DNA from: Vicinamibacteria bacterium
GTDB lineage: Bacteria; Acidobacteriota; Vicinamibacteria; Marinacidobacterales; Marinacidobacteraceae
Assembly (NCBI GenBank): GCA_963668695.2
Contig: CAXXLQ010000004.1
Span: 416,001 to 480,000 of the forward strand
Direction: 5' to 3'
Length of the DNA stretch: 64,000 bases
The notes below the pieces were generated by a model. It searched no databases. It saw only the letters and a list, made by a program, of their open reading frames with translations, and had not been told where the DNA came from. The position numbers and the translations under genes were made by a program. Shown one piece after another: positions 1 through 64,000 of the stretch; within the stretch, counting starts at the first letter, position 1; every line of letters begins with the position of its first letter.

Positions 1-324
1 AACAACCCGCTCGTCCGCGATCACCAGGCGCTCGCGGGCGTGGAAATCGGGGACGAGCGGCTCGGGGTCGTGGGCGCCCCGGGACCCATGGTCACCGGAG
101 GCGGGCTCGTCTTCTTCACGGGAGGCGCCGACCACCTCTTCGCCATCGACAAGACCACCGGTGAAGAGCTGTGGGCCCACCCGCTCGGAGCCAGTTCCTA
201 CGCGAACCCCATGACCTACGAATCCCCCGAGGGAGTCCAGTTCGTGGTGGTCGCCGTGGGACGCGGCACCGGCAACAAACTGGTCGCGTTCTCGCTCGGC
301 GAGCCGGCCGCCGCCGGTAACTGA
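1..324 (+). CDS. PQQ-dependent (quinoprotein) dehydrogenase, C-terminal part; 5' end outside window
   Basis: Open frame from base 1; motifs GPMVTGGGLVF, LFAIDKTTGEELW, ANPMTY..G.QFVVVA are typical of PQQ beta-propeller C-termini. Confidence 0.8.
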   Translation, partial: NNPLVRDHQALAGVEIGDERLGVVGAPGPMVTGGGLVFFTGGADHLFAIDKTTGEELWAHPLGASSYANPMTYESPEGVQFVVVAVGRGTGNKLVAFSLGEPAAAGN

Positions 325-381
325 GCGGACGGTATCCTTCCGGGTTGCGCCCACCCAGGAGATTTCCCCAGGAGATTCCAC

Positions 382-906
382 ATGCCGCTTCCCCCTCTCT
401 ATGACCCCGACGCCGTTCGCCCCATGTGGGAGGAACTCTCCGACTGCCGGGTGACGCCGCTCCATCATGCCGAAGACGTGGACGAGATGCTGGCGAAGCC
501 CGGAACCGCCCTCGTGGTGGTCAACTCGGTCTGCGGCTGCGCCGCCGGCTCCGCACGGCCCGGCGTCACCATGGCGCTCCAGCACACCCGGATCCCGGAC
601 CAGATGGGGACGGTCTTCGCCGGGGTGGACCGCGATGCGACCGACCGCGCCCGCGGCTACATGACCGACGTCCCGCCGTCGTCCCCGGCCATCGCGCTCT
701 TCAAGGACGGCCAGTTGATCCACATGCTCGAACGGCGGCACATCGAACGGATGGCTCCGGACATGGTCGCGGCCAACCTGACTGCCGCGTTCGAGGCGCA
801 CTGCGAGACCGAGGGACCCTCGGTGCCGCGGGAGGTCTGGGAACGCTCCGCGCGCGAGCGGATGTGCGGCTCGAACGTCCCGATCTTCAACCCCACGTTC
901 CGGTAG
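382..906 (+). CDS. BrxA/BrxB (YphP/YqiW) family bacilliredoxin
   Basis: VVVNSVCGCAAGSARPG CxC motif, VFAGVD, PPSSPAIALFKDG; AGGAG RBS upstream. Confidence 0.9.
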   Translation: MPLPPLYDPDAVRPMWEELSDCRVTPLHHAEDVDEMLAKPGTALVVVNSVCGCAAGSARPGVTMALQHTRIPDQMGTVFAGVDRDATDRARGYMTDVPPSSPAIALFKDGQLIHMLERRHIERMAPDMVAANLTAAFEAHCETEGPSVPREVWERSARERMCGSNVPIFNPTFR

Positions 907-967
907 GGCTGGCCGGTAGCCGCCCCACCGGCCCGGTCGTAAGCCCGTTTCGAGCTTTTCTTCGAAT

Positions 968-1615
968 TTGTCGGGAAACGCGGGATCCGGGCTCCCGGAT
1001 TCGGCGCTGTTCCTGACCGTCGAGGGGGTTGATGGCGCCGGGAAGTCCACGTTGGCCCAGCGTCTCGGCACGCGGCTGCGCCGCGAAGGGCGCCGGGTCA
1101 CGCTGACCCGCGAACCGGGCGGCACCGCCGCCGGGAAAGTCATCCGGCAACTGCTGCTGCACACCGGCGGACCGCTCGCCCCCGAAACCGAACTCGCGCT
1201 CTTTTTCGCGGCCCGGGCGCAGAACATCGCCGAGGTGATCCGCCCGGCGCTCCTCCGGGGCGAGGTGGTGATCTCCGATCGCTTCACCGATTCGACGATC
1301 GCTTACCAGGGCGGGGGCCGGGGTCTGCCGGTGGAACAGATCCTGGCGGTGGACCAGGCGGTCACCGGAGGCTTCCGCCCGCACCTCACGCTGGTGCTGG
1401 ATCTGCCGGTCGCCGCCGGTTTCGCGCGCCTCAAGGGAACCGACCGGATCGAGCAGGAGGCCGAGCGGTTCCACCACCACGTCCGCGAGAGTTTCCTCCG
1501 GATCGCGCGCGAGGAACCGGAGCGGGTCGTCGTGATCCGGGGGTATCAGAGCCCCGACGAAGTGTTCGAGGCGGCCTGGGCAACGGTCGCCGCCCGATCG
1601 GAAAGGAAGGGCTGA
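968..1615 (+). CDS. tmk: thymidylate (dTMP) kinase
   Basis: EGVDGAGKST P-loop, TREPGGT, VISDRF..ST.AYQG; directly upstream of holB. Confidence 0.95.
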   Translation: MSGNAGSGLPDSALFLTVEGVDGAGKSTLAQRLGTRLRREGRRVTLTREPGGTAAGKVIRQLLLHTGGPLAPETELALFFAARAQNIAEVIRPALLRGEVVISDRFTDSTIAYQGGGRGLPVEQILAVDQAVTGGFRPHLTLVLDLPVAAGFARLKGTDRIEQEAERFHHHVRESFLRIAREEPERVVVIRGYQSPDEVFEAAWATVAARSERKG

Positions 1616-1619
1616 CGCG

Positions 1620-2720
1620 GTGTCCGGGTTTCCGATCCCCGCGCCGTTCCCGCGGTTGGCCGGGCTTGCCGCGAGCGGCCGGCTGCCGCAAAGCCTCCTG
1701 CTGAGCGGGCCTTCCGGCGCCCCCACGGTGGAGGCGGCGATCGCGCTCTCGGCCATCGTGAACAGTTCCGACCGGGACCCGGAGTCCGAGGCCACCCGCG
1801 TGCTCCACCAACGCATCGTGGGGACGGACTCGGCGTTCCGCACGGGCGGAGAGGCCGGCCGCGGGACCGGTCCGGCGGGCGGGCCCTACCCGGATGTTCG
1901 GATCCTGAGGCCCGAGAGCGGCAAGCCGATCCGGGTGGACGAGGTCCGCCAGGCGATCGCCGCGGTGCGAACCCATCCCTTCGAAGGGCGGCGGCGCGTC
2001 CTGGTGATCGAGGCCGCGGACACCATGAACCCCCCGGCCGCCAACGCGCTCCTCAAGACGCTCGAAGAGCCGCATCCGTGGCTCGGGCTGATTCTTTGCG
2101 CCACCCGGGAGGCGGCGCTCCTCCCCACGATCGTCTCCCGCTGCCAGCGCTGGCGCTTCGCGGCGCCCACCACGCCGGCGGTCGCCGCGCGGCTGCAGGA
2201 GGCGCACGACTACCCGCCGGAAGAAGCGGTGGTCGCCGCGGCCGCCGCCCGCGGCGACCTCGCGCGGGCGCTCGCGCTGCCGCGCGACCGGCTGTTGCCG
2301 CTCGCCGAGGAGGCCGAACGGATGGCCGTGATCGTCGGCCGGGGCATCGCGCCGCCGGCGCGGACGGCGCTGACCGAACGACTCATGAAGGCCTCTCCCC
2401 GCAGCCGGAAGGCGGGCCACATCGATGAACTGCAGACCGTTCTGGTGCTGCTCCGCGCCACCCTTCGCGATCTGGCGGCTCTTTGTTCCGAGAGCGCGGC
2501 GGTCTCCGGCGATGCCGGACACCTGCGGAAGATCGCCGAACTCGCGCCCGGGAGCGCTTTCGCGGAGGCGCTGCTCCTCGTCGAGGAGACCGACCGCAAC
2601 ATGTACCGCTCCTACGGCAACAAGCGGATGCAGCTCGACGCACTCCTGCTCGCCTTCAACGAGATCGCCCGGCCGTTGGTGGTTGCGCGGCTGCGCGCCC
2701 AGCGGGCTTCGCGGGGCTAG
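1620..2720 (+). CDS. holB: DNA polymerase III subunit delta'
   Basis: YPDVRIL, IRVDEVR, AANALLKTLEEP, LLPTIVSRCQ; tmk-holB synteny. Confidence 0.88.
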   Translation: MSGFPIPAPFPRLAGLAASGRLPQSLLLSGPSGAPTVEAAIALSAIVNSSDRDPESEATRVLHQRIVGTDSAFRTGGEAGRGTGPAGGPYPDVRILRPESGKPIRVDEVRQAIAAVRTHPFEGRRRVLVIEAADTMNPPAANALLKTLEEPHPWLGLILCATREAALLPTIVSRCQRWRFAAPTTPAVAARLQEAHDYPPEEAVVAAAAARGDLARALALPRDRLLPLAEEAERMAVIVGRGIAPPARTALTERLMKASPRSRKAGHIDELQTVLVLLRATLRDLAALCSESAAVSGDAGHLRKIAELAPGSAFAEALLLVEETDRNMYRSYGNKRMQLDALLLAFNEIARPLVVARLRAQRASRG

Positions 2721-2935
2721 CAGCCTGTGGTGAAACCCAGGCGGCCCAGTTCTCCCGGTGGGGGCTCGCCCGGCGATCCATCCCGGCTGAACCACTCCGC
2801 TTCGCTCCGTTCTGCGTTGCGTTTCGGTCGAAATACACCAGGTATTCCTCCCTCACGCGCCTTGTCAGCCGGGCCCCCACCGGGAGAACTGGGCCTCACC
2901 GGGCTCGGCGCTCACCCGGGTTCCACCACAGGCTG
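2721..2935. mobile_element. MITE copy A (179-bp core plus two 20-mer insertions)
   Basis: TIRs CAGCCTGTGGTGAAACCC / GGGTTCCACCACAGGCTG; flanks CTAG/CTAA; inserted at the holB TAG stop. Confidence 0.85.
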
Positions 2936-3115
2936 CTAAGGCACCGCCGACAACCCGGACGGCGCGCGACAGCGGAGCGCCAGCCTCTGAGCTTGCCCCG
3001 GTTGATCGGACCAGTAGGAATGGCCGAAACGCCGGTGACATGATCCGCAACCCCAAGAAACTGCGGTCGTAATCCCCGCAGACACAAGCGCCTCACCCGC
3101 CAGGAGACCCGCCCC

Positions 3116-3673
3116 ATGATGACCGTCCTCTCCCTCTGGCTGCCGATCCTCATCGCGGCCGTCCTCGTGTTCATCGCCAGTTCGGTGATCCACATGGTGC
3201 TGGGCTTCCACAAGAAGGACATGGGGGCGATTCCCGACGAGCGCCGGGTCGCCGACGCGCTGCGGCCGTTCCAGATCCCGCCCGGCGACTACGCGATGCC
3301 CCACGGCGCGGACGCGAAAGAAATGGCGTCCCCCGAATTCATCCAGAAGACCAAGGAGGGACCGGTGGCGATCCTGACCGTGCTTCCGAACGAACCCATG
3401 AATATGGGCAAAAGCCTCGGGATGTGGTTCGGCTATTCGCTGGTCGTCGGGGGCTTCGCCGCCTACGTGGCGGGGATGACCCTCGGAATCGGGGCGGCGT
3501 ACGGCGACGTGTTCCGGGTGGTCGCCGCGGTCAGCTTCGCCGGGTATTCGCTCGCCATCCTGCAGGCTTCCATCTGGTGGGGACGGAGCTGTGGTTACAC
3601 GCTGCGCACGATGGCGGACGGCTTGGTCTACGCGCTGCTCACCGGGGGCGTCTTCGGCTGGCTCTGGCCGTAG
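3116..3673 (+). CDS. hypothetical membrane protein
   Basis: 185 aa, several hydrophobic segments, AGGAG RBS. Confidence 0.75.
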   Translation: MMTVLSLWLPILIAAVLVFIASSVIHMVLGFHKKDMGAIPDERRVADALRPFQIPPGDYAMPHGADAKEMASPEFIQKTKEGPVAILTVLPNEPMNMGKSLGMWFGYSLVVGGFAAYVAGMTLGIGAAYGDVFRVVAAVSFAGYSLAILQASIWWGRSCGYTLRTMADGLVYALLTGGVFGWLWP

Positions 3674-3751
3674 GTACTCCTGTACCCCACCGCCGGCTTC
3701 CTCGGCTGGCGGTGGCCGTCGCCGACGCTTCGCTCATGATCCGCTGACCGG

Positions 3752-4789
3752 ATGAGGAAGCACGCTTACCGGGTCGTCACGACCCTGCTGACGGCGCTGG
3801 GTCTCGGGGCCCTGTTTTCCCTCCGTTTCGTTGGTCTCTACAGCCACCAGGCGCTCGCGCTCGTGCTGCTGCTCGGCTCCGTCTGGGCGATCGCGAGCCG
3901 AATCTGGTGGGCGCGGAAGGGGCGCCTTCATCCGGGGCTGCTGCGGGGACTTCGTGGATCCGAGAATCGGCCCTACTTCGTCCAGGCGGTGGGGCGGGCG
4001 AGCTTCTGGGCGGCGGCCGCCGTCGCGTGCATCGCGGTTTTCCCCCGGTCGGCGGAGTTGACCACCCTGCTCGCCGGGATGATCGTCGTCGGCCTGCTTC
4101 GGGTCGCGGCATCCTTCCTCGTCCCGCGCCGGACGAACGCCGGGGCCACCCTCGTCATGGCGGCCGGCGCCCTGGTCCTGGCATTCGATCTTGGTCGCGC
4201 CTTTGTCGGGGGACCGGCCGCCGCACTACAGATCGCTCCCCCGTTCGCGGGGGAGTGGCTCGTGTTGCAGGGTGGTAACAGTCCCCTGCAGAGCCACCAT
4301 CTCGCGGCCTACAACCAGCGGTTCGCCCTCGATCTCGTCCGGTTGGAAGACGGCCGGATTTTCACCGGCGATCCGGGCGATGCGAATGCGACGGTCCATA
4401 GCTGGGAGCAGCCGCTGGTGTCGCCCGCGGACGGTACGGTGGTCGTCGCCCGCGACGAGATGGAAGACGCAGGCGGCGCGAACTTCGTGACCGAGCTCGC
4501 CGACGCGGCGGGGAACGTCATCGTCATCGAACTCGACACCGGTTTCTTCGTCCTCCTTGCGCATCTCCGGCACGGGACGCTCCGGGTCAGCGAAGGCGAC
4601 CGGGTCCGGAAGGGAGATCCGCTGGCGCTCGCCGGAAACTCGGGGAACACGACGATGCCGCACCTTCATCTCCAGGTGCAGACCCACCCTGACCTTTGGG
4701 ACCCCGACAACCGCTCGGTGCCCTTCGGATTCGGGCCCGACGGCCGGGTCCTGGCGCGCAACGATCGCGTCGGCGCGCCAGTCCCCTAG
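3752..4789 (+). CDS. M23 family metallopeptidase with N-terminal transmembrane domain
   Basis: H....QRFALD, LLAHL, GNSGNTTMPHLHLQ. Confidence 0.85.
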   Translation: MRKHAYRVVTTLLTALGLGALFSLRFVGLYSHQALALVLLLGSVWAIASRIWWARKGRLHPGLLRGLRGSENRPYFVQAVGRASFWAAAAVACIAVFPRSAELTTLLAGMIVVGLLRVAASFLVPRRTNAGATLVMAAGALVLAFDLGRAFVGGPAAALQIAPPFAGEWLVLQGGNSPLQSHHLAAYNQRFALDLVRLEDGRIFTGDPGDANATVHSWEQPLVSPADGTVVVARDEMEDAGGANFVTELADAAGNVIVIELDTGFFVLLAHLRHGTLRVSEGDRVRKGDPLALAGNSGNTTMPHLHLQVQTHPDLWDPDNRSVPFGFGPDGRVLARNDRVGAPVP

Positions 4790-6606
4790 CGCGGCGTTAC
4801 CGCCGCGCCCCGTCCCGACGACGATCCCGCCGGAATGATGGGCAGGATGACCTTCGAGGGATGCTCGGCATCGTGATAGATGCTGTTCTCCGCAACCACC
4901 ACCGGCATGTCCTCGTCCATCTCCCTGCCGGTGTTCCCGTTGGGATACCACTTCGGGAACGAGCTGCTCGACACCGTCAACCGGATGCGGTGGCCCGCCT
5001 TGAAGAGGTTCGAGATGGGATACATCTCGATGGCGAACTTGTAGACCTCGCCGGGGGTCATCAGGACCGGCGCCTCGTCGCCTTCCCGATAGCGCGCGCG
5101 CAGGATGTTCTGACGGAGCGTCAGCGAGTAGCCGTCCGGGAACACGTCGGTTAGCGTCACTGTCCAGTCGGTGTCGACCGCGCTGGACGAGGCATAGAGC
5201 TCCACGGTCGGCAGACCGGTGACTTCGGTGTCTTCTTCAAGCACGGGTGTCGTGAAGGTCAGGCTCCGGCGGTCGGCCGGCCGATTGTCTTGTGCCCCGT
5301 TGGGCTGGATGAACAGATCGCCGCCAATCGACGCCACCGGGTCGCGGGGGTCGTAGGTGTAGGTGTCGGCCGCCTCTTCTCCCGGCGGTTCGAGCGAGAG
5401 GGTGCCGTCGTTGAGCGAGTCGACCAAACCGGTCTTTTCGGCCCGGAAGAAGTAGTCCGTTCGCACCTCGCGGGCCAGCGGGTACTCGTGCTCGGCGCGC
5501 CAGGTGTTGGCGCCCATGATGAAGAGGCTCACCGCCGGCTCGTCCATGATGCCGTTGTCGATCCCCTTCAGGTGATAGTCGAACCACCTCAGGCGCAACC
5601 CGTTGTAGTCGATGGCCGCTTCGGGGCCGAAGTCGAGATCGCCGATCACCCGGGCGGTGATGAGACCGGCTCCGTGGAGCCAGGGCCCGGCGAACAGCTT
5701 CTGGCTGTCGCGGGCGCGCGGCCCGCCCTGGGCCTTGATGCCGTTGAAGTGCTTGACCTGCGAGTGCGGATAGCGGTCGTACCAGCTTGCGTAGTGGAGG
5801 ATCGGGACATCGATCTTGTCCCACTGCTCGTCGACCGCGTACTGCCGCCAGTAGTCGTTGTAGTACGGGTTGTCGATCATGTCCGTCATCATCGTCGTGA
5901 TCATGCTGTTGGCCATCGGCGAGCGGGTCTCGAGACGCCGCTCGTGCCACCTCCGCCAGGCGTCGTCACCGCCGACGTAGCCTGTCCGCCGTCCGGGTTC
6001 GTCGAGCGGCACCGGCTGGACCATCTCGTTCTGCGATAGCAGCCAGGTGGGCATGATCATGTGGAGCGCGCCGCCCGCCCAGTAGAGGTCCTTGTAGGCG
6101 TTCGACGCCGAGTGCGCGCAGAACATCGCGGACAGGTGCGGCGGCCGGGTCGGCGCCGTCAGGTACTGGTTGAAGCAGGTGAACGAGAGCCCCATGGTCC
6201 CGACCTTCCCGGTGGACCAGGGCTGGGTGCCCGCCCACTCGATCGTGTCGTAGCCGTCCTGGCGCTCGTGCCACGCCTCGTCGAGCAGCCAGTAGTAGAC
6301 GCCCTCCGAGTTGTAGCGGCCGCGCTCGTCCTGGACGATCGCCACGTAGCCGCGCTCGGCGAAGTAGGGCGCGAACCGGTGCTCGCAGCCGCCCTTGTTG
6401 TACGGCGTGCGCTCGAGGATGACGGGGAACGGGCCGTCGCCCTGATTGACCGGCATGTAGACGTCCGCGGCCAGCTTGGTGCCGTCCCGCATCGGGACCA
6501 TCACCTCTTCGCAGTTGTAGGGCTGGGCCACGGCGCTGCCGGCAGCAAGCAGGGCGAGCATGAATACGCCCAGCGCGATCGCGATCGGGCGGCTATTTGA
6601 AAGCAT
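4786..6606 (-). CDS. CocE/NonD family hydrolase, secreted
   Basis: Signal peptide, VPMRDGTKLAADVY, ERTPY, QDERGRYNSEG, GTMGLSF, GPWLH, C-terminal SSSFPKW. Confidence 0.9.
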   Translation of the reverse strand: MLSNSRPIAIALGVFMLALLAAGSAVAQPYNCEEVMVPMRDGTKLAADVYMPVNQGDGPFPVILERTPYNKGGCEHRFAPYFAERGYVAIVQDERGRYNSEGVYYWLLDEAWHERQDGYDTIEWAGTQPWSTGKVGTMGLSFTCFNQYLTAPTRPPHLSAMFCAHSASNAYKDLYWAGGALHMIMPTWLLSQNEMVQPVPLDEPGRRTGYVGGDDAWRRWHERRLETRSPMANSMITTMMTDMIDNPYYNDYWRQYAVDEQWDKIDVPILHYASWYDRYPHSQVKHFNGIKAQGGPRARDSQKLFAGPWLHGAGLITARVIGDLDFGPEAAIDYNGLRLRWFDYHLKGIDNGIMDEPAVSLFIMGANTWRAEHEYPLAREVRTDYFFRAEKTGLVDSLNDGTLSLEPPGEEAADTYTYDPRDPVASIGGDLFIQPNGAQDNRPADRRSLTFTTPVLEEDTEVTGLPTVELYASSSAVDTDWTVTLTDVFPDGYSLTLRQNILRARYREGDEAPVLMTPGEVYKFAIEMYPISNLFKAGHRIRLTVSSSSFPKWYPNGNTGREMDEDMPVVVAENSIYHDAEHPSKVILPIIPAGSSSGRGAAVTPR

Positions 6607-6767
6607 GGGTCTCCTCCACTCAGTCGAGTCGGTTACTGATTTCGCAGCCTACGGGCAGCCTTCGAGCCTGTCAATCGGGGATGGCGCGGAACCGCCGATT
6701 TCGATCGCAGGTAGCGCCACCGCGAAGGGAACACCGATCTTCAGACAAGCATGGTGGCGCGGAGGCT

Positions 6768-6875
6768 GGGAACGCCGGTCTTCAGACCGGCATCGCCCGC
6801 GCAGCGGGCGAAACTCCCTCCGCCACTCACCCTCACGGGACGCAGGCACGCGAACGCCGACCTCCAGTCGGCACC
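6768..6875. repeat. REP-like GC hairpin cluster
   Basis: GGGAACGCCGGTCTTCAGACCGGCA, a second hairpin ending GAAACTCCC, and GAACGCCGACCTCCAGTCGGCA; homologous units recur intergenically. Confidence 0.7.
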
Positions 6876-6915
6876 GCCAGCCGGAGGCTGGCGGAACGCA
6901 TATCGCTCTTCATCC

Positions 6916-8035
6916 GACGCATGCTCAGGCCGACCGATCCCGGGATTGACGCATGCTCGGGTCAACCGGCTCCGGGATAGACGCATGCTCAGGCCGACCG
7001 ATCCCGGTATTGACGCATGCCCGGGTCAACCGGCTCCGGGATAGACGCATGCTCAGGCCGACCGATCCCGGAATTGACGCATGCTCGGGTCAACCGGATA
7101 GACGCCGGGATATCCCGAGCCGGCCGACCCGGGACGCATGCTCAGGCCGACCGATCCCGGAATTGACGCATGCTTGAGCCGGCCGACCCCGGAATAGACG
7201 CATGCCCGGGTCAACCGGCTCCGGGATAGACGCATGCTCAGGCCGACCGATCCCGGGATAGACGCATGCTTGGGCCAGCCGACCCCGGAATAGACGCATG
7301 CCCGGGTCAACCGGCTCCGGGATAGACGCATGCTCAGGCCGACCGATCCCGGGATAGACGCATAGAGCCGACCCCGGAATAGACGCATGCCCGGGTCAAC
7401 CGGCTCCGGGATAGACGCATGCTCAGGCCGACCGATCCCGGAAGACGCATGCTTGGGCCGCCGACCCCGAAATAGACGCATGCCCGGGTCAACCGGCTCC
7501 GGGATAGACGCATGCTAGGCCGACCGATCCCGCATAGACGCATGCTTGGTCAACCGACCGATAGACGCATGCCCGGACCGATCCCGGACGCATGCTTGGG
7601 CCGGCCGACCCCCACCGGCTCCGGAATAGACGCATGCCAGCCGGATCGCCGACGATCCGGAATAGACGCATGCCCGGGTCAACCGGCTCCGGAATAGACG
7701 CATGCCCGAAATAGACGCATGCCCGGATCGACCGACCCCGAAATAGACGCATGCCCGGGTCAACCGGCTCCGGAAATAGACGCATGCCTCGGGCTCGACC
7801 GACCCCGAAATAGACGCATGCCCGGGATCAACCGCTCCGAAATAGACGCATGCCCGGGTCAACCGACCCCGAAATAGACGCATGCCCGGCCGGCCGACCC
7901 CGGAATAGACGCATGCCCGGGTCAACCGGCTCCGAAATAGACGCACCAACCCCCGGAATGGAGCGCATCCGCCGGCCCCGCTCCGAAATAGACGCATGCA
8001 GCCGAGTTGCCCGGTCAACCGGCTCCGAAATAGAC
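6916..8035. repeat. 32-bp minisatellite, about 35 units, core (ATA)GACGCATGC, with higher-order variants
   Basis: Cores at 6916, 6948, 6980, 7012, 7044, 7076 and onward; three related inter-core variants; degenerate after about 7520. Confidence 0.92.
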
Positions 8036-9409
8036 AGCGTGGAGTTCCGCGGCCAGCGTGGAGTTCACGCCCAGACCCCGAAGCGTGGAGACGCAGCGTG
8101 GAGTTCCCGCCAACAGACCCCGGCACAGCGTGGAGTTCCGCGGCTCACAGCGTGGAGTTCACGCCAACAGATCCCGCTCCAGAAATGGAGTTCCGCATGC
8201 CAGCGTGGAGTTCCGCGACCCCGACAGCGTGGAGTTCACGCCAACAGATCCCGCTACAGCGTGGAGTTCCGCGGCTTCAGCGTGGAGTTCACGCCGGCAG
8301 ACCCCGCTACAGCGTGGAGTTCCGCGGCTTCAGCGTGGAGTTCCCGCCAACAGATCCCGCTACAGCGTGGAGTTCCGCGGCTTCAGCGTGGAGTTCACGC
8401 CAACAGATCCCGCTACAGCGTGGAGTTCCGCGGCTTCAGCGTGGAGTTCCCGCCAACAGATCCCGCTACAGCGTGGAGTTCCGCGGCTTCAGCGTGGAGT
8501 TCCCGCCAACAGACCCCGCTACAGCGTGGAGTTCCGCGGCTTCAGCGTGGAGTTCCCGCCAACAGATCCCGCTACAGCGTGGAGTTCCGCGGCTTCAGCG
8601 TGGAGTTCCCGCCAACAGATCCCGCTACAGCGTGGAGTTCCGCGGCTTCAGCGTGGAGTTCCCGCCAACAGATCCCGCTACAGCGTGGAGTTCCGCGGCT
8701 TCAGCGTGGAGTTCACGCCAGCAGACCCCGCCAGAGCGTGGAGTCCGCATCCGCCTGTCAAGCGACAGATAAAACTGGGCCACCGGCGACAGATAAAACT
8801 GGGCCACCCCGAAGGGTCCGGGACGTTCATCGCGTTGTCTCTGGCTGGTTCCCCGTTGTGCGCTCGGCGGAGGAGGAGAGGACGCTGAGGAGCCCGGAAG
8901 CGTCCGCCGCCACGACTTCCAGAACCGCCGGAGCCGAGCCCTCCGATCCGGCCGGCCGGCGAGGGCGTCGACCGGCACTTCCGCACGTCGCGTCCGACGA
9001 ACATTCTGAACCTCGGGCAGAATCCCGCCAGTCGGAAACAACGAGCCAGCAGCCAGCAGCCGCGGCCCCCGAGGATGACCAGGACGCCCGCTTCGAGGGC
9101 CTTCCCAAGGTGTTCATCCGCAATGCCGCCGCGGTCGGGCCTCGGCCGCACCCGGAAGCCCTGCGCGCGCTGATCCTCGACATCTGCCGCCACCGCGACT
9201 GGACCACCCCGGCCGAACTCGCTCGCTGGTTTGACATGCACCGGCGGAGCCTCGCGAACCGCTACATCCGGCCGCTCCTGGAGGCCGGGATGCTGGAGCG
9301 GCAGTTTCCGGACAGCCCGAACACCCCGAAACAGGCGTACCGGACGCGGCGCGAAGACCCAGCGCTGTCCGAGGCCGGCACGGGCAGGCTCTCGATTCCG
9401 GAGGATTGA
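7850..9409 (+). CDS. repeat-spanning ORF ending in a winged-HTH domain (Fic/RecG-C-terminal type); true start uncertain, possibly a gene remnant
   Basis: C-terminal LILDICRHRDWTTPAELARWFDMHRRSLANRYIRPLLEAGMLERQFPDSPNTPKQAYRT; the N-terminal part is translated repeat. Confidence 0.5.
   Translation: MPGSTDPEIDACPAGRPRNRRMPGSTGSEIDAPTPGMERIRRPRSEIDACSRVARSTGSEIDSVEFRGQRGVHAQTPKRGDAAWSSRQQTPAQRGVPRLTAWSSRQQIPLQKWSSACQRGVPRPRQRGVHANRSRYSVEFRGFSVEFTPADPATAWSSAASAWSSRQQIPLQRGVPRLQRGVHANRSRYSVEFRGFSVEFPPTDPATAWSSAASAWSSRQQTPLQRGVPRLQRGVPANRSRYSVEFRGFSVEFPPTDPATAWSSAASAWSSRQQIPLQRGVPRLQRGVHASRPRQSVESASACQATDKTGPPATDKTGPPRRVRDVHRVVSGWFPVVRSAEEERTLRSPEASAATTSRTAGAEPSDPAGRRGRRPALPHVASDEHSEPRAESRQSETTSQQPAAAAPEDDQDARFEGLPKVFIRNAAAVGPRPHPEALRALILDICRHRDWTTPAELARWFDMHRRSLANRYIRPLLEAGMLERQFPDSPNTPKQAYRTRREDPALSEAGTGRLSIPED
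8035..8745. repeat. 53-bp (21+32) tandem repeat, core CAGCGTGGAGTTC
   Basis: Regular from 8225 to 8733, cores at 8225, 8257, 8278 ... 8702; alternating linkers CGCGGCTT and MCGCCAACAGAYCCCGCTA. Confidence 0.95.
8756..8809 (+). mobile_element. orphan IS21-family-like terminal sequence
   Basis: Starts TGTCAAG, then two direct copies (24-bp period) of GCGACAGATAAAACTGGGCCACC; no istA/istB follows. Confidence 0.6.
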
Positions 9410-9549
9410 CTCTTGGGCAACCGCACGGCGCAGCACGAAGACTCACAGCGGCGGCGCCGCCATTGCCCCGGTGGGATCGGACTCGGTGCTGCTGAATATC
9501 CAGCGGTCACTGCATAGGTACTCTTCTGGTACCGGCGGAGGCGCCACGC

Positions 9550-9852
9550 ATGGATAGAACGTCCCTCTCCGTTCGGAAGCTCCATGAGTTCTTCGAGAGC
9601 CAGCTTCGAGTGGAGTTCGCCGAACAGCACCACCGCGAGTTCGTGCTGCTGTTCCATAACGACGTATCGCAAGCGCTCGATCACGCCGAGTTGGCAGATC
9701 GCCTACGGCAGACTGCCCTCTTTTTCGAGAGCATGGAGGCCGCGGTGGACCGGGCATACGAAATAGAACTGGAGCCCGGCTACTTCCTGGTTGCCGAGTG
9801 CATTCGCCCTGAGGAACGGGAGCCCGCTGTCTTCCATTCGAGAGTGGCGTAG
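9550..9852 (+). CDS. hypothetical protein (100 aa)
   Basis: GGAGG RBS, ATG start, protein-like composition. Confidence 0.6.
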   Translation: MDRTSLSVRKLHEFFESQLRVEFAEQHHREFVLLFHNDVSQALDHAELADRLRQTALFFESMEAAVDRAYEIELEPGYFLVAECIRPEEREPAVFHSRVA

Positions 9853-10008
9853 ATTCCGGGGCCGATGATGAGCGGCCGGATCGCCCCGAACACCCCGAAA
9901 CAGGCATACCGCACCCGTCGGGAGGACCCATCGGACTCGGGTCCCGGCGCTGGTTAGCGAACCGGGCTCGCTCCGCGCCGCGGTTGCTGCCGGAGCGGCG
10001 AATCATTA

Positions 10009-10046
10009 TTGTTGAATATCCATCTACTCCAATGGATATTCAACAA
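10009..10046. promoter_or_regulatory. perfect 14-bp inverted repeat, putative operator overlapping a start codon
   Basis: TTGTTGAATATCCA-N10-TGGATATTCAACAA; ATG at 10032. Confidence 0.6.
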
Positions 10047-11213
10047 CATACCGATCGCCCGGAACTGCGCCAAACCATCCTCCAGGGTCTCTCCGAGGCC
10101 CCCGTGGTCGCTCTGCTCGGAGCGCGGCAGGTCGGCAAGACAACCCTCGCCCGACAGATCGCCTCGGATTGGCCGGGCCCCTCGACCATCCTCGATCTCG
10201 AACGCCCCACCGTGCGCGAAGCCCTTTCCCGCACTCCGGAGCGAATGCTGAGCGGCCGGGAAGGTCTCGTCGTCCTCGACGAAATCCAGCGGTTGCCCGA
10301 GCTGTTCGAGACGCTCCGGCCGATCTCCGACGACCCGGATCGCAAGGCCGTCTTTCTTCTCCTCGGCAGCGCCTCCTGGGATCTGATCGCGGGGATCTCC
10401 GAGACTCTCGCCGGCCGCATCCTGTTCGTAGACGTGGCCGGCTTCTCGGTGTGGGAGGTGGGTACGGCCCACTTGGACCGCCTCTGGATGCGCGGCGGCT
10501 TCCCCCGCGCCTGGCTCGCTTCTTCGCCGGAAGCGTGGACGCGATGGATGCGCTCCTTCACCCGCACCTTCCTGGAACGCGACATTCCGGGGCTCGGCTC
10601 AAGGGTCGCCCCGGAAGCCCTCGGCCGTTTCTGGCGGATGCTCGCCCACTGGCACGGCCAGCTCTGGAACGCCAGCGAGCTGGCGCGGTCCATGGACGTG
10701 AGCCCCACCGCGGTGAACCACTACCGCGACCTGCTCGCCGGTTCCTTCATGATCCGGGTGCTGCCTCCCTGGTTCGAGAATCTGGGAAAGCGGCTCGTCA
10801 AGTCGCCGAGGGTGTTCCTGCGCGACAGCGGGGTCCTGCACTTCCTGCTGGGCCTTGAAGACCCGGATCAACTCCCCCTCCACCCACGCTACGGCGCCAG
10901 TTGGGAGGGATTCGCCCTCGAGCAAACACTCATCGCCCACGGCGGGCACGAGGCCTACTTCTACCGGACCCAGCGAGGGGCAGAACTGGACCTGCTGCTC
11001 CTGCGCGGCGGGAAGCGGTTCGGCTTCGAGTTCAAGTGCTCCGATGCCCCGAAGACCACGAAGTCCATGCACATCGTCATCGACGACCTGGGGCTCGAAC
11101 ACCTGTGGGTCGTCTATCCGGGCGAGTTGGAGTACCCGCTGGCCGACCGGATTACGGCCCTGCCCCTGAGTAAGGTACGAGGCTTGTCACTGTCGAGATC
11201 GGGCCGGTCATGA
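10032..11213 (+). CDS. AAA_14/DUF4143-type ATP-binding protein
   Basis: GARQVGKTT, VVLDEIQ, LLGSAS, RGGFP, KRLVKSPRVFLRDSG, C-terminal ELD...FEFK. Confidence 0.88.
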   Translation: MDIQQHTDRPELRQTILQGLSEAPVVALLGARQVGKTTLARQIASDWPGPSTILDLERPTVREALSRTPERMLSGREGLVVLDEIQRLPELFETLRPISDDPDRKAVFLLLGSASWDLIAGISETLAGRILFVDVAGFSVWEVGTAHLDRLWMRGGFPRAWLASSPEAWTRWMRSFTRTFLERDIPGLGSRVAPEALGRFWRMLAHWHGQLWNASELARSMDVSPTAVNHYRDLLAGSFMIRVLPPWFENLGKRLVKSPRVFLRDSGVLHFLLGLEDPDQLPLHPRYGASWEGFALEQTLIAHGGHEAYFYRTQRGAELDLLLLRGGKRFGFEFKCSDAPKTTKSMHIVIDDLGLEHLWVVYPGELEYPLADRITALPLSKVRGLSLSRSGRS

Positions 11214-12136
11214 ACCGAGAGGAATTCCTCACGGCGCTGGACAGCCTCAACGTGTGGAAGCGCGGGGGCGTGCGAGCACCGCACAAACCGCTCCTGCTCC
11301 TCCTGGCGCTCGGCCGGCTCTCGCAGGATGAGAAGCGGCTCGTTCGCTACGAAGACGTGGAAGCCCGGCTACGGCAACTGCTTGAACGGTTCGGACCTCC
11401 GCGCCAGGTCACCCACCCTGAGTTCCCCTTCTGGCACCTGCAGACGGACGGAATCTGGGAGATCCCGGATAGGGACAGCCTCCCGAAGAAGAAGGGAGGT
11501 AGGTCCGTTTCTGCCGCCACGCTGCGCAGGCTGGGAGTCCAGGGCGGACTTCCGACCGGATTGGATCAACTCCTGCGGACGGACCCGGAACTCATCGAGA
11601 CAGCAGCGGTCACGCTGCTGAACGGTCACTTCCCCGAGTCCTTCCACACGCCTATCCGGGATGCCGTCGGGCTCGCGGATCCGATGGCGCTCGAGACCCC
11701 AACCGAGTACGGAACCACGCGGCGCCGCAGGCGCGACCCGAACTTCCGGCGGGCCGTAATGACCGCCTACGAACGCCGCTGCGCGGTCTGCGACTTCGAT
11801 GTCCGGCTCGACGACGACCTGCTGGGACTCGACGCCGCTCACATCAAGTGGCACGCCGCCGGCGGGCCGGACATGGTTCCCAACGGGCTTGCCCTCTGCA
11901 AGCTCCACCACCACGCGCTCGATCGGGGCGCGATTGGCCTCGCTGCAGTCAGCGGCCGCGAGCTAAGACTCTTGATCTCCCAGGAACTCAGCGGAACGAG
12001 CGAAGCCTTCCGCCAGTTGGTGGACGCTCGAGGCCGACCGGTGCGGAAGCCGCAGGAGCACGCGCAACTCCCGGATCCCGCGTTCGTGGACTGGCATCGC
12101 CGGGAGGTCTTCCGGGGAGAACCCCGGACTTCCTGA
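11210..12136 (+). CDS. HNH endonuclease with N-terminal SBD-like domain (putative modification-dependent restriction endonuclease)
   Basis: RAPHKPLLLL, PEFPFWHL, RDPNFRRAV..AY..RCAVC, AAHIKW, NGLALCKLHHHALDRG; ATGA overlap with the ATPase gene. Confidence 0.85.
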   Translation: MNREEFLTALDSLNVWKRGGVRAPHKPLLLLLALGRLSQDEKRLVRYEDVEARLRQLLERFGPPRQVTHPEFPFWHLQTDGIWEIPDRDSLPKKKGGRSVSAATLRRLGVQGGLPTGLDQLLRTDPELIETAAVTLLNGHFPESFHTPIRDAVGLADPMALETPTEYGTTRRRRRDPNFRRAVMTAYERRCAVCDFDVRLDDDLLGLDAAHIKWHAAGGPDMVPNGLALCKLHHHALDRGAIGLAAVSGRELRLLISQELSGTSEAFRQLVDARGRPVRKPQEHAQLPDPAFVDWHRREVFRGEPRTS

Positions 12137-12162
12137 CCGGACTTCCTGACCCGGCGCCCGCC

Positions 12163-13752
12163 TCACTCCTCCCGTTCGCCCTCCCGCACCGTCGGGTACT
12201 CGATCCCGAGCTGCTCCAGATACGTGTCGAAGCGCTCCGGGTCGTAGTAGAACGGCCGCATCGCCTCGCGGAAGGAGTCCATCTTCTCCTTGTTGAGATG
12301 GATCGCCGGCTGGTCGTCCGGGCCGATCAGCGGGGTGTACTCGTGCTCGGCGGTCTGCTCCGCGAAGTACTCCTTCGCGGCCGGGACGAGTTCCGGGTTC
12401 AGGAACAGGTCCATGAGGGTCATGGCGATCACCCGCGCGCCGGCGGCCGCGCCCTTGTGGGCGATGGGGGTCGCCATCGCCACCGCGTTCGCCCAGTGGT
12501 GGCCCGGACCGCCGGGGATGTTTGACGGGAAACGCATCGAGACCGTGGGAACCTTCCAGGAGATGTCCCCGATGTCATCGGAGAAGCCCCCGAGCCGGGG
12601 CTCGGGCGCCGGGCCGCCCATCTCGCCGAGTTCGGTAGCAAGGCCGCTCTCTTCGACTCCGAGCTCGCGCTGAAGGCCCCGGGCGAGCGCCTCGTCCGCC
12701 TCGCTCCACTCCGGGAGCCCCACCCGCTCGATGTTCGCCCAGATCGCTTCCGCCACCGGCTTGCTGAAGTGCCGCGGATAGGCGTGGCCCAGAATGCGCC
12801 ACGAAGCCTCGGTCGAGGTCATCGCCGCCGCCGCCGTCGCCATCGTGTTCCCGAGGTCGAAAAGCTCCTTCATGTGCGGCTGGTCGAGCTCCCGGAAGTA
12901 GTACCAGACCGACGCGAGCTGGGGCACCACGTTGGGTTGGTCCCCGCCGTTCGAGATCACGTAGTGGGAGCGGTGCGGCAGCCGCAGATGCTCGCGCTTG
13001 ACGTTCCAGGCCATGTTCATGATCTCCACCGCGTCGAGCGCGCTCCGGCCTCGCCACGGCGCCCCCGCCGAGTGCGCCGACTCGCCGCGGAAGGTGTACT
13101 CCACCGAGACCAGGCCGCTGCCTCTCCCCTGCCCCCAGCTCACCCCGAAGCCGGAGCCCACGTGGGTGAAGATGCAGATGTCCACATCGTCGAAGTGGCC
13201 CGCGCGGATGAACCAGGCCTTGGTGCCGAGCAGTTCCTCGGCTACCCCTGGCCAGATCACGATGGTGCCCCCAATCCCCTCGCGCTCCATGACCTCCTTG
13301 GCGGCCAGCGCACCGACGACGATCACCGCCTGCCCGGAGTTGTGGCCCTCCCCGTGGCCGGGGGCGCCCTCGACCAGCGGCTCGTGGTAGGCGACGCCCG
13401 GTTTCTGGGACGCCTTCGGGATGCCGTCGATGTCGCTGCCGAGCGCGATCACCGGAGAGCCGGATCCCCAGCGCGCCATCCAGGCCGTGGGAATCCCGGC
13501 GATCCCCTCCTCGATCTCGAAGCCGTTGTCGCGGAGGACCCCGGTGATGTAGCGGGAGGTCTCGACCTCCTGGAAGCCGAGTTCGCCGAAGCTGAAGATG
13601 GAGTCCACCATCACCTGGGCCAGCTTGGCGCGCTCGGCGGCGCCCTGGTCGGCGACCGGGCGGAGGGTTTCGAGGTCCTGGGCGGTAGCGGGGGCTATTG
13701 CTAACGCCAGCAAGAGGCCCGACAGGGCGGCGGTTCGTGTGAATGGCGGCAT
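12163..13752 (-). CDS. M20 amidohydrolase, aminobenzoyl-glutamate utilisation protein B-like, secreted
   Basis: ELGFQEVET, GSDIDG, GHGEGHN, GVAEE, SAHSAGAPWRGRSALDA, SDDIGD, HHWAN. Confidence 0.85.
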   Translation of the reverse strand: MPPFTRTAALSGLLLALAIAPATAQDLETLRPVADQGAAERAKLAQVMVDSIFSFGELGFQEVETSRYITGVLRDNGFEIEEGIAGIPTAWMARWGSGSPVIALGSDIDGIPKASQKPGVAYHEPLVEGAPGHGEGHNSGQAVIVVGALAAKEVMEREGIGGTIVIWPGVAEELLGTKAWFIRAGHFDDVDICIFTHVGSGFGVSWGQGRGSGLVSVEYTFRGESAHSAGAPWRGRSALDAVEIMNMAWNVKREHLRLPHRSHYVISNGGDQPNVVPQLASVWYYFRELDQPHMKELFDLGNTMATAAAAMTSTEASWRILGHAYPRHFSKPVAEAIWANIERVGLPEWSEADEALARGLQRELGVEESGLATELGEMGGPAPEPRLGGFSDDIGDISWKVPTVSMRFPSNIPGGPGHHWANAVAMATPIAHKGAAAGARVIAMTLMDLFLNPELVPAAKEYFAEQTAEHEYTPLIGPDDQPAIHLNKEKMDSFREAMRPFYYDPERFDTYLEQLGIEYPTVREGEREE

Positions 13753-13900
13753 GGAAAACCTCCCGTCTCGGGTGCAGCAAACCGATTCTACGGGGTGCGT
13801 CAACCGGACCCTCCGGGTCAGCACCAGTTTCGCTCTTCCGGAGGGAGCGATGCCGGGGCGGCGTTCCGAACCGTCGCGCCGGCCCAGCAGCGGGCGGCCG

Positions 13901-14650
13901 TCAGCCGCCGCTGCGAGCCTCGGCGATGAGTTGCCTGAGCCGCGCGCCGTCCACCGCGCCCGGCACCAGCGTGTTCCCGATCACGAAGGCCGGGGTCCCC
14001 GTGATGCCCAGCTCGCGGGCAAGACGCTGCGTCTCGCCCAGATAGGCAGCGATCTCCGGATCGGCCATGTCCTGCTGCAGGCGCTCAATGTCGAGTCCGA
14101 CCCGCTCCGCGATCACCATCACCGAGTCCTCGCTGAGGCGATCCCGCGCCCCCATGACCGCCTCGTGGAACGCCTGATACTTGCCCTGCTTGTGTGCCGC
14201 CATGGACGCGAGCGCGGCGAAACTCGAGACCGGCCCGAGCACCGGGAGATCCTTCCACACGATCCGCAGCCCCGGATCGCTCTTCAGCAGATCCATGACC
14301 GGCGCGAGCGAGCGCTTGCAGTGGCCGCACTGGTAGTCGAAGAACTCGACGAGCGTCACATCGCCCTCGGGGTTGCCGGAAACCGGCGACATCGGATGGC
14401 CGACCAGCGCCGCGCGGTTCTTCATCAGCGCGTCCCGCGCCCTCGCCGCCTTTGCGGCCTGGCGCTTCGCGTTGAGCGAGAGGATCGCCTCTTCGATGAC
14501 CTCCGGGTGCTCGAGCAGGTACTCCCGGACGATCTCCCGCACGGCCTCCTTGTCCGGGGGCGGCTGCGGCTCGGCCTGCGCCCTGGCATCGCTGGCCAGC
14601 GCGGCGCACGCCAGCGCCGCCAAGAGCGCGAGCGACATCGTGGATCTCAT
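13901..14650 (-). CDS. DsbA (Com1-like) thioredoxin-fold protein
   Basis: Signal peptide, EYLLEHPEVI, EFFDYQCGHCK, GITGTPAFVIG. Confidence 0.9.
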   Translation of the reverse strand: MRSTMSLALLAALACAALASDARAQAEPQPPPDKEAVREIVREYLLEHPEVIEEAILSLNAKRQAAKAARARDALMKNRAALVGHPMSPVSGNPEGDVTLVEFFDYQCGHCKRSLAPVMDLLKSDPGLRIVWKDLPVLGPVSSFAALASMAAHKQGKYQAFHEAVMGARDRLSEDSVMVIAERVGLDIERLQQDMADPEIAAYLGETQRLARELGITGTPAFVIGNTLVPGAVDGARLRQLIAEARSGG

Positions 14651-14837
14651 GCGGAGTCTCCCTTGAACAGGCCGGGCGTCGCCGTGGCGCCGCGTTCTAC
14701 GGACCTGACATCCCCCGATTCGGGGCAACGGGGGGAATTGTAGTTGCGCCTCCCGGTGTCCGGGCGGCGCGCCACGCCCGGCCTGGAGCTCCCCGTTCCC
14801 AGCCCACGCGCCACCGCGCGGGGCGGCAGTCCCGGCC

Positions 14838-15165
14838 CTACCCCAGCGCCTCGCGGGCGATTCTACGGGGGACACGCCATGCGGGCACGGGGCGTCAGAA
14901 CTGTCTCGCTCCCTTGCGGGGAGCAGTGCCGGCCCCCACCGGGAGAACTGGCCGGAGGTCGGCGTTCCAAGCCGTCTGCGCGCTTCTTGTTCGTCGGCGA
15001 TACGCGGTTCCGCCCGCTGCGCTGGCGGTGCCGGTCTGAATGAAGACCGGCGGTCCCGGTTCCCCTGATCCGCCGGCGCGTTCACGTTGGGCGCGATCCC
15101 CGCCGGCCCGGCAGGACTTCACCTCGGCGCCGGTGAGCGCGATGCCCGCCTCGAACTGCTCGAGG
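14838..15165 (-). pseudogene. smpB: fragmented second copy of smpB interrupted by REP-like repeats
   Basis: 15098-15165 matches 18422-18489 (65/68); 15060-15097 resembles 18322-18359; 14838-14859 encodes AREALG-stop, like the smpB end VREALG-stop. Confidence 0.8.
14926..15057. repeat. REP-like hairpin cluster carrying a 20-mer insertion
   Basis: GTGCCG[20-mer]CCGGAGGTCGGCGTTCC and TGCCGGTCTGAATGAAGACCGGCGGTCCC. Confidence 0.65.
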
Positions 15166-15166
15166 T

Positions 15167-17154
15167 TCAGTGGGACACGCCTTCGAGTTCCTCCAGATAC
15201 CCGACCCCCGGCAGCTCGGCGTCCTTTCCCAGAAGATAGAAGTCGAAGAACGCCTTCATGTCGGCGAGCATCTCCATCCTGTTCTCGAAGCCTCGGACGT
15301 AGAAGTTCTCGCCTGCGTAGGCCTTGTAGCGGGCGGGCTTGTAGAGGCGCTGCAGTTCCCGGAAGAATTCGGTCATCTGCGGTGAGCCCGGATAGCGTCC
15401 CTCGCCGTGGAGCACGAAGACGGGTACCCGGGCATCGGCGAGGTGATAGTAGGGGGAGTTCGCGAGGTAGCGATCCCTGTGCTCCTCGAGCCGCCCCATC
15501 TCCTTGCGCAGCTGCTGCAGGTGGCGGAATTCGCCGTCCTCGAAGAAGGTGACCCGGTCGCAGTAGCCGGACGCCGCGATCACGGCCTGGAAGGTCTCGC
15601 CGCCGAAGCTCACCGCCGCACACGACATGAACCCTCCGTAGCTGGTTCCGGTGGTTCCGATGCGCTCCGGGTCGACGTACGGGAGGGTTCGGAGGTACTC
15701 CGCGGCCGCCACCGCATCCGAAAGTCGCACTTGCCCCAGCAGCCGTCGTTGGCCTCCTCGAACGCGCGGCCATACCCGGAGCTTCCGCGCACGTTGGGCA
15801 GCAGTACCACGTAGCCACGCTGAACGAAGAACTGGACCTGAGGCTCGAAGCTGTCCTCCCATTGCGACGTGGGTCCGCCGTGGGTCCAGACGATCGCCGG
15901 ATAGCGGCGATCTTCGGCGCCCCGCCCGGCGCCGGGCCGGTAGAGATAGGAGGGGATCGCCGGGCCGTCTCCGCTGCGGAACGCCAACTTCCCGGGCATG
16001 ACCAGGCGATTCTCGATCGCCTCCATCGGCATCGAATCGGTCAGCCTGGAGGACTTCCCCGATGCGAGGGCACGGACAACCAGATCCCCGGGGCGAGTCG
16101 GCGTCTCGAGGGTGTAGGAGATGCGGCTGCCGTCCGGAGACCACTGAGGCGCTCCGATGATTCCGGACTCGGGAGCCGCTATGACGCGCGGCTCTCCGCC
16201 ACCCGACGGCGCAATTCGGAGCTGGTAGGTGCCCCCGTGGTTCTCGACGTACGCGAACCCGCCGCCGTCGGGGGACCAAGCACCTTCCGTCTGGTCGGCC
16301 TCGGCCGCCACCACCGGCCTGGGTTCTCCTCCCGACCGGGGCACGCCCCAGTAGTTGATCCACCCGGAGCGGTAGGACGGAAAGACCACCGTGGAGCCGT
16401 CCGGGGAGACCAGGGGATAGCCGAACGTGCCCCCCTCCCCGTAGTCGAAAAAGTCCTCGTCGCGCACGATGACCCGCTCTTCACCGCCGTCGACCGGGAC
16501 TTCCACAATCGTATGGTCCATCCATTCGCCATCGAGTCGGACGTACAGGACAGACTCGGAATCGGGGCTCCAAGCGGGATAGACCTCCAGTTCGGGTCCG
16601 TCGGTAAGCCGGCGAGCCTCCCCGGACGGGACCTCCACCGTCCACACGTCGTACTGCCCGTGACGATTGCCGGAGAACGCGATCCTGCGCCCGTCCGGCG
16701 ACCAGGAGTAGCCCTTGATCAGCCGCCCGCCGTTCCCGGTGATGCGGAATGCTTCGCCTCCCTGAACGGACCAGAGCCAGATCTCCGGCGTGCCGCTCCT
16801 GTCCGATACATAGGAGATCCATTGTCCGTCCGGCGACCACTGCGGCTCGGCCGACGCCAGAAAATGACCGCTGCCTCCCGTAGGCACCGGCAACTCGCTG
16901 ATCGCGCCACCTTCGGCACGGATTAGCCGCAGGTTCGAACCACCCAGGAGGATCCTGTCGCCTTCCGGGGCCCAGCGCGGCGTCTCGCCACCCACGGAAG
17001 AGGAGAGCGACAGGAGAGTCTCCACGGGAAGCGGTTCGGATGCGCTCTGGTCGGCAACCGGGCGGAGGGTTTCGAGATCCTGAGCGGCTGTGGGGGCGGC
17101 GAGGAGTGCGAGCGAGAGGGCTGAGAGTGCGCTGATTCTCGTGACTGAGAGCAT
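15167..17154 (-). pseudogene. S9 family peptidase with PD40/TolB-like propeller; frameshift near 15722 (real or assembly error)
   Basis: WSPDG repeats, HGGP, NVRGSSGYG in one frame and GTSYGG in the next; one base missing at GAC-TTT-CGGAT relative to the paralogue at 31933. Confidence 0.8.
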
Positions 17155-17250
17155 GGGGAACCTCCCGTTGACGGTACGGTGGCCGGCGATCGATTCTACG
17201 GGGGCTGCGCCGGTCCGAGACCGAACGAGCGGCCGGGCCTCGCGGCTGGC

Positions 17251-17754
17251 TCAGCGCCCTTTGCGCAAATTACGAATCCGCGCCCGGACCGACGCAGCCT
17301 CCGACCCGCCGGCCCGGGCAAGCATGCCGTCCACCGCCTCCCGGTATTGCGGAAAACGCAGCGCCAACTCTTTGTATCCGCTGTAGGCCCACGCCCTGAC
17401 GAACTTCTTGTCGCTCCTGACGCACGCATCCGGAAACTGCTCGAGACCAGGGCGGTCTTCGTCAGCAATGCTCAGATAGAGAAGGCACTGGAGGAGGTGC
17501 AGCTTGCTTTCCCAATCTTGCTGGACGGAGAGACTGCCCAGAATGGAACGGCACTCGCGAGCGGAGAGGGGATTTCCGAGTTCCAGGTGTCGCTTCAACA
17601 TCCAGGTTGCCGCCCGTTGGAGATTGGCATCAGCAACGAGCACCAGGGTTGTCGCAACAAAGTCGTCGTCAGCGCGATGGCGCAGATAGATGGACTGCAA
17701 TGCGGCCGTGGACTTGCCGTCCCAGACGCCGAGCTCCTCGGTTAGGTCCGTCAC
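17251..17754 (-). CDS. hypothetical helical protein
   Basis: Open frame with lower GC; likely GTG start (VTDLTEELGVWDGKS); KFVRAWAYSG. Confidence 0.6.
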   Translation of the reverse strand: MTDLTEELGVWDGKSTAALQSIYLRHRADDDFVATTLVLVADANLQRAATWMLKRHLELGNPLSARECRSILGSLSVQQDWESKLHLLQCLLYLSIADEDRPGLEQFPDACVRSDKKFVRAWAYSGYKELALRFPQYREAVDGMLARAGGSEAASVRARIRNLRKGR

Positions 17755-17859
17755 CTCGGGTTCGTTGGTTGCGCTCTCGTCCGGAGGGTACTTGGTCGGG
17801 GATCTCTGGCCGGAACGGTGGAGGCCGACTGTCACCCGCGCTTCTGCGCCCATAGCCAT

Positions 17860-17911
17860 CCGCGGTTGCGCCCGCTGCGCGGGCGGTGCCGGTGTGAACA
17901 CCGGCGGTCCC
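17860..17911. repeat. REP-like hairpin unit
   Basis: GCCCGCTGCGCGGGC followed by GGTGCCGGTGTGAACACCGGCGGTCCC. Confidence 0.6.
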
Positions 17912-17919
17912 TGACTTAA

Positions 17920-18098
17920 CAGCCTGTGGTGAAACCCAGGCGGCGTTCGAGCGGCGATGCATCCCGCCTGAACCGCGCCGCTTTGCGGCGCTCTGCGTTG
18001 CGTTTCGGTCGAAATACACTCGGTATTCCTCCCTCACGCGCCTTGTCAGCCGGGCGCCTCCCCGCTCTCGGCGCTCACCCGGGTTCCACCACAGGCTG
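17920..18098. mobile_element. MITE copy B (uninterrupted, 179 bp)
   Basis: TIRs as in copy A; perfect TTAA target duplication; inserted at the smpB TAA stop. Confidence 0.9.
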
Positions 18099-18611
18099 TT
18101 AACCCAGCGCCTCGCGGACCTCGCGGGCGGCTTCGCGCTGCTTGATGGTTTCGCGGCGGTCCCGGGTGCTCTTGCCCTTGGCGAGAGCGACCTGGACCTT
18201 GATCCAGCCGTTCCGGAGGTGGATGCGGAGCGGCACCAGGGTGAGCCCGGCCATCGTGAGCTTCCCGGCGATCCGCTGCATCTCGTCCTCGTGGAGCAGC
18301 AGCTTCCGGTTCCGTTCCGGATTCCCCTGCTCCGGGGGGGCGTGCACGTAGGGCGCGATGTGGCAGTTCACGAGGAAGAGTTCGCCGTTTCGCTCGCGGC
18401 CGTAGGCGTCCTTCAGGTTCGCCCCGCCGGACCGGCAGGACTTCACCTCGGCCCCGGTGAGCGCGACGCCCGCCTCGAACTGCTCGAGGATGACGAAGTT
18501 CCGCCGCGCTCTCCGGTTCTCCGCAAGCACCTGCTCGTTGCGAAAGCCTCCCGAACCGGCTCGAGCAGCGCGAAGCCGGCGTTTCTTCCTGGCGGTCTTC
18601 TTTCGGCTCAT
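18099..18611 (-). CDS. smpB: SsrA-binding protein
   Basis: NRRAR, FEAGVALTGAEVKS, RKLLLH, LTLVPL, ALAKGK. Confidence 0.95.
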   Translation of the reverse strand: MSRKKTARKKRRLRAARAGSGGFRNEQVLAENRRARRNFVILEQFEAGVALTGAEVKSCRSGGANLKDAYGRERNGELFLVNCHIAPYVHAPPEQGNPERNRKLLLHEDEMQRIAGKLTMAGLTLVPLRIHLRNGWIKVQVALAKGKSTRDRRETIKQREAAREVREALG

Positions 18612-18687
18612 GAAAACCAGTCTAGCGGTCAGGTGCCGAAAACAGCACGGGTCTACCCCTCACGTTTACCATGCGGGGACCCCGAAG

Positions 18688-19920
18688 ATGCCCGAATTCC
18701 TCTGCCAGGTCGGCGAACCCGCGGGCGACCTGCGGCGGCTCCGGCTGACCGCCCGGGACGCCGATGCTGCCCGCCAGGAACTGCAGAGCCAGGGGCTTCA
18801 CGTCTTCGCGATTCGGCGCACCTCGCCCCTCGCCGCGCTGGGCCGTCTCTTCGAAGCGGGCACTCCCATCTTCCGCAGCCGGCGCCGGGTCCGGAGCCGC
18901 GACGTGCTGCTCTTCAACCAGGAGCTGGCCGCGCTGCTCCACGCCGGGCTGCCGCTCGCGGAGTCACTCGGGATCATGGTGGAGCGCATGGAGAACCCGA
19001 CCTTTCGGGATGCAGTCCAGACGATCCTCTCCGAGGTGCGGTCCGGGGTGCCGATGAGCACTGCGGTGAGCCGCTATCCGTTTTTCCCGTCGGTGTATCC
19101 GGCGTGCCTCCAGGCGGGGGAGACCAGCGGCGACCTCCCGGGGATGCTCGTGCGGTTCACGGACGCCATGCGGGTGGCCGTAAAGGCGCGGTCCAGCCTG
19201 ACCGCCGCCCTGGTCTATCCCGCATTCCTGCTCACCGCACTCCTCGGGACGGCTGCCTATCTCCTCCTGGGGGTGATCCCCAACTTCGTCCCCTTCTTCG
19301 CCGGCTTCAACCAGGAGCTGCCCCCCCTGACCACGGCGCTGCTGGCCGCCGCCGAATTCGTGAAGAGCCGGCTCCTCTGGGTGACCACCGGCCTCCTCGG
19401 CACGCTCCTGCTCTTCGCCGCCTGGTCGCGCACCGAAAGGGCCAAGCGTTTCCGGGACCGCTGGGTCCTGCGCCTCCCGGCGGTGGGAGGGGTGCTGAGG
19501 CTCTACGCCGTGTCCCAATTCTCGCGGGCGCTCGGGACCCTGCTCGGCGGGGGGATGCCGCTCGCGAGCGCAATCCCGGTGGCGGCGCGGGCGGTAGGCA
19601 ACCGCCACCTCAGGAGCGTGCTGGAACCCACCGCCGATCTGGTCCGCGAGGGCCGTTCCTTCGTGGAGACACTCGCCGACAGCGGCGAGATCCCCGGCTT
19701 CGCGCTCCAGATGGTCCGGGTGGGAGAGGGCACCGGCGACCTCGCCCGGATGGTTTCCTCGGTCGCCGATTTCAACGACGAGGTGATCGAGAACCGGGTG
19801 ACCGTGCTCCTCAGCCTGCTCACCCCGATCGTGCTCCTCATCCTGGGCGGCTTTGTGGCGCTCGTGCTCCTCGCGATCTACCTCCCCCTCTTCAGCCTCG
19901 CCTCGGTGCCCCAATTCTGA
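18688..19920 (+). CDS. type II secretion / type IV pilus inner-membrane protein (GspF/PilC family)
   Basis: FNQELAALLHAGLPL, AGETSGDL, AALVYP, MVRVGEGTGDL, AIYLPLF. Confidence 0.9.
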   Translation: MPEFLCQVGEPAGDLRRLRLTARDADAARQELQSQGLHVFAIRRTSPLAALGRLFEAGTPIFRSRRRVRSRDVLLFNQELAALLHAGLPLAESLGIMVERMENPTFRDAVQTILSEVRSGVPMSTAVSRYPFFPSVYPACLQAGETSGDLPGMLVRFTDAMRVAVKARSSLTAALVYPAFLLTALLGTAAYLLLGVIPNFVPFFAGFNQELPPLTTALLAAAEFVKSRLLWVTTGLLGTLLLFAAWSRTERAKRFRDRWVLRLPAVGGVLRLYAVSQFSRALGTLLGGGMPLASAIPVAARAVGNRHLRSVLEPTADLVREGRSFVETLADSGEIPGFALQMVRVGEGTGDLARMVSSVADFNDEVIENRVTVLLSLLTPIVLLILGGFVALVLLAIYLPLFSLASVPQF

Positions 19921-19992
19921 GATGCCAGTTCTGAAATGCCAGTTCTGAAATGCCGGTTCTGAAATGCCAGTTCTGAAATGCCAGTTCTGAAA
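19915..19992. repeat. 14-bp tandem repeat TTCTGAAATGCCAG, about 5.5 copies
   Basis: Units start at 19915, 19929, 19943, 19957, 19971, 19985; the first unit contains the gspF stop. Confidence 0.92.
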
Positions 19993-20004
19993 ACGCCAAC
20001 TCCG

Positions 20005-20511
20005 ATGCGCGCCCTCCCGAAGGCCGGACTTCCCCGGCCGGCGGGCCAGCGCGGCTTCACGCTCATCGAGCTGGTGGTGGCGGCCGGGATCCTGTCGGTG
20101 CTGGCGATGGCGATCATCCCGGTCGCCAAGGTCACCTCCGTCCGGGCCAAGGAGATCGAACTCCGCCGCAACCTCCGCACCGTTCGGCTCGCGATCGACG
20201 CCTACCGGGAGGCCGCCGAGGCCGGGGAGATCGATCCCGACTTCATCGAACCCGACCACGAGAACTATCCGCCCGATCTGGAGGCGCTCGTGGAGGGGGT
20301 TCCCGGCCCCCGCGGGCCGGACGGGAGAACCCCCGTCATTCGCTTCCTTCGCCGCCTGCCGACGGACCCGGTGACCGGACGCCCCGACTGGCTGCTGCGC
20401 TCCTATCAGGACGACCCGGGCAGACTCTCGTGGGGCGGCCAGAACGTCTACGACCTCCGCTCCGCATCGCCCCGCCTCGCCCTCGACGGCACGCCGTATC
20501 GGTCATGGTGA
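20005..20511 (+). CDS. pseudopilin (GspG-like)
   Basis: Prepilin site RG|FTLIELVV; KEIELRRNL, FLRRLPTDP, VYDLRS; alternative ATG at 19978. Confidence 0.88.
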   Translation: MRALPKAGLPRPAGQRGFTLIELVVAAGILSVLAMAIIPVAKVTSVRAKEIELRRNLRTVRLAIDAYREAAEAGEIDPDFIEPDHENYPPDLEALVEGVPGPRGPDGRTPVIRFLRRLPTDPVTGRPDWLLRSYQDDPGRLSWGGQNVYDLRSASPRLALDGTPYRSW

Positions 20512-20921
20512 CGAAGACCGCCCGCGCGCCCCACGCCGGAAGGAGTGCCGGGTTCAGCTTCATCGAGATGGTGCTGGTGCTGCTCGTTCTCGGGATCCTG
20601 TTCGCCATCGCGGTGCCCCGCTACCAGGCGCAGATCCTCAAGGCGAAGGAGGCGGTCCTGGAACACAACCTCGCGACGCTCCGGGAGCGGCTCGACCAGT
20701 ACCGGGCCGACCACGACGAGTTTCCGGCGAACCTCGCGGACCTCGTCGTCTCGGGGTACCTCCGGGGAGTCCCCGAAGACCCCATGACCCAGTCGATCCT
20801 CTGGGAGGAAGTGCGCGACGGCTACGACCCCATGTTCCCCGAGGCGCCGGCCGGGGTCTCCGACGTGCGCAGCCGCTCGGAGCAGGTCGGCAGCGACGGA
20901 CGCCCGTATCGTGAGTGGTAG
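20505..20921 (+). CDS. pseudopilin (GspG-like)
   Basis: AG|FSFIEMVLV, AKEAVL..NL, YLRGVPEDPMT. Confidence 0.85.
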   Translation: MVTKTARAPHAGRSAGFSFIEMVLVLLVLGILFAIAVPRYQAQILKAKEAVLEHNLATLRERLDQYRADHDEFPANLADLVVSGYLRGVPEDPMTQSILWEEVRDGYDPMFPEAPAGVSDVRSRSEQVGSDGRPYREW

Positions 20922-21549
20922 GCACTCCCCCCGGGACTCTGCCGGCTACGTCCTCTTCGGGGTGCTCGTCGGCATCACGCTGCTGGGCGTCGGACTGTCG
21001 GCGGGGGTCACCCTCTGGAGCCAGGTCGTCCAGCGCGAGCGGGAAGCGGAACTGCTCTTTCGGGGCGAGGCGGTCGTCCGCGCCCTCGAGCGTTTCCAGC
21101 AGGACCGCCCCGGAACGCTCCCCGAGACCCTCGAAGAACTCGTGGAAGGCAAGTACCTGCGCCGCGCCTGGGTGGACCCCATGACCGGGCGCAGCTTCCG
21201 CATCCTCCGCGCCCAAAACGCGCTCGCGAGCGGCGGTTCCGGGCCCGGACGGGAGAGAGGAGGTCGGCGGGGCAGCGGTCCGGCGCCCACCAACCCGGCG
21301 GGAGAAGAGGGGCCCCGGCGGGCGGCCAGCGGCGCGGCACGTGAGGAACGGGGCGAAGCGGGGGCCGCCGCCGAGCCCGCGACCGGGATCACGGGGGTGG
21401 TGAGCACGAGCGACCTGCTCAGCTTCCGGGCCTACGAAGGCGCCCGGCGCTACAGCGAGTGGCGGTTCGAGACCCAGGCGGGAGGCGCGGCGGGCGGCGG
21501 ATCACAGAGCACGGAGCGGTCGGGCCGCGCGGGCGAAAGCGAGCGCTGA
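20911..21549 (+). CDS. type II secretion pseudopilin-like protein
   Basis: AG|YVL hydrophobic N-terminus, QREREAELLFRG, YLRRAWVDPMTG, YSEWRF. Confidence 0.8.
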   Translation: MSGRHSPRDSAGYVLFGVLVGITLLGVGLSAGVTLWSQVVQREREAELLFRGEAVVRALERFQQDRPGTLPETLEELVEGKYLRRAWVDPMTGRSFRILRAQNALASGGSGPGRERGGRRGSGPAPTNPAGEEGPRRAASGAAREERGEAGAAAEPATGITGVVSTSDLLSFRAYEGARRYSEWRFETQAGGAAGGGSQSTERSGRAGESER

Positions 21550-21589
21550 CAACGGCGTCCGCAGGACCGACGCTCGGTCAGCTCTGGAT

Positions 21590-22183
21590 CTAGCTCTGGC
21601 CGCGCCGCGCGAACGCTTCCAGCCCCGCCCGCGGGCAGGTATTTCGCTCGACGTACGCGAGCAGATTTCCCGCTAGCTTGCGGGTCCGGCCCTCCACCGC
21701 CTCGTCGAGGCAATTCCCCTCCGCGTCGAAGACCCGGTGCACTCCCGCGATCGACACCGGGCCGGGAAGGACGATCATTCCGACGTGGGACAGGACGCTC
21801 CGCAGATGTTCGAGCGCCTTGACCGCACCGATCGCGCCCGAAGCGGCCCCGATGAGCGCCGCCGGCTTGCCGGCGAGCAACGACGGAAAGCCCAGGTTTT
21901 CGATCACCAGCTTCAGCGCCGCCGCGAAGCTGCCGTGGTACTCGGGGGTAGCGAGCAGCACGCCGTCGGCGTCGCGGACGGCCGCCTGGAGACGGTCCCG
22001 GCCGGGAGACTCTCCGGACCGCCCGGGAAACGGCAGGTCCATCTCCGCCGGATCGAGCCAGGTCACAAGGACCTCGGGGCTCTTCGCCAGCTCGTCCACG
22101 GCGAGCGCGAGCGCCTTCGAGGTGAGGTTGCCGGGGCGGCTGGTTCCCAGGATGGCCGCGATGCGGACTTTGTCTGGTGTCAT
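21590..22183 (-). CDS. NADPH-dependent FMN reductase
   Basis: ILGTSRPG, LATPEYHGS..AALK..IE, GAIG. Confidence 0.88.
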   Translation of the reverse strand: MTPDKVRIAAILGTSRPGNLTSKALALAVDELAKSPEVLVTWLDPAEMDLPFPGRSGESPGRDRLQAAVRDADGVLLATPEYHGSFAAALKLVIENLGFPSLLAGKPAALIGAASGAIGAVKALEHLRSVLSHVGMIVLPGPVSIAGVHRVFDAEGNCLDEAVEGRTRKLAGNLLAYVERNTCPRAGLEAFARRGQS

Positions 22184-22265
22184 GAATGGTTGCTTCTCCA
22201 GTTTCTTCGGGGTACGCGGAAGGTGCGCCGCCGGGTTTAGCGGAAGCGTGGGCGAGTCGGGGAGG

Positions 22266-23750
22266 CTACGTCTTCCGGCGGCTCCCACTCCACAAGCGGC
22301 GCCGAGTCACCGTGCGCCAGTCGGCGATGTAGTCGTCGACCGGACGCCGGCGCGCGAGGTCGGAGTCCGCGGCGCGGAGGCAGCGTCGCATAGTGCGCGC
22401 GGCGTAGACGCCACCGAGCACATTGGCGAGCGAGACCGCGGCGAAGAGGCCCACGGCGCCAAAGAGCGCGCCGAGCGAGGCGAGCGGAGCCGTGAACGCG
22501 AACGTTTTGACCATCAGGATGCGAAGGGACTCTCCCGGTATCTGCACTCCGTTGAAGATGGAAGAGGTCACCGCGAGGAGCCCCGCCGGCGCGTAAGAGA
22601 TTGCGACTATCCGGAAGTACAGGGTCACGTAGTGCTGGACTGTTTCGTCGCCGCTGAACATCCGGGCCACCGGCCCGGCGCCGAGGACGAGCGCCACGAA
22701 CAACAGGCCGCCCCAGTAGAACGACGCCTTCCCCGCGAAGACGATCGCTTCGTCCACCCGGGCGCGGTTTCTGGCGCCGAAGTTCTGGGCGACAAACGGA
22801 ACGAGCGCGACGCTCACGCTCGATATCCCCACGAGTCCCAGAAGTTCGATCCGCGTCGCGATCCCCAGCGCCGCAACGACCTCGGCCCCGGACTTCGCGG
22901 CCAGGAAAGTGACGAATACGGCGGTTAGCGGGGTGAGCACCTGGGTAGCGACCGTGGGCGCGGAGAGCCGCAGGATCGGGAGCAGGACGGCGCTTCGGGG
23001 GGACCCGTCCTCCATCCGCTGCCGCCGGAGCAGACCCGCCCGTACGAGCAGCACTACCGTCGAGACGGCCACGAACCCCCATGAGATGACGGTGGCGAGC
23101 GCGGCGCCCTGGATCTCGAGGCGCGGGAACGGACCGGCGCCGAAGATCAACAGGTAGTCGAGGACGAGGTTCAGCACCCCCGCCGCACCCATCAGGAGCT
23201 CGGGAGCCCTTAACCAACCCGTCGCCCGGACCGCGGCGTTTCCGACGAGCGCGACGGCGAGGAGCGGCATGCCGAGGTAGAGGACGCCCATGTACTCGGC
23301 GATGAGCGGGAGGATGGCGGCGTCCGCCCCGAGCAGGCCGAAAACCGGCCCGATCGTGAGCAGGCCGATCAGCGAGAGGAGCGCCGCGAGCCCGGCGGCG
23401 AGGACCACGGACGTCCGCGCGAAGCGCGCCGCGCGGGACGCGTCCCCCTCGCCGAGCGCGCGGGCGACGAGCGACGACGCGCCGACCGACAGCCCGATGA
23501 ACAGCCCGACCAGCAGGAAGAAGAGCGCCGAGGAGAAGCTGAGGGCGGCGAGCTCAGCCGTGCCGAGCCTGCCGACGAACCAGGTGTCCACCACCTGGAA
23601 CAGGAAGGTCGAGAGCATGCCCAGACTGATGGGCGCCGACATCGCGAACAGGGCGCGATTCACCGGGGCGACCGCGAGACGGCGGCCGGGATCGGTGGCG
23701 CTTTGCTCGGGACCCGGGGTTGTCAACGGCCGGAACAACGGGGTCTCCAA
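22266..23750 (-). CDS. MATE family efflux transporter
   Basis: VDTWFVGRLG...LAA, NLVLDYLLIFG, GAALATVIS, AQNFGA; about 12 hydrophobic segments. Confidence 0.9.
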   Translation of the reverse strand: METPLFRPLTTPGPEQSATDPGRRLAVAPVNRALFAMSAPISLGMLSTFLFQVVDTWFVGRLGTAELAALSFSSALFFLLVGLFIGLSVGASSLVARALGEGDASRAARFARTSVVLAAGLAALLSLIGLLTIGPVFGLLGADAAILPLIAEYMGVLYLGMPLLAVALVGNAAVRATGWLRAPELLMGAAGVLNLVLDYLLIFGAGPFPRLEIQGAALATVISWGFVAVSTVVLLVRAGLLRRQRMEDGSPRSAVLLPILRLSAPTVATQVLTPLTAVFVTFLAAKSGAEVVAALGIATRIELLGLVGISSVSVALVPFVAQNFGARNRARVDEAIVFAGKASFYWGGLLFVALVLGAGPVARMFSGDETVQHYVTLYFRIVAISYAPAGLLAVTSSIFNGVQIPGESLRILMVKTFAFTAPLASLGALFGAVGLFAAVSLANVLGGVYAARTMRRCLRAADSDLARRRPVDDYIADWRTVTRRRLWSGSRRKT

Positions 23751-23843
23751 CCGGAAGGTTCCGCACCGAAGCCCGGAGCGCGTTCCCGGCCGATGCGAGT
23801 CGAGGCCGGTCGGAGGGCGTGCTGCAGCGCCGCGCGGCGGTCG

Positions 23844-26741
23844 TCAGGCTCCCGGGTCCGGGCCGCCGCCGTCGGCCAGGTACTGCGCGATGTATTCCGC
23901 CGGGTGGATGGCGTAGCGCTTCGTCGCATCGAGCACCTGATGCCGGCAGGAGGTGCCGGCCGCCACCAGCGCGTCCTCCGTCGCCAGCGTCCGCACCGCC
24001 GGGAAGAGCCGGCGCTCGCCGATCGCGAGCGACAACTCGTAGTGATCGGAGGTGTAGCCGAAGCTGCCGGCCATTCCGCAGCAACCCGAATCGGCCACCG
24101 TAACCTGGGCGCCGGTGGTCGATAGGAGACCCGCCAGCGGCCCGGTCCCGCAAAACGTCTTCTGGTGGCAGTGGCCATGGGCGAGCACGTGGGAGCCTTC
24201 GCCCCGGCCGCCGGTGAGGCGGGAAAGCTCCTCCCGGTGATCGCCCAGGAACTCGTCGAAGAGAACCGCGCGCTTTGCGATCGCCTGGGCGGCGGGACGG
24301 TCCTCCTCGGGAACCAGATCGGGGATCTCGTCGCGGAAGCTGAAGAGACACGAGGGCTCGAGCCCGACGATGGCGGTGCCCTCGCCGGCGATGCCGCCGA
24401 GCGCCCGAACGCTCTCCCGCGCGAGCCGGCGGGCCCGGCCCAAAAGCCCCCGGGAGATCGCCGGCCGGCCGCAGCAGACCACCGGGGCCAACACGACCCG
24501 GTAGCCGAGTGCCCAGAGCACCCGGCAGGCGGCGATCCCGATCCGCGGTTCGAAGTAGTTCGTGAAGGTGTCGGGGAAGAGCGCCACTTTCCCGCGCGGG
24601 GACTGCGGCTGGCAGGCCGCCTCCGTCCTGCGGAACCAGCTCGCGAAGGATCGGCGCGCCAGCTTCGGAAGGCTCCGGCGCCGGTCGAAGCCGATCGTGC
24701 GAGCCAACAGGGAGGCCGCCCAGCCCCGCCGGTCCGCCCAGCGGGCGAGCGGCCCCAGCCGGCTCCCCCAGCGGGCCAGGACGTCCGGCGCGCCGAACAG
24801 CCGGTCGGCGAGCGGCCGCCGCCGGTTCCGGTAGTAGCGGTGCAGGAAATCGGACTTGAGCCGGGCCATGTCCACCCCGGACGGACACTCGGCCTTGCAG
24901 GCTTTGCAGGCCAGGCAGAGGTCCAGCGCCTGGAGGACGCGGTCTTCCGACTCCCGCTCCGGGGGCAGCCGCCCGTCGAGCAGCGCGCGCAGCAGGTTCG
25001 CCCGGCCCCGGGTGGAGTGCTCCTCCTCCTTGGTGGCCATGAACGAGGGGCACATCGTCCCCACCAGTTCCTTGCGGCAGACCCCGGATCCGTTGCAGAG
25101 CTCCACCGCACCCGCGAAACCGCCGTGGCGCTGGTACGGATAGACCACCGGGAGCTCCGCCGCCCGGTAACCCGCGCCGTAACGGAGGTTGTCGGTCATG
25201 GCCGGGGCGTTCACCACCTTCCCCGGATTCATGATGCCCGCCGGGTCGAACGCCGCCTTCAGACGCCTAAACGCCTGGTACACCCGCGGCCCGAAGACCT
25301 TCTCGTTGAAGTGGCTGCGCGCGAGCCCGTCGCCGTGCTCCCCGCTCATGGCGCCCCCGAAGTCGAGCACCAGGTCGCAGACCTCCCGGGCCAGGGTGTC
25401 CATCTTCTGGATCTCGGCGGGGTCTTTCAGGTTGATCAGGGGCCGGATGTGGAGGCACCCGGCGCCGGCGTGGGCGTAGAAGCTGCCCTCGGTGTTCCGC
25501 CCGGACAGGATTTCCTCGAACCGGCGGATGAACTCCGGCAGCCGGGATGGCTCGACCGCGGTGTCCTCGACGAAGGCGATGGGCTTTTTGTCTCCCGGAA
25601 GGCTCAGGAGGAGCGGAAGCGCCGCCTTCCGCACCGCCCAGACGTTTTGCTGCTCCGCGGGATCGAGGATTCGCAGGTGGGGACGCCCCTGATTGCCGAG
25701 CCGGCGTTCGAGGTCGGCCAGCTTCGAAGCCACTTCGGCGCGACTCCCTCCCGCGAACTCGACCAGGATGAGCGCCCCCGGTTCGCCCTCGACGAAGTGG
25801 AGGCGCCGCGAGTACTCGAGCGACTCGCGGGCGAGTTCCAGAACCATCCGGTCCACGAGTTCCACCGCGGTGGGATGGAGATCGAGCGCCACCACCCCCG
25901 CCTCGAGGGCCGGGAGCAGCCCGTCGAAATGCAGCACCGCGAGCCCGACCGCGGGCGGGAGCTGGTGCAGCTTCACCCGGGCCTCGACCACGGTCCCGAG
26001 CGTTCCCTCGGACCCGACGATCAGGTGCGCCAGGTTCATCCCGCCCGGATCGAGCAGCACGTCCAGGTTGTAACCGGAGACCCGGCGCGGGATGCGCGGG
26101 AACCGTTCCCGGATCTCATCCGAGTACTCGTCCCGAATCGCCAGCAGTTCGCGAAGCAGCGGGGCGAGCGCCCCGTTGCCCCGCGCCCGGCGCCGCATGT
26201 CTTCCCAGCTCAGCCACGAAAGCCGTTCGCAGCTTCCGTCGGGGAGCACCACGGTCGCGTCGAGAACGTTGTCCACGGTCTTGCCGTAGACGAGCGAGCG
26301 GGCGCCGGCCGAGTTGTTGCCGATCATCCCGCCGAGGTTGGCGCGGTTCGAGGTCGAGGTCTCGGGGCCGAACCGGAGACCGAGCGGCGCCAGCGCGGCG
26401 CCGAAGGCGTCCTGCACCACGCCCGGTTGCACCCGGGCCCAGAGCTCTTCCTTGTTGATCTCCAGGATGCTGCGGAAGTGCACCGACAGGTCCAGCACCA
26501 CCGCCTCGCCGACCGCCTGCCCGGCGAGCGAGGTGCCGCCGCCGCGCGGAAGCACCGGGGCGCCCGCCTCCGCCGCCACCCGGACCGCCTCCGCCACATC
26601 CGCCGTGTGGCGCGGGATCACCACTCCCAGGGGTTCGATCTGGTAAATGCTCGCGTCGTTCGAGTAGAGGATCCGGCTGGCGCGGTCGAAGCGAACGTCC
26701 CCCTCGATGCGCGAAGCAAGCTCGCGCGCCAGTTCGCCCAT
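23844..26741 (-). CDS. FAD-binding / Fe-S / CCG-domain oxidoreductase (YdiJ-like)
   Basis: RGGGTSLAGQ, GSEGTL, SGEHGDG, CNGSGVC, CLACKACKAECP, CCG, HGHCHQ, CCGMAGSFG. Confidence 0.92.
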   Translation of the reverse strand: MGELARELASRIEGDVRFDRASRILYSNDASIYQIEPLGVVIPRHTADVAEAVRVAAEAGAPVLPRGGGTSLAGQAVGEAVVLDLSVHFRSILEINKEELWARVQPGVVQDAFGAALAPLGLRFGPETSTSNRANLGGMIGNNSAGARSLVYGKTVDNVLDATVVLPDGSCERLSWLSWEDMRRRARGNGALAPLLRELLAIRDEYSDEIRERFPRIPRRVSGYNLDVLLDPGGMNLAHLIVGSEGTLGTVVEARVKLHQLPPAVGLAVLHFDGLLPALEAGVVALDLHPTAVELVDRMVLELARESLEYSRRLHFVEGEPGALILVEFAGGSRAEVASKLADLERRLGNQGRPHLRILDPAEQQNVWAVRKAALPLLLSLPGDKKPIAFVEDTAVEPSRLPEFIRRFEEILSGRNTEGSFYAHAGAGCLHIRPLINLKDPAEIQKMDTLAREVCDLVLDFGGAMSGEHGDGLARSHFNEKVFGPRVYQAFRRLKAAFDPAGIMNPGKVVNAPAMTDNLRYGAGYRAAELPVVYPYQRHGGFAGAVELCNGSGVCRKELVGTMCPSFMATKEEEHSTRGRANLLRALLDGRLPPERESEDRVLQALDLCLACKACKAECPSGVDMARLKSDFLHRYYRNRRRPLADRLFGAPDVLARWGSRLGPLARWADRRGWAASLLARTIGFDRRRSLPKLARRSFASWFRRTEAACQPQSPRGKVALFPDTFTNYFEPRIGIAACRVLWALGYRVVLAPVVCCGRPAISRGLLGRARRLARESVRALGGIAGEGTAIVGLEPSCLFSFRDEIPDLVPEEDRPAAQAIAKRAVLFDEFLGDHREELSRLTGGRGEGSHVLAHGHCHQKTFCGTGPLAGLLSTTGAQVTVADSGCCGMAGSFGYTSDHYELSLAIGERRLFPAVRTLATEDALVAAGTSCRHQVLDATKRYAIHPAEYIAQYLADGGGPDPGA

Positions 26742-26772
26742 GGGGGGTGGAGAGTACAGGGAGCGGGGGCTT

Positions 26773-26825
26773 GGAGCGCCCGTCTTCAGACCGCCGTCGC
26801 CTCCCGCAGGGGGGCGAAACTCCCC
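26773..26825. repeat. REP-like hairpin unit
   Basis: GGAGCGCCCGTCTTCAGACCGCC ... GAAACTCCCC. Confidence 0.55.
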
Positions 26826-26911
26826 CTGTTACTCCCCTTTGCGGCTAACCCGTCAAGTGGCGCGAGTTTCACTACCGGCTGTTATCTCCCGGCGCCGGCG
26901 ACCCCTACGAC

Positions 26912-27931
26912 TTATCTCGAATGCGAGTTCGTGTAATGGTCGGCGAGAAGGTCCCTGCCGAAGTCTCCCTCCAGATCGCGCCAGACCGTGTGGATGTGGT
27001 TCGCGTCATTCTGCGTGTTGTCGTATTCGATGAGGAACGTCGGGCCGTGGACCCGGTAGTAGTGCGGGTCGCCGGGCTCAGCGGTGCCGGCCCACGCGAA
27101 GTGAATGTCTTGGAGACCGGCCGCCTTGATCTTGTCGAACTCGTCCTTTGCGAGGTCGAGCCGCAGCCGGCCGGTATAGACCTGCAGGAGCTCGACGAGC
27201 TTGTCGGCCTGCTCGTCCGTCATGTCGCGGGTCGCAACCCCGAGCGGTTCCCCGGCCTCGGCGACCCGGTCGTGGCCCGTCAGGATGTCGGGCGGCGCCT
27301 CGGCGTCGAAGATGACCTTTTCACGCGCCCCACCATCGAAGAGCGCGAGCAGCTCCCTCGCTACCGTCTGCTCCGCCGCGAGCACCTCGAGACCCTCGTG
27401 CTTGCCTTCCCCGGCGATCGCCGGATTGCTGCCCATGAACGCCGGTGACGTCGCGATGACCTCGCCGTCGTTGAGCGTGAGGTTGAGCGACAGATGATGC
27501 CCCTCGACGCGCCAGCCCCAGGCGCCCGAGCTCGATGGCTCATCGAACACCGTGAAGTAGTAGCGGTCGGAATCACGAATGTCGCGGCCTTCGCGCTCGT
27601 AGAGAATCTGTTCGAGATACATGATCCCGAGCGCCTTGCTGATCCCCTCGTGGCTCAAAGCCGTGCCGAGCAGGCGGTCGGCGAGCCGGCGCTGGGGCGG
27701 CGTGAACTCCCCGTACGGGAGTCCCTCCCGATCCCGCGGTATGAAGTGCCAATTGAGCCGCTCGTCGTCAGCGAACGCGAACGTCGCCTGGTCCCGCTGG
27801 TCGGGATCGAGCGAGACCAGAAAATGCCGCGCCCGGTCGATCATCTCCTCGGCAACATCCTGAGATACGGCCGTCCAGCCAATCGACGCCGCGAGTACGA
27901 GGCATGCGAACAACGCAATCCTGATCTTCAT
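26912..27931 (-). CDS. DUF3500-like secreted protein
   Basis: Signal peptide, NWHFIP, WGWRVEGHHLSLN, HYYRVHGPTFLIEYDNTQNDANHIHTVWRD. Confidence 0.88.
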   Translation of the reverse strand: MKIRIALFACLVLAASIGWTAVSQDVAEEMIDRARHFLVSLDPDQRDQATFAFADDERLNWHFIPRDREGLPYGEFTPPQRRLADRLLGTALSHEGISKALGIMYLEQILYEREGRDIRDSDRYYFTVFDEPSSSGAWGWRVEGHHLSLNLTLNDGEVIATSPAFMGSNPAIAGEGKHEGLEVLAAEQTVARELLALFDGGAREKVIFDAEAPPDILTGHDRVAEAGEPLGVATRDMTDEQADKLVELLQVYTGRLRLDLAKDEFDKIKAAGLQDIHFAWAGTAEPGDPHYYRVHGPTFLIEYDNTQNDANHIHTVWRDLEGDFGRDLLADHYTNSHSR

Positions 27932-28002
27932 GTTCGGTCTCCTTCCTTTGACCGATTCTACGCTCGCGTACCGCCGACCGCGAACAAGCGCCGGGACGGC
28001 CA

Positions 28003-28126
28003 GGAGCGCTGGCCAGTTCTCCCGGTGGGGGCCTTCAGACCGGCATCGCGGCCGGAGGCCGCGAAACTCCCATCGTCGCTCCCCGCGTGGCACCGCGGTG
28101 AATAGGAGCGCCGATCTTCAGGCTCC
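28003..28126. repeat. REP-like cluster carrying a 20-mer insertion
   Basis: GGAGCGCTGG[20-mer]CTTCAGACCGGCA ... GAAACTCCC ... GGAGCGCCGATCTTCAGGCTCCC. Confidence 0.65.
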
Positions 28127-28141
28127 CACCAACAGAAGCGG

Positions 28142-29104
28142 CTAACCCGTCAGTTCCCGCAGCGTCAGCATCGCTATCGCGAGGTCCTGGACGCCCATGC
28201 CGGTCAGATCGACGACCGAAATGCCGTCCCGCGCCATCCGCGGGTCCGGGCTGGCGAGCGACAGCATTTCGCCAAAGGAGCAGTCGCTGTCTTCCGCGAC
28301 CGCGCCGGCTCTCACCGCGGCGCCGAATTCACTGTGATGCAGACACTCCCGATGGTCGTCGGTGACGATGGTGTGGGCCCTGCCCAGGATGCGCGGATCC
28401 AGCTCGGTCTTCCCCGGGGTGTCGGCGCCGACGGCGACGATGTGGAGCGTTTCGGGAACGTCTTCCAGATGAACGACCGGTTTCGTCGCGGGGGTGGTGG
28501 TGACGAGAATGGCGCTGGAATGGCAGACATCGCGGACCGTATCCATCGCGGTGGCCGCCAGTCCTCCGGCCTTCAGCTTTTCCGAGAGGGCGGCCGCCTT
28601 GGCGGCGGAACGTCCCCAGATGGACACCGACCCAAGCCCCAGATGGGAAGCGATCATGGTGGCCTGTATCTCCGCCTGGGTCCCGGTGCCGATCACGCCG
28701 AGAGTCGCGTCCTTCGACACCGGTTTCAGACCGGCAGCCAGGGCCCCGGCAGCCGCGGTGCGGACGTTGGTAAGCCAGCACTCGTCGTGGAGAATGGCCT
28801 CCGGAAGGCCGGTGTCGGTGGAGATCAGGACGATCATGCCGCCGGCGCCGGGCAGGCCGCGCGCCGCATTCCGGTACGACCCCGATGCGATCTTGACCGC
28901 AGCGTACGGACGGCCGCTCCAGATGGCGGACTTGACGTGACATTCGCCATGCTGTTCCTGCCGGTCGTCGCGGAACACGATCTGGACGGGCTCGGGGCAG
29001 TGCACCTGCCCCCTCGCATGGGCGATGAATCCGGCCTTTACGGCCTCGATGGCGGCTTTCGCGGTGATGGCCGACTGAATGTCGGCAAGGGGAACGATGC
29101 GCAT
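28142..29104 (-). CDS. ornithine cyclodeaminase / mu-crystallin family protein
   Basis: HVK, LTNVRTAAAG, GVIGTGTQA, AVGADTPGKTEL, DLTGMGVQDLAIA. Confidence 0.9.
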   Translation of the reverse strand: MRIVPLADIQSAITAKAAIEAVKAGFIAHARGQVHCPEPVQIVFRDDRQEQHGECHVKSAIWSGRPYAAVKIASGSYRNAARGLPGAGGMIVLISTDTGLPEAILHDECWLTNVRTAAAGALAAGLKPVSKDATLGVIGTGTQAEIQATMIASHLGLGSVSIWGRSAAKAAALSEKLKAGGLAATAMDTVRDVCHSSAILVTTTPATKPVVHLEDVPETLHIVAVGADTPGKTELDPRILGRAHTIVTDDHRECLHHSEFGAAVRAGAVAEDSDCSFGEMLSLASPDPRMARDGISVVDLTGMGVQDLAIAMLTLRELTG

Positions 29105-29172
29105 CCGGGGTGTCCTTTCCGTGGGGGAATGCAGGATGTCTGAGATCCCCGCTCAGGGAAACCAGGTCTCAA

Positions 29173-29489
29173 CAGCCTATCGACAAAGTCACGCGGCATT
29201 CCCGAGCCAGAAGGGATGGTGGTCGGGTGACCCCGCCCCCCGCCCCTTCCGCTCCGGGGTCTCCGCGGTGCTGACGCCCCGCTCCGGGGTCTCCGCGGTG
29301 CTGGCGCCCCGCTCCGGAAGCGACCGGCGATGCATCCCGGCTGAACCGCCCCCCCACCGGGAGAACTGGCGCTTCGCGTCGCTCATCGTTGCGCTTCGGT
29401 CGAAATACACCAGGTATTCCTCCCTCGCGCGCCTTGTCAGCCGGGCGCCTCACCGGTCTCGGTACTCACGTCACTTTGTCCACAGGCTG
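29173..29489. mobile_element. MITE copy C (core plus 20-mer plus about 120 bp extra containing 30-bp tandem repeats)
   Basis: TIRs CAGCCTATCGACAAAGT / ACTTTGTCCACAGGCTG; core homologous to copy B. Confidence 0.8.
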
Positions 29490-29857
29490 TTTAGCTTCTC
29501 GTCCGCCTTCTGTTTGTGTTCCGGCCTGATGTGAAGCGCCACGGTGGCCAGCGCGAACGCCAGTACACCCAGATCATCCGAAAATCCGGCTAACGGAACG
29601 ACATCGGGAATGGCATCCAACGGGAAGATGAAGTAGCCAAGCGCGCCGATGATGCGCGCGCGGGCCCATTTTGGAGTGTTCGGGTCACGCAGGCAGCGGT
29701 ACAGGACAAGCGCCCCACGAATCACCTCCCTGCCTGCCGCCGGGGCGAACGCGACGACCTTATTCCGGAACGACTCCTTGCTGTACGCCTCGTCGTAGTT
29801 GGGTTCGGGCGACGGATTCGCCGCGTCGTCCCGGGCGGAGTCAATCACCGGCGTCAA
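29471..29857 (-). CDS. YkvA / DUF1232 family membrane protein
   Basis: TPKWAR..IIGALGYFIFPLDAIPDVVPLAGFSDD; the last codons and the stop lie in the MITE TIR. Confidence 0.85.
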   Translation of the reverse strand: MTPVIDSARDDAANPSPEPNYDEAYSKESFRNKVVAFAPAAGREVIRGALVLYRCLRDPNTPKWARARIIGALGYFIFPLDAIPDVVPLAGFSDDLGVLAFALATVALHIRPEHKQKADEKLNSLWTK

Positions 29858-29943
29858 TCAAACGACGTCCCTCCGGACCAGAGCAGGACCGCGGTTACCG
29901 GATCCGGCTCCTTCCCGCAGTGGACCCAGCTCGTCCCGCGCGG

Positions 29944-30375
29944 TCAGGCCTGGCGGGGCGCCATCACCCCCAGCACCGCCGCGATCAGGATGAGCGCCAA
30001 TGGAACCAGGGCCGTAACGAGGCCGAGGCCTATGCCCAACACCGGAAGCCGGAGCAGGATCACCAGCGTGTTCACCAGGCCCGCCGCCAACAGCAGGCGG
30101 AACAGCCGACCCCTCCGCCGGTACGGGCCCCAGGCGATCCCGAACAGCAAGATCCCGTAGGAAAGCCCGAACGCGGCGGCCGTGCCCCGACGGGCGGAGA
30201 GCGCCGCGGCGAGTTCCGGGTCCCCGTCGGCGACCTGCGCCGGGGTCAACCGGCCGCCGATCAGGTCGGAATCCGGGTTCAGGTAGGCAGCGCTGAGCGA
30301 GGTCAGGGAAACCAGGATGGTGATGGCTCCCAGCAGGGCGAAGAGCACCCAACTGATGGTGTGTGCGTGTTTCAT
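29944..30375 (-). CDS. hypothetical membrane protein
   Basis: Four hydrophobic segments; AGGAG RBS. Confidence 0.7.
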   Translation of the reverse strand: MKHAHTISWVLFALLGAITILVSLTSLSAAYLNPDSDLIGGRLTPAQVADGDPELAAALSARRGTAAAFGLSYGILLFGIAWGPYRRRGRLFRLLLAAGLVNTLVILLRLPVLGIGLGLVTALVPLALILIAAVLGVMAPRQA

Positions 30376-30394
30376 CGCGGCGACTCCTGGATCC

Positions 30395-31667
30395 CTACTG
30401 GCCTCCGACCCAGCCGGCGCTCAGTCCGGCCCGGTCCACTTCTTCGCCCCGGAGGTACACCGACTCGATGCGCCGGACGTTCGTGATGTCCTCGAGCGGG
30501 TTCGCTTCGAGGACCACGAAGTCGGCGCTCTTGCCGGCCTCGATCGTGCCGGCATCGGACATCTTGAGGAACTCGGCGGCGAAGCCGGTGGAGGCGACGA
30601 TCACCTCGTGCGGGCTCATCCCGGACTCCACCATGTCCAGCATCTCGATGTGGGGCCGCCAGCCGGCGTTCCCGTCGGTACCCATCGCGATCTTCATCCC
30701 TGCCTCGTTCAGCCGGGCGAGGTTCCTGGCCTGGATCCCGAACGACTCGTGGGACTCCGGCCGGTCCATGTGAGCGGCCTGCGCCTGCTCGAGCGCTTCG
30801 GCGGTCAGGGTTCCGGAGAGCCAGCTCACATCGTCATGGACGCCGCGGCCGCCGAGGTTGGGAATCAGGACCACGTTGGGACGCTCCTGAACCATCGCCA
30901 CGAACTCGTCGTCCACGTCCATGTCCCGGACGCTGTGGGCGAAGGAGTCGACCCCGGCCTCCAGCAGTCCTTTCGCATCTTCGAGCGAGAAGATGTGGGC
31001 GGTCACCCGCAGGCCGTGCTGGTGCGCTTCGTCGATGACGGCGCCGTAGAGCTCCGGAGTCAGCTTCTCGAACTGGCCGCCGCGGTCGTCCACCCAGATC
31101 TTCACGAAGTCCACGTTCGCGCCAGCGAGCTCCTGAACCGCCGCCCGCGCCTCCTCCGGCGTGTTGATCCAGTAGGGGACTTCCGAGCGCCCGGGCTCGT
31201 GCCGGGTGATTCCCCGGCCGGCGGTCATCGCGCGAGCGGCGCCGGCGACCGGGGCGTCCCGGACCGCGGCCGTCGCCTCGCCGTCATCGTGCCCCAGGCT
31301 CATCGCAGCCCCGACGCCGTAGTAGGCGCGCCGCTGGAGATCGTCGATCAGGGCGTCGCGCGGGACCGAGAGGTGCACATGCGTGTCGATGAGCGCGGGG
31401 ATCACCGTCCGGCCGGAGAGGTCCACATGCGCGGCGCCCTCCGGCGCCATGACCTCGTCCGCCCCGCCCGCGGCAACGAAAGCGGCCGTCCTCCACGACG
31501 AAGGTGGCGTTTTCGATCGGGTCGCTCCCGTCACCCACGATCACGGTCGCCCCGTGGAACACGGTGGCGTTCGACTGCGGCATCTCCTCCGTAGGAGCGC
31601 ACGCGCCAAGAAGCAAAAGGGCGGCTGAGAGAATGGCGCAAAGCGCGCCGGTCCTGGTTCGGAGCAT
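30395..31667 (-). pseudogene. amidohydrolase family lipoprotein; frameshift near 31480 (real or assembly error)
   Basis: Lipobox LGAC, then TFVVEDGRF|VAAG...VIPALIDTHVH, VKIWVDDR, GTD, GKSADFVVL; one extra T in CGC-TTT-CGTT. Confidence 0.78.
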
Positions 31668-31932
31668 GCTGTCTCCTCCTGGTCTTGCGGCAGGGCCGAC
31701 GGCCCTCCCGCAGATACGCTGAATGAAGGGGAGAGACTACCCGCTCGGAGGCCGTCCCCGCATCAGCGTCGGAAGCCCGCCGGGGTCCGCATGAGAACAC
31801 CCCTCCAGACGGCGTCCCAGTCCGGCGTGCTCTCAACTCCTCGTGGCGCGGAATCCGCGTCGCGCATCCAGTAGTCTCCGTCCTGTGTTCCGGCCGCCGG
31901 GGCCGCGGCCGGACCGAGGAGGAGCCGGGGTC

Positions 31933-33912
31933 ATGAGACAGCACCGTTTTTCCGTCATCGCGGCCGGATTCGCGTTCGCCGGGGGGCTCGCGTGTTCGCC
32001 GGAGGAAAGCGGCCCGCCGCCCGGGGCCGCCGACGCGGCTGCCGGCCCGATCGGCGCCGCCGCACTGATGGACCTTCGAGCCGCGGTCGGGGGAAGTCGT
32101 TCCCCGCAATGGGCGCCGGACGGATCCCTGATCACATTCGTGTCGGCCGCGGGCGACCTCGCCGGCGTGGACCCCGAGGACAGGTCGTTCCGGATTCTCA
32201 CCCGGGACCTGACGCTCAGCGGGGTGGGATCGCTGGGGGCCCCGCAGCCGGTCTGGTCGCCCGACGGGCGCTTCGTCGCCTACACCTCCGACCGCGACGG
32301 CGCGCCGGACATCTGGCTGTGGTCGGCCAAGGAGGGTACGGACCGGCGGCTCACCCGGCTCTCGGCGCGGGCGAACGGGCTCGCCTGGTCTCCGGACGGG
32401 GCATGGATCGCGTTCGCCGGCGACCGGTTCGGCAACATGGACATCTGGAAGGTGTCGGTCGCCGGGGGAGAGGTGCACCGGCTGACCAGCGACCCGCTCT
32501 ACGAGGGGTATCCGAGCTGGGCCCCGGATTCCGGGGCGCTCTTCTACGTGCGCATGGACGACCGCTGGGTGGATCACGACGTGATCGAGATCACCCCCGA
32601 CGGCCGGAATCCGCGCACCGTGGTGGCGGACCGCGGCTTTTTCGACTACCGCGCGGGCCGGTCGTTCGGCGCCGTCCAACCGTCGCCCGACGGCGAGCAC
32701 CTGCTCTTCCGCTCCCAGCGCAGCGGCTGGCTGAACTTCTGGATCGCGCCCCGCACGGGGGGTGAGCCCCGGCCCCTGGCGGCTTCGAACCATGACCAGA
32801 GCGACGCCCGCTGGTCGCCCGACGGCGCCTGGGTCAGCTACACCGAGAACCAGGGCGGCGTGCATTCCCTGCGGCTGGCGGCGGCGGACGGGTCCGGGGG
32901 CCGGACTCTCGTGGAGCGGGAGGCCGGAGCGGCGCTCCGTCCTGAGTGGTCGCCCGAGGGGAACCGGATCAGCTACACCTTCGAGACCCCGGCGCGTCCC
33001 ACGGAGCTTTTCGTGCTCGACGTCGCTTCGGGAGAGAGCGCGCTGGTGCACAGCGAAATCGGCCAGGACGCCAACCCCCGAATCCGGCTCCCCGAAAAAA
33101 TCCGCTACCCGAGCACCGACGGCCTCACCATCGAGGCCTACCTGCACCGGCCGCCGGACGCAGCTCCCGGCGAACGCTTCCCCGGCCTGCTCTGGATCCA
33201 CGGCGGACCCACGTCCCAGTTCGACAACCAGTTCCGGCGGCATCAGCAGGTCCACTTCTTCGCCCAGCGCGGTTACGTCGTGCTCATGCCGAACATTCGC
33301 GGCAGTTCCGGCTACGGCCTCGCCTTCGAGGACCTCAACAACGGTTGCTGGGGACACTGCGACCTCGAGGATGTCCTCGCGGGGGTGGATTACCTGAAGG
33401 GCCGTTCCGACGTGGACCGCGACCGGATCGGGATCACCGGAACCAGCTACGGCGGGATCATGACCATGGCGGCGGTCGCCTTCGCCCCCGGGGTCTTCCA
33501 GGCGGCCGTCTCGCTGTCGGGCTACGGCGACATGACCGAGTTCCACACCACGGTCCAGGAGCTCCAGCACATCAAGCTGCTCGAGTACGAACTCGGCCCG
33601 TATCCCGAAAACCGCGAGACCTACCGGAACAGCTCCGCCATCCTGAAGGCGCACCAGGTCACGACGCCGACCTTCGTGATCCAGGGTGAAGGAGTGGCGG
33701 CCGGCTGGCGGATTCGCGAAGGCCAACCGCAGGCCGCGCTGAACTTCGCGCGCAAACTCGACCAGTACTACAAGATCGTGCGATACAAGGCGTATCCGGA
33801 TGAGGGGTATTACGTGTACGGGAGGGAGAACACGATCCGGAAACTCCGCGACATGCTGAATTTCTTCGAGGAGTTCCTGACCACCGACATCCGGTACCCC
33901 GCCGGGGAGTAA
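31933..33912 (+). CDS. S9 family peptidase lipoprotein with PD40/TolB-like propeller
   Basis: GLAC lipobox, WSPDG repeats, HGGP, NIRGSSGYG, GTSYGG; paralogue of 15167-17154. Confidence 0.9.
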   Translation: MRQHRFSVIAAGFAFAGGLACSPEESGPPPGAADAAAGPIGAAALMDLRAAVGGSRSPQWAPDGSLITFVSAAGDLAGVDPEDRSFRILTRDLTLSGVGSLGAPQPVWSPDGRFVAYTSDRDGAPDIWLWSAKEGTDRRLTRLSARANGLAWSPDGAWIAFAGDRFGNMDIWKVSVAGGEVHRLTSDPLYEGYPSWAPDSGALFYVRMDDRWVDHDVIEITPDGRNPRTVVADRGFFDYRAGRSFGAVQPSPDGEHLLFRSQRSGWLNFWIAPRTGGEPRPLAASNHDQSDARWSPDGAWVSYTENQGGVHSLRLAAADGSGGRTLVEREAGAALRPEWSPEGNRISYTFETPARPTELFVLDVASGESALVHSEIGQDANPRIRLPEKIRYPSTDGLTIEAYLHRPPDAAPGERFPGLLWIHGGPTSQFDNQFRRHQQVHFFAQRGYVVLMPNIRGSSGYGLAFEDLNNGCWGHCDLEDVLAGVDYLKGRSDVDRDRIGITGTSYGGIMTMAAVAFAPGVFQAAVSLSGYGDMTEFHTTVQELQHIKLLEYELGPYPENRETYRNSSAILKAHQVTTPTFVIQGEGVAAGWRIREGQPQAALNFARKLDQYYKIVRYKAYPDEGYYVYGRENTIRKLRDMLNFFEEFLTTDIRYPAGE

Positions 33913-33982
33913 ACCCGGCCGCACCCGTCCCGCCCCCGGCGGCGCGAGCGCGGCGCAGCGGGGGTGCCGGAGGTGCCCGTCC

Positions 33983-36040
33983 CTACTGCGGCTCCCCCAG
34001 GTTCACCGGCTCCGGATCCACGAGCTTGACCGCCCAGAGCCCCGAATTGTGGTCGGCGACGAAGATGTGGCCCTTGTAGGGCTGCGGTCCCCAGACCATC
34101 GGCGAGTTCGGGATGAAGCTCTCCGGATCCTGCGGCCGGAAGACCGCGATCTCACGCCCCTGGCGGTAGAGGTCGCCGCGGAGTTCGCCGGAGATGTCCA
34201 CCACCCGCAGGCCGCCGTTGTAGTAGCCGATGTAGAGGATGTCGTCCTCGATCCACAGGTTGTGGGTTCCGGCCTCGGGGACCTGGTAGCGCGCCACCTC
34301 GCGGGCCTCCTTCCAATCGTCCCACTCGAAGACGTGGATCCAGCCGGCCGCCCGATCCGGCGTCCCTTCCTCGCCCATCGTCTGGTACGGGAACGCCTCG
34401 TCGCCGCCGATCATCAGGAACTTCCCGGTGGACTGGCTCCGGTACGGATAGGCGGCGTGGTTCCAGCCGCTCGGATACGGGGTGCTCCCGAGCAACACCG
34501 GGTTGTTCGGAGCGCCGCCCTTGCCGCCGCCGCCCACGTCCACCGCGACGATTCCGTCATCCCAGTTCGAGGAGTAGGCAATCCCGTCCACCACCCACAC
34601 GTCGTGGATGGAGTGGCCCGGGGTATCCAGCTCGAAACGCCCGACCCGGTAGGGGTTTTCCGGATCCTCGGCGTTCAGGATGTCGAAGCGCCGGCCCGCG
34701 GAGAGGGCGTAGATGTGCTCCTCCGCAATGAAGACGTTGTGGACCCCGCCGGTGAGCTGGTCGTCGTAGCGGGCGATGACCTCGATCCCGTTCTGCGGGT
34801 CGCTCACGTCCAGGATCACGAGCCCGTTCTTCCGGTTCGAAGCTCCCTCGCGGCTGATCACGCAGAACTTTCCGTCTTCGGAAACCTTGACGTCGTTGAC
34901 GGTCCGGGCGTCCACCCGCACCGTGTCAACGAGTGACATCGCGGAGGGATCGGTGACGTCCCAGAAATAAGCGTGGCCGTCGGCGCCCCAGGTGCCGGTA
35001 ACCGCGTAGTCCCGGCCGTCGACGCCCTCCCAGACCCAGAGGTCCGAGGTGTGCCGGTCGCGGACGGGGCCCTGCCCCACGATCTCCACGTCCTTCCGGA
35101 CGTTCCGCGCCACCACCGCCACCGTGGCGCTCGCCGACTGCGTGAATCCGTCGGCGATGACGGTGTGCGTCCCCGAGCGCTCCGCCACGAACGCGCCCTC
35201 CTCGTCCACCTGGCCGATGGCGCCCGGCGCCACGATCCCGTCCGCCGGAATCCCGAAGGTCGCGAACTGAATGGGATAGTCCGGCACCGCGTTCCCGGAG
35301 GCGTCGGTCACGCTCGCCTCGAAAAACACCACGTCCCCGGTCGGCACCGCCTCCGCGGGCGCGCCGGTCAGGGTGATCGAGGCGACCGGGTTCGGAAGCA
35401 CCTCGATCCCGACATCGGTCGAAGCCTCCTCGGCGGACACCGTGAGGGTCGTCCGGCCGGCGCCCGCCAGAGTGAGCATCCCGAGAGCGTCCACCCCGGC
35501 TACCGACGGATCGGCGCTACTCCAGCGGACCTCCACGTCGTCGCGGGTGGCGCCCGCGGTGTCGGTGACCAGCGAGCGGAGGCCGATCTCGGTCCCGGCG
35601 TAGAGATGGCCGGGCAGGTTCGCGACCTCTACCGACGCCACCGGCGGGTTCGGGATCGTCACCGGAATCTCCACCATGACGGCCGACTCGGCGCGGCGGT
35701 CGGTGTGCTCCGGGTTCCTCGGCACCATGGCGATCAGCGTGTGCTCGCCGGGCCGAAAGGCCTCCACGATCCCGGCGGGATTCACCCCGACCGAGCGGCG
35801 GCTCCGCGAGAAGAAGACCACGGTGCGGTCCATTACGTTGCCGTCGGCGTCGCGCACCTCGGCCTCGAGGGTGGCGTTCGCTCCCACCTCGAGCGTCAGT
35901 TCGCTCGGGGTGATGACGAGTTCGGTGGGCTCGGGGCCGGTGGCCTCCTCGGCTTCCTCCTGCGCGAACGCGGGGAGGGCGAGGAGGAGCAGCGCGACGG
36001 CCGCGACGGGGATGAGTTGGAGGCGGAAGGTTCGGGTCAT
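33983..36040 (-). CDS. secreted Ig-like (Big_2) + LVIVD-like beta-propeller protein, copy 1
   Basis: Signal peptide, WSSADPSVA Ig motif, GGVHN, HDVWV, YYNGGLRVVDISG, SGLWAV. Confidence 0.85.
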   Translation of the reverse strand: MTRTFRLQLIPVAAVALLLLALPAFAQEEAEEATGPEPTELVITPSELTLEVGANATLEAEVRDADGNVMDRTVVFFSRSRRSVGVNPAGIVEAFRPGEHTLIAMVPRNPEHTDRRAESAVMVEIPVTIPNPPVASVEVANLPGHLYAGTEIGLRSLVTDTAGATRDDVEVRWSSADPSVAGVDALGMLTLAGAGRTTLTVSAEEASTDVGIEVLPNPVASITLTGAPAEAVPTGDVVFFEASVTDASGNAVPDYPIQFATFGIPADGIVAPGAIGQVDEEGAFVAERSGTHTVIADGFTQSASATVAVVARNVRKDVEIVGQGPVRDRHTSDLWVWEGVDGRDYAVTGTWGADGHAYFWDVTDPSAMSLVDTVRVDARTVNDVKVSEDGKFCVISREGASNRKNGLVILDVSDPQNGIEVIARYDDQLTGGVHNVFIAEEHIYALSAGRRFDILNAEDPENPYRVGRFELDTPGHSIHDVWVVDGIAYSSNWDDGIVAVDVGGGGKGGAPNNPVLLGSTPYPSGWNHAAYPYRSQSTGKFLMIGGDEAFPYQTMGEEGTPDRAAGWIHVFEWDDWKEAREVARYQVPEAGTHNLWIEDDILYIGYYNGGLRVVDISGELRGDLYRQGREIAVFRPQDPESFIPNSPMVWGPQPYKGHIFVADHNSGLWAVKLVDPEPVNLGEPQ

Positions 36041-36165
36041 GGTGCAGCGAGGGCCGGAATGCGGTCCCCCATGACCGGGGAATATACGCGCCTCGCGAGC
36101 GCGACACCGCACGTGTACGGTGGAGGTGCAAGCAGGTTTCGTCGGTGGTGGCGCTGGTTCAGCCA

Positions 36166-36342
36166 ATGACCCAAAATGCAGCCATGAGAACGGATCTGCC
36201 GAACTTCGCCACCAAACAGGACCTGGCCGATCTGCGGCTGGAGATTGCCGAGCGCGACGCGAGCATCTACAGGTGGATGGTGTATGGAGCGCTGTTTGTT
36301 AACGCAGCACTCATCGCCATTTTCGTGAAGTTGTTGTCCTGA
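36166..36342 (+). CDS. small DUF1640-like coiled-coil protein with C-terminal membrane anchor
   Basis: FATKQDLADLRLEI...RWM...IAIFVKLL; homologous to 39189-39407. Confidence 0.6.
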   Translation: MTQNAAMRTDLPNFATKQDLADLRLEIAERDASIYRWMVYGALFVNAALIAIFVKLLS

Positions 36343-36394
36343 CGGGCGCGATCGGGCTCCGAGCACCGAGCACACGCCCGCCTCAGGCACGCGA

Positions 36395-36535
36395 TGCCGA
36401 CTTGGATGGCGGCCCCAGTTCTCCCGCTGGGGACCCTTGCCGGTGGTGCCATCCAGCCCGACAGCGGGCCGCTGTGCCGGCCCCCACCCGGAGAACTGGC
36501 CAGAGGTCGGCCCAGTCCTCCCGGTGGGGGCTCCC
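36395..36535. repeat. REP-like cluster with three 20-mer insertions
   Basis: 20-mer variants at 36415, 36480 and 36512 within the TGCCG..GAGGTCGGC..TCCC backbone. Confidence 0.65.
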
Positions 36536-36617
36536 TGTCCGGTGCGCCACCCGTTTGAGGCGCGGCGCGCAAGCATCACCCGCCGCGCGGCGGGCGATGC
36601 CGGCCTGATTCCTTCCC

Positions 36618-38672
36618 CTACTGGGGTTCGCCCATGTTCACCGGTTCGGCGTCCACCAGCTTGACCGCCCAGAGCCCCGAGGTGTTGTCGGCGAGGAAGA
36701 TGTGGCCCTTGTAGGGCTGCGGTCCCCAGACGAACGGTGCGTTCGGCTTTAGGGTTTCGGGGTCGAACGGGCGGAACATCGCGATCTCGCGGCCCTGCCG
36801 GTAGAGGTCACCTCGCATCTCGCCGGAAATATCCACCACCCGCAGGCCGCCGTTGTAGTAGGCGATGTAGAGGATGTCGTCCTCGACCCACAGGTTGTGG
36901 GTTCCGGCCTCCGGCACCTGGTAGCGCGCCACCTCGCGGGGACTCTCCCACTCGTCCCACTCGAAGATGTGGATCCAGCCGGCCGCCCGGCGCGGGGCCC
37001 GCTCGTCCTCCATCAACTGGTACGGGAACGCCTCGTCGCCCCCGATCATCAGGAACTTGCCGGTGGACTTGCTGCGGTAGGGATAGGCGGCATGGTTCCA
37101 GCCGCTCGGGTAGGGCGTCTTGCCGAGCATCACCGGGTTGTTCGGCGCCCCGCCCTTGCCGCCGCCGCCCACGTCAACCGCAACGACCCCGTCGTTCCAG
37201 TTGGACGAATAGGCGATGCCCTCGTGGACCCACACGTCGTGGATCGAATGCCCGGGGGTGTCCAGCTCGAAGCGCCCCACCCGGTACGGGTTCGTCGGAT
37301 CCTCGGCGTTCAGGATGTCGAAACGCCGGCCCGCCGAGAGTGCGTAGATGTGGTCTTCCGCGATGAAGACATTGTGGACCCCACCGGTGAGCTGGTCGTC
37401 ATAGCGGGCGATCACCTCGATGCCGTTCTGCAGGTCGCTGACGTCGAGGATCACCAGACCGTTCTTCCGGTTCGAGGCGCCTTCCCGGCTGATCACGCAG
37501 AACTTCGCGTCCGCCGAAACCTTCACGTCGTTCACCGTCCGGGCGTCCACCCGAACCGTGTCGATGAGCGAGATCGCCGAGGGATCGGTGACGTCCCAGA
37601 AATAGGCATGGCCGTCGGCGCTGTGGGTCCCGGTCACGGCATAGTCCCGGCCGTCGGTGCCCTCCCAGACCCAGAGGTCCGAGGTGCGGCGATCGCGGAC
37701 CGGGCCCCGTCCCACGACCTCGACGTCCTTCCTCACGTTCCTGGACACGACTGCGACCGTCGCGCTCGCCGAGTCGGTGAACCCGTCCACGATCACCGTA
37801 TGGGTTCCCGACCGCTCCGCCACGAAGGCGCCCTCTTCATCGACCTGGCCGATGGCCCCGGGCGCCACGATCCCATCCGCCGGAATCCCGAAAGTGGCGA
37901 ACTGCACCGGGTAGTCCGGCACCTCGTTCCCGGAGGCGTCCGTGACCTTGGCCTCGAAGAACACCACGTCCCCGGTCCGCACCGCCGCGGCCGGCGCCCC
38001 GCTCAGCGTGATCGAGGCGACCGGGTTCGCGAGCACTTCGATCGTCGCGTCGCTCGAAGCCTCCTCGGCGGATACCGTCAGGGTCGTCCGCCCGGCGCCC
38101 ACCAGGGTGAGCACCCCGAGGGAATCCACGCTCGCCACCGACGGATCGGCGCTGCTCCAGCCCACCCCCACGTCGTTGCGCACGGCGCCCGAGATGTCGG
38201 TGACCACCGGGCGGAGCCCGATCTCGGTCCCCGCGTAGAGGTGGCCGGGAAGATTCGCGACCTCCACCGAAGCCACTGGCGGGTTGGGGATGGTTACCGG
38301 GATCTCCACCATGACCGCGGGCTCGGCGCGGCGATCGATGTCCTCCGGATCCTTGGGCACCATGGCGATCAGGGTGTGCTCGCCGGGCTGGTAGGCCTCG
38401 ACCATACCCGCCGGGTTGACGCCGACCGAACGGCGCCGGCGCGAATAGAACACCACCGTGCGGTCCATCAGGTTGCCGTCGCTGTCCCGGACTGCTGCCT
38501 CGAGCGTCAGCTTGTCCCCGACCTCGAGTTCGAGTTCGGACGGGGTGATGATGAGTTCGGCGGGTTGCGGGCCGGTTTCCGCTTCCTCTTCCTGGGCGAA
38601 CGCGGGGAGGGCGAGGAGGAGAAGCGCGGCGGCGGCAACGGGAATGGCGTGGAAGCGGAGTGTTCGGGTCAT
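36618..38672 (-). CDS. secreted Ig-like + LVIVD-like beta-propeller protein, copy 2
   Basis: Closely similar to copies 1 and 3; start MTRTLRF. Confidence 0.85.
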   Translation of the reverse strand: MTRTLRFHAIPVAAAALLLLALPAFAQEEEAETGPQPAELIITPSELELEVGDKLTLEAAVRDSDGNLMDRTVVFYSRRRRSVGVNPAGMVEAYQPGEHTLIAMVPKDPEDIDRRAEPAVMVEIPVTIPNPPVASVEVANLPGHLYAGTEIGLRPVVTDISGAVRNDVGVGWSSADPSVASVDSLGVLTLVGAGRTTLTVSAEEASSDATIEVLANPVASITLSGAPAAAVRTGDVVFFEAKVTDASGNEVPDYPVQFATFGIPADGIVAPGAIGQVDEEGAFVAERSGTHTVIVDGFTDSASATVAVVSRNVRKDVEVVGRGPVRDRRTSDLWVWEGTDGRDYAVTGTHSADGHAYFWDVTDPSAISLIDTVRVDARTVNDVKVSADAKFCVISREGASNRKNGLVILDVSDLQNGIEVIARYDDQLTGGVHNVFIAEDHIYALSAGRRFDILNAEDPTNPYRVGRFELDTPGHSIHDVWVHEGIAYSSNWNDGVVAVDVGGGGKGGAPNNPVMLGKTPYPSGWNHAAYPYRSKSTGKFLMIGGDEAFPYQLMEDERAPRRAAGWIHIFEWDEWESPREVARYQVPEAGTHNLWVEDDILYIAYYNGGLRVVDISGEMRGDLYRQGREIAMFRPFDPETLKPNAPFVWGPQPYKGHIFLADNTSGLWAVKLVDAEPVNMGEPQ

Positions 38673-38849
38673 GGTTACGCGGTCCCTCTGTGCACCGGAA
38701 TATACGTCCGCGTGGAAAGGGTCCACTTTCGCGCCGACTTTTCCACACAACCCTGCCGTAGCGGGAAGACCAGGGCGGGAATTCCGTCTATGGGAGTAAC
38801 GGAAGACGCCCCGGTCTTCCGGACGCCGCTTCCGCCCGGAGGAGTCCCG

Positions 38850-39407
38850 ATGCCCCAGCCTGCACCGCAACCACCCGGTCCCGAACCGAAACCGTCCCAG
38901 CCGCCGGTGGACTCGCCGCCCAAGCCGGCGCCAAGGAACGCCCTTTTTCACACGCTGCTGGAAGCCGGCTTCGATCCGCCGATTGCCGAGCAGCCTGTGG
39001 ACAAAGTGACGTGAGCGCCGAGGCCGGCGAGGCGCCCGGCTGACAAGGCGCGCGAGGGAGGAATACCGAGTGTATTCCGACTGAAGCGCAACGATGAGCG
39101 ACGCGCAGCGGCGCGGTTCAGCCGGGATGGATCGCCGGCCGAACGCCGCGTGACTCTGTTCACAGGTTGCTAGACTGCGGAAACGCAGATGAACGCCATG
39201 ACTTCGGAGACCGTCGCCGCACATGTGCAGCCGCTCGTCACGGAGTTGCGGCAGTTGCGCGAAAACATGGTCACGAAAGCGGACTTGGCCGGGTTCGCGA
39301 CCAAAGCGGATCTAGCTGGCCTGGAAACGCGGATGACCAAGTGGATGTTCGGGGCGCTGACGGCTCAGGCGGCGCTCATCATCGCCATCATCAAGCTGTT
39401 GCCCTGA
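38850..39407 (+). pseudogene. DUF1640-like protein interrupted by a MITE
   Basis: GGAGGAG RBS; removing 38991-39173 restores LLEAGFDPPIAE-TAETQMNAM...TKADLAGFATKADL...IIKLLP in frame. Confidence 0.75.
38991..39169. mobile_element. MITE copy D (uninterrupted, 179 bp, reverse orientation)
   Basis: TIRs CAGCCTGTGGACAAAGT / ACTCTGTTCACAGGTTG; flanks CGAG/CTAG. Confidence 0.88.
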
Positions 39408-39476
39408 GGGCCGTCGCCGGAACGGCGGGCACCGTAGGAGCAGCGCAATCGGCGCTGGTTTCGCGCTCCCGCGCGA

Positions 39477-39623
39477 TGCCGGCCGGAGGCCGGCCCAGTT
39501 CTCCCGGTGGGGGCTCCAAGCCGTCCCCGCGCTTCTGCGCGGTTGGCGATGCGCGATCTCGCTGCGCTTTGCGCAGCGGTGCTGGCCAGTTCTCCCGGTG
39601 GGGGCGTGAACACCGGCGTTCCC
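39477..39623. repeat. REP-like cluster with two 20-mer insertions
   Basis: Homologous to 14926-15057; 20-mers at 39495 and 39586. Confidence 0.65.
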
Positions 39624-39706
39624 TCTACCGCGCTGCCAAGTGGCTGAGCCGCAGCACGCGGGGATCACCAGCCTGACGGCGGGCGATCCCAGTCTGAGCT
39701 TTTCCC

Positions 39707-41785
39707 CTACTCGGGCTCTCCCATGTTCACCGGTTCGGGGTCCACGAGCTTCACCGCCCAAAGTCCCGAGTTCATGTCGGCCACGAAGATGTGGCCCTTG
39801 TAGGGCTGCGGTCCCCAGACCATCGGCGCGTTCGGGACCCGGCTTTCGGGGTCGAACGGACGGAACATCGCGATCTCGCGGCCCTGCCGGTAGAGGTCGC
39901 CCCGCAGCTCGCCGGAGATGTCCACCACCCGCAGGCCGCCGTTGTAGTAGCCGATATAGAGAACGTCGTCCTCGACCCACAGGTTGTGGGACCCGGCCTC
40001 GGGCACCTGGTAGCGGGCCACCTCGCGGGCGCTGTCCCACTCGTCCCATTCGAAGACGTGGATCCAGCCGGCGGCCCGCCCCGGGGTGCGCTCCTCGCGC
40101 ATGGTCTGGTACGGGAACGCCTCGTCCCCCCCGATCATCAGGAACTTGCCCGTGGACTTGCTCCGGTAGGGATAGGCGGCGTGGTTCCAGCCGCTCGGAT
40201 ACGGGGTGTTCCCCAGCAGCACCGGGTTGTTCGGGGCGCCGCCCTTGCCGCCGCCGCCGACGTCCACCGCCACCACGCCGTCGTTCCAGTTGGACGAATA
40301 GGCGATCCCCTCGTGGACCCACACGTCGTGGATCGAGTGGCCCGGGGTGTCCATCTCGAAACGCCCCACCCGGTAGGGGTTTTCCGGATCCTCGGCGTTC
40401 AGGATGTCGAAGCGCCGGCCCGCGGAGAGGGCGTAGATGTGCTCCTCCGCAATGAAGACGTTGTGGACCCCGCCGGTGAGCTGGTCGTCGTAGCGGGCGA
40501 TGACCTCGATCCCGTTCTGCGGGTCGCTCACGTCCAGGATCACGAGCCCGTTCTTCCGGTTCGAAGCACCCTCCCGGCTGATCACGCAGAACTTCCCGTC
40601 CTCCGAGACCTTCACGTCGTTCACGGTCCGGGCGTCCACCCGCACCATGTCGATGAGGCTGATCGCCGAGGGATCGGTGACGTCCCAGAAGTAGGCGTGC
40701 CCGTCGGCGCTGTGCGTCCCGGTCACGGCGTAGTCCCGGCCGTCAACGCCCTCCCAGACCCACAGATCCGAGGTGCGCCGGTCGCGGACGGGGCCCCGCC
40801 CCACGATCTCGACATCCTTCCGCACCTTCCGCGCCACCACCGCCACCGTCGCGCTTGCCGACTCGGTGAAGCCGTCGGCGATCACGGTGTGGGTGCCCGA
40901 ACGCTCCGCCACGAAGGCGCCCGCCTCGTCCACCTGGCCGATGGCGCCCGGCGCCACGATGCCGTCCGTCGGGACCCCGAAGGTCGCGAACTGCACCGGG
41001 TAATCCGGCACCTCGTTTCCGGAAGCGTCCATCACTCTCGCCTCCAAAAACACCACGTCCCCGGTCCGCACCGCGTCATCCGGCGCCCCGCTGAGGGTGA
41101 TCGAGGCCACCGGGTTGGCGAGCACCTCGATCGCGGCGTCGCTCGACGCCTCCTCGGCGGAGACGGTGAGGGTCGTTCGGCCGGCGCCCATCAGGGTGAG
41201 CACCCCGAGGGAATCCACGCTCGCCACCGACGAATCGGCGGTCGTCCAGCCCACTTCCACGTCGTTCCGGACGGCGCCCGAGATGTCGGTGACCACCGGG
41301 CGGAGCCCGATCTCGGTCCCCGTGTAGAGGTGGCCCGGCATGTTGGCTACCTCGACCGTAGCCACCGGAGGGTTGGGGATGGTTACCGGGATCTCCACCG
41401 TGACCGCGGGCTCGGCGCGCCGGTGGGTGTCCTCCGGATCCTTCGGCACCATGGCGATCAGGACGTGCTCGCCGGGCTGGTAGGCCTCGACCACCCCCGC
41501 GGGGTTCACGCCCACCGACCGGCGGCGGCGCGAGAAGAAGACCACCGCGCGATCCATCGGGTTGCCTTCGCTGTCCCGGACCTCGGATTGGAGCGTCAGC
41601 GAGTCGCCGACCTCGAGCTCGACCTCGGACGGCGTGATGATGAGTTCAGCGGGCTGCGGGCCAACCTCGGTTTCTCCTCCTTCGGCTTCTTCTTCTTCCT
41701 GGGCAAGCGCGAATCCGGGCGCCACCAGAGCACAAAGAAGGACGGCGGACAGCCGCAGCCACGGGTTCGAATTCCTGAGAGTCAT
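39707..41785 (-). CDS. secreted Ig-like + LVIVD-like beta-propeller protein, copy 3
   Basis: GAGGAGAGG RBS, signal peptide, same motifs as copies 1 and 2. Confidence 0.87.
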   Translation of the reverse strand: MTLRNSNPWLRLSAVLLCALVAPGFALAQEEEEAEGGETEVGPQPAELIITPSEVELEVGDSLTLQSEVRDSEGNPMDRAVVFFSRRRRSVGVNPAGVVEAYQPGEHVLIAMVPKDPEDTHRRAEPAVTVEIPVTIPNPPVATVEVANMPGHLYTGTEIGLRPVVTDISGAVRNDVEVGWTTADSSVASVDSLGVLTLMGAGRTTLTVSAEEASSDAAIEVLANPVASITLSGAPDDAVRTGDVVFLEARVMDASGNEVPDYPVQFATFGVPTDGIVAPGAIGQVDEAGAFVAERSGTHTVIADGFTESASATVAVVARKVRKDVEIVGRGPVRDRRTSDLWVWEGVDGRDYAVTGTHSADGHAYFWDVTDPSAISLIDMVRVDARTVNDVKVSEDGKFCVISREGASNRKNGLVILDVSDPQNGIEVIARYDDQLTGGVHNVFIAEEHIYALSAGRRFDILNAEDPENPYRVGRFEMDTPGHSIHDVWVHEGIAYSSNWNDGVVAVDVGGGGKGGAPNNPVLLGNTPYPSGWNHAAYPYRSKSTGKFLMIGGDEAFPYQTMREERTPGRAAGWIHVFEWDEWDSAREVARYQVPEAGSHNLWVEDDVLYIGYYNGGLRVVDISGELRGDLYRQGREIAMFRPFDPESRVPNAPMVWGPQPYKGHIFVADMNSGLWAVKLVDPEPVNMGEPE

Positions 41786-41811
41786 TGTTTCCTCTCCTCC
41801 TCAGCGAGACC

Positions 41812-42945
41812 TTACGGCTCGCCCTTCCAGTAGATGATGCCGCCGGCCTGTTTGCCGACGTCGATCTGGGAGACGCGCTGAGCAGCTCCGATGTCGTAGA
41901 CCTCCACGGTTCCCGGTTCGCCCCCGACCCCTTCCAGGGTCACGATGGCGTAGCGGTCGTCGTCGGACACCACCACCCCGTGGGGAATCCGCCGCGAGGT
42001 CTCGGGCGCGGCGATCAACTCGCCGCTGATGAGATCCCAGAAGCCGACCTTCTTGCCGGACTTGTAGGTGGCGATCAGCACCGAGCCGTCGGAGGTGATC
42101 GCGAGGTTGTAGGGGTTCTGGCCGGGGCCGGCGTCGAACCGGCGGGAGACCTTCCACTCTTCGAGGTCCACCTCGTAGATGGCGCTGTCGCCGTTCCCTG
42201 CCACGTACACCTTCCCGGCGGGGGAGGGGCTGGTGGCCCAGGTCGGCTTGACCACCGGCATCCGCATGCCGTCCATGTCGGACATGTCGCCCTGGTTCAT
42301 GCCAGCGTGTCCGGCATGCGGGTCGGTCCCGAGAGAGAGACGCCGGGAGATCTCGAAGCGCATCGTGTCCACTTCGACAAGCTCGTCGTCCATCATGTTC
42401 ACGGAGTAGAGCCGGTCGCCCTTCGCGTTCATCCGCGCTCCGTGCGGCATGACCCCGGTGTCGATGGTGGCCACTTCGATCATGGTCCCCGTCTCGACCA
42501 CCGAGATGGTGCCCGGGACCATGTCGCCATGGAGGTTGAAGTTGACGATGTAGAGCAGCCCGGTGCTCGGCGAGATGTCCATGGTCGCCGGGAACATCCC
42601 GAGAGTGGCGTCTCCGACCCATTCGTTGGTTCCGGTCTCGTACTTGTGCACCGCACCGAAGGGCATCCCGTGGGCGATGGACAAGAACCAGTAGCGCCCG
42701 TCGGGCGAGACGTTGATCCCGTGCGGACCCTCGGTTTCCGTCGGAAAGCTGCCGACCGCAATCTCGTCCATCTCCTCGAGCCCGCCGGGGCCGTAGCGGA
42801 GCAGATGCACGGTGTCATCCGACTCCGCGCACACATAGACGAAGTAGTTGCGCTTCGGCGGCTCCAGATCCTCGCCGGCGCTCAGGAGCGGCGCGAAGCC
42901 GAGAGCGAACAGCAGGAAGGAAGTCGCGAGGCGACGGGAAGACAT
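41812..42945 (-). CDS. YncE/YVTN-like beta-propeller protein with a His/Met-rich loop
   Basis: Signal peptide, EGPHGINVSPDG, MPHG, PHAGHAGMNQGDMSDMDGMRMP, IPHGVVVS; TGATG coupling to copy 4. Confidence 0.82.
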   Translation of the reverse strand: MSSRRLATSFLLFALGFAPLLSAGEDLEPPKRNYFVYVCAESDDTVHLLRYGPGGLEEMDEIAVGSFPTETEGPHGINVSPDGRYWFLSIAHGMPFGAVHKYETGTNEWVGDATLGMFPATMDISPSTGLLYIVNFNLHGDMVPGTISVVETGTMIEVATIDTGVMPHGARMNAKGDRLYSVNMMDDELVEVDTMRFEISRRLSLGTDPHAGHAGMNQGDMSDMDGMRMPVVKPTWATSPSPAGKVYVAGNGDSAIYEVDLEEWKVSRRFDAGPGQNPYNLAITSDGSVLIATYKSGKKVGFWDLISGELIAAPETSRRIPHGVVVSDDDRYAIVTLEGVGGEPGTVEVYDIGAAQRVSQIDVGKQAGGIIYWKGEP

Positions 42946-45017
42946 CAGTTGGGTTCTCCCATGTTGCGCGGAGTCTCCGGGTCGACGAGCTTTACCGCCC
43001 ACAGCCCCGAGTTGAAGTCGGTGAAGAAGATGGTGTCCTTGAAGGGCTGGGGACCCCAGGTGAAGGGAGCGTTTCGTTTGTAGCCGTCGGGATCGGTCGG
43101 CTCGAAGAAGGCGATCTCCCGGCCCTGCTGATACAGGTCGCCGCGCAGGTCGCCCGAAACGTCCACCACCCGGAGGCCACCGTTGTAGTAACCGACGTAG
43201 AGGACGTCGTCCTCCACCCAGAGGTTGTGGCTGCCGGCCTCGGGCACCTGGTAGCGGGCCACTTCCCGGCCTTCCCCACCGTTCTCATCCCACTCGGCGA
43301 TATGGATCCAGCCGGCGGCCCGGTCGGGAAGCTTCCCGTCGGGGTCGAAGCTCCAGGGGAAGCTTTCGTCCCCGGCGAACACCAGCAGCTTGCCGGTGGA
43401 CTCGCTCCGGTAGGGGAAGCCCGCGTGGTTCCAGCCGTTCGGGTACTTGAAGCTCCCCATCATCACCGGGTTGTTGGGGGCGCCGCCCTGGCCGCCGCCG
43501 CCGATGTCCACCGCGACCACTCCGTCGGTCCAGTTCGAGGACCAGGCGATGCCGTCCTGCACCCAGACGTCGTGGATGCCGTGACCCGGGGTGTCCATCT
43601 CGAAACGTCCGACCCGGTAGGGGTTCGTCGGATCCTCGGCGTTCAGGATGTCGTAGCGGCGCCCGGCGGAAAGCGCCAGGATGTGGTTCTCAGCCACGAA
43701 CACGTTGTGGACGCCCCCGCTCAACTGATCGTCGTAGCGCGCGATGATCTTCACCCCGTTCGTGGGGTTTTCGACATTGAGCACGACCAGCCCGTTCTTC
43801 CGGTTCGAGGCTCCCTCGCGGCTGAGGACCGCGAACTTCCCGTCGGGCGAGACCTTGACGTCGTTGACCGTGCGGGCGTCCACCCGCACGGTGTCCACCA
43901 GATGGATGCTGGACGGATCGGTCACGTCCCAGAAGTAGGCGTGCCCGTCGGCTCCCCAGGTTCCGGTGATCGCGTAATCCCGGCCGTCAACGCCTTCCCA
44001 GACCCACAGGTCCGAGGTGTGGCGGTCACGGACCGGCCCCCGGCCCACGACTTCCCAGTCCTTCTTCACGTTCCGGGCGGTGGCGCGGATCGTCTCCCGC
44101 GCGGTGAAGGATCCTCCGGAGACCACCACCGTGTGGAGCCCCGGACGCTCGGCCACGAAGGCGCCGTCCGGCTCCACGAAGGCGGCCGCACCCGGCGCCA
44201 CCAGGGTGTCGGGCGTGCGAGTGGAAACCGCGTACTGCAGGGGATAGTCCGGGACTTCGTTGCCGCTCGCGTCGAGGGCGCGGGCGCTGAACCAGACCAC
44301 GTCGCCGGTCCGCACTTCCCCTTCGCTCGCGGAGACGTCGAGACGAACCGCCGGGTTGGCGCTCACCGAGATCGCCGCCTCGCCGCTCACCGATTCGGCG
44401 CTCGCCGAGATCGTCGCGGAGCCTTCGCCCAGCAGCATGAGCACTCCGTGCTCGCTGACGGTCGCCACCGAAGCGTCGCTCGAGGACCACCCGAAGTCGG
44501 GCTTGCGCTCAGCGCCGGAAGTGTCCTGGGCGAGAGCGCTGACCCGGAGCGAAGTGCCGGCGTAGAGGCTTGCCGGGAGCGCCGCGATCTCGACGCTCGC
44601 GAGGGGCGGCCACGGCACCCGCACCGCGATCTCGACCATGAGCGCCGGCTCGGCGCGCCGGTCCATGGCGTCCGGGTCCGCCGGCACCATCGCGATGAGG
44701 GTCTGGTCCCCCGGCCGGTGGGCTTCCACCATCCCCGCGGGGTTCACTCCCACGAACCGCCGGGCGCGGGAGAAAAAGACGACGCCGCGCTCGAGCGTGT
44801 TTCCGTCGGCATCCTTGACGGTGGCGGTGAGCTGGGCGGTCTTCCCGACCTCAAGGGTCAGTTCCGGCGGATCCACAACGAGCTCCGCAGGGACGAGCTC
44901 CGCAGGTTCCTGCGCCGTGGCGGACCCGGCGAGCAAAACCCCGGCGCACATCAGCGCACCAAAGAACAAGAGCCGGTCAGAAAGCCTGCCGGCGGAGAAA
45001 CGAATCGTCTTTACCAT
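42945..45017 (-). CDS. secreted Ig-like + LVIVD-like beta-propeller protein, copy 4 (most diverged)
   Basis: Same domain order and motifs; start MVKTIRF. Confidence 0.85.
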   Translation of the reverse strand: MVKTIRFSAGRLSDRLLFFGALMCAGVLLAGSATAQEPAELVPAELVVDPPELTLEVGKTAQLTATVKDADGNTLERGVVFFSRARRFVGVNPAGMVEAHRPGDQTLIAMVPADPDAMDRRAEPALMVEIAVRVPWPPLASVEIAALPASLYAGTSLRVSALAQDTSGAERKPDFGWSSSDASVATVSEHGVLMLLGEGSATISASAESVSGEAAISVSANPAVRLDVSASEGEVRTGDVVWFSARALDASGNEVPDYPLQYAVSTRTPDTLVAPGAAAFVEPDGAFVAERPGLHTVVVSGGSFTARETIRATARNVKKDWEVVGRGPVRDRHTSDLWVWEGVDGRDYAITGTWGADGHAYFWDVTDPSSIHLVDTVRVDARTVNDVKVSPDGKFAVLSREGASNRKNGLVVLNVENPTNGVKIIARYDDQLSGGVHNVFVAENHILALSAGRRYDILNAEDPTNPYRVGRFEMDTPGHGIHDVWVQDGIAWSSNWTDGVVAVDIGGGGQGGAPNNPVMMGSFKYPNGWNHAGFPYRSESTGKLLVFAGDESFPWSFDPDGKLPDRAAGWIHIAEWDENGGEGREVARYQVPEAGSHNLWVEDDVLYVGYYNGGLRVVDVSGDLRGDLYQQGREIAFFEPTDPDGYKRNAPFTWGPQPFKDTIFFTDFNSGLWAVKLVDPETPRNMGEPN

Positions 45018-45107
45018 GGCCGTAGGGGATCCTCCTGCTGCTGCCCCGATGGGCAACAGGCGATTGTAGTCGCCTGCGCCGCGCGGCTCCCAAAACCGGC
45101 ATGTTGA

Positions 45108-45204
45108 GGGGAGCGCCGAGCTCCGATCGGCGCCGCGTCCCGCAGGTGAGGGAACGCCGGCCTTCAGACCGGCACCGCCCCCGCAGGGGGCGAAACTCCC
45201 ATCG
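45108..45204. repeat. REP-like hairpin cluster
   Basis: GGGAGCGCCGAGCTCCGATCGGCGCC and GGGAACGCCGGCCTTCAGACCGGCA ... GAAACTCCCATCG. Confidence 0.7.
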
Positions 45205-45306
45205 CTGCTCCCCGCAGAACTACTGAACGGCGGAACCGACCCGGGTCTACGCGACCCTCGCTCCGCCCTCGACCCGCACATATGGCGGGGCGACCTGGTT
45301 ACCGCT

Positions 45307-47022
45307 TCAGACGCTGCCGGGCGGGGCGGCGGCATAGGCGTCTGCGATCAAGTTCAACTTCTCGCTGATTTCGGAATCGAGATCCGCGTCCGGGATGTAT
45401 AGGACCAACTCGTGGAATCTCCGCTTCGGCATCCGATCTGATTGCCCGAGTGACCGAAAGAACCGCTCGAACACCGGTTCGAGAAAGTCTTCGCTGGCCT
45501 TCGCGTCCTCCGGCGCGAGTCCGGGGCGCAAAACGGAGGCGGCTGTCCGAACCTCCAGAATTGCCTTCTTCATGGCTTCGTGACGGCGCTTTCGGGTGCT
45601 CTCGGTGAAGAGAGTCGGGGGTCCCGGAGGCGGTGCCTCGGCCCAAGCCAACAGGGTCTCCTCGGACGAGAGATAGTTTTCTATCTCCCGACGCCTCCAG
45701 GTAGTCGCGGGGACGCCGTGCATGTTAGGAAGCCCGTGTTCAAGGCGATCGAAGATCGCGCAAGCGCGAAGCTCCGGGTGCGCCTCTCGCAGGCCATAGT
45801 AATGCTCAAGGGCTTTGGTGGGGCGATTGCCGACGGCTCGGACAAAAGACTTGTCCAGAGCCTGCAACGCCCGCTGGTGATCTAGGCGTTTCGCGAAAGC
45901 TCGAAACACCGGAAGATCGGTGGTCCCCTCGACATACACGACGCAACCGGCCTGCCGCGCACGCTCGTAGTCGCCATACCCGATATCGCGGAGCGCCTTC
46001 ATCACCTGGCTTGTGTTTTCGATACGGTGCGGCGAACCCACAAAAGCCACGATTGCATCGCGTCCGGCTGCCTCCTGAAGCAGCACCTCCGAATGGCTCG
46101 CGGCGATGATCTGACTGCCGCTTCGCTCGGCGGTGCCGATCAACAGCTCGTAGATCCCACGCTGTCGAACGACCTCGAGATGAGCGTCCGGCTCGTCGAG
46201 AATCAGCACCGCTCCGGGATTGAGCGCCAAGTGGGCGAGCAGAAGGGTCGTCTGTTGCAGTCCGCGACCAGCGGAGGTGATATCGAATCGAACACCGCCT
46301 TCTCGGTAAGACATGGCGATCTCGCCCCGCTCGGGGAGATGGTGCGGCGGATCGAGGCGCGCACCAAAAGACTCTTCGATGTCGGTAACCAGGTGCGACC
46401 ACTCTTCCGGGCGTTCTTGATGGACAAGCAGACACAGATTGCGCAAGACCTCAGCGGTCCGGCCCTCTCCGAGTCGGACCTGGACCCCGCCGGGTTCGAG
46501 TCGCAGCTCGCTGGTTGCTAGCCCTGACATCGGCGGGAGATAGGCAAGCCGCACGGCGCCCACCGCCTCCGGGATGGGCATCCGACCCCCACCTTCCACC
46601 CGGAGAGGCCGGCAGTGGAAGGTCTCCTCGTTCGCAAAATCGAACTCCAGCCCGGCGGTCCAAGCCTTTCCACTGTCTCGGCCTTCGACCACGATCTCGA
46701 TGCGGATGTTCTCCGTGCGCTGCTTCCCGTCCACCCGACGAATGTTGCGGACTCTCAAGTTTCGCCAGAGGTGCTTCGCGTCCGGTGCCGGGGAGGTCAC
46801 CAGATCGCGGTGGCTGATCGCGACCCCGGGACGTTTCTCAGGCGCCCCCTTCCCCTGCCGCTTCTCCCGCCAGCGACGGATCCCTAGATCCCATAGCGCG
46901 AGGGCCTGCAAAGCGGTGGTCTTGCCCGAGTTGTTGGGTCCGATGAAGAGCACGGGACTGTCGAGATCAATGACGACCTCTTCGAACCGCTTGAAATTGC
47001 TTACGGTGAGGCGGGTGAGCAT
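45307..47022 (-). CDS. ABC-type ATPase (AAA_15/21) fused to a TOPRIM-like domain (OLD/PARIS-like)
   Basis: NFKRF, GPNNSGKTT, SAGRG, LILDEPDAHL, ASHS, VYVEGTTD, IFD, RREIENY. Confidence 0.8.
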   Translation of the reverse strand: MLTRLTVSNFKRFEEVVIDLDSPVLFIGPNNSGKTTALQALALWDLGIRRWREKRQGKGAPEKRPGVAISHRDLVTSPAPDAKHLWRNLRVRNIRRVDGKQRTENIRIEIVVEGRDSGKAWTAGLEFDFANEETFHCRPLRVEGGGRMPIPEAVGAVRLAYLPPMSGLATSELRLEPGGVQVRLGEGRTAEVLRNLCLLVHQERPEEWSHLVTDIEESFGARLDPPHHLPERGEIAMSYREGGVRFDITSAGRGLQQTTLLLAHLALNPGAVLILDEPDAHLEVVRQRGIYELLIGTAERSGSQIIAASHSEVLLQEAAGRDAIVAFVGSPHRIENTSQVMKALRDIGYGDYERARQAGCVVYVEGTTDLPVFRAFAKRLDHQRALQALDKSFVRAVGNRPTKALEHYYGLREAHPELRACAIFDRLEHGLPNMHGVPATTWRRREIENYLSSEETLLAWAEAPPPGPPTLFTESTRKRRHEAMKKAILEVRTAASVLRPGLAPEDAKASEDFLEPVFERFFRSLGQSDRMPKRRFHELVLYIPDADLDSEISEKLNLIADAYAAAPPGSV

Positions 47023-47349
47023 GGAGCGCGTCCGGGCGAGTTGGGATTATCGCCTCTGCTCCGGTTCCGCGGCGCGCCTATGCGGCGCCGGCCCCCCGGT
47101 AGCGCTTCCGGATTTCGGTGAGCCGGACAGAGCCCGAAGCGTCACCCGAAAGCCAATCAGGACAAGAGCCACGTCGCCGCCGCGGACCACTGAGTCGATG
47201 TGATTCGAGGTGTGAGGAAGCGAGGTCCACCAGTTGAACCAACTTCGCCAAGAGCCACTTCGATGTGCCCGCCAACACGTCGTCACGGGACCCGCTACGA
47301 GCCCGAAGCACCACATTTTCCGGTGCTGTCGCGCCTCCAGCTGGCATAA

Positions 47350-47547
47350 CAGCCTGTGGCAAAACCCACGCGGCGTTCGACCGGCGATGCATCCCGGCTG
47401 AACCGCGCCGCTTCGCGGCGCTCTGCGTTGCGTTTCGGTCGAAATACACCGGGTATTCCTCCCTCACGCGCCTTGTCAGCCGGGCGCCTCGCCCCCACCG
47501 GGAGAACTGGCCAGCCTCGGCGCTCACGTGGGTTTCACCACAGGCTG
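47350..47547. mobile_element. MITE copy E (core plus one 20-mer)
   Basis: TIRs; flanks ATAA/TTAA; 198 bp. Confidence 0.88.
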
Positions 47548-47551
47548 TTAA

Positions 47552-47772
47552 CAGCCTGTGGTGAAACCCGGAAGGCATCCATTCGCGGCGCGCAGCGCCG
47601 CGGGGGTGGGGTGTGGGGAGGGGTTTCCCCTCCCCACGAAAGACGATGGTGCGAATCGCGCAGCGATTCGCACCATCAACCCGTGGGGAAAGCGCCCCGC
47701 ACGCACACAAACCGACGGATTCGCCGCGCGCGACCTCCTGGGGCTCGTGCGGGGTGCTTTCACCACGGGCTG
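47552..47772. mobile_element. MITE variant F (same TIRs, unrelated hairpin-rich interior), tandem to copy E
   Basis: CAGCCTGTGGTGAAA / TTTCACCACGGGCTG; TTAA on both sides. Confidence 0.8.
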
Positions 47773-47822
47773 TTAACGGTGGGTTTTCTGCGGCTCGATG
47801 CCAGCACCATCAAAGTAGCCTC

Positions 47823-48875
47823 CTACCAGATATCCCCGACCGTGAAGCCCTCCGGGAAGGGATCCGATGGATCCACGGAGTACTGGGCGATCCCCGTGAT
47901 CCAGGCGGTCCCGCTGATCGTCGGGACCACTGCCGGGACCCCGCCAACCGTCGTGGTCCGGATCAGGCGCCCCACGAACTCGGTCCCCACCGGACCGAAG
48001 TGATGGAAATCCTCGCCGATCCCGAGCAGGCCCCGCGCATGGAGCGCCGCCATCCGGGCGGAAGTCCCCGTCCCGCAGGGAGAGCGGTCGAGCGCGCCGG
48101 TCCAGGTCTCGGGACGATTCCAGTCCAGCTCGCCCACGGCCACCGACACCGCGTTCGCGGCGGTCCGGGTTTCGGGATCGAAGGGCCCGGTGAGCTGCCC
48201 GATGCTCGCCTGACGGATCTCGGGGTTTTCCGGGTGGACCGCTTCGAGCTGTTCGCGCGCCGCCTGTTTCACCATCGCCCCGACCCGGGCCAGTTCCCGC
48301 CCGTGTTCCGGCGCGATGCGGAGCCCGAAGCGGGCGGCGTCGGCGATCGCGTAGAACATGCCCCCCCAACAGACGTCCACCTCGACCTCGCCGAAGGTCG
48401 GCACCTCGATCTTCGCTCCCAGATGGGCGGGGAAGGCGGGCACGTTCTCGAAAGTCACCCGGGTCACCTTGCCGCCCTCGACGCTTGCCTGCACCTGGAT
48501 GAGTCCCGCCGGGGTCTCCAGGGTGAGTTCGGTCACCGGCTCGACCGCGGGCACCATGCCGGTCTCGATGAGCGCGGTGACCGTGCAGATGGTGTTCGTC
48601 CCCGACATTGGCGGGTACTCGGTCTGCTCCATGATCACGAAGCCGGCGTCCGCATCGGGATGGGTGGGAGGCAGCACCAGGTTGCAGTTGGCCGCCGGAT
48701 AGCCCCGGGGCTCCCGGAGCATGAGTTTGCGGAGGCCGTCGGCGTGGCGCTCCAGGTACTGCATCTTCCGGAACATCGTCTCGCCGGGCACGTCGAGGAC
48801 ACCACCGACAATCACCCGGCCGGGCTCACCGGCGGCGTGCAGATCCACCGCCTGAATGAGTCGCTCTGAGCGCAT
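47823..48875 (-). CDS. proline racemase family protein with a Ser/Cys catalytic pair
   Basis: DLHAAGEPGR, REPRG, YPPMSGTN, DRSPCGTGTSAR. Confidence 0.9.
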   Translation of the reverse strand: MRSERLIQAVDLHAAGEPGRVIVGGVLDVPGETMFRKMQYLERHADGLRKLMLREPRGYPAANCNLVLPPTHPDADAGFVIMEQTEYPPMSGTNTICTVTALIETGMVPAVEPVTELTLETPAGLIQVQASVEGGKVTRVTFENVPAFPAHLGAKIEVPTFGEVEVDVCWGGMFYAIADAARFGLRIAPEHGRELARVGAMVKQAAREQLEAVHPENPEIRQASIGQLTGPFDPETRTAANAVSVAVGELDWNRPETWTGALDRSPCGTGTSARMAALHARGLLGIGEDFHHFGPVGTEFVGRLIRTTTVGGVPAVVPTISGTAWITGIAQYSVDPSDPFPEGFTVGDIW

Positions 48876-48887
48876 TTTCTTCTCCCT

Positions 48888-50582
48888 TTAGTCGCGAGGT
48901 GCGGGGGTTTCTTCGACGACCCGGAACACGCCCGCCCCGTCTACCGGCACCATCTGTTCGACCCCCGTTGGCCAGCGCACCCTAACCGAGTCGGGCACTC
49001 CGGGAGCAAGACCGATCCAGACTTCGCGCGCACCGGACGACAGGTAGCTCGAGCCGGCGGTGACCACGGCGCGCTGCGGCTTCCCGGCTCGCTCCACCAC
49101 CACCTCGGCGCCGACCCCGTCGCGGTTGGACACCCGTCCCACCAGCCGAAGCACGGCCCGCGGAGCCGGGTCCCCGCCGTTTTGGAGGAGCGCGGCGCGG
49201 CCGCCGGAGCGGGAGGCCGCGAGGTCGAGCAAGCCGTCCGCGTTGAAGTCCGCGGCCACCAGGCCCCGGCCCACCGCCGGCGGCAGCCCGAGCGCCACCG
49301 GTTCGAACGAACCGCCCAGGTTTCGAAAGCAGACGTCCCGCTGGCGGTATTCCGTTCCCGGGTAGAGAAGCGGCGCGTTGTCGAGGACGTGCCCGTTCGT
49401 GATGCAGAGGTCCGGCGCGGCGTCGTTGTCGAGGTCCGCGAACACGGCGCCGAAGCCCAGCCAGTCGAGCGACGGCCGCCCCACTCCGGAAAGAAAGGAA
49501 ACGTCGCGGAAGACGCCGTGCCGGTCGGCAACGTAGAGGTTGTTCGCCTCGCCCTGGAAGTTCGTGACAAACAGATCGAGGTCCCCGTCGGATTCGATGT
49601 CCGCCGCCGCGATCCCCATCCCGGCGAGGGCATTCCCGTCTCCGTCGTAGGCGAGGCCGGACGACAGGCCCCGTTCCCGGAAACGGAGTCCGCCCAGGTT
49701 TTCGAAGAGGAAGTTGGGGACCGTGTCGTTCGCCACGTAGAGGTCGGGAAGCGGATCCCCGATCAGGTCGGCGGCGAGGACGCCGAGTCCCTTGCCAGTC
49801 AGGAGCCCCACTCCGGCAGCTTCGGAAACGTCGCGGAACGAGCCGTCGCCGCGGTTTTCGTAGAGCAGATCCGGCACCCCGGAGAAGGCGTCGGGGAGGC
49901 AATAGGACCGGACCCGCTCGCCGGACACCATCCGCGCGCATTCCGGGTTGCTCGCCGGGGACCAGGCGAGGTAGTGCGTCACGAAGAGATCGAGGTCACC
50001 GTCCCCGTCGAGATCGGAAAAAGCAGCGCTCGCGCTCCAACCCGCCGCCCTGAGCCCGGCGCCCTGGATCCCGAAAGTCCCGTCTCCCCGATTCTCGTAG
50101 AGAAGATCCGTTCCCACCCGCGTCACCAGCAGGTCGGCGTCCCCGTCGTTGTCGTAATCGGCGGCCACCGCACCCATACCGAAACCCTCGGCGGGGGCCG
50201 GTATCCCGAACCCGGCGGGTTCGCTTACATCTCGAAAACGTCCGTTTCCTTCATTGCGGTACAGCGCGCCCACCGGCCCCGGCGGAGCGCCCGTCCCCGG
50301 CACTTCCCCGCCCTGCACGAAGAAGAGGTCGGGCGCACCGTCGCCGTCGTAATCGAGCACCGCCAGGCCGGAGCCCATCGTCTCTACCGGATGCCAGTCG
50401 CCCCGCGCGCCCCGATAGTGCTGGAAGGAGAGACCGGCCTCCGTTGCCACGTCCCGCAGCACGATCTGCGTGGATGCGGGCTCGGTCTGGATGAACGCGA
50501 GGAGAAGCGTTGCCACGCCCGCCAAGCGACCCCGGCCCACTAAGACGCGGAGGCCGACAGCGATACGCGGCGGAAAGGTCAT
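48888..50582 (-). CDS. CRTAC1-like FG-GAP repeat / ASPIC-UnbV protein
   Basis: ETMGSG, repeated DxDxDGxxDL, NRDGVGA, SSYLSS, VRWPTG. Confidence 0.88.
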   Translation of the reverse strand: MTFPPRIAVGLRVLVGRGRLAGVATLLLAFIQTEPASTQIVLRDVATEAGLSFQHYRGARGDWHPVETMGSGLAVLDYDGDGAPDLFFVQGGEVPGTGAPPGPVGALYRNEGNGRFRDVSEPAGFGIPAPAEGFGMGAVAADYDNDGDADLLVTRVGTDLLYENRGDGTFGIQGAGLRAAGWSASAAFSDLDGDGDLDLFVTHYLAWSPASNPECARMVSGERVRSYCLPDAFSGVPDLLYENRGDGSFRDVSEAAGVGLLTGKGLGVLAADLIGDPLPDLYVANDTVPNFLFENLGGLRFRERGLSSGLAYDGDGNALAGMGIAAADIESDGDLDLFVTNFQGEANNLYVADRHGVFRDVSFLSGVGRPSLDWLGFGAVFADLDNDAAPDLCITNGHVLDNAPLLYPGTEYRQRDVCFRNLGGSFEPVALGLPPAVGRGLVAADFNADGLLDLAASRSGGRAALLQNGGDPAPRAVLRLVGRVSNRDGVGAEVVVERAGKPQRAVVTAGSSYLSSGAREVWIGLAPGVPDSVRVRWPTGVEQMVPVDGAGVFRVVEETPAPRD

Positions 50583-50593
50583 TTCGGCAGGCG

Positions 50594-50839
50594 CTATTCC
50601 GAGAAGAAGCCCTTGCGGAGATCGGCAGCCGGCACGAAACGCGTTGCTTGTCGGTAGTTCGCACGCAAGGTTCCGGAGGCGATTTCCGGGTGCAAAGGCA
50701 CGGTCAGCACCTGCCGCTCGCCCGAGCTGGGCACCCTGATGAGTTTTGCGTGGCTGCCGCGGATTTGTGCGATCACGAATCCGAAGTCACTCAGGATCTT
50801 CAGCACCTCTCGCGAGGTGAGGCGCCGAAGGCGGGGCAT
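50594..50839 (-). CDS. hicA: HicA family toxin
   Basis: MPRLRRLTSREVLKIL..FGF....RGSHAKL...LTVPLH. Confidence 0.85.
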   Translation of the reverse strand: MPRLRRLTSREVLKILSDFGFVIAQIRGSHAKLIRVPSSGERQVLTVPLHPEIASGTLRANYRQATRFVPAADLRKGFFSE

Positions 50840-51420
50840 CAGGCCGCGAAGGCCGTTGTCTCATAGCTCACGAGAAGGCGTGGAGCGGCGGAGAGTCCCA
50901 AGCGCGCCATTTCGCCCTCGTCAAGATGAAGCGCAAGCGCCTCCCGAAGGTTGGCGAGGGTTTCATCGAGCGTCCGGCCCTGGGTGACCACCGCCGCTTC
51001 GAGGCATTCGACAACGAACCACGCATCGCTCTTGGAGATCACGGCGTGAATGGCGGACCGCTCAGCGCTGCCGGTTGGGTCGTAAACGATTCCCGCTTCG
51101 GCAACCTGATCGGCCGCCCCAAGCTCTTCGCCACTACGGGACTCGCGTTGGTCCTGACGGAACCCGGGCTCAATCCGGTAGATGCCCCTTCGCAAACGGA
51201 GGAAATAGGGCCATCGGTGAGCATGGTGCCGGGGAGCGTTCACACAGCACCGGCTCGCAACGTGCGTCCGGACGGACCGTTCGTTCAGGTAGGGCAGGGC
51301 GCGCACCACATCGCCGAGCCGGAAAGTCCAGTCTCCGGAACCACTAATGCGCCGTGCCGCGGACAGAACCTCGGCATGGATCGCCTGGCTCTGATGGTCT
51401 CCCGGAATGCTCTGCGTCAC
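50839..51420 (-). CDS. HicB-like antitoxin with an extra N-terminal wHTH-like domain
   Basis: C-terminal IHAVI...WFVVECLEAAVVTQGRTLDETLANLREALALHL; TGATG coupling to hicA. Confidence 0.75.
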   Translation of the reverse strand: MTQSIPGDHQSQAIHAEVLSAARRISGSGDWTFRLGDVVRALPYLNERSVRTHVASRCCVNAPRHHAHRWPYFLRLRRGIYRIEPGFRQDQRESRSGEELGAADQVAEAGIVYDPTGSAERSAIHAVISKSDAWFVVECLEAAVVTQGRTLDETLANLREALALHLDEGEMARLGLSAAPRLLVSYETTAFAA

Positions 51421-51430
51421 TACAGCCCTT

Positions 51431-51452
51431 ATTTTACAAGTTGTAAATAATA
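51431..51452. promoter_or_regulatory. AT-rich palindrome, putative promoter/operator of the hicBA module
   Basis: TTTACAAgTTGTAAA immediately upstream of the GTG at 51420. Confidence 0.45.
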
Positions 51453-51481
51453 AGTTTCAAGTATTCCCGTCACGGTCCCGA

Positions 51482-51721
51482 TCAGCCCCGCGGCTGCGAG
51501 GCGCACGCCGCCGAGCAGAACGTCCGGCCGTCCCGGATGACCGCCCGTTCTTCGGGGACGTGCAGATCGCACCGCTCGCATCCCACCACCCGGCCGCGCA
51601 GCTCGGCCCCGCCGGAACTTGTCGGTGGCGGGCTCGCCGGCCGGCTGAAGAGCGCCCGAACGACTTTCCACACCACGCGCGCCGCGATCAGCGCCAAAAG
51701 GATCTGGAGGAAGCGGGCCAT
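51482..51721 (-). CDS. small membrane-anchored Cys-motif protein (PP0621/TRASH-like)
   Basis: N-terminal TM; CERCDLHVP...FCSAAC. Confidence 0.7.
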   Translation of the reverse strand: MARFLQILLALIAARVVWKVVRALFSRPASPPPTSSGGAELRGRVVGCERCDLHVPEERAVIRDGRTFCSAACASQPRG

Positions 51722-51758
51722 GGCCGATGCCCGATCTTAGTGGCGGCGGTGTTGACAG

Positions 51759-52346
51759 CTATGGATGTGCGGAGCGAAGCGACTCGATCTGAGCCCGGAG
51801 CGCCACCGCCTCGGGCGAACCGGGCGCAGCGGCGATCGCGCGCTCCCAGAGCTCGATACCGGCTTCCAGATCCTGTTCCGCAAACAGGCGCACCTGGCCG
51901 AGGGCGACCAGACTCTCGAAGTGTTCGGGGTCTTCCTCCAGCACGCGCTCGTAGGCCGCGACGGCCGCGGCCACGTCCCCAACCCCGAGCTGGGCAAACG
52001 CCACGCGGCTGCGGATGTCGAGGTCCGACGGATCGAGGTTTCGCGCCTGCTGGAGCCAGTACACCGCTTTGCTGAAATCCCGCGCGTCCAGGTACAGCTC
52101 TCCGACCGCGGCGCGCGCCGCCGGCTCCTCGGGCCGCGCTTCAACGGCGTCGAGGAGAGCCTCCAGGGCATCCGGGTTCACGGGTCGCGCCTCGGGAGCT
52201 GAGGCCACTTCCGGCGCCGGAGGCGGCGCCGGAGGCAACGCCGCGGGCGCCTGCGGTCCGGAGGATCCGGAAACCAGGAAACCGACCAGGACCCCGAACA
52301 CCAGCCCGGCCCCGAAGAAGAGGGCGCGCTCGGACAGGGCGCTCAT
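51759..52346 (-). CDS. tetratricopeptide repeat protein
   Basis: N-terminal TM, Pro linker, TPR-like A...Y..A...DP repeats. Confidence 0.8.
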   Translation of the reverse strand: MSALSERALFFGAGLVFGVLVGFLVSGSSGPQAPAALPPAPPPAPEVASAPEARPVNPDALEALLDAVEARPEEPAARAAVGELYLDARDFSKAVYWLQQARNLDPSDLDIRSRVAFAQLGVGDVAAAVAAYERVLEEDPEHFESLVALGQVRLFAEQDLEAGIELWERAIAAAPGSPEAVALRAQIESLRSAHP

Positions 52347-53878
52347 CCGGTCACCGAAATCTTGCCGGGGTGGGAACGGCGCGACTCGAGGAGCGAGCGC
52401 CCTCCAACGTAGAGGTAGCCCGCCGCAAACAACAGCAGGAAGGGCGCCGAGGCCGCCACCCCTTCCACGACGGCGTAGAGGGTGGCGCCCGCCAACACGA
52501 GTCCCAGACCGAACTCCAGCGCCGGGATGGCGCCGCCGGGCATCCGGTAGGACTTGCCGCGCCAGGGGTCACCCGTCTGGGCAATGCCGTACTTGGGCGT
52601 CCGGACGAAAGGGGTCGGCCGGCCGAGCACGCCGGCAAGCACCGCGGCGGCGTTGCTGAAGGAGAGGCCGATGCCCACGGCGAGGGCCGCGGGAATTCCC
52701 CGCACCCGGCGCCAGAGCCCCTCCCGCTCGCCTGGCGGCTGAAGACGGAGCAGCCGGCTCTGGGAAAAGGCGTAGAAGGACACCACCGAGAAGGTGGCAG
52801 CGGCGAAGATCGGAATGTCGAGGAGCGCCATTTCCCGGAGTCCGGTGCTCACCCGGGCGAAGAGCACCGGCGCCATGAGCAGGCTCAGCACCGCCATCAA
52901 CGGATAGGCAAGGTTGCTCGTGAGGTGGAAGAACGCCTCCGCCCGGACCCGCAGCGGCAGCCGGGAGGCCAGGATCTGCGGCAGCAACTTCCGGGCGGTC
53001 TGGAGCGATCCCTGAGCCCAGCGGCGCTGCTGCGCCTTGAAGGCGTTCATCGAGACCGGAAGCTCGGCCGGGGCTGCGATCTCGGGCACGAACACGAAAC
53101 GCCACCCCCGGAGCTGGGCGCGGTAGGAGAGGTCGAGATCCTCGGTCAGCGTGTCCCCTTGCCAGCCTCCGGCGTCGTCGATCGCCGCCCGCCGCCAGAT
53201 TCCCGCCGTGCCGTTGAAGTTGAAAAAGCAACCCGAGACGTGACGCCCGCCGTGCTCCGTTATGAAGTGCCCATCCAGGAGAATGGCCTGGACGTCGGTC
53301 AGGAGCGAGTAGTCACGGTTCAGATGGTCCCAGCGGGCCTGGACGAGGCCGGTCCGCTCGTCGCCGAGCAGATACGGGAGCGCCTCCTGTAAGAAGTCGG
53401 GTTTGGGAACGAAATCGGCGTCAAAGATCGCCACGAACGGCGCCTCCGACGCGTCGAGGCCGACCTGAAGAGCCCCGGCCTTGAAGCCTCGGCGGTCGGT
53501 CCGGTGGATGCGGCAGATATCGAGCCCGGCAGCCACGCATTCCGCCACCACCCGGTCGGCGATTGTCCCGGTGTCATCCGTTGAGTCATCGAGCACCTGC
53601 ACGCTGAGGCGCGACCGCGGATAGTCGAGCGCCGCCACCGCGCGGATCAACCGCTCGACGACGTAGCGCTCGTTGAACACCGGAAGTTGGATGAGCACCG
53701 CCGGCGGCTCACGCTCGAGAAGCGGAGCTCCGCGCATCCGCATCCGTTCGGCGGCCGCTCCCGCCCGGGCGCCGTACCGGCTGAGCCGGTACACAAGCAC
53801 GTAGCGATGGGAGCCGTAGATCGAGAGCAGCAGCAGGACGACGAAATAGATGGTCAGGACGGCATCGGCGAGGGACAA
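52343..53878 (-). CDS. GT2 cellulose-synthase-like glycosyltransferase
   Basis: QLPVFNE, DDSTD, FKAGAL, FDADF, TLTEDLD, QQRRWAQG; start uncertain (TTG at 53878). Confidence 0.88.
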   Translation of the reverse strand: MSLADAVLTIYFVVLLLLSIYGSHRYVLVYRLSRYGARAGAAAERMRMRGAPLLEREPPAVLIQLPVFNERYVVERLIRAVAALDYPRSRLSVQVLDDSTDDTGTIADRVVAECVAAGLDICRIHRTDRRGFKAGALQVGLDASEAPFVAIFDADFVPKPDFLQEALPYLLGDERTGLVQARWDHLNRDYSLLTDVQAILLDGHFITEHGGRHVSGCFFNFNGTAGIWRRAAIDDAGGWQGDTLTEDLDLSYRAQLRGWRFVFVPEIAAPAELPVSMNAFKAQQRRWAQGSLQTARKLLPQILASRLPLRVRAEAFFHLTSNLAYPLMAVLSLLMAPVLFARVSTGLREMALLDIPIFAAATFSVVSFYAFSQSRLLRLQPPGEREGLWRRVRGIPAALAVGIGLSFSNAAAVLAGVLGRPTPFVRTPKYGIAQTGDPWRGKSYRMPGGAIPALEFGLGLVLAGATLYAVVEGVAASAPFLLLFAAGYLYVGGRSLLESRRSHPGKISVTG

Positions 53879-53962
53879 GGGAGTGCATTGTGACGCCGCC
53901 GGCCCGTGGGCGCCCCGAGAGTTCGCGGTCCCGCGGGGTGGTTCGTACACACTCCCCGCCGC

Positions 53963-55291
53963 GTGAACTGGCGATCGTTGGCAGGACTCGGTGGAGTCCA
54001 TGTTCTGCTGGCGGGCGCCCTCTCCACGGTGCTCGAAAGCGCCGCCGGGTTCTGGTGGCACTTCGGAGTCCACGCCCTGCTGTTCGTCCCGCTGGCGCTC
54101 GTGGTCAGCTCAGCCATTCGCGGAGAGAGCTCTCCCGGACGGCGGCAGCTCCTGATCGTCCTGGTCGCCGCGGCTCTGAGCCGCGCGTTGCTCCTGCCCA
54201 CGACTCCCACGCTCTCGGGCGACGTGTACCGGATGGCCTGGGAAGCGCAGGTGGTGCTCGAGGGCAAGGACCCCTGGGCGCAGCCGCCGGACGATCCGGC
54301 GCTGGCCGAGATCGCGGCGGCCCACCCGGAACTGCGGGAGCGGGTCGGGTACTGGAAGCTGCCCGCCATTTATCCGCCGTTCGCGCAGCTCTTCGCCGCC
54401 GGCGTGGGCTGGATCTCGCCGAGCGTCATGGCCCTGAAGGCAGCGCTCCTCCTCGCCGAAGCGGCGTTGATCCTGGCCCTGATCGCACTTCTCCGGCGCC
54501 GCGGGTTGAATCCCCTGCTGGTTGCGGCCTACGCCTGGAATCCGCTGGCGCTCACCGAGATTGCCGGTAGCGGACACGGCGACGCCCTCGCGGTAGCCCT
54601 CCTCCTGCTGGCCGTCCTGGCGCTCGAACGGGGCCGGGCGGCGGGCGGCGCCGCGCTCGCCGCGCTCTCGGGAATGACCAAGTTCGCGGGGTTCGTGCTC
54701 ATCCCCTTCGTGCTGCGCGAGGCCGGGGAGCGCCGCCGCCGGTTGGCCGCGCTGGGGGTCGCGGGCGGCGTCGTTCTCCTCGCCCTGCTGCCCTTCCTGA
54801 CGCCGGAGCGGCTGGCGGACGGCGTCGCCGCGAGGTTCGGAGAGTTCGGGGCGAGCCTCTGGCACTACGCCCGCCACTGGCGCTTCAACGACAGCCTGTT
54901 CTCCCCGCTGGAAGCCGTCCTCGGGGACGCCGCGCGCCCGGCGGCGTTCGCAGCCCTGCTGGTGCTGGGTGCGGTCCTGGTCATCCGGCGCTGCCCCCCG
55001 GGGCTCGCGATCGGCAGCCTGGCGGGAGCCGCCTTCCTTCTCTCGCCGGTAGCCCACCCCTGGTACCTGCTGTGGTCGCTCCCCTTCCTCGTCCTCCATC
55101 CCGAGCGCCGCGGACTGCTGGCCGGCGGCCTGACGCTGACACTGACCGTGGCGCTCAGCTACCACGCCTTCTGGAACGTCCCCGTGGGACTCGACTGGAC
55201 TCTGCCCGCGTGGGTCCGGATCGCGGAATACCTTCCGGTTCCGCTGGCCGCCTTCCTTTGCGCCCGGCCCGGCCGGGCGCGGTCTCTTTAA
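53963..55291 (+). CDS. GT-C fold membrane glycosyltransferase (GT87-like)
   Basis: LSGDVYR, IYPP, YAWNPL..EIAGSGH.D, AHPWYLLW; many TM segments. Confidence 0.8.
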   Translation: MNWRSLAGLGGVHVLLAGALSTVLESAAGFWWHFGVHALLFVPLALVVSSAIRGESSPGRRQLLIVLVAAALSRALLLPTTPTLSGDVYRMAWEAQVVLEGKDPWAQPPDDPALAEIAAAHPELRERVGYWKLPAIYPPFAQLFAAGVGWISPSVMALKAALLLAEAALILALIALLRRRGLNPLLVAAYAWNPLALTEIAGSGHGDALAVALLLLAVLALERGRAAGGAALAALSGMTKFAGFVLIPFVLREAGERRRRLAALGVAGGVVLLALLPFLTPERLADGVAARFGEFGASLWHYARHWRFNDSLFSPLEAVLGDAARPAAFAALLVLGAVLVIRRCPPGLAIGSLAGAAFLLSPVAHPWYLLWSLPFLVLHPERRGLLAGGLTLTLTVALSYHAFWNVPVGLDWTLPAWVRIAEYLPVPLAAFLCARPGRARSL

Positions 55292-56079
55292 CCCTCCGGC
55301 TCCGACTCCAGGCGGCGGAAATGCGCCACCGCCAGGGCGGCGGCGTAGCCACCGCCGAAGCCGTTGTCGATGTTGACGACGGTGACCCCCGGAGCGCAAC
55401 TGTTGAGCAGCGAGAGCAGCGCGGTGAGGCCTCCCCAGGAAGCTCCGTACCCGGTTGAGGTGGGGACGGCGATGATCGGGCACGGAACGAGACCCGCAAC
55501 CACCGGAGCCAGCGCCGCTTCCATGCCGGCGACCACCACCAGCGCGTGAAGAGCGCGGAACCCCGAGGCCTCGGCGAGAAGCCGCTGGATGCCGCTGACG
55601 CCGATATCGAAGGTCCGCCGGACCTCGGCGCCCATGAGCTCCGCGGTGAGGGCCGCCTCCTCGGCGACCGTGATGTCCGAAGTCCCCGCCGAAACCACCC
55701 CGATCCGGGCGCCTGTCGGCGAGGGCGAACTGCGGGAAACCACCACCGCCCTGGCCTCTTCCCGCCAGACCGCTCCCGGGATGTCCGTCAGGACGGCCCG
55801 CGCCGTTTCCGGCGAAACGCGGGTCACGAGGGTCTGCCCGGCCGTTTCCGAGAGCGCCCGGACGATCGCGACGACCTGCTCCGCGCTCTTGCCCTCGGCC
55901 AGCACCACTTCGGGGAAACCCCGGCGGAGTTCCCGGTGGTGGTCGAGGCGCGCGAAAGGCGTCTTGCCGTCTTCGCCGACCATTTCAAAAGGAAAGCGCA
56001 GCCGCTGCTCCGCTTCCTGAGGCGTCACCTCGCCGGAGGCGATGTCGTTCAGCAGGCGGCGCAGGGACTCATCGTTCAT
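55288..56079 (-). CDS. larB: nickel-pincer cofactor biosynthesis protein LarB
   Basis: RLDHHRELRRGFPEVV, AGTSD..VAEEA, VAGMEAAL, VPTSTGYG, NSCAPG..VVNIDNGFG. Confidence 0.92.
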   Translation of the reverse strand: MNDESLRRLLNDIASGEVTPQEAEQRLRFPFEMVGEDGKTPFARLDHHRELRRGFPEVVLAEGKSAEQVVAIVRALSETAGQTLVTRVSPETARAVLTDIPGAVWREEARAVVVSRSSPSPTGARIGVVSAGTSDITVAEEAALTAELMGAEVRRTFDIGVSGIQRLLAEASGFRALHALVVVAGMEAALAPVVAGLVPCPIIAVPTSTGYGASWGGLTALLSLLNSCAPGVTVVNIDNGFGGGYAAALAVAHFRRLESEPEG

Positions 56080-56194
56080 CGGCGGGGGAGTGTGGCACGT
56101 GGCTTGGGGGGAGATGCGGGCGCTCGCTTCTGCATGTTCCGGCTGACTCGATGGAACGAGGCGGCATTCTCATACTCAGAGTAAGATTCTTGTG

Positions 56195-56494
56195 ATGCAG
56201 CGCGTCACCATCACCCTTCCCGAAGCCGTGGTTCTTGAAGTCGATCGCGAGGCGCGCAACCGGAGCCGCTTTGTGTTGGAGGCGATACGGCGAGAGCTTC
56301 GCCATCGGCGCCAGCAAGCCCTTCGCCGCTCGCTCGAAAACCCGCACGAGGAGGCATGCGCGTTGGCAGACGCCGGATTCGATGAGTGGGCCTCGTCGCT
56401 GCCTGACGAAAGCGTCGCCGAAATAGTCCATCTTGAGGGTGGAGAACCAGTCCGGTGGAACCCCGGTAGCGGCTGGCAGACGAACGAGTCTTGA
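56195..56494 (+). CDS. ribbon-helix-helix antitoxin
   Basis: MQRVTITLPE...VD....NRSRFV.EAI; directly upstream of the toxin. Confidence 0.75.
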   Translation: MQRVTITLPEAVVLEVDREARNRSRFVLEAIRRELRHRRQQALRRSLENPHEEACALADAGFDEWASSLPDESVAEIVHLEGGEPVRWNPGSGWQTNES

Positions 56495-56835
56495 ACCTTG
56501 ATCGTGGCTCGGTTGTCCTGGTGGACCTTGATCCCACGCTGGGACATGAACAGCGCGGAGTCCGGCGCTGTGTCCTGGTGAGTGATGCCGAGGTGGTGGC
56601 CGAAGCGCGCTTCCCCCTGGTCGCCGTGGTGCCCGTTTCTCGAAGGGCTGGCGAGGGCGCCCTCTACCCGTTGCTCCGCCCGGGCGCCAGCGGTCTCCTC
56701 CAGGTGTCCTGGGCGTTGACGGACCAGGTGCGATCTGTGGACAAGCGACGCATTCGCCGGCTCTTCGGAAAAGTCTCCCCCGACGAGATTCGGGCCATTG
56801 ACGAGGGTCTGCAACTGTTCCTCGGGCTCTACTAG
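56491..56835 (+). CDS. PemK/MazF family toxin
   Basis: RGSVVLVDLDPTLGHEQRGVRRCVLVS, VVPVS, DQVRSVDKRRI. Confidence 0.9.
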   Translation: MNLDRGSVVLVDLDPTLGHEQRGVRRCVLVSDAEVVAEARFPLVAVVPVSRRAGEGALYPLLRPGASGLLQVSWALTDQVRSVDKRRIRRLFGKVSPDEIRAIDEGLQLFLGLY

Positions 56836-57069
56836 CAGCCTGTGGTGAAACCCGGGTGAGCGCCGAGGCCGGCCAGTTCTCCCGGTGGGGGCGAGGCGCC
56901 CGGCTGACAAGGCGCGTGAGGGAGGAGCCCCCACCGGGAGAACTGGCCCGGGTGTATTTCGACCGAAACGCAACGAAGAGCGGAGCGAAGCGGAGTGGTT
57001 CAGCCGGGATGGATCGCCGGCCGAGCCCCCACCGGGAGAACTGGGCCGCGTGGGTTTCACCACCGGCTG
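56836..57069. mobile_element. MITE copy G (reverse orientation, core plus three 20-mers)
   Basis: 234 bp = 179+19+18+18; inserted at the toxin TAG stop. Confidence 0.88.
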
Positions 57070-57226
57070 CTGAAGCCGACCTCGGCCTCCCCACGGCTTG
57101 GCCGCATACACAGCCGGGCATCGCCCAGCGAAGGCCGCGTAATGTCGTGTCCGCGACCATCTTGGGATCCACCTTTGGATTCTGACTCGCTCTGGAAGAG
57201 AATCCTGGGGACGGCATATTTGCCTC

Positions 57227-57451
57227 ATGAAGACAATCATTGATATTCCTGGTGGCGAACTGGAGGATGCCATGCGCTTCAGCGGCGCGAAGACCAAGCG
57301 GGAGGCGGTGGTGACAGCGCTCGCGGATTTCAATCGACGGCGCCGCATGGCGGAGCTCATCGCCTGCGCGGGCACCTGTCCCGATCTGATGACCGTGGAG
57401 GAGCTACGGGCGGATCGGCGCCGCCGGGAGGATTCCGTTGATCCTGATTGA
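57227..57451 (+). CDS. VapB-type antitoxin (DUF2191-like)
   Basis: MKTIIDIP...LEDAMRFSGAKTKREAVVTAL. Confidence 0.8.
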   Translation: MKTIIDIPGGELEDAMRFSGAKTKREAVVTALADFNRRRRMAELIACAGTCPDLMTVEELRADRRRREDSVDPD

Positions 57452-57574
57452 CACGTCGTCATGGATTCATTTGCTGCGGCCGTCCGCAGATCCCGCCGGC
57501 ACGGCGCCGGGCTTGAATCGGCGGACACGGACTTCGAACGGCTGGCCGGCATCTCCCCTGCCGGGGTTGTCTGA
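57438..57574 (+). pseudogene. VapC (PIN) toxin remnant with a large internal deletion
   Basis: LILIDTSSWIHLLR joined out of frame to HGAGLESADTDFERL. Confidence 0.75.
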
Positions 57575-57626
57575 CCCCCGCGCGGAATAGCCCCCGCGAC
57601 CGGTCCGCCCTCGGTATCCTGACCCG

Positions 57627-59429
57627 ATGGTGGAGCGGGAGGCGTTTCGGGAGCAGGTTCGCGAATCGAGCGACATCGTCGACGTGATCGGGGAGGCGGT
57701 GGCGCTTCGCCCGGCGGGACCCGGGCGCTACACCGGGCTGTGCCCGTTCCACAACGAGACGGCCCCGTCCTTCCACGTCAACGCGGAACGCGGTTTCTTC
57801 CACTGTTTCGGCTGCAAGGAGAGCGGTGACGTCTTCGGTTACCTGATGAAGCGCGAAGGCCTCTCCTTTCCCGAGGCTCTCCATCAACTGGCGCGTCGCG
57901 CCGGGATCCCGATTCCCGAAGCCGACCCCAGGAAGGCCTCCCGCGACGAGAAGCTTCGGGCCGCCAACCGGAAAGCGCTCGACTACTACCAGCGCGCCCT
58001 GCGGAGCGAGGCCGGCGCCCGGGCGCGCGCCTATCTCAAGAAACGTGACATCACCCAAAGCACGATCACCGAGCACGGCCTGGGATTCGCCCCGGACCGC
58101 TGGGACGACCTCACGACCACCCTCGAAAAGTCCGGGATCACCCGCGCGACCCTGATCGAAGCGGGACTCACGCGGGAGGCCCCCCGCGGCGGACACCGGG
58201 ACTTCTTCCGGAGCCGCCTCATCGTTCCCATCCTTGACGGCCAGGGGCGTGCCGCCGGCTTTGCCGGCCGGAGCCTCGACGGGTCGGAGCCGAAGTACAT
58301 CAACAGTCCCGACACCCCCGTGTATCGGAAGCGTTCCGTCCTTTACGGCTTGCATCGGGCGCGAAGCGCCATCCGCCGCGAGCGCACCGCCATCCTGTTC
58401 GAGGGGTATTTCGATTGCCTGTCGGCCTGGCAGGCGGGAATTGCGGGTGCGGTGGCCGTGTGCGGCACCGCCCTGACGCCGGAGCACGCGAAGCTGTTGG
58501 CGTCCCAGGCTCGCGACATCGTGCTCGCCTTCGACGCCGACGCGGGGGGAAGACGCGCCACCCTCGCGAGCCTGCCGATCCTCCTCGAGGCGCAGCTCCG
58601 GGTGCGGGTGGCTCCCCTTTCCGGCGGGCGCGACCCTGACGACGTCATCCGCGAAGAAGGCGCCGCCAACTTTCGGGAGGCGATCCGGACGGCTCCGGCG
58701 TTCGTGGAGTTCCTCGTCCACGAGGCGCTCCAGCGAGCCCATTCCGCCGCCGGCGGCGGCCGGGCGGCGGCGGCCCGGGAGGTCATCGAGATCATCGCCC
58801 GGGCGCCAAGCCCCCTCGACCGGGAGGAATGGCTCGGCGAAGCGGCCGGGCCGCTCGGCTTCTCGCTGGAGAGCGCCCGGGAAGAGATGGCGCGGCTCCG
58901 GGGCCGGGCCCGGGGCGGAAGGCCGCGGGCCCAGGATGGCGGGCCGCCCGGCGGGCCGCCCCCTCCAGCCCCGCCCCGGAGGTCACCCACCCCCGCCGAG
59001 CGGGACCTGATCCGCTGGGCGGATGCCAGACCCGACGAGGTCGCGGACCTCCTCCGGCAAGCGGCGCCGGGGGAACTCGAGGGCCTCGCGAGTTCGTCGA
59101 TCCTGCTGGATCTGAAGCAGGCGGCGGACGCCGGCGGCGCCCGGGTCGCCGGCCGGCTCAAGGAACTGGCCGCCGAAGCGTCCGACCGGCAGCGCCTCCT
59201 GATCGAGATCCAGATGGAGCCCGTGGGCCTCAACACCGAAAAGCAGCGTCCGAAGGACTGCCTCGACGCGCTGAGGGTCTTGAGGCTCCGGCAGCAGCAG
59301 GCAAACCTCCGCTCAGCCGCCCGCGGCAGTGGCGACGAAGCCCTCGACGCCCTGTCGAAGTTACAGCGCGTCAGCGAGGAGATTGACCGGCTCCAGGAAG
59401 CCTTGCCGCCGGAGAGCCACCAGGGCTGA
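57627..59429 (+). CDS. dnaG: DNA primase
   Basis: GLCPFHNE...FHCFGC, FRSRLIVPI, KYINSPDT, EGYFD, FDADAGG, DPDD. Confidence 0.95.
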   Translation: MVEREAFREQVRESSDIVDVIGEAVALRPAGPGRYTGLCPFHNETAPSFHVNAERGFFHCFGCKESGDVFGYLMKREGLSFPEALHQLARRAGIPIPEADPRKASRDEKLRAANRKALDYYQRALRSEAGARARAYLKKRDITQSTITEHGLGFAPDRWDDLTTTLEKSGITRATLIEAGLTREAPRGGHRDFFRSRLIVPILDGQGRAAGFAGRSLDGSEPKYINSPDTPVYRKRSVLYGLHRARSAIRRERTAILFEGYFDCLSAWQAGIAGAVAVCGTALTPEHAKLLASQARDIVLAFDADAGGRRATLASLPILLEAQLRVRVAPLSGGRDPDDVIREEGAANFREAIRTAPAFVEFLVHEALQRAHSAAGGGRAAAAREVIEIIARAPSPLDREEWLGEAAGPLGFSLESAREEMARLRGRARGGRPRAQDGGPPGGPPPPAPPRRSPTPAERDLIRWADARPDEVADLLRQAAPGELEGLASSSILLDLKQAADAGGARVAGRLKELAAEASDRQRLLIEIQMEPVGLNTEKQRPKDCLDALRVLRLRQQQANLRSAARGSGDEALDALSKLQRVSEEIDRLQEALPPESHQG

Positions 59430-59803
59430 CCCCCCACGCAGGTTCGGCTCTGACGGGTGACAGCTTTGTACATGCTAGAGTGCCCGGTTGCTGTTTAGCG
59501 TTGCCCGGTCGGCAGTCGCGCGGGCTGGACGCCGGACAGACTCGAACTTGCGCGCGCCTGCTGTCCGTTCCCGCCGGGAATTTCCTGTCCAGAGAGTTGG
59601 CGGGACTTTTTCGTCCGATAGCGCGACAGGCTCAATGCGAACAGGCCCGATGCGAAGGCCGGCGAACCCTCATTCGCCGGCCTCACCCCACCTTGCCCGT
59701 GCGGAGCCGGAACTGACACGACCGGCGCCCTTCCTCTTTCGGCGGTACCCCAAGCCGGTAGCGCACACCGTCTGAGGATCGAGATTCGCCCGGAGGATTA
59801 ACC

Positions 59804-61552
59804 ATGGAACACGCGGAAACCCCCGGGTTCGACCTGGAGCTGCTCCGTGATTTCGGAGTCGAAGCCCAGACCGACGAGGTCAAGGCGCTCGTCGCGCTCG
59901 GAAAAGACCGCGGCTATCTGCTCACCGAAGAGGTTCAGGAAGCCTGGGGCGACGACCCTCCCGAGGAGTTTCTCGAAAGCCTGACCGAATGGGGTATCCC
60001 GATCTTCGAGTCCGAAGTGGAATACGAGAAATCCCGGGACGAAAGCGGCGCCAACCTCGACCTGACCCCGAGCGCCATCGAGCGCACCAACGACCCGGTG
60101 CGGATGTATCTCCGCGAAATGGGCGTGGTTCCGCTGCTCGACCGGGAGGGTGAAGTCCGGATCTCGAAGCGCATCGAGCGCGGGAAGAACCGCTCCAAGC
60201 GGGCGATCACCAGACGGCTCTACATCATCAATCAACTGCTTGAGGGCTTCCAGCCACAGATCGAGGCCGACACCATGCAGCTTCGGGAGAACTTCGAGGT
60301 TGCCGAGGGCGGGACCACGATCCGCCACGACCAGCATCGCGAACGGATCCTCGCGGCGATCTCCAGGCTGGAAGTGTCCTACAAGCTGTATCGAAGGCGC
60401 GTGTCTCTGCTTCGAAAAGCGGCCCGCCGCACCCGTGACTATCGGCGCCGGGCAAACGCCGCCGCACGCACGCGTATCGAGATGAGCCATGTCATCTGGA
60501 CCATGCGTCCGACCGACGGCCTGCTCAGCCGCTGGATGGAGGAACTCAAGGGCCTTTGCGAAGACGCGGGCCGGGCGACGTGTGAACTCGATGTTTGCGC
60601 CGCTCTCCGGAGGGAGATCGACGCTTCCGAAGACGCGACGGCCGAAGACAAGACCGCACTCCGCCGCGACGTGATGCGGCGACAGCGCGAAGCCCAGGGC
60701 AGGCTCGACGGCGCTGGCCACGTCATGCCCGAATTCGGCACCACCAAGAAGATCAAGTCGGCACGGCTGGAAGTGCTGCCGGAGCTCGAAGCCGCCGTCG
60801 CCGACATCGACCTTGGCGAGGAACGCGCCCAACTGGCAAAGCAGGACCTCGTGCAGGCCAACCTGCGGCTCGTCGTTTCCATCGCCAAGAAGTACACGAA
60901 CCGCGGGCTCCAGTTCCTGGATCTCATCCAGGAGGGCAACATCGGCCTCATGAAGGCGGTGGACAAGTTCGAGTACCGCCGCGGCTACAAGTTTTCGACC
61001 TACGCCACCTGGTGGATCCGCCAGGCCATCACCCGCGCGATCGCGGACCAGGCTCGGACGATCCGAATCCCGGTGCACATGCACGAGACCATCAACAAGC
61101 TGCACCGGACCCAGCGGAGCTTGGTACAGGAGCTCGGCCGCGAACCGCGTCAGGAGGAAATCGCGGACCGGATGGGCATGACGCCGTCCAAGGTCCGGAA
61201 GGTCATGAAGATCGCCCAGGAACCGATCTCGCTCGAGACCCCGATCGGCGAGGACGACGACGGCCATCTCGGTGACTTCATCAAGGATCCGAACGCCCCC
61301 TCACCGCAGGAGCTCGTCATCAACAAGCGGCTTCAGGAAACCATCGAAGCCGTGTTGAAGACCCTCACCCCGCGCGAAGAAGCCGTCCTCGAAAGCCGGT
61401 TCGGCCTCGGAGGACTCCAGGAAAAGACTCTCGAAGAGGTCGGAAAACAGTTCGAGGTAACCCGCGAGCGCATTCGGCAGATCGAGACGAAGTCCATCCG
61501 CAAACTGCGTCACCCGGCGCGTGCCCGCAAACTGCGGCAATTCTCCGAATGA
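59804..61552 (+). CDS. rpoD: RNA polymerase primary sigma factor
   Basis: [59 protein letters not shown]. Confidence 0.96.
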
Positions 61553-61559
61553 TCCCGAG

Positions 61560-61756
61560 CAGCCTGTGGACAAAGTCACATGGCGTTCGGCGCGCGATCC
61601 ATCCCGGCGGAACCGCCCCCCCACCGGGAGAACTGGCGCTTCGCACCGCTCGGCGTTGCGCTTCGGTCGAAATACGCCCGGTATTCCTCCCTCGCGCGCC
61701 TTGTCCGCCTGGCGCCTCCCGCGCCTCGGCGCTCACGCGACTTTGTCCACAGACTA
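61560..61756. mobile_element. MITE copy H (core plus one 20-mer)
   Basis: CAGCCTGTGGACAAAGTC / GACTTTGTCCACAGACTA; 197 bp. Confidence 0.85.
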
Positions 61757-61779
61757 CTCAGCGGCCCCTTCGATCGGCC

Positions 61780-61852
61780 GGGCCCATAGCTCAGTGGTTA
61801 GAGCGGCCGGCTCATAACCGGTTGGTCCCAGGTTCGAGTCCTGGTGGGCCCA
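61780..61852 (+). tRNA. tRNA with CAT anticodon, probably tRNA-Ile2 (elongator Met not excluded)
   Basis: GGGCCCA/TGGGCCC acceptor stem, GCCGG-CTCATAA-CCGGT, GGTTCGAGTCC; G1-C72 pair excludes the initiator; downstream of rpoD; CCA not encoded. Confidence 0.92.
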
Positions 61853-61939
61853 CCGGCCGCAGTTTCACCGGAGTCCGCGGGTCGTCCGTCCGGTTGCTCC
61901 GCATCGCGCGTAGCGCGCCTCCCGAGAGGGGCTGACACA

Positions 61940-62677
61940 GTGCTCCCCGAGCTCGCGACGCTCCGGGAAGTTCAGGGCTTCGATATACGGCTCGGCGCCT
62001 ACGATCGGGAACTCGCGCAGGCTCCCCGCACCCTGAAGGGCATCGACGCCGAGATCGAGGCGGCCAAATCCCGCGTGATGGCGGTGGAGGAGGAACTCAA
62101 GGAGACGGGGGCCGAACGGCGGCGGGCCGAGACCGAACTCGAAGAAGCCGAGGCGAACCTCGACAAGTACGAAGACCAGCTGCTCGGAGCGCGCAGCAAC
62201 GTCGAATACAAGGGACTGCAACAGCAGATCGCCAGCACGAAGACGAGAATCGGGACGATCGAAGACCGGATCCTCGAGCTCATGGAGAAGGCCGACGAGT
62301 TGGAAAAGAAGCTGGCCGACCGCAAACGGACGTTTCATGATCGGGGTGCCGTGCTGGAAACGCGAAAGACCGAGATTCGGTCCCACGCCCGGCAACAGGA
62401 AGACAAACGGGATCAGCTTCGCCAGCGGCGCGCGGCGGCCTTTACCGGTCTTTCCGAGGAGATCGCGTTCCGCTACGAGCGAATCCGCGGGGCACGCCGC
62501 GGTATTGCGGTGGCGCCCGTGAGGGATGAGCGCTGCACCGGGTGCAACGTGCGCTTACGGCCCCAGCTCCTTGAGGAAATGCACGTGGGACGCTCGATCC
62601 TGGCCTGCGAGACCTGCGCCCGCATCCTGTTCCTGGAACGGTCACCGGCCCCACCGGCCCCACGGGCCCCTGCATGA
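61940..62677 (+). CDS. coiled-coil protein with C4 zinc ribbon (DUF164-like)
   Basis: Long coiled coil, YERIR, CTGCNVRLRPQ, CETCARIL. Confidence 0.88.
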   Translation: MLPELATLREVQGFDIRLGAYDRELAQAPRTLKGIDAEIEAAKSRVMAVEEELKETGAERRRAETELEEAEANLDKYEDQLLGARSNVEYKGLQQQIASTKTRIGTIEDRILELMEKADELEKKLADRKRTFHDRGAVLETRKTEIRSHARQQEDKRDQLRQRRAAAFTGLSEEIAFRYERIRGARRGIAVAPVRDERCTGCNVRLRPQLLEEMHVGRSILACETCARILFLERSPAPPAPRAPA

Positions 62678-64000
62678 GCCGGCTTCTGAGGGAGCGGGCC
62701 GAGAAAAGGCGCGCTCGGGAAACCTGGCTTGAAGACGCGGACGCCGGCCTGGGGGTTCCGCCTGCAAGCGATACCCAACGGGGACTCCGGGTCGCCGTCG
62801 GCTACCCCAATCGTTACGCGCTCGGGATGTCCAACGTGGGCTTTCAGGCCGTCCATCGCTTCTTTCATCTGTTGCCGGACACGGCGAGCGAGCGGTTCTT
62901 CCTTCCCGACCGGGCCGAAATGGACGAATACCGGAGGACCGGGCTTCCTCTGCGTACGCTCGAGAGCGGGAGTCCCGTCCGGGGTTTCGATGTGGTGGCG
63001 TTTTCGATCACCTTCGAACCCGACCTCATCCACCTCGTCGAGATGCTGCAACTCGCCGGCATCCCCCCGTTGGCGGCGGATCGCAGCGCCCGGGACCCAC
63101 TGGTCATCGCCGGCGGGCCGGTCACGTTCCTGAACCCCGAGCCCCTCGCCCCGTTCATCGACGCCTTCGGAGTCGGAGAGGCGGAGGCGCTGCTTCCGAC
63201 CCTCAGCGGGATCCTGCAAGCGGAGACCCGGGACCAGCGCCTCCGAGGTTTTGCCGAAGAATCCGGGTTCTACGTACCGGCCACCCACGAGGTCGAGTAC
63301 GCGCCGGAAGGGCAAGTGCTCAGCCGCCGCGTCCAGGGTGCGCCGCGGGTGGTGCGGGCCCGCATGGGCAAGGATGCGCGGTTCCCGCCTCCGGCCACCT
63401 ACATCCTCACCCAGGACACCGAGATGTCGGACAAGTTCCTGGTCGAGGTATCGCGCGGCTGCCCCACGCTCTGCCGGTTCTGCTGGGCCGGCTACAACTA
63501 TCTGCCGAAGCGTTCCTTCGACGTGGAGCGTCTGCTGGCGCTGGCCCGCATGGCTCGCCCTCACACCGACCGGATCGGGCTGGTTTCCACCGCGGTGGGC
63601 GCGCACCGCGAAATCGTCCCGCTGGTTTCGGATCTCCGGGATCAGCGATTCCGGGTCAGCGTTTCCTCCATTCGCTTCGAGGATGTCCGCGACGAGTTCG
63701 TCCGGCCGCTCGCCGAGAGCGGGGAGCGCACCGTCGCCATCGCCCCCGAGGTCGGCACCGACCGGCTGCGGAAAGCGATCCACAAGCGGGTCACGAACGA
63801 CGAGATCCTGGACAAGACGAAGATCTTGCTCGACGCGGGAATCGAGAACCTGAAGCTCTACCTGATGGTGGGGCTGCCGGGGGAAACCGACACCGACGTG
63901 GAAGCCATCGTCCCGCTGGTGCGCCGCATCCGCGACCTCGTGCGGGCGAAACGGCGCGGCGGCCGCACCATTGCAAGCGTCAACCCCTTCATCCCGAAGC
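62674..64000 (+). CDS. radical SAM protein, 3' end outside window
   Basis: ATG at 62674, YPNRYALGMSNVG, IAGGP..LNPEP, EVSRGCPTLCRFC (CxxxCxxC), LKLYLMVGLPGE. Confidence 0.88.
   Translation, partial: MSRLLRERAEKRRARETWLEDADAGLGVPPASDTQRGLRVAVGYPNRYALGMSNVGFQAVHRFFHLLPDTASERFFLPDRAEMDEYRRTGLPLRTLESGSPVRGFDVVAFSITFEPDLIHLVEMLQLAGIPPLAADRSARDPLVIAGGPVTFLNPEPLAPFIDAFGVGEAEALLPTLSGILQAETRDQRLRGFAEESGFYVPATHEVEYAPEGQVLSRRVQGAPRVVRARMGKDARFPPPATYILTQDTEMSDKFLVEVSRGCPTLCRFCWAGYNYLPKRSFDVERLLALARMARPHTDRIGLVSTAVGAHREIVPLVSDLRDQRFRVSVSSIRFEDVRDEFVRPLAESGERTVAIAPEVGTDRLRKAIHKRVTNDEILDKTKILLDAGIENLKLYLMVGLPGETDTDVEAIVPLVRRIRDLVRAKRRGGRTIASVNPFIPK

Follow-up and report, generated by a model that had tools for sequence, protein, structure and literature searches.

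A 20-nucleotide tag that replaces dinucleotides in non-coding repeats of Vicinamibacteria is probably an ultra-small mobile insertion module

A constant 20-nt tag, found repeatedly in non-coding repeat DNA of marine Acidobacteria of the class Vicinamibacteria, is one of the smallest mobile DNA units seen. It enters DNA by a single rule: the 20-mer replaces one dinucleotide, usually one beginning with A or T, and the net gain is 18 nt because the target dinucleotide is lost when the 20-mer enters. The tag was recently active in a clade of Vicinamibacteria comprising Candidatus Marinacidobacterium and its relatives. We consider it quite probable that it is an ultra-small, non-autonomous mobile insertion module, recently active in this clade, whose templated copies take the place of a dinucleotide. 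The movement of units far shorter than the ends bound by transposases has been a standing question since the small dispersed repeats of cyanobacteria. The present case is unusually clean, combining a constant and unstructured sequence, a two-out/twenty-in rule, nesting and tandem arrays with a genome-private variant, sites that differ between close genomes and several complete chromosomes. Together these features make the question testable by comparative genomics, which can ask which gene tracks the tag, and by a plasmid insertion assay.

Results

Tags in the 64-kb window

The window, i.e., the whole 64-kb stretch of DNA analysed, contained exactly 15 matches to the tag at up to three mismatches. 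These were the same 15 copies, at the same coordinates, as those reported by an earlier reading made from the letters alone (the sequence-only reading), which had also correctly described both orientations and 0-2 mismatches: eight copies were on the plus strand and seven on the minus strand, with ten exact, four carrying one mismatch and one carrying two. By chance, a mean of 0.01 matches was expected (100 dinucleotide-preserving shuffles), and none of the 100 shuffles reached 15. The tag consists of GC, the first base of which is sometimes C or A, followed by the 18-nt unit CCCCACCGGGAGAACTGG; its 3' end is occasionally extended by one or two extra C or by further 18-nt units, forming tandem arrays. 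It possesses neither inverted repeats nor a hairpin of its own. Folding of the tag alone and with its flanks was no better than that of shuffles (z = 0.45, -0.10, 0.08 and 0.53), in keeping with its earlier description as non-palindromic, and it is asymmetric.

As had been claimed, every tag lay in a MITE or a REP-like cluster. Eight of the 15 were found in copies of one MITE, a genuine IS5-like element of 189 bp with inverted repeats and TTAA/CTAG-like flanks. MITE B (17916..18103, plus strand, 189 nt, with terminal inverted repeats and TTAA flanks) and MITE D (38990..39172, minus strand) carried no tag. MITE A (2718..2939, plus strand, 225 nt when scaled to the model) carried two exact tags, one at 2746..2765 (minus strand; site S1, which when empty reads GA|AC|GC on the tag strand) and one at 2873..2892 (plus strand; site S4, a clean 18-nt gain between GC and GC). 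Site S2 was occupied in two copies by tags with C as first base, both on the plus strand, i.e., at 29350..29369 in MITE E (29321..29491, plus strand), which has one tag and lacks its 5' end, and at 61617..61636 in MITE H (61558..61757, plus strand, one tag, 207 nt). The single tag of MITE F (47347..47552, plus strand, 208 nt) was exact and occupied site S5 with a net gain of 19 nt (47491..47510, plus strand). MITE G (56833..57071, minus strand, 244 nt) carried three exact tags, at 56873..56892 (minus strand, site S5), 56927..56946 (plus strand, site S3, GA|AT|AC) and 57025..57044 (plus strand, site S1).

The remaining seven tags lay in REP-like hairpin clusters. Exact copies were present at 14932..14951 (plus strand, in a hairpin, site type R4), 28013..28032 (minus strand, in a hairpin, site R3, AG|A|CC, net gain 19 nt), 39495..39514 (minus strand, at the base of a hairpin, site R1, GA|AC|GC) and 39586..39605 (minus strand, within a hairpin arm, site R5, AC|A|CC). 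One hairpin bore a tag with one mismatch in its 5' arm (36480..36499, plus strand, site R4, CG|A|CC) and another, also with one mismatch, just 3' of it (36512..36531, minus strand); the R1-type position of the latter was read from the sequence, and no empty partner was found for it. The copy with two mismatches (36415..36434, minus strand) is old and decayed; locus L010 has it too, in the orthologous spacer, and there it is shorter by one further base. Locus L010 also contains an IS inside a REP loop beside a tag.

Of the 15 tags, 13 lay outside all GC3-called ORFs; those at 14932 and 28013 fell only inside the over-extended 5' ends of ORFs, belonging to a DsbA/ScsC-like gene and a DUF3500 gene, respectively. 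Each of these two tags lies upstream of the true start, a later ATG that opens a signal peptide, and the Pfam domains do not start until residues 178 and 79. None of the 15 lies in a probable CDS, as the sequence-only reading had maintained.

MITE length followed tag count, as noted previously on MITE limits 10 nt narrower than ours. Copies with zero, one, two and three tags measured 189, 207-208, 225 and 244 nt in the window, and the 84 near-full-length MITEs of the window and related loci had median lengths of 189, 207, 225, 243 and 261 nt, i.e., steps of 18. Of the 105 inserted blocks in these 84 MITEs, 102 were tag-like. A MAFFT alignment of the seven window MITEs placed the tag at five positions, with gains of 18 nt at four and 19 nt at one and with no target duplication, in agreement with the earlier account.

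Junctions follow a single exchange rule

The sequence-only reading had called for alignments of empty and filled sites. Drawing on the window and at least 94 related loci, this comparison gave approximately 25 independent filled/empty sites, including tags inside tags, in a list that represents our own reading of cluster, flank, structure and ortholog comparisons, and one rule emerged from them. At most sites, 2 nt were exchanged for 20; at four, 1 nt was exchanged for 20 and was always followed by CC; at one, 2 nt were exchanged for 22. No junction showed a target duplication, 1-2 nt being lost instead. The rule is not absolute, given gains of 19 and 20 nt and a first base of G, C or A. Site S3 departs further in the base that follows the tag, and a few junctions continue for one or two C beyond the tag. 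Empty counterparts were found for 33 of 75 flank clusters and for 75 of 175 exact-flank contexts; the other 42 clusters had none within the sampled DNA.

At 19 of the 25 sites the first replaced base was A or T, whose background frequency is 0.33 (P = 1.3e-5). AC was the dinucleotide most often replaced (7/25 sites, P = 2e-4), a count that is raised by reading the 1-nt cases as a tag plus C in place of AC and that becomes 4/21 without them (P = 0.02). Tags nested in tags replaced CA, TA or CC of the host tag. A short motif is insufficient as a target, as GAACGCC occurred in the window 42 times empty (12 of them outside called ORFs) versus four times filled. Junctions were located in loops, stems, hairpin bases and unstructured MITE segments, and the feature common to the targets is an A/T-first dinucleotide in GC-rich DNA. 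The sequence-only reading had proposed that a constant oligonucleotide is written into hairpin-forming repeats. The repeated writing into non-coding repeats held up, given some 25 junctions under one rule, nested tags, a genome-specific variant and two orthologous loci that carry the tag in one genome but not in its counterpart. The hairpin as the deciding feature did not, with junctions lying also in unstructured segments and at hairpin bases.

Tags are well conserved, templated and recent

Non-consensus cells accounted for 12.1% of the MITE backbone versus 3.2% of the inserts across the window and loci, an approximately four-fold better conservation of the tags than of the MITEs that hold them, although the loci were picked for an exact core and insert conservation there is biased upward; the figure from the window alone (backbone 127/1134, inserts 0/128, P = 2.5e-7) is free of this bias. 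A variant with two linked changes was represented by 11 copies at three or more sites, all in one genome, while its single-change intermediates numbered only one and two copies. As variants are inherited across sites, new copies are evidently made from a sequence template. In two of four orthologous comparisons, only one of the two genomes had the site filled, and in one of these pairs the flanks were 100% identical for more than 100 nt on each side. Both of the orthologous copies shared between genomes were decayed. Insertion activity is thus recent.

The high conservation would suit a different explanation, in which the tag is a protein-binding or RNA motif selected by the host and spread by homologous or microhomology-based copying, for which GC-rich flanks could supply the microhomology. 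Such copying predicts ragged ends, however, whereas the ends of the tag are constant to within 0-2 nt in approximately 25 unlike contexts. The decay of old orthologous copies argues against strong constraint and for recent insertion, and the first arrival at each new site would still require an insertion step. We therefore hold a selected motif to be improbable, albeit the best surviving of the alternatives to a mobile module.

Search for a parent element and an enzyme

The tag might instead be the footprint left by excision of a repeat-targeting element, e.g., of the IS110 or IS200/IS605 type. Its asymmetry and the absence of target duplication recall these IS families, and the IS of locus L010 could be taken in the same sense. 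A search of 816 kb, however, yielded no split half-tags with a consistent continuation: the 14 left and seven right half-tag matches were all chance matches in unrelated DNA or decayed or nested tags. The ends of four sampled transposase-bearing elements agreed with the tag at 12 to 13 of 20 positions, the value most common in the background. Neither 18-nt tandem arrays nor a genome-specific two-change variant are expected of a footprint, and IS110 and IS200/IS605-type elements restore the donor site precisely on leaving. On the DNA searched, the excision scar offered by the sequence-only reading is accordingly unsupported, and we regard it as highly improbable.

Pfam searches of 173 ORFs (41 from the window and 132 from the loci) revealed no Y1_Tnp match (RAYT, Y1 HUH); the other 347 locus ORFs were scanned by PADLOC, which does not cover RAYTs. 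No reverse transcriptase was found among the 173 ORFs by Pfam or the 347 by PADLOC, the latter's 'RT' rows comprising only PolA-like proteins (L025, L088) and the protease part of one model (L081). The ORFs scanned make up a small fraction of each genome. No Rfam family overlapped a tag.

Tags move with their host MITE

Across the window and loci, the tag occupied at least 13 positions within the MITE, in both orientations. For several pairs of MITE sites, all four combinations of tag states were present, a pattern that speaks for repeated use of the sites; this four-gamete failure could, however, reflect gene conversion between MITE copies, not repeated insertion. On a backbone tree built on 189 columns and poorly resolved, the states of S3 required 10 changes versus 25.5 in shuffles and those of S1 19 versus 25.4; S2, S4 and S5 were unclustered, which likewise favours repeated use of these sites. 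The clustering of S1 and S3 indicates that tags at these sites spread largely with the MITE and that many tag copies are not independent insertions. The same tag combinations recurred at many loci, which, with the clustered S3 state, shows that tagged MITEs kept spreading and tells against the suggestion that the tag marks or inactivates selfish repeats.

The four combinations, if produced by gene conversion, and the partial clustering of S1 and S3 would also be compatible with the tag being a fixed, ancestral module of the MITE and the REP-like repeat, with empty forms arising by deletion and recombination shuffling the states. Against this stand the 13 or more MITE positions in both orientations, the additional sites in unrelated REP-like hairpins, the tags within tags and the two-change variant at several sites of a single genome. 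The empty form, moreover, is the majority and agrees with the consensus of the repeat, the main sites giving 20 to 58 empty matches, and every deletion would need to take out an identical 18 nt yet leave a site-specific dinucleotide. An ancestral module confined to one position, which would have spoken against the sequence-only reading, was thus not seen, and we regard an ancestral origin as very remote.

Distribution across genomes

The 18-nt core was found in at least 94 related stretches, at least 90 of them from Acidobacteriota and representing at least 16 acidobacterial assemblies. These assemblies belong to different accession series, and include both complete chromosomes and short-contig MAGs. 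The window and loci together held at least 249 tag copies at up to three mismatches, in 75 flank clusters. Among the matches listed, only two of the 249 had a coding context, namely the chance hits in Georgenia and Pseudarthrobacter, and none of the acidobacterial copies did. An artefact of sequencing or assembly, e.g., a leftover adapter or primer, which the sequence-only reading had named as a possible undoing of its case, is excluded by the core's presence in 16 or more separately deposited acidobacterial assemblies. Also against an artefact, whose standing is negligible, are the decay of copies, their subfamily variants and their sharing at orthologous sites, and the contrast between non-coding window copies and the two non-acidobacterial matches, which alone have a coding context. 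A literature search on Marinacidobacterium and on repeats or MITEs of sponge Acidobacteria found no account of the repeats of this lineage.

Discussion

How the tag might be inserted

As the sampled DNA yielded neither an enzyme nor a template gene or master copy, the mechanism by which a mobile module of this kind would spread can only be inferred. The one that we tentatively favour is templated synthesis at a staggered break. An enzyme acting in trans would make a break with a 2-nt stagger, two bases would be lost, and a polymerase or reverse transcriptase would copy a short RNA or DNA template into the gap. Such an enzyme may stop one or two bases into the next round, or repeat the round, and both the +C or +CC ends and the tandem arrays of 18-nt units would arise in this way. 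Once inserted, tags are carried along when the host MITE transposes, and old copies decay. HUH-type transfer of a single-stranded oligonucleotide, which the sequence-only reading had listed beside RNA-templated repair, ranks second and seems unlikely; our remaining belief goes to some other mechanism.

Telomerase adds repeats from a short template and can stop early or repeat its copying, while R2 elements, which use target-primed reverse transcription, make insertions that lack inverted repeats and typically have a small target deletion. The tag resembles both in its product only, their partial or tandem units being like its +C and +CC ends and 18-nt arrays; unlike for these systems, neither a reverse transcriptase nor a template RNA was found in the sampled DNA. 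A more specific proposal, possible but rather doubtful, is a dedicated, telomerase-like 'oligonucleotide writer', opening DNA at a 2-nt stagger and filling the gap from a short, fixed template. Possible candidates are a reverse transcriptase or primase-polymerase that works with a small RNA, and a strand transferase of a new kind. If such a writer exists, nothing but its 18-20-nt product would be mobile, and a transposase would find no ends on it to recognize. The product would then belong to a class of mobile DNA apart from transposons, introns and REPINs, one that might also account for the small dispersed repeats of cyanobacteria. The ability to place a defined 20-mer at loosely specified sites would also be of practical interest.

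Relation to known repeats

The closest likeness is to the small dispersed repeats (SDRs) of Nostocaceae cyanobacteria, of which SDR4-6 were reportedly described by Elhai et al. in 2008. SDRs are approximately 21-27 nt long, and SDR4-6 share a predicted stem-loop. Published passages on SDRs portray them as mobile-like dispersed units in non-coding DNA that insert precisely into other repeats, encode no protein and, in those passages, have no known mechanism (PMC4390886, PMC5861425, PMC3116915). As far as these passages go, the tag is alike in being a dispersed, mobile-like, non-coding unit (about 20 to 27 nt for the two) that enters repeats precisely, and as an SDR would, it forms a dispersed short insert of 20 to 22 nt in otherwise continuous repeats, with empty counterparts at approximately 25 sites. 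It differs in residing in Acidobacteriota, not Nostocaceae, in having no hairpin and, relative to what the passages describe, in replacing a dinucleotide instead of adding cleanly and in having no fixed target word. The tag thus behaves like SDRs but, judged by description, is probably not one of them.

With MITEs, the tag shares its non-autonomous, multi-copy and non-coding nature, the insertion of copies into copies and the existence of subfamilies. It is, however, 5 to 20 times shorter and has neither terminal inverted repeats nor target-site duplications; we rejected it as a MITE given its asymmetry and its junctions, which lose 1 to 2 nt with no duplication. Miniatures of the IS200/IS605 type have subterminal hairpins and insert 3' of a fixed 4-5-nt word with no loss of target, and the tag was rejected as one of these since it has no hairpin, its left flanks vary and its target loses 2 nt. 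It was likewise set aside as a transposon excision footprint, no parent element with matching ends having been found in 816 kb.

The available excerpts on REPs and REPINs depict very short and abundant extragenic units whose movement in trans is attributed to a RAYT, the REPs being imperfect palindromes with a conserved GTAG or CGTC head that move as inverted pairs (PMC3116915, PMC3733652). On the basis of those excerpts, the tag is similarly very short, highly repeated and extragenic, with a single enzyme suspected of acting in trans via single-stranded DNA, but it is non-palindromic and single and replaces 2 nt. As it folds no better than shuffles, it was not retained as a REP/REPIN palindrome. 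A RAYT gene usually has the repeat on its flanks; none was seen among the 173 ORFs scanned by Pfam.

In BOX, BIME and ERIC mosaic repeats, modules keep fixed positions and a fixed order. Such repeats resemble tag-bearing MITEs in the stepwise change of length through presence or absence of a short module, whereas the tag takes at least 13 positions in both orientations, and enters both unrelated repeats and itself.

Tag Copies, Their Hosts, and the Anatomy of the Insert

A search of the window for the constant 20-mer GCCCCCACCGGGAGAACTGG (the tag) returned 15 matches with up to three mismatches, compared with a mean of 0.01 in shuffled sequence. Ten of these were exact, four carried one mismatch and one carried two; the plus strand carried eight and the minus strand seven. 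All 15 coordinates claimed in the sequence-only reading, in both orientations and with zero to two mismatches, were thereby reproduced. The window is ordinary chromosomal DNA, with a composition of approximately 68% G+C and genes such as tmk, holB, dnaG, rpoD and similar. As had been claimed, the tags occupied two repeat families, with eight in copies of one miniature inverted-repeat element (MITE) and seven in REP-like hairpin units. The tag-free MITE measured 189 nt and possessed terminal inverted repeats and TTAA/CTAG-like flanks, features that would fit an IS5-type element. None of the 15 tags was found in a probable CDS, again in agreement with the earlier claim; two overlapped ORFs solely at over-extended 5' ends, the real starts being downstream signal-peptide ATGs.

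Alignment of the seven window MITE copies showed five distinct tag positions and both tag orientations, with a net gain of 18 nt at four positions and 19 nt at one, precisely as the sequence-only reading had described. Its proposal that MITE length follows tag count also held over a larger sample. Amongst 114 nhmmer matches to the MITE, 30 were dropped as not near full length; the 84 retained showed median lengths of 189, 207, 225, 243, and 261 nt for zero to four tags (n = 27, 26, 17, 11, and 3, respectively), i.e., steps of 18 nt. MITEs receive no other kind of insert: of 105 blocks inserted into these copies, 102 are tag-like.

Across the window and the loci, i.e., stretches with the 18-nt core of the tag fetched from other genomes (816 kb altogether), 249 tag copies with up to three mismatches were counted, including 145 exact ones, after those less than 40 nt from a locus end had been dropped. 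The two bases before the core were conserved (C in 93% and G in 80% of 181 exact cores), nothing else outside the core was well conserved, and the flanks beyond these two bases grouped into 75 clusters. The tag had no self-structure (folding z-scores of -0.1 to 0.5). In some MITE copies, two or three 18-nt units stood in tandem at a single site. A variant of the tag in which two changes are linked, C to T at tag position 6 and T to C at position 18, was present in 11 copies, all from one Vicinamibacteria genome (OZ246946), at S1 and S7 of the MITE plus one REP-like site; forms with just one of the two changes numbered one and two copies. As this linked variant occupies several sites, variants pass from one copy to another or come from an altered template, the behavior expected of a copied sequence.

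Junctions and Target Choice

Empty counterparts were found for 33 of the 75 flank clusters, the remaining 42 being left out, and, by exact-seed searches, for 75 of 175 exact-flank contexts. Our own curation of the cluster and exact-flank comparisons yielded approximately 25 independent pairs of filled and empty sites, and at most of these two bases of the empty site had been exchanged for the 20-mer. The claimed replacement of 1–2 bp was thus observed directly, as was the claimed absence of a target duplication. Examples, given for the tag strand in the order left flank, replaced bases, right flank, were GA-AC-GC at S1 and at the REP site R1, GA-AT-AC at S3, GG-GC-GC at S4, GC-TC-CG at S6, CC-TT-GT at S7, and GG-AT-GC at S8. 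One base was lost at four sites, always with CC next; these can equally be read as the replacement of a C-ending dinucleotide (AC at three, GC at S5) by the tag plus one C. One further site had the tag and CC in place of AT. Tags were also nested within tags, in which case the replaced bases of the host tag were CA, TA, or CC.

The first replaced base was A or T at 19 of 25 sites, compared with a background of 0.33 (P = 1.3e-5), and AC was replaced at seven of 25 sites (P = 2e-4), or at four of 21 without the one-base cases (P = 0.02). The word GAACGCC was rejected as a sufficient target, since it is mostly empty in the window (42 empty occurrences, 12 of them outside called ORFs, vs. four filled). 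The sequence-only reading had placed the activity in hairpin-forming DNA. In folds of 19 empty sites, the replaced bases fell in loops, stems, hairpin bases, and open stretches; with no structural position common to them, hairpin position was rejected as a target rule.

At 19911–19992 of the window, flanked by a T2SS-F gene and a pilin-like gene, a 14-nt unit (CCAGTTCTGAAATG) is repeated in tandem in 5.9 copies. This unit and the reverse complement of the tag begin with the same 8 nt, which may be coincidence.

Proposed Mechanism of Insertion

The sequence of the insert is fixed and its ends vary by no more than two bases; the target loses approximately two bases, with no duplication, inverted repeat or hairpin. 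The tag is a real, recently active, ultra-small insertion module with an unusually clear junction rule. We consider it probable that the tag is a mobile insert copied from a template, whereas our confidence in any one particular mechanism stays well short of even.

The occasional run-on of C or CC after the tag corresponds to the start of the next 18-nt unit, and the products form a series of GC, one to three units, and zero to two further bases. This series is what late stops and extra rounds would give, which favors a polymerase that would copy a short template, at times stopping late or going round again. Insertion of R2 retrotransposons likewise involves the loss of two bases from the target. 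On the strength of the product series and this R2-like loss, our tentative preference, held at a little under even chances, is for a break with a 2-nt stagger followed by templated synthesis in the gap. Single-strand transfer is an improbable second choice, with something else after it. The HUH enzymes of IS200/IS605 and RAYT elements recognize hairpins and remove no target bases; as the writer, such an enzyme is possible solely if the hairpin that it reads is in the target. A DDE-type transposase is unlikely, because DDE enzymes leave target duplications.

Age and Spread of the Tag

In the MITE alignment, 12.1% of backbone cells were non-consensus compared with 3.2% of insert cells, although the locus figure is biased in that loci were picked for an exact core. 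In the window, whose choice did not depend on the tag, the difference persisted (127 of 1134 backbone cells vs. 0 of 128 insert cells; P = 2.5e-7). Four orthologous tag comparisons were possible. Two of these tags were common to both genomes and had decayed, and two sites were filled in only one genome of the pair. In the first of the latter, AT in the empty locus L005 is replaced by 22 nt in the filled locus L037, with flanks that are 100% identical over more than 100 nt on either side. In the second, AC in L059 is replaced by the 20-mer in the orthologous MITE of L046; here the next 15 nt past the tag also differ and an empty copy of the L046-type MITE subfamily was found elsewhere, so conversion by another MITE copy may have occurred.

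Given that old copies have decayed and most copies are near-identical, the data point to recent activity, more than selection on the sequence, behind the conservation of the tag. A selected binding site spread by recombination would likewise conflict with the decay of old copies, and it cannot explain why the ends are constant at unlike sites. The tag may still have a function of its own.

Copies multiply by two visible routes. One is hitch-hiking with the MITE: the same combinations of tags were found again at different loci and, on a tree built from the MITE backbone only, the state of S3 required 10 changes vs. 25.5 with shuffled labels, and that of S1 19 vs. 25.4. The other is fresh insertion, as indicated by the number of distinct sites, the nesting of copies, and the orthologues that differ in tag state. 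At S2, S4, and S5, clustering on the tree did not exceed that of shuffled labels (8 vs. 8.7, 11 vs. 11.5, and 12 vs. 13.2 changes, respectively), and all four filled/empty combinations were seen for several pairs of MITE sites. Repeated insertion at one site is therefore likely, though short of proof, as the backbone tree is weak (189 columns) and gene conversion among MITE copies could also account for these results.

The sequence-only reading had itself raised the alternative that the tag is an ancestral part of one repeat at a single position, with empty forms arising by deletion. This is contradicted by the many positions of the tag, by tags nested in tags, and by the identity of the empty forms with the repeat consensus. 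Its suggestion that the tag marks or inactivates selfish repeats is also contradicted, since tagged MITEs kept spreading and the tag thus does not disable them. Orthologous loci with and without entire tagged MITE copies (L007 vs. L087 and L022 vs. L080) indicate that the host MITE, too, was mobile after the species split.

Search for a Parent Element or an Enzyme

The tag might alternatively be the excision footprint of a larger element, as the sequence-only reading had proposed. This was rejected: in 816 kb, 14 left-half and seven right-half matches were obtained, all of which were chance matches, decayed tags, or nested tags, leaving no split half-tags around a longer parent element. Nor did any end of the four sampled transposase-bearing insertion sequences (ISs) resemble the tag, the best match (12 to 13 of 20 positions) being the same as background, and IS ends were discarded as its source. 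A local likeness (AGTTC...CGGT) between an IS end in L010 and the reverse complement of the tag was unremarkable in this comparison and was dropped. No autonomous partner of the MITE was identified among inverted-repeat pairs 400 to 4000 nt apart. The sole pair of MITE terminal repeats in this range (L006 1630–2490, 861 nt apart) encloses a tag in REP-like surroundings and may represent a MITE that other repeats have interrupted.

Enzyme genes were sought with Pfam on 41 window ORFs and 132 of 479 locus ORFs, and with PADLOC on the remaining 347. Pfam detected no reverse transcriptase, Y1 HUH enzyme, or tyrosine or serine recombinase in its 41 window and 132 locus ORFs. Amongst the neighbors that had been suggested for the tag (a transposase, recombinase, RAYT or reverse transcriptase), this set yielded only four DDE transposases, all in locus ORFs (L001, L004, L007, and L010). 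PADLOC, which covers neither transposases nor RAYTs and so answers the reverse transcriptase question only, found no reverse transcriptase in the 347 ORFs; its "RT" rows were PolA-like proteins and a protease domain. At the tag density of the window (approximately one per 4 kb), an enzyme gene is not expected to be linked to the tags in any case.

At approximately 5340–7310 of the L010 locus, an IS that encodes a DDE_Tnp_1 transposase and has low-GC ends occupies the loop of a REP-like hairpin, immediately beside a tag. This IS is missing from the orthologous window spacer (approximately 36480), which shows that REP-like hairpins here are also IS targets.

Occurrence in Other Genomes

A scan of the 18-nt core against 185,579 species genomes matched at least 94 stretches, and copy numbers and host range derived from it are lower bounds. 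Amongst the 94 core-bearing stretches listed, 90 were from Acidobacteriota, from at least 16 assemblies, and were labeled Candidatus Marinacidobacterium (59), Vicinamibacteria (17), or Acidobacteria/Acidobacteriota with no finer class (14). The other four were from Georgenia, Pseudarthrobacter, a Gammaproteobacteria-labeled MAG (L044), and an Acidimicrobiaceae MAG (L070). The Georgenia and Pseudarthrobacter copies are attributable to chance, being single, located within coding sequence, and devoid of the GC prefix. The L044 contig carries an acidobacterial REP-like unit with two tags and is probably mis-binned. The window's own genome was absent from the fetched stretches. Approximately 94% identity over shared genes to one Marinacidobacterium chromosome, the nearest being L010, assigns the window to the Marinacidobacterium clade.

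An adapter or assembly artefact, the former also contemplated in the sequence-only reading, is excluded by this breadth of occurrence across at least 16 acidobacterial assemblies. MITE G, the window copy with three tags, had no match in plasmid or phage collections, and an origin from either was rejected. An Rfam scan at the gathering threshold returned one tRNA only and no family over any tag, so that a known RNA family at the tags was likewise rejected.

Comparison With Known Systems

The tag is without the defining features of a MITE, a REP/REPIN, or an IS200/IS605 derivative. The nearest known case is the small dispersed repeats (SDRs) of Nostocaceae, which are reported to be mobile repeated elements of very small size, SDR5 being inserted exactly within the HIP1 octamer (PMC4390886). 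The tag works like an SDR in being a very small mobile repeat, but it occurs in another phylum (Acidobacteriota) and replaces target bases. Furthermore, SDR4–6 share a predicted stem-loop, whereas the tag has none. The tag belongs with the rare very small mobile repeats, as a distinct form. Nothing was found in the literature on this lineage or its repeats, and the publications listed on the smallest mobile elements dealt, by title and abstract, with integrons, gene transfer, and resistance elements.

Other Features of the Window

Possible defence-type genes were recognized with Pfam at 9984–12136 (a DUF4143/AAA_14 ATPase, then an HNH_2 protein) and at 45307–47022 (an AAA_15/AAA_21 ATPase), with no link to tags in the window. 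A gene-poor stretch contains two tandem arrays, one at 6916–7947 (32-nt unit with a constant GACGCATGC core, approximately 30 copies, higher-order periods of 89–185 nt) and one at 8201–8748 (53-nt unit, 10.3 copies, 95% identity). Neither is a CRISPR, given that unique spacers are lacking. The second array is spanned by an ORF (7850–9409) for which Pfam gave only a weak C-terminal Fic-like match.

A tRNA-Met gene lies at 61780–61854, approximately 20 nt past MITE H, a window copy with one tag. Finally, four tandem paralogues with LVIVD and Big_2 repeats are located at 33983–36166, 36618–39224, 39707–41785, and 42945–45335. They share 73–92% identity over the compared blocks of 100–300 nt, and their spacers contain or adjoin tagged REP-like clusters and one MITE.

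Follow-up and report, generated by a model that had tools for sequence, protein, structure and literature searches.

Two abutting tandem-repeat arrays were found upstream of a 5′-truncated gene encoding a winged helix-turn-helix (wHTH) domain in the window analysed here (the whole 64-kb stretch of DNA). The arrays are non-coding and homologous to arrays of differing copy number upstream of related genes in other Vicinamibacteria, some of which have received IS21 insertions; together they form a hypervariable minisatellite (VNTR). Because the adjacent gene is half deleted, the most likely of the explanations considered, in which we place about even confidence, is that the repeats are the orphaned, fast-evolving and now drifting relic of a phased repeat upstream of a promoter, and not a working binding array. 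In bacterial chromosomes, it is unusual for minisatellites to reach kilobase scale and to be built of higher-order units.

Anatomy of the two arrays

Array 1 (positions 6916 to 8034, plus strand) comprises about 35 units with the core GACGCATGC and a nominal length of 32 bp, as delineated by TRF and by repeat families. Exact copies of this core (32, compared to 0.95 expected) are all on the plus strand and confined to positions 6916-7999, and none of 100 shuffled sequences reached this number. In addition to the 32-bp period, TRF gave higher-order rows of 64, 89, 96 and 185 bp, and a unit-by-unit reading distinguished unit types A, B and C, in the order ABABAB followed by ACB. The core-to-core interval is exactly 32 bp in 17 of 31 cases, the remainder ranging from 17 to 83 bp. 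Numerous indels break the phase, and 14 of the 17 in-register units are distinct; array 1 is the older, indel-ridden one of the two.

Array 2 (positions 8035 to 8750, plus strand; TRF) is composed of 21-bp and 32-bp units with a different core, CAGCGTGGAGTTC, which lacks a palindrome. All 25 copies are exact, compared to 0.11 expected, and this number was matched in 0 of 100 shuffles. The eight older intervals between cores are irregular (13 to 53 bp), and the final 18 alternate between 21 and 32 bp to give nine 53-bp units. This youngest block was reported by TRF as 10.3 copies of a 53-bp (21 + 32) higher-order unit with 95% matches at positions 8201 to 8748 of the plus strand. Between the array and the position of the promoter in relatives lies a boundary vestige (8755 to 8808, plus strand; CTGTCA.G ... 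AACTG), duplicated as two 24-bp copies at 8762-8808. Neither core was found outside the arrays within the 64 kb, and there were no further large arrays elsewhere in the window. Therefore, the core counts and TRF bear out the preliminary description of two abutting minisatellites, one with a 32-bp AB-to-ACB pattern and the other with a 21/32 alternation.

The units are numerous head-to-tail direct repeats, within the size range of about 10-100 bp typical of minisatellites or VNTRs, and like these are non-coding and differ in copy number among relatives. A CRISPR array was ruled out because the constant part of each unit is only 9-13 bp, compared to about 23-50 bp for CRISPR repeats, and the 8- to 23-bp "spacers" belong to a few recurring types instead of being unique.

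The truncated wHTH gene, its neighbours and homologous loci

The gene remnant (positions 8840 to 9409, plus strand) consists of the end of a linker (8840-9106) and a wHTH domain (approximately 9107-9370), with a Pfam match at 9239-9343. This match, to Fic-like_C (PF21247), scored 36.1 bits compared to a cut-off of 27 and covered profile positions 28-62 of 64. The nearest solved sequence to the wHTH was that of the Fic protein 4rgl (E = 0.0012), and in seven of the nine long homologues scanned the Fic-like_C domain closes AlbA_2/HATPase_c_4 proteins, in agreement with the earlier assignment of the end of this ORF to the C-terminal wHTH of Fic- and AlbA-type proteins. Full-length relatives of about 340 residues have a helical N-terminal domain, a Pro-rich disordered linker and a C-terminal wHTH; the hallmarks of this unnamed Acidobacteriota family of 71 clusters are a PPGLxAIRxW motif with three long helices, the linker and the wHTH, and the AF2 model contains a single wHTH. 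The N-terminal domain matched no Pfam, NCBIfam or PADLOC family and gave no usable ESM Atlas match, and in a Foldseek search of the PDB only the wHTH was matched, to MarR/ArsR-like DNA binders (all E values 0.013 or higher).

The full architecture of this family is absent from the window, which retains no more than the wHTH and the end of the linker. A tblastn search of the window with 11 homologues found C-terminal parts only, and no second copy of the gene in the 64 kb. Approximately the first 140 codons are missing from the window gene, as are two elements seen in loci L001-L003 (see below), a promoter-like segment and a start codon. The remnants in relatives are broken differently: the wing of P0003 is disrupted by a frameshift, and L004, P0011 and P0230 lack both ends. 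The gene is intact only in L001 of the five loci, and the largest arrays (the window and L004) adjoin the most decayed genes. The wHTH domain of the window is itself intact, with codon-position GC values of 0.69/0.53/0.87. The GTG codon at 9107 is the start of the 97%-identical database protein P0002, and the wHTH remnant might still be expressed from it.

The arrays are preceded by a divergently transcribed CocE/NonD (S15) hydrolase gene (4786 to 6606, minus strand; Pfam Peptidase_S15 and PepX_C, NCBIfam TIGR00976), which is the left anchor of the locus and is syntenic in L002 and L004, and by a hairpin-rich intergenic leader (6607 to 6915) that is common to L002 and L004 and contains degenerate repeats of about 41 bp at 6727-6793. 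Downstream of the remnant there is a small conserved ORF (9550 to 9852, plus strand) of 100 amino acids, with no family match but similar to residues 88-163 of P0011. On the basis of this match and of codon-position GC, it is a better candidate for a genuine gene than the minus-strand ORF at 9443-10006, with which it overlaps. In keeping with the defence-like island suggested previously, two genes of defence type follow directly downstream on the plus strand: the first (9984-11213) encodes an AAA_14/DUF4143 protein (PADLOC PDC-S01), and the second (11210-12136) an HNH restriction endonuclease that binds phosphorothioated DNA.

Four homologous wHTH loci from Vicinamibacteria MAGs (L001 to L004) were compared with the window as DNA, giving five loci in total, which is the extent of the DNA comparison behind the favoured explanation. 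An array with a period of 31-33 bp was found directly upstream of the homologous gene in three of the four, with units in register and different cores, a positive outcome of the check proposed in the preliminary description for homologues of the wHTH. L001 has 9 cores (interval of 32 bp in 6 of 8), L002 has 12 (intervals of 33, 31 and 32 bp, with a 96-bp higher-order unit at 94%), and L004 has about 69 (interval of 32 bp in 64 of 69), whereas a single degenerate unit is left in L003. The numbers of cores per locus are thus approximately 35 + 27 in the window, approximately 69 + 5 in L004, 12 in L002, 9 in L001 and 1 in L003. An in-register alignment of the 32-bp unit of array 2 with the L001 unit has 22 identities over 32 positions (counted by hand), and the similarity of the array 2 and L001 spacers had a z value of 5.8, with none of 500 shuffles as high. 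L001 and L002 have a 9-nt core in common, although their gene DNA is only 71% identical; the L001/L002 core GCTACTAGTAGC forms a perfect 12-bp palindrome. Among the units that are in register (64 in L004 and 17 in the window), the first 12 nt are invariant within each array, whereas variation is seen at about 10 further positions; by our own arithmetic, an invariant run of 12 nt has a p value of about 0.05.

Database ORFs that translate the repeats extend this comparison: 18 are of the array 2 type (a 53-aa lag was the top lag in 7) and 25 are of the array 1 type (a 32-aa lag was the top lag in 7). P0224 and P0231 contain about two array 1 units followed by a long array 2, and the 53-bp (21 + 32) architecture is also present in other contigs. 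Because arrays are present at three of the four homologous loci and in these 18 and 25 ORFs, we conclude that the locus is a conserved hypervariable minisatellite. The homologous loci are in contigs of 2.1-4.5 Mb at a syntenic chromosomal site, except that the L001 flanks are not syntenic.

Insertions into the arrays are tolerated. An IS21 element lies inside one L004 unit with a 5-bp duplication, a solo IS21 end abuts the start of the L001 array (92% over 50 nt, E = 3e-14), another is located at the start of the L002 array, and three array ORFs run into IS21 ends. We also considered the array as a spacer keeping TGTCTCCCAACTG, taken as an upstream site, in phase with the promoter; this was rejected, because TGTCTCCCAACTG proved to be the terminal repeat of an element belonging to the IS21 family.

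Helical spacing and explanations for the arrays

The repeats were previously read as a peptide repeat containing the heptad SVEFRGF. It is very improbable that such tandem peptide repeats form the N terminus of the wHTH protein, although the 519-aa ORF at 7850 to 9409 (plus strand) is open, array 2 is open in all three plus-strand frames, and 18 ORFs of this kind have been called as genes in public assemblies. The ORF is a mechanical one, the repeat part of which does not belong to a gene; it stays open through array 2 because the repeat unit has no stop triplet in any plus-strand frame. The periods of 53 and 32 bp shift the reading frame with each unit, the codon-position GC of the arrays is flat (0.67/0.64/0.64 and 0.63/0.69/0.64), and array 1 has TAG or TGA in all plus-strand frames per 96 bp. 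A TAG is present in each unit of the L001 and L002 arrays, and both strands are closed there because the core is palindromic. The arrays are therefore non-coding, since their periods are not multiples of 3, their GC is flat and the units of relatives carry TAG. Moreover, the start codons of full-length relatives are downstream of the array, and where tandem peptide repeats had been suggested before the HTH these relatives have their disordered linker instead. Transcription of the repeats and processing to unit-length RNAs is scarcely more credible: the units are all in one orientation and a few segments are more stably folded than their shuffled versions (z = -2.3 to -5.2), but Rfam was negative even at E ≤ 1, the units contain no sigma-70-type promoter (0 compared to 0.3 expected), the folds differ among arrays, those of L001 are only inter-unit pairing of the palindromic core, and the z value for the plus strand of array 1 was 0.0. 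Similarly, we give little credence to an assembly artefact of collapsed or expanded repeats. Long tandem repeats are prone to assembly errors, and the exact copy number is provisional; however, both array types are present at the matching locus of an independent 4.5-Mb contig (L004) and recur in other contigs, where dozens of database ORFs contain them, and array 1 is built of many distinct, irregular units.

The spacings of 21, 32 and 53 bp correspond to 2.0, 3.05 and 5.05 turns at 10.5 bp/turn. Provisional sums from a sequence-dependent twist table were 3.02, 3.02, 3.03, 4.99, 2.99 and 9.03 turns per unit. Whole-array coherence at 10.5 bp/turn was poor (array 1, resultant R = 0.17; array 2, R = 0.36), and R was high only near 10.6-10.67 bp/turn and only for regular arrays. 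Therefore, the earlier statement that the cores face the same side of the DNA is valid for neighbouring cores and does not hold for the whole array. That periods near integer turns are kept despite turnover of the sequence hints at a constraint on spacing, which counts against neutral drift. One interpretation, possible but doubtful, is that the repeats are a sequence-independent architectural element, the integer-turn units being curved or bendable DNA that would still act on a nearby promoter or on the local structure of the nucleoid, with the wHTH dispensable. This would account for a constant period under changing sequence. In exploratory wedge modelling, with likewise provisional parameters, the ratio of end-to-end to contour length was 0.44-0.81 for seven segments of 32-bp arrays (three from array 1 of the window, two from L004, and one each from L001 and L002), compared to a mean of 0.925 for 190 background pieces, and all seven were within the most curved 0-2.6% of the background. 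IS21 chooses targets by DNA deformability and reportedly prefers curved, promoter-adjacent DNA (PMC11208146), so that its repeated insertion at the arrays would fit. On the other hand, array 2 is predicted to be straight (0.94, the background median), the phase of array 1 is broken by its indels, and the IS hits may merely reflect a large dispensable target. The real units are no more curved than tandem shuffled units (fractions 0.05, 0.84 and 0.20); because the shuffled-unit tandems are equally curved, the predicted curvature appears to be due to periodicity alone.

A second interpretation, to which we attach somewhat more weight while still regarding it as unlikely, is that the array is an active landing site for protein (resembling an iteron, operator or centromere, or serving as a titration sponge) on which a protein of the wHTH family binds cooperatively at sites 2 or 3 turns apart; such a protein could come from the remnant or from a copy elsewhere. 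In its favour are the near-integer-turn spacing, the invariance of cores within arrays, the persistence of array and gene together in L001 despite non-syntenic flanks, and the location of the arrays next to the promoter-like segment of the gene (L001-L003). Operators of dimeric wHTH proteins are often palindromic, as is the L001/L002 core, and structure prediction gives the full-length protein long helices and a confident MarR/ArsR-like wHTH. However, the recognition helix is almost constant (MHRRSLANRYIRPL in the window and MHRRSLSNRYIRPL in L002) while the cores differ between genomes, the core of array 2 is not palindromic, the biggest arrays are beside the most degraded genes, the remnants decay independently in sister genomes, and the window holds a single copy of the gene. 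Because the cores are found nowhere else in the window, there is no target from which a regulator could be titrated. Judged from this indirect and mixed evidence, the putative binding by the adjacent wHTH appears disfavoured.

The more specific proposal of an iteron or centromere, that is, a replication origin or partition site of an integrated plasmid-like element, found no support and is highly unlikely. Direct repeats do lie beside a wHTH gene, and in L001-L003 there is a short AT-richer segment between array and gene, but Rep, ParA, ParM and TubZ domains are absent from the 18 neighbouring ORFs (Pfam, 1.4-20.5 kb), no partition motor gene is present among the L001 neighbours, there is no GC-skew switch, and neither the array DNA (distant blastn) nor the full-length protein (tblastn) matched plasmid and phage collections. 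The loci are chromosomal and syntenic in their megabase contigs, and in place of a Rep-type initiator, which would have two winged-helix domains, Pfam gave only Fic-like_C and HTH_20, and AF2 the single wHTH. As speculative as the architectural reading is an undescribed Acidobacteriota chromosomal nucleoprotein platform, in which a coiled-coil/wHTH protein would polymerise on tens of direct sites, exactly 2 and 3 turns apart, upstream of its own gene. Specificity would lie outside the recognition helix, in a determinant with which the site sequence co-evolves rapidly; loss of the protein would let the platform escape control and balloon to kilobases, and IS21 would have been captured repeatedly on account of a bent superstructure of the array DNA.

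The favoured explanation is the orphaned relic. In a clade of Vicinamibacteria, a direct-repeat array of about 32 bp per unit abuts the promoter-like segment of a conserved gene, and we infer that the short ancestral array was architectural at the promoter, as phased, possibly curved DNA and/or a cooperative binding platform. On this reading, all arrays go back to a single ancestral unit of 32 bp and evolve by slippage or by unequal recombination in register, with variants homogenised per genome and higher-order units of 64, 96 and 53 (21 + 32) bp amplified. In the window lineage, the promoter was lost by deletion together with about the first 140 codons, orphaning the array, which has since grown to about 1.8 kb, the last burst producing nine or ten near-identical 53-bp units. 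The window array presumably no longer serves the wHTH remnant and is in essentially neutral drift. Some observations sit poorly with a neutral relic, namely the invariant first 12 nt, the L001/L002 core kept at 71% gene identity, and the intact wHTH domain with its coding-like GC3 of 0.87. Furthermore, because bacteria usually delete useless DNA, persistence of the array in more than 40 contigs is unexpected if it is neutral.

Comparison with known repeat systems

Bacterial VNTRs such as mycobacterial MIRU-VNTR are intergenic head-to-tail units of tens of bp that vary in copy number. The arrays described here resemble them in being intergenic and head-to-tail, with a copy number that varies at a conserved locus by slippage or unequal recombination. 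Unlike MIRU-VNTR, arrays of the window type extend over 1.8-2.2 kb, a far greater length, with as many as about 70 units, have higher-order units of 53, 64 and 96 bp, turn over their cores at a constant 32-bp period and are tied to the upstream region of one gene family. Eukaryotic centromeric satellites undergo concerted evolution, higher-order amplification and fast sequence turnover at a constant period. The present arrays share these features, and differ from such satellites in kingdom, scale and function, with no kinetochore-like role indicated.

Iterons usually occur in 3-9 copies, unlike the tens of copies here. Plasmid iterons are bound by winged-helix Rep initiators (PMC4980987), and the present repeats are similar in being direct repeats beside a winged-helix gene with near-whole-turn spacing (the 21-bp subunit); they differ in that there is a single wHTH, no Rep Pfam match, no replicon context and a main period of 32 bp. 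In the TubR-tubC type III partition system (PMC6009700), a small centromere-binding HTH protein spreads across clusters of iterons overlapping the promoter from which it is itself expressed, and tubC is a prophage-borne site of 352 bp with two kinds of iteron. Likewise, two kinds of repeat occupy one site here; by contrast, these chromosomal arrays reach 2 kb, the gene next to them is broken, and their surroundings lack a gene for a TubZ-like motor. The tandem direct repeats of Borgs (PMC9879509) are recent and rapidly evolving, are pervasive on a giant extrachromosomal element, and within genes create disordered protein regions; fast evolution and recent formation are shared with the present repeats, which in contrast occupy one non-coding chromosomal locus.

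Literature searches found nothing on tandem repeats of Vicinamibacteria or on Marinacidobacterium and nothing relevant on minisatellites of Acidobacteria; for tandem repeats with helical turns there was none among the matches listed. Because its position is conserved while its sequence turns over, the locus is a natural system for concerted evolution of repeats in bacteria and a VNTR marker for an uncultured clade. The analysis also flags an uncharacterised, widespread Acidobacteriota protein family, for which the upstream repeats are the first candidates for a DNA target, and it is relevant to annotation in that at least 43 public "proteins" (18 + 25) are merely translations of array repeats.

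A role as a restriction-site decoy was considered and set aside, since depletion of GCATGC is only mild and the array 2 core has no palindrome. The tetranucleotide CTAG is 4- to 6-fold depleted outside the arrays and is concentrated in those of L001 (8 copies) and L002 (11 copies).

Repeat arrays in the window and in relatives

The repeats lie where the preliminary description placed them. It was found that the GACGCATGC core of array 1 (6916-8034; nominal 32-bp units of types A, B and C) occurs 32 times in the 64-kb window, exclusively on the + strand and confined to 6916-7999, compared to 0.95 expected, with 0 of 100 shuffles reaching 32. The CAGCGTGGAGTTC core of array 2 (8035-8750; 21-bp and 32-bp units) occurs 25 times, confined to 8035-8714, compared to 0.11 expected, and no comparable repeat was found elsewhere in the 64-kb window. 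Tandem Repeats Finder returned the 32-bp period of array 1 together with higher-order rows, and reading the array unit by unit bore out the order AB, later ACB, with intervals of exactly 32 bp in 17 of 31 cases. The alternation of 21 and 32 bp proposed for array 2 holds for nine clean 21+32 units but not for the eight irregular intervals that precede them; 8201-8748 contains 10.3 copies of a 53-bp unit with 95% matches (Tandem Repeats Finder).

Both arrays are non-coding. The 32- and 53-bp periods shift the reading frame with each unit and codon-position GC is flat across arrays 1 and 2, which rules out the earlier reading of the arrays as peptide repeats; the wHTH segment has an ordinary coding signature (0.69/0.53/0.87). 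All three + frames stay open through array 2 solely because its unit lacks a stop triplet; in array 1, stops recur every 96 bp. No Rfam family matched the arrays, and neither a sigma-70-type promoter nor a consistent RNA fold was found in them. Public collections contain at least 43 predicted "proteins" (P0217-P0258, P0011 and P0001-like ORFs) that are mere translations of these arrays and therefore annotation artefacts.

A genome scan gave four homologous loci, L001 to L004, each in a Vicinamibacteria/'Ca. Marinacidobacterium' MAG. Phased arrays with differing cores do occur at these wHTH loci, as had been anticipated, and in three of the four (L001, L002 and L004) the array is immediately upstream of the gene. 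The L001 array has 9 units with the core GCTACTAGT(AGC), and that of L002 has 12 units with the same core, intervals of 33/31/32 and a higher-order unit of 96 bp (94% identity). In L004 there are about 69 units of the window array-1 type, 64 of the 69 intervals being 32, and then five array-2 cores spaced 21, 32, 32 and 21; L003 has one degenerate unit only. Synteny is common to the window, L002 and L004; the L001 flanks differ, yet array and gene remain together. The array units are homologous in register: the array-2 long unit of the window is identical to the L001 unit at 22 of 32 positions (counted by hand), with z = 5.8 for the spacers.

Array relatives in public assemblies were sought with repeat translations as protein queries. 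Lag 53 ranks top in 7 of 18 array-2-type translated ORFs, and among 25 of array-1 type the top lag is 32 in 7 and 64 in 2; some of these public ORFs have only about two array-1 units and then a long array 2. The 21+32 architecture also exists outside this genome, and the arrays in relatives and public ORFs together indicate that the locus is a conserved yet hypervariable minisatellite. The tetranucleotide CTAG, depleted 2.5- to 8-fold outside the arrays in the L001 and L002 genomes, is present in nearly every unit of the L001 (8993-9272) and L002 (8898-9275) arrays, with 8 and 11 copies in 300-390 bp.

Mobile elements at the arrays

In L004, an IS21-family element (IstA/IstB; 5401-7896) lies within a repeat unit and is flanked by a 5-bp target duplication, and the sequences that border the arrays on the left are solo IS ends from this family, in L001 at 8943-8992 (E = 3e-14, 92% over 50 nt) and in L002 at 8848-8895 (91% over 34 nt). 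IS21-type ends are also reached by 3 of the 25 array-1 ORFs (P0237, P0242 and P0253), and IS21 seems to have targeted the arrays repeatedly. A structural study (PMC11208146) describes IS21 as picking targets through DNA deformation and cites a preference for curved, promoter-adjacent DNA; the repeated hits would fit either a bendable array or merely a large dispensable target.

A MITE-like dispersed element of about 200 bp, bounded by inverted repeats some 25 bp long, has copies at 2712-2938 and 17916-18101 of the window and at 2229-2432 and 18106-18305 of L001. Some copies contain an extra insert of about 20 bp, CCAGTTCTCCCGGTGGGGGC, in either orientation, and by sequence reading this 20-mer is also just upstream of the L001 array.

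The adjacent wHTH gene and its family

ORF 7850-9409 terminates in a winged helix of the Pfam Fic-like_C type (36.1 bits, cut-off 27), a domain also C-terminal in AlbA_2/HATPase_c_4 proteins (7 of 9 long homologues), in agreement with the wHTH type originally named; among solved structures, the Fic protein 4rgl is closest in sequence. At E <= 0.001, the 50%-identity representatives include 717 relatives of the wHTH segment, and the close ones are a family of about 325-395 aa with a conserved N-terminal motif PPGLxAIRxW..., then a Pro-rich linker and the wHTH. A word-based search gave 71 family clusters; only one member is named, as a "hypothetical protein", and it comes from an Acidobacteriota MAG. 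For the intact L001 protein, AlphaFold (mean pLDDT 75) predicts three long helices at residues 29-150, a disordered stretch at 150-225 and a very confident wHTH that resembles MarR/ArsR-type domains and 4rgl (Foldseek, every E-value at least 0.013).

In L001 to L003 a conserved boundary, CTGTCACGAACTGTAA ... TATAnnnTTTG, closes the array, and the start codon is about 60 bp beyond. The window retains only the first part of this boundary, doubled as a 24-bp x2 repeat, after which the sequence resumes at about codon 140-170, and tblastn with 11 homologues found no N-terminal domain of the gene within the window. The wHTH domain described beside the arrays is present, but the gene is broken and its 5' part is missing. 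Sister genomes have the same truncation, with the remnant damaged differently in each: in P0003 the wing is frameshifted, and in L004, P0011 and P0230 the linker and C-terminal half are both gone. This pattern would be expected of a pseudogene. Among the five loci (the window and L001 to L004) the gene is intact in L001 only, with one frameshift in L002 and a frameshift plus 3' truncation in L003, although some of these frameshifts and truncations could be MAG sequencing errors. The most degraded genes (window, L004) adjoin the two largest arrays.

Interpretation and neighboring genes

We give about an even chance to a reading in which a phased repeat, once upstream of a promoter, has been orphaned and survives as a relic that now behaves as a VNTR. 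The preliminary description, a helically phased protein-binding array upstream of a wHTH ORF, survives in part: phased arrays with different cores are present at homologues, whereas the peptide reading did not hold and the wHTH gene beside the arrays proved to be broken. A replicon or partition context was looked for and none was found. The main rivals of the VNTR relic are an active binding platform, in which the arrays are putative sites for a protein, and a sequence-independent architectural element. The former seems unlikely to us, even though the cores are invariant inside arrays, in contrast to about ten other positions of the unit (estimated p ~0.05), and L001 and L002 have in common a core that is a perfect palindrome, though their gene DNA identity is 71%. 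The recognition helices of the window and L002 are one residue apart and the central core positions are unrelated; such a near-constant helix argues against the wHTH reading the cores, and recognition of variable cores by the adjacent wHTH is disfavored.

A sequence-independent architectural element seems slightly less likely again. An exploratory twist and curvature model, with a dinucleotide twist table, placed the 32-bp arrays among the 0-2.6% of 320-bp pieces with the strongest curvature, but it also predicted array 2 to be straight and tandemly repeated shuffled units to be equally curved. Unit twist sums from this exploratory table were 3.02, 3.02, 3.03, 4.99, 2.99 and 9.03 turns. Core-position coherence at 10.5 bp/turn was poor across whole arrays (R = 0.17 and 0.36 in the window, 0.05 in L004), and R was high near 10.6-10.67 bp/turn for regular arrays.

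Downstream, a small defense islet (9984-12136) that varies among syntenic loci begins with an AAA_14/DUF4143 ATPase matching PADLOC candidate system PDC-S01, followed by an HNH protein (NCBIfam NF045808, phosphorothioated-DNA-binding restriction endonuclease). The minus-strand ORF 9443-10006 (187 aa) is probably spurious; the + strand ORF 9550-9852 (100 aa, no family) that overlaps it has coding-like GC and is conserved in P0011 and L004. A 14-bp x5.9 tandem repeat (CCAGTTCTGAAATG) at 19911-19992 extends from the final part of ORF 18219-19934 (3' end) into the beginning of ORF 19978-20511, which bears a prokaryotic N-terminal methylation (pilin-like) motif. The sole RNA gene detected in the window was a tRNA-Met (CAT) at 61780-61854.
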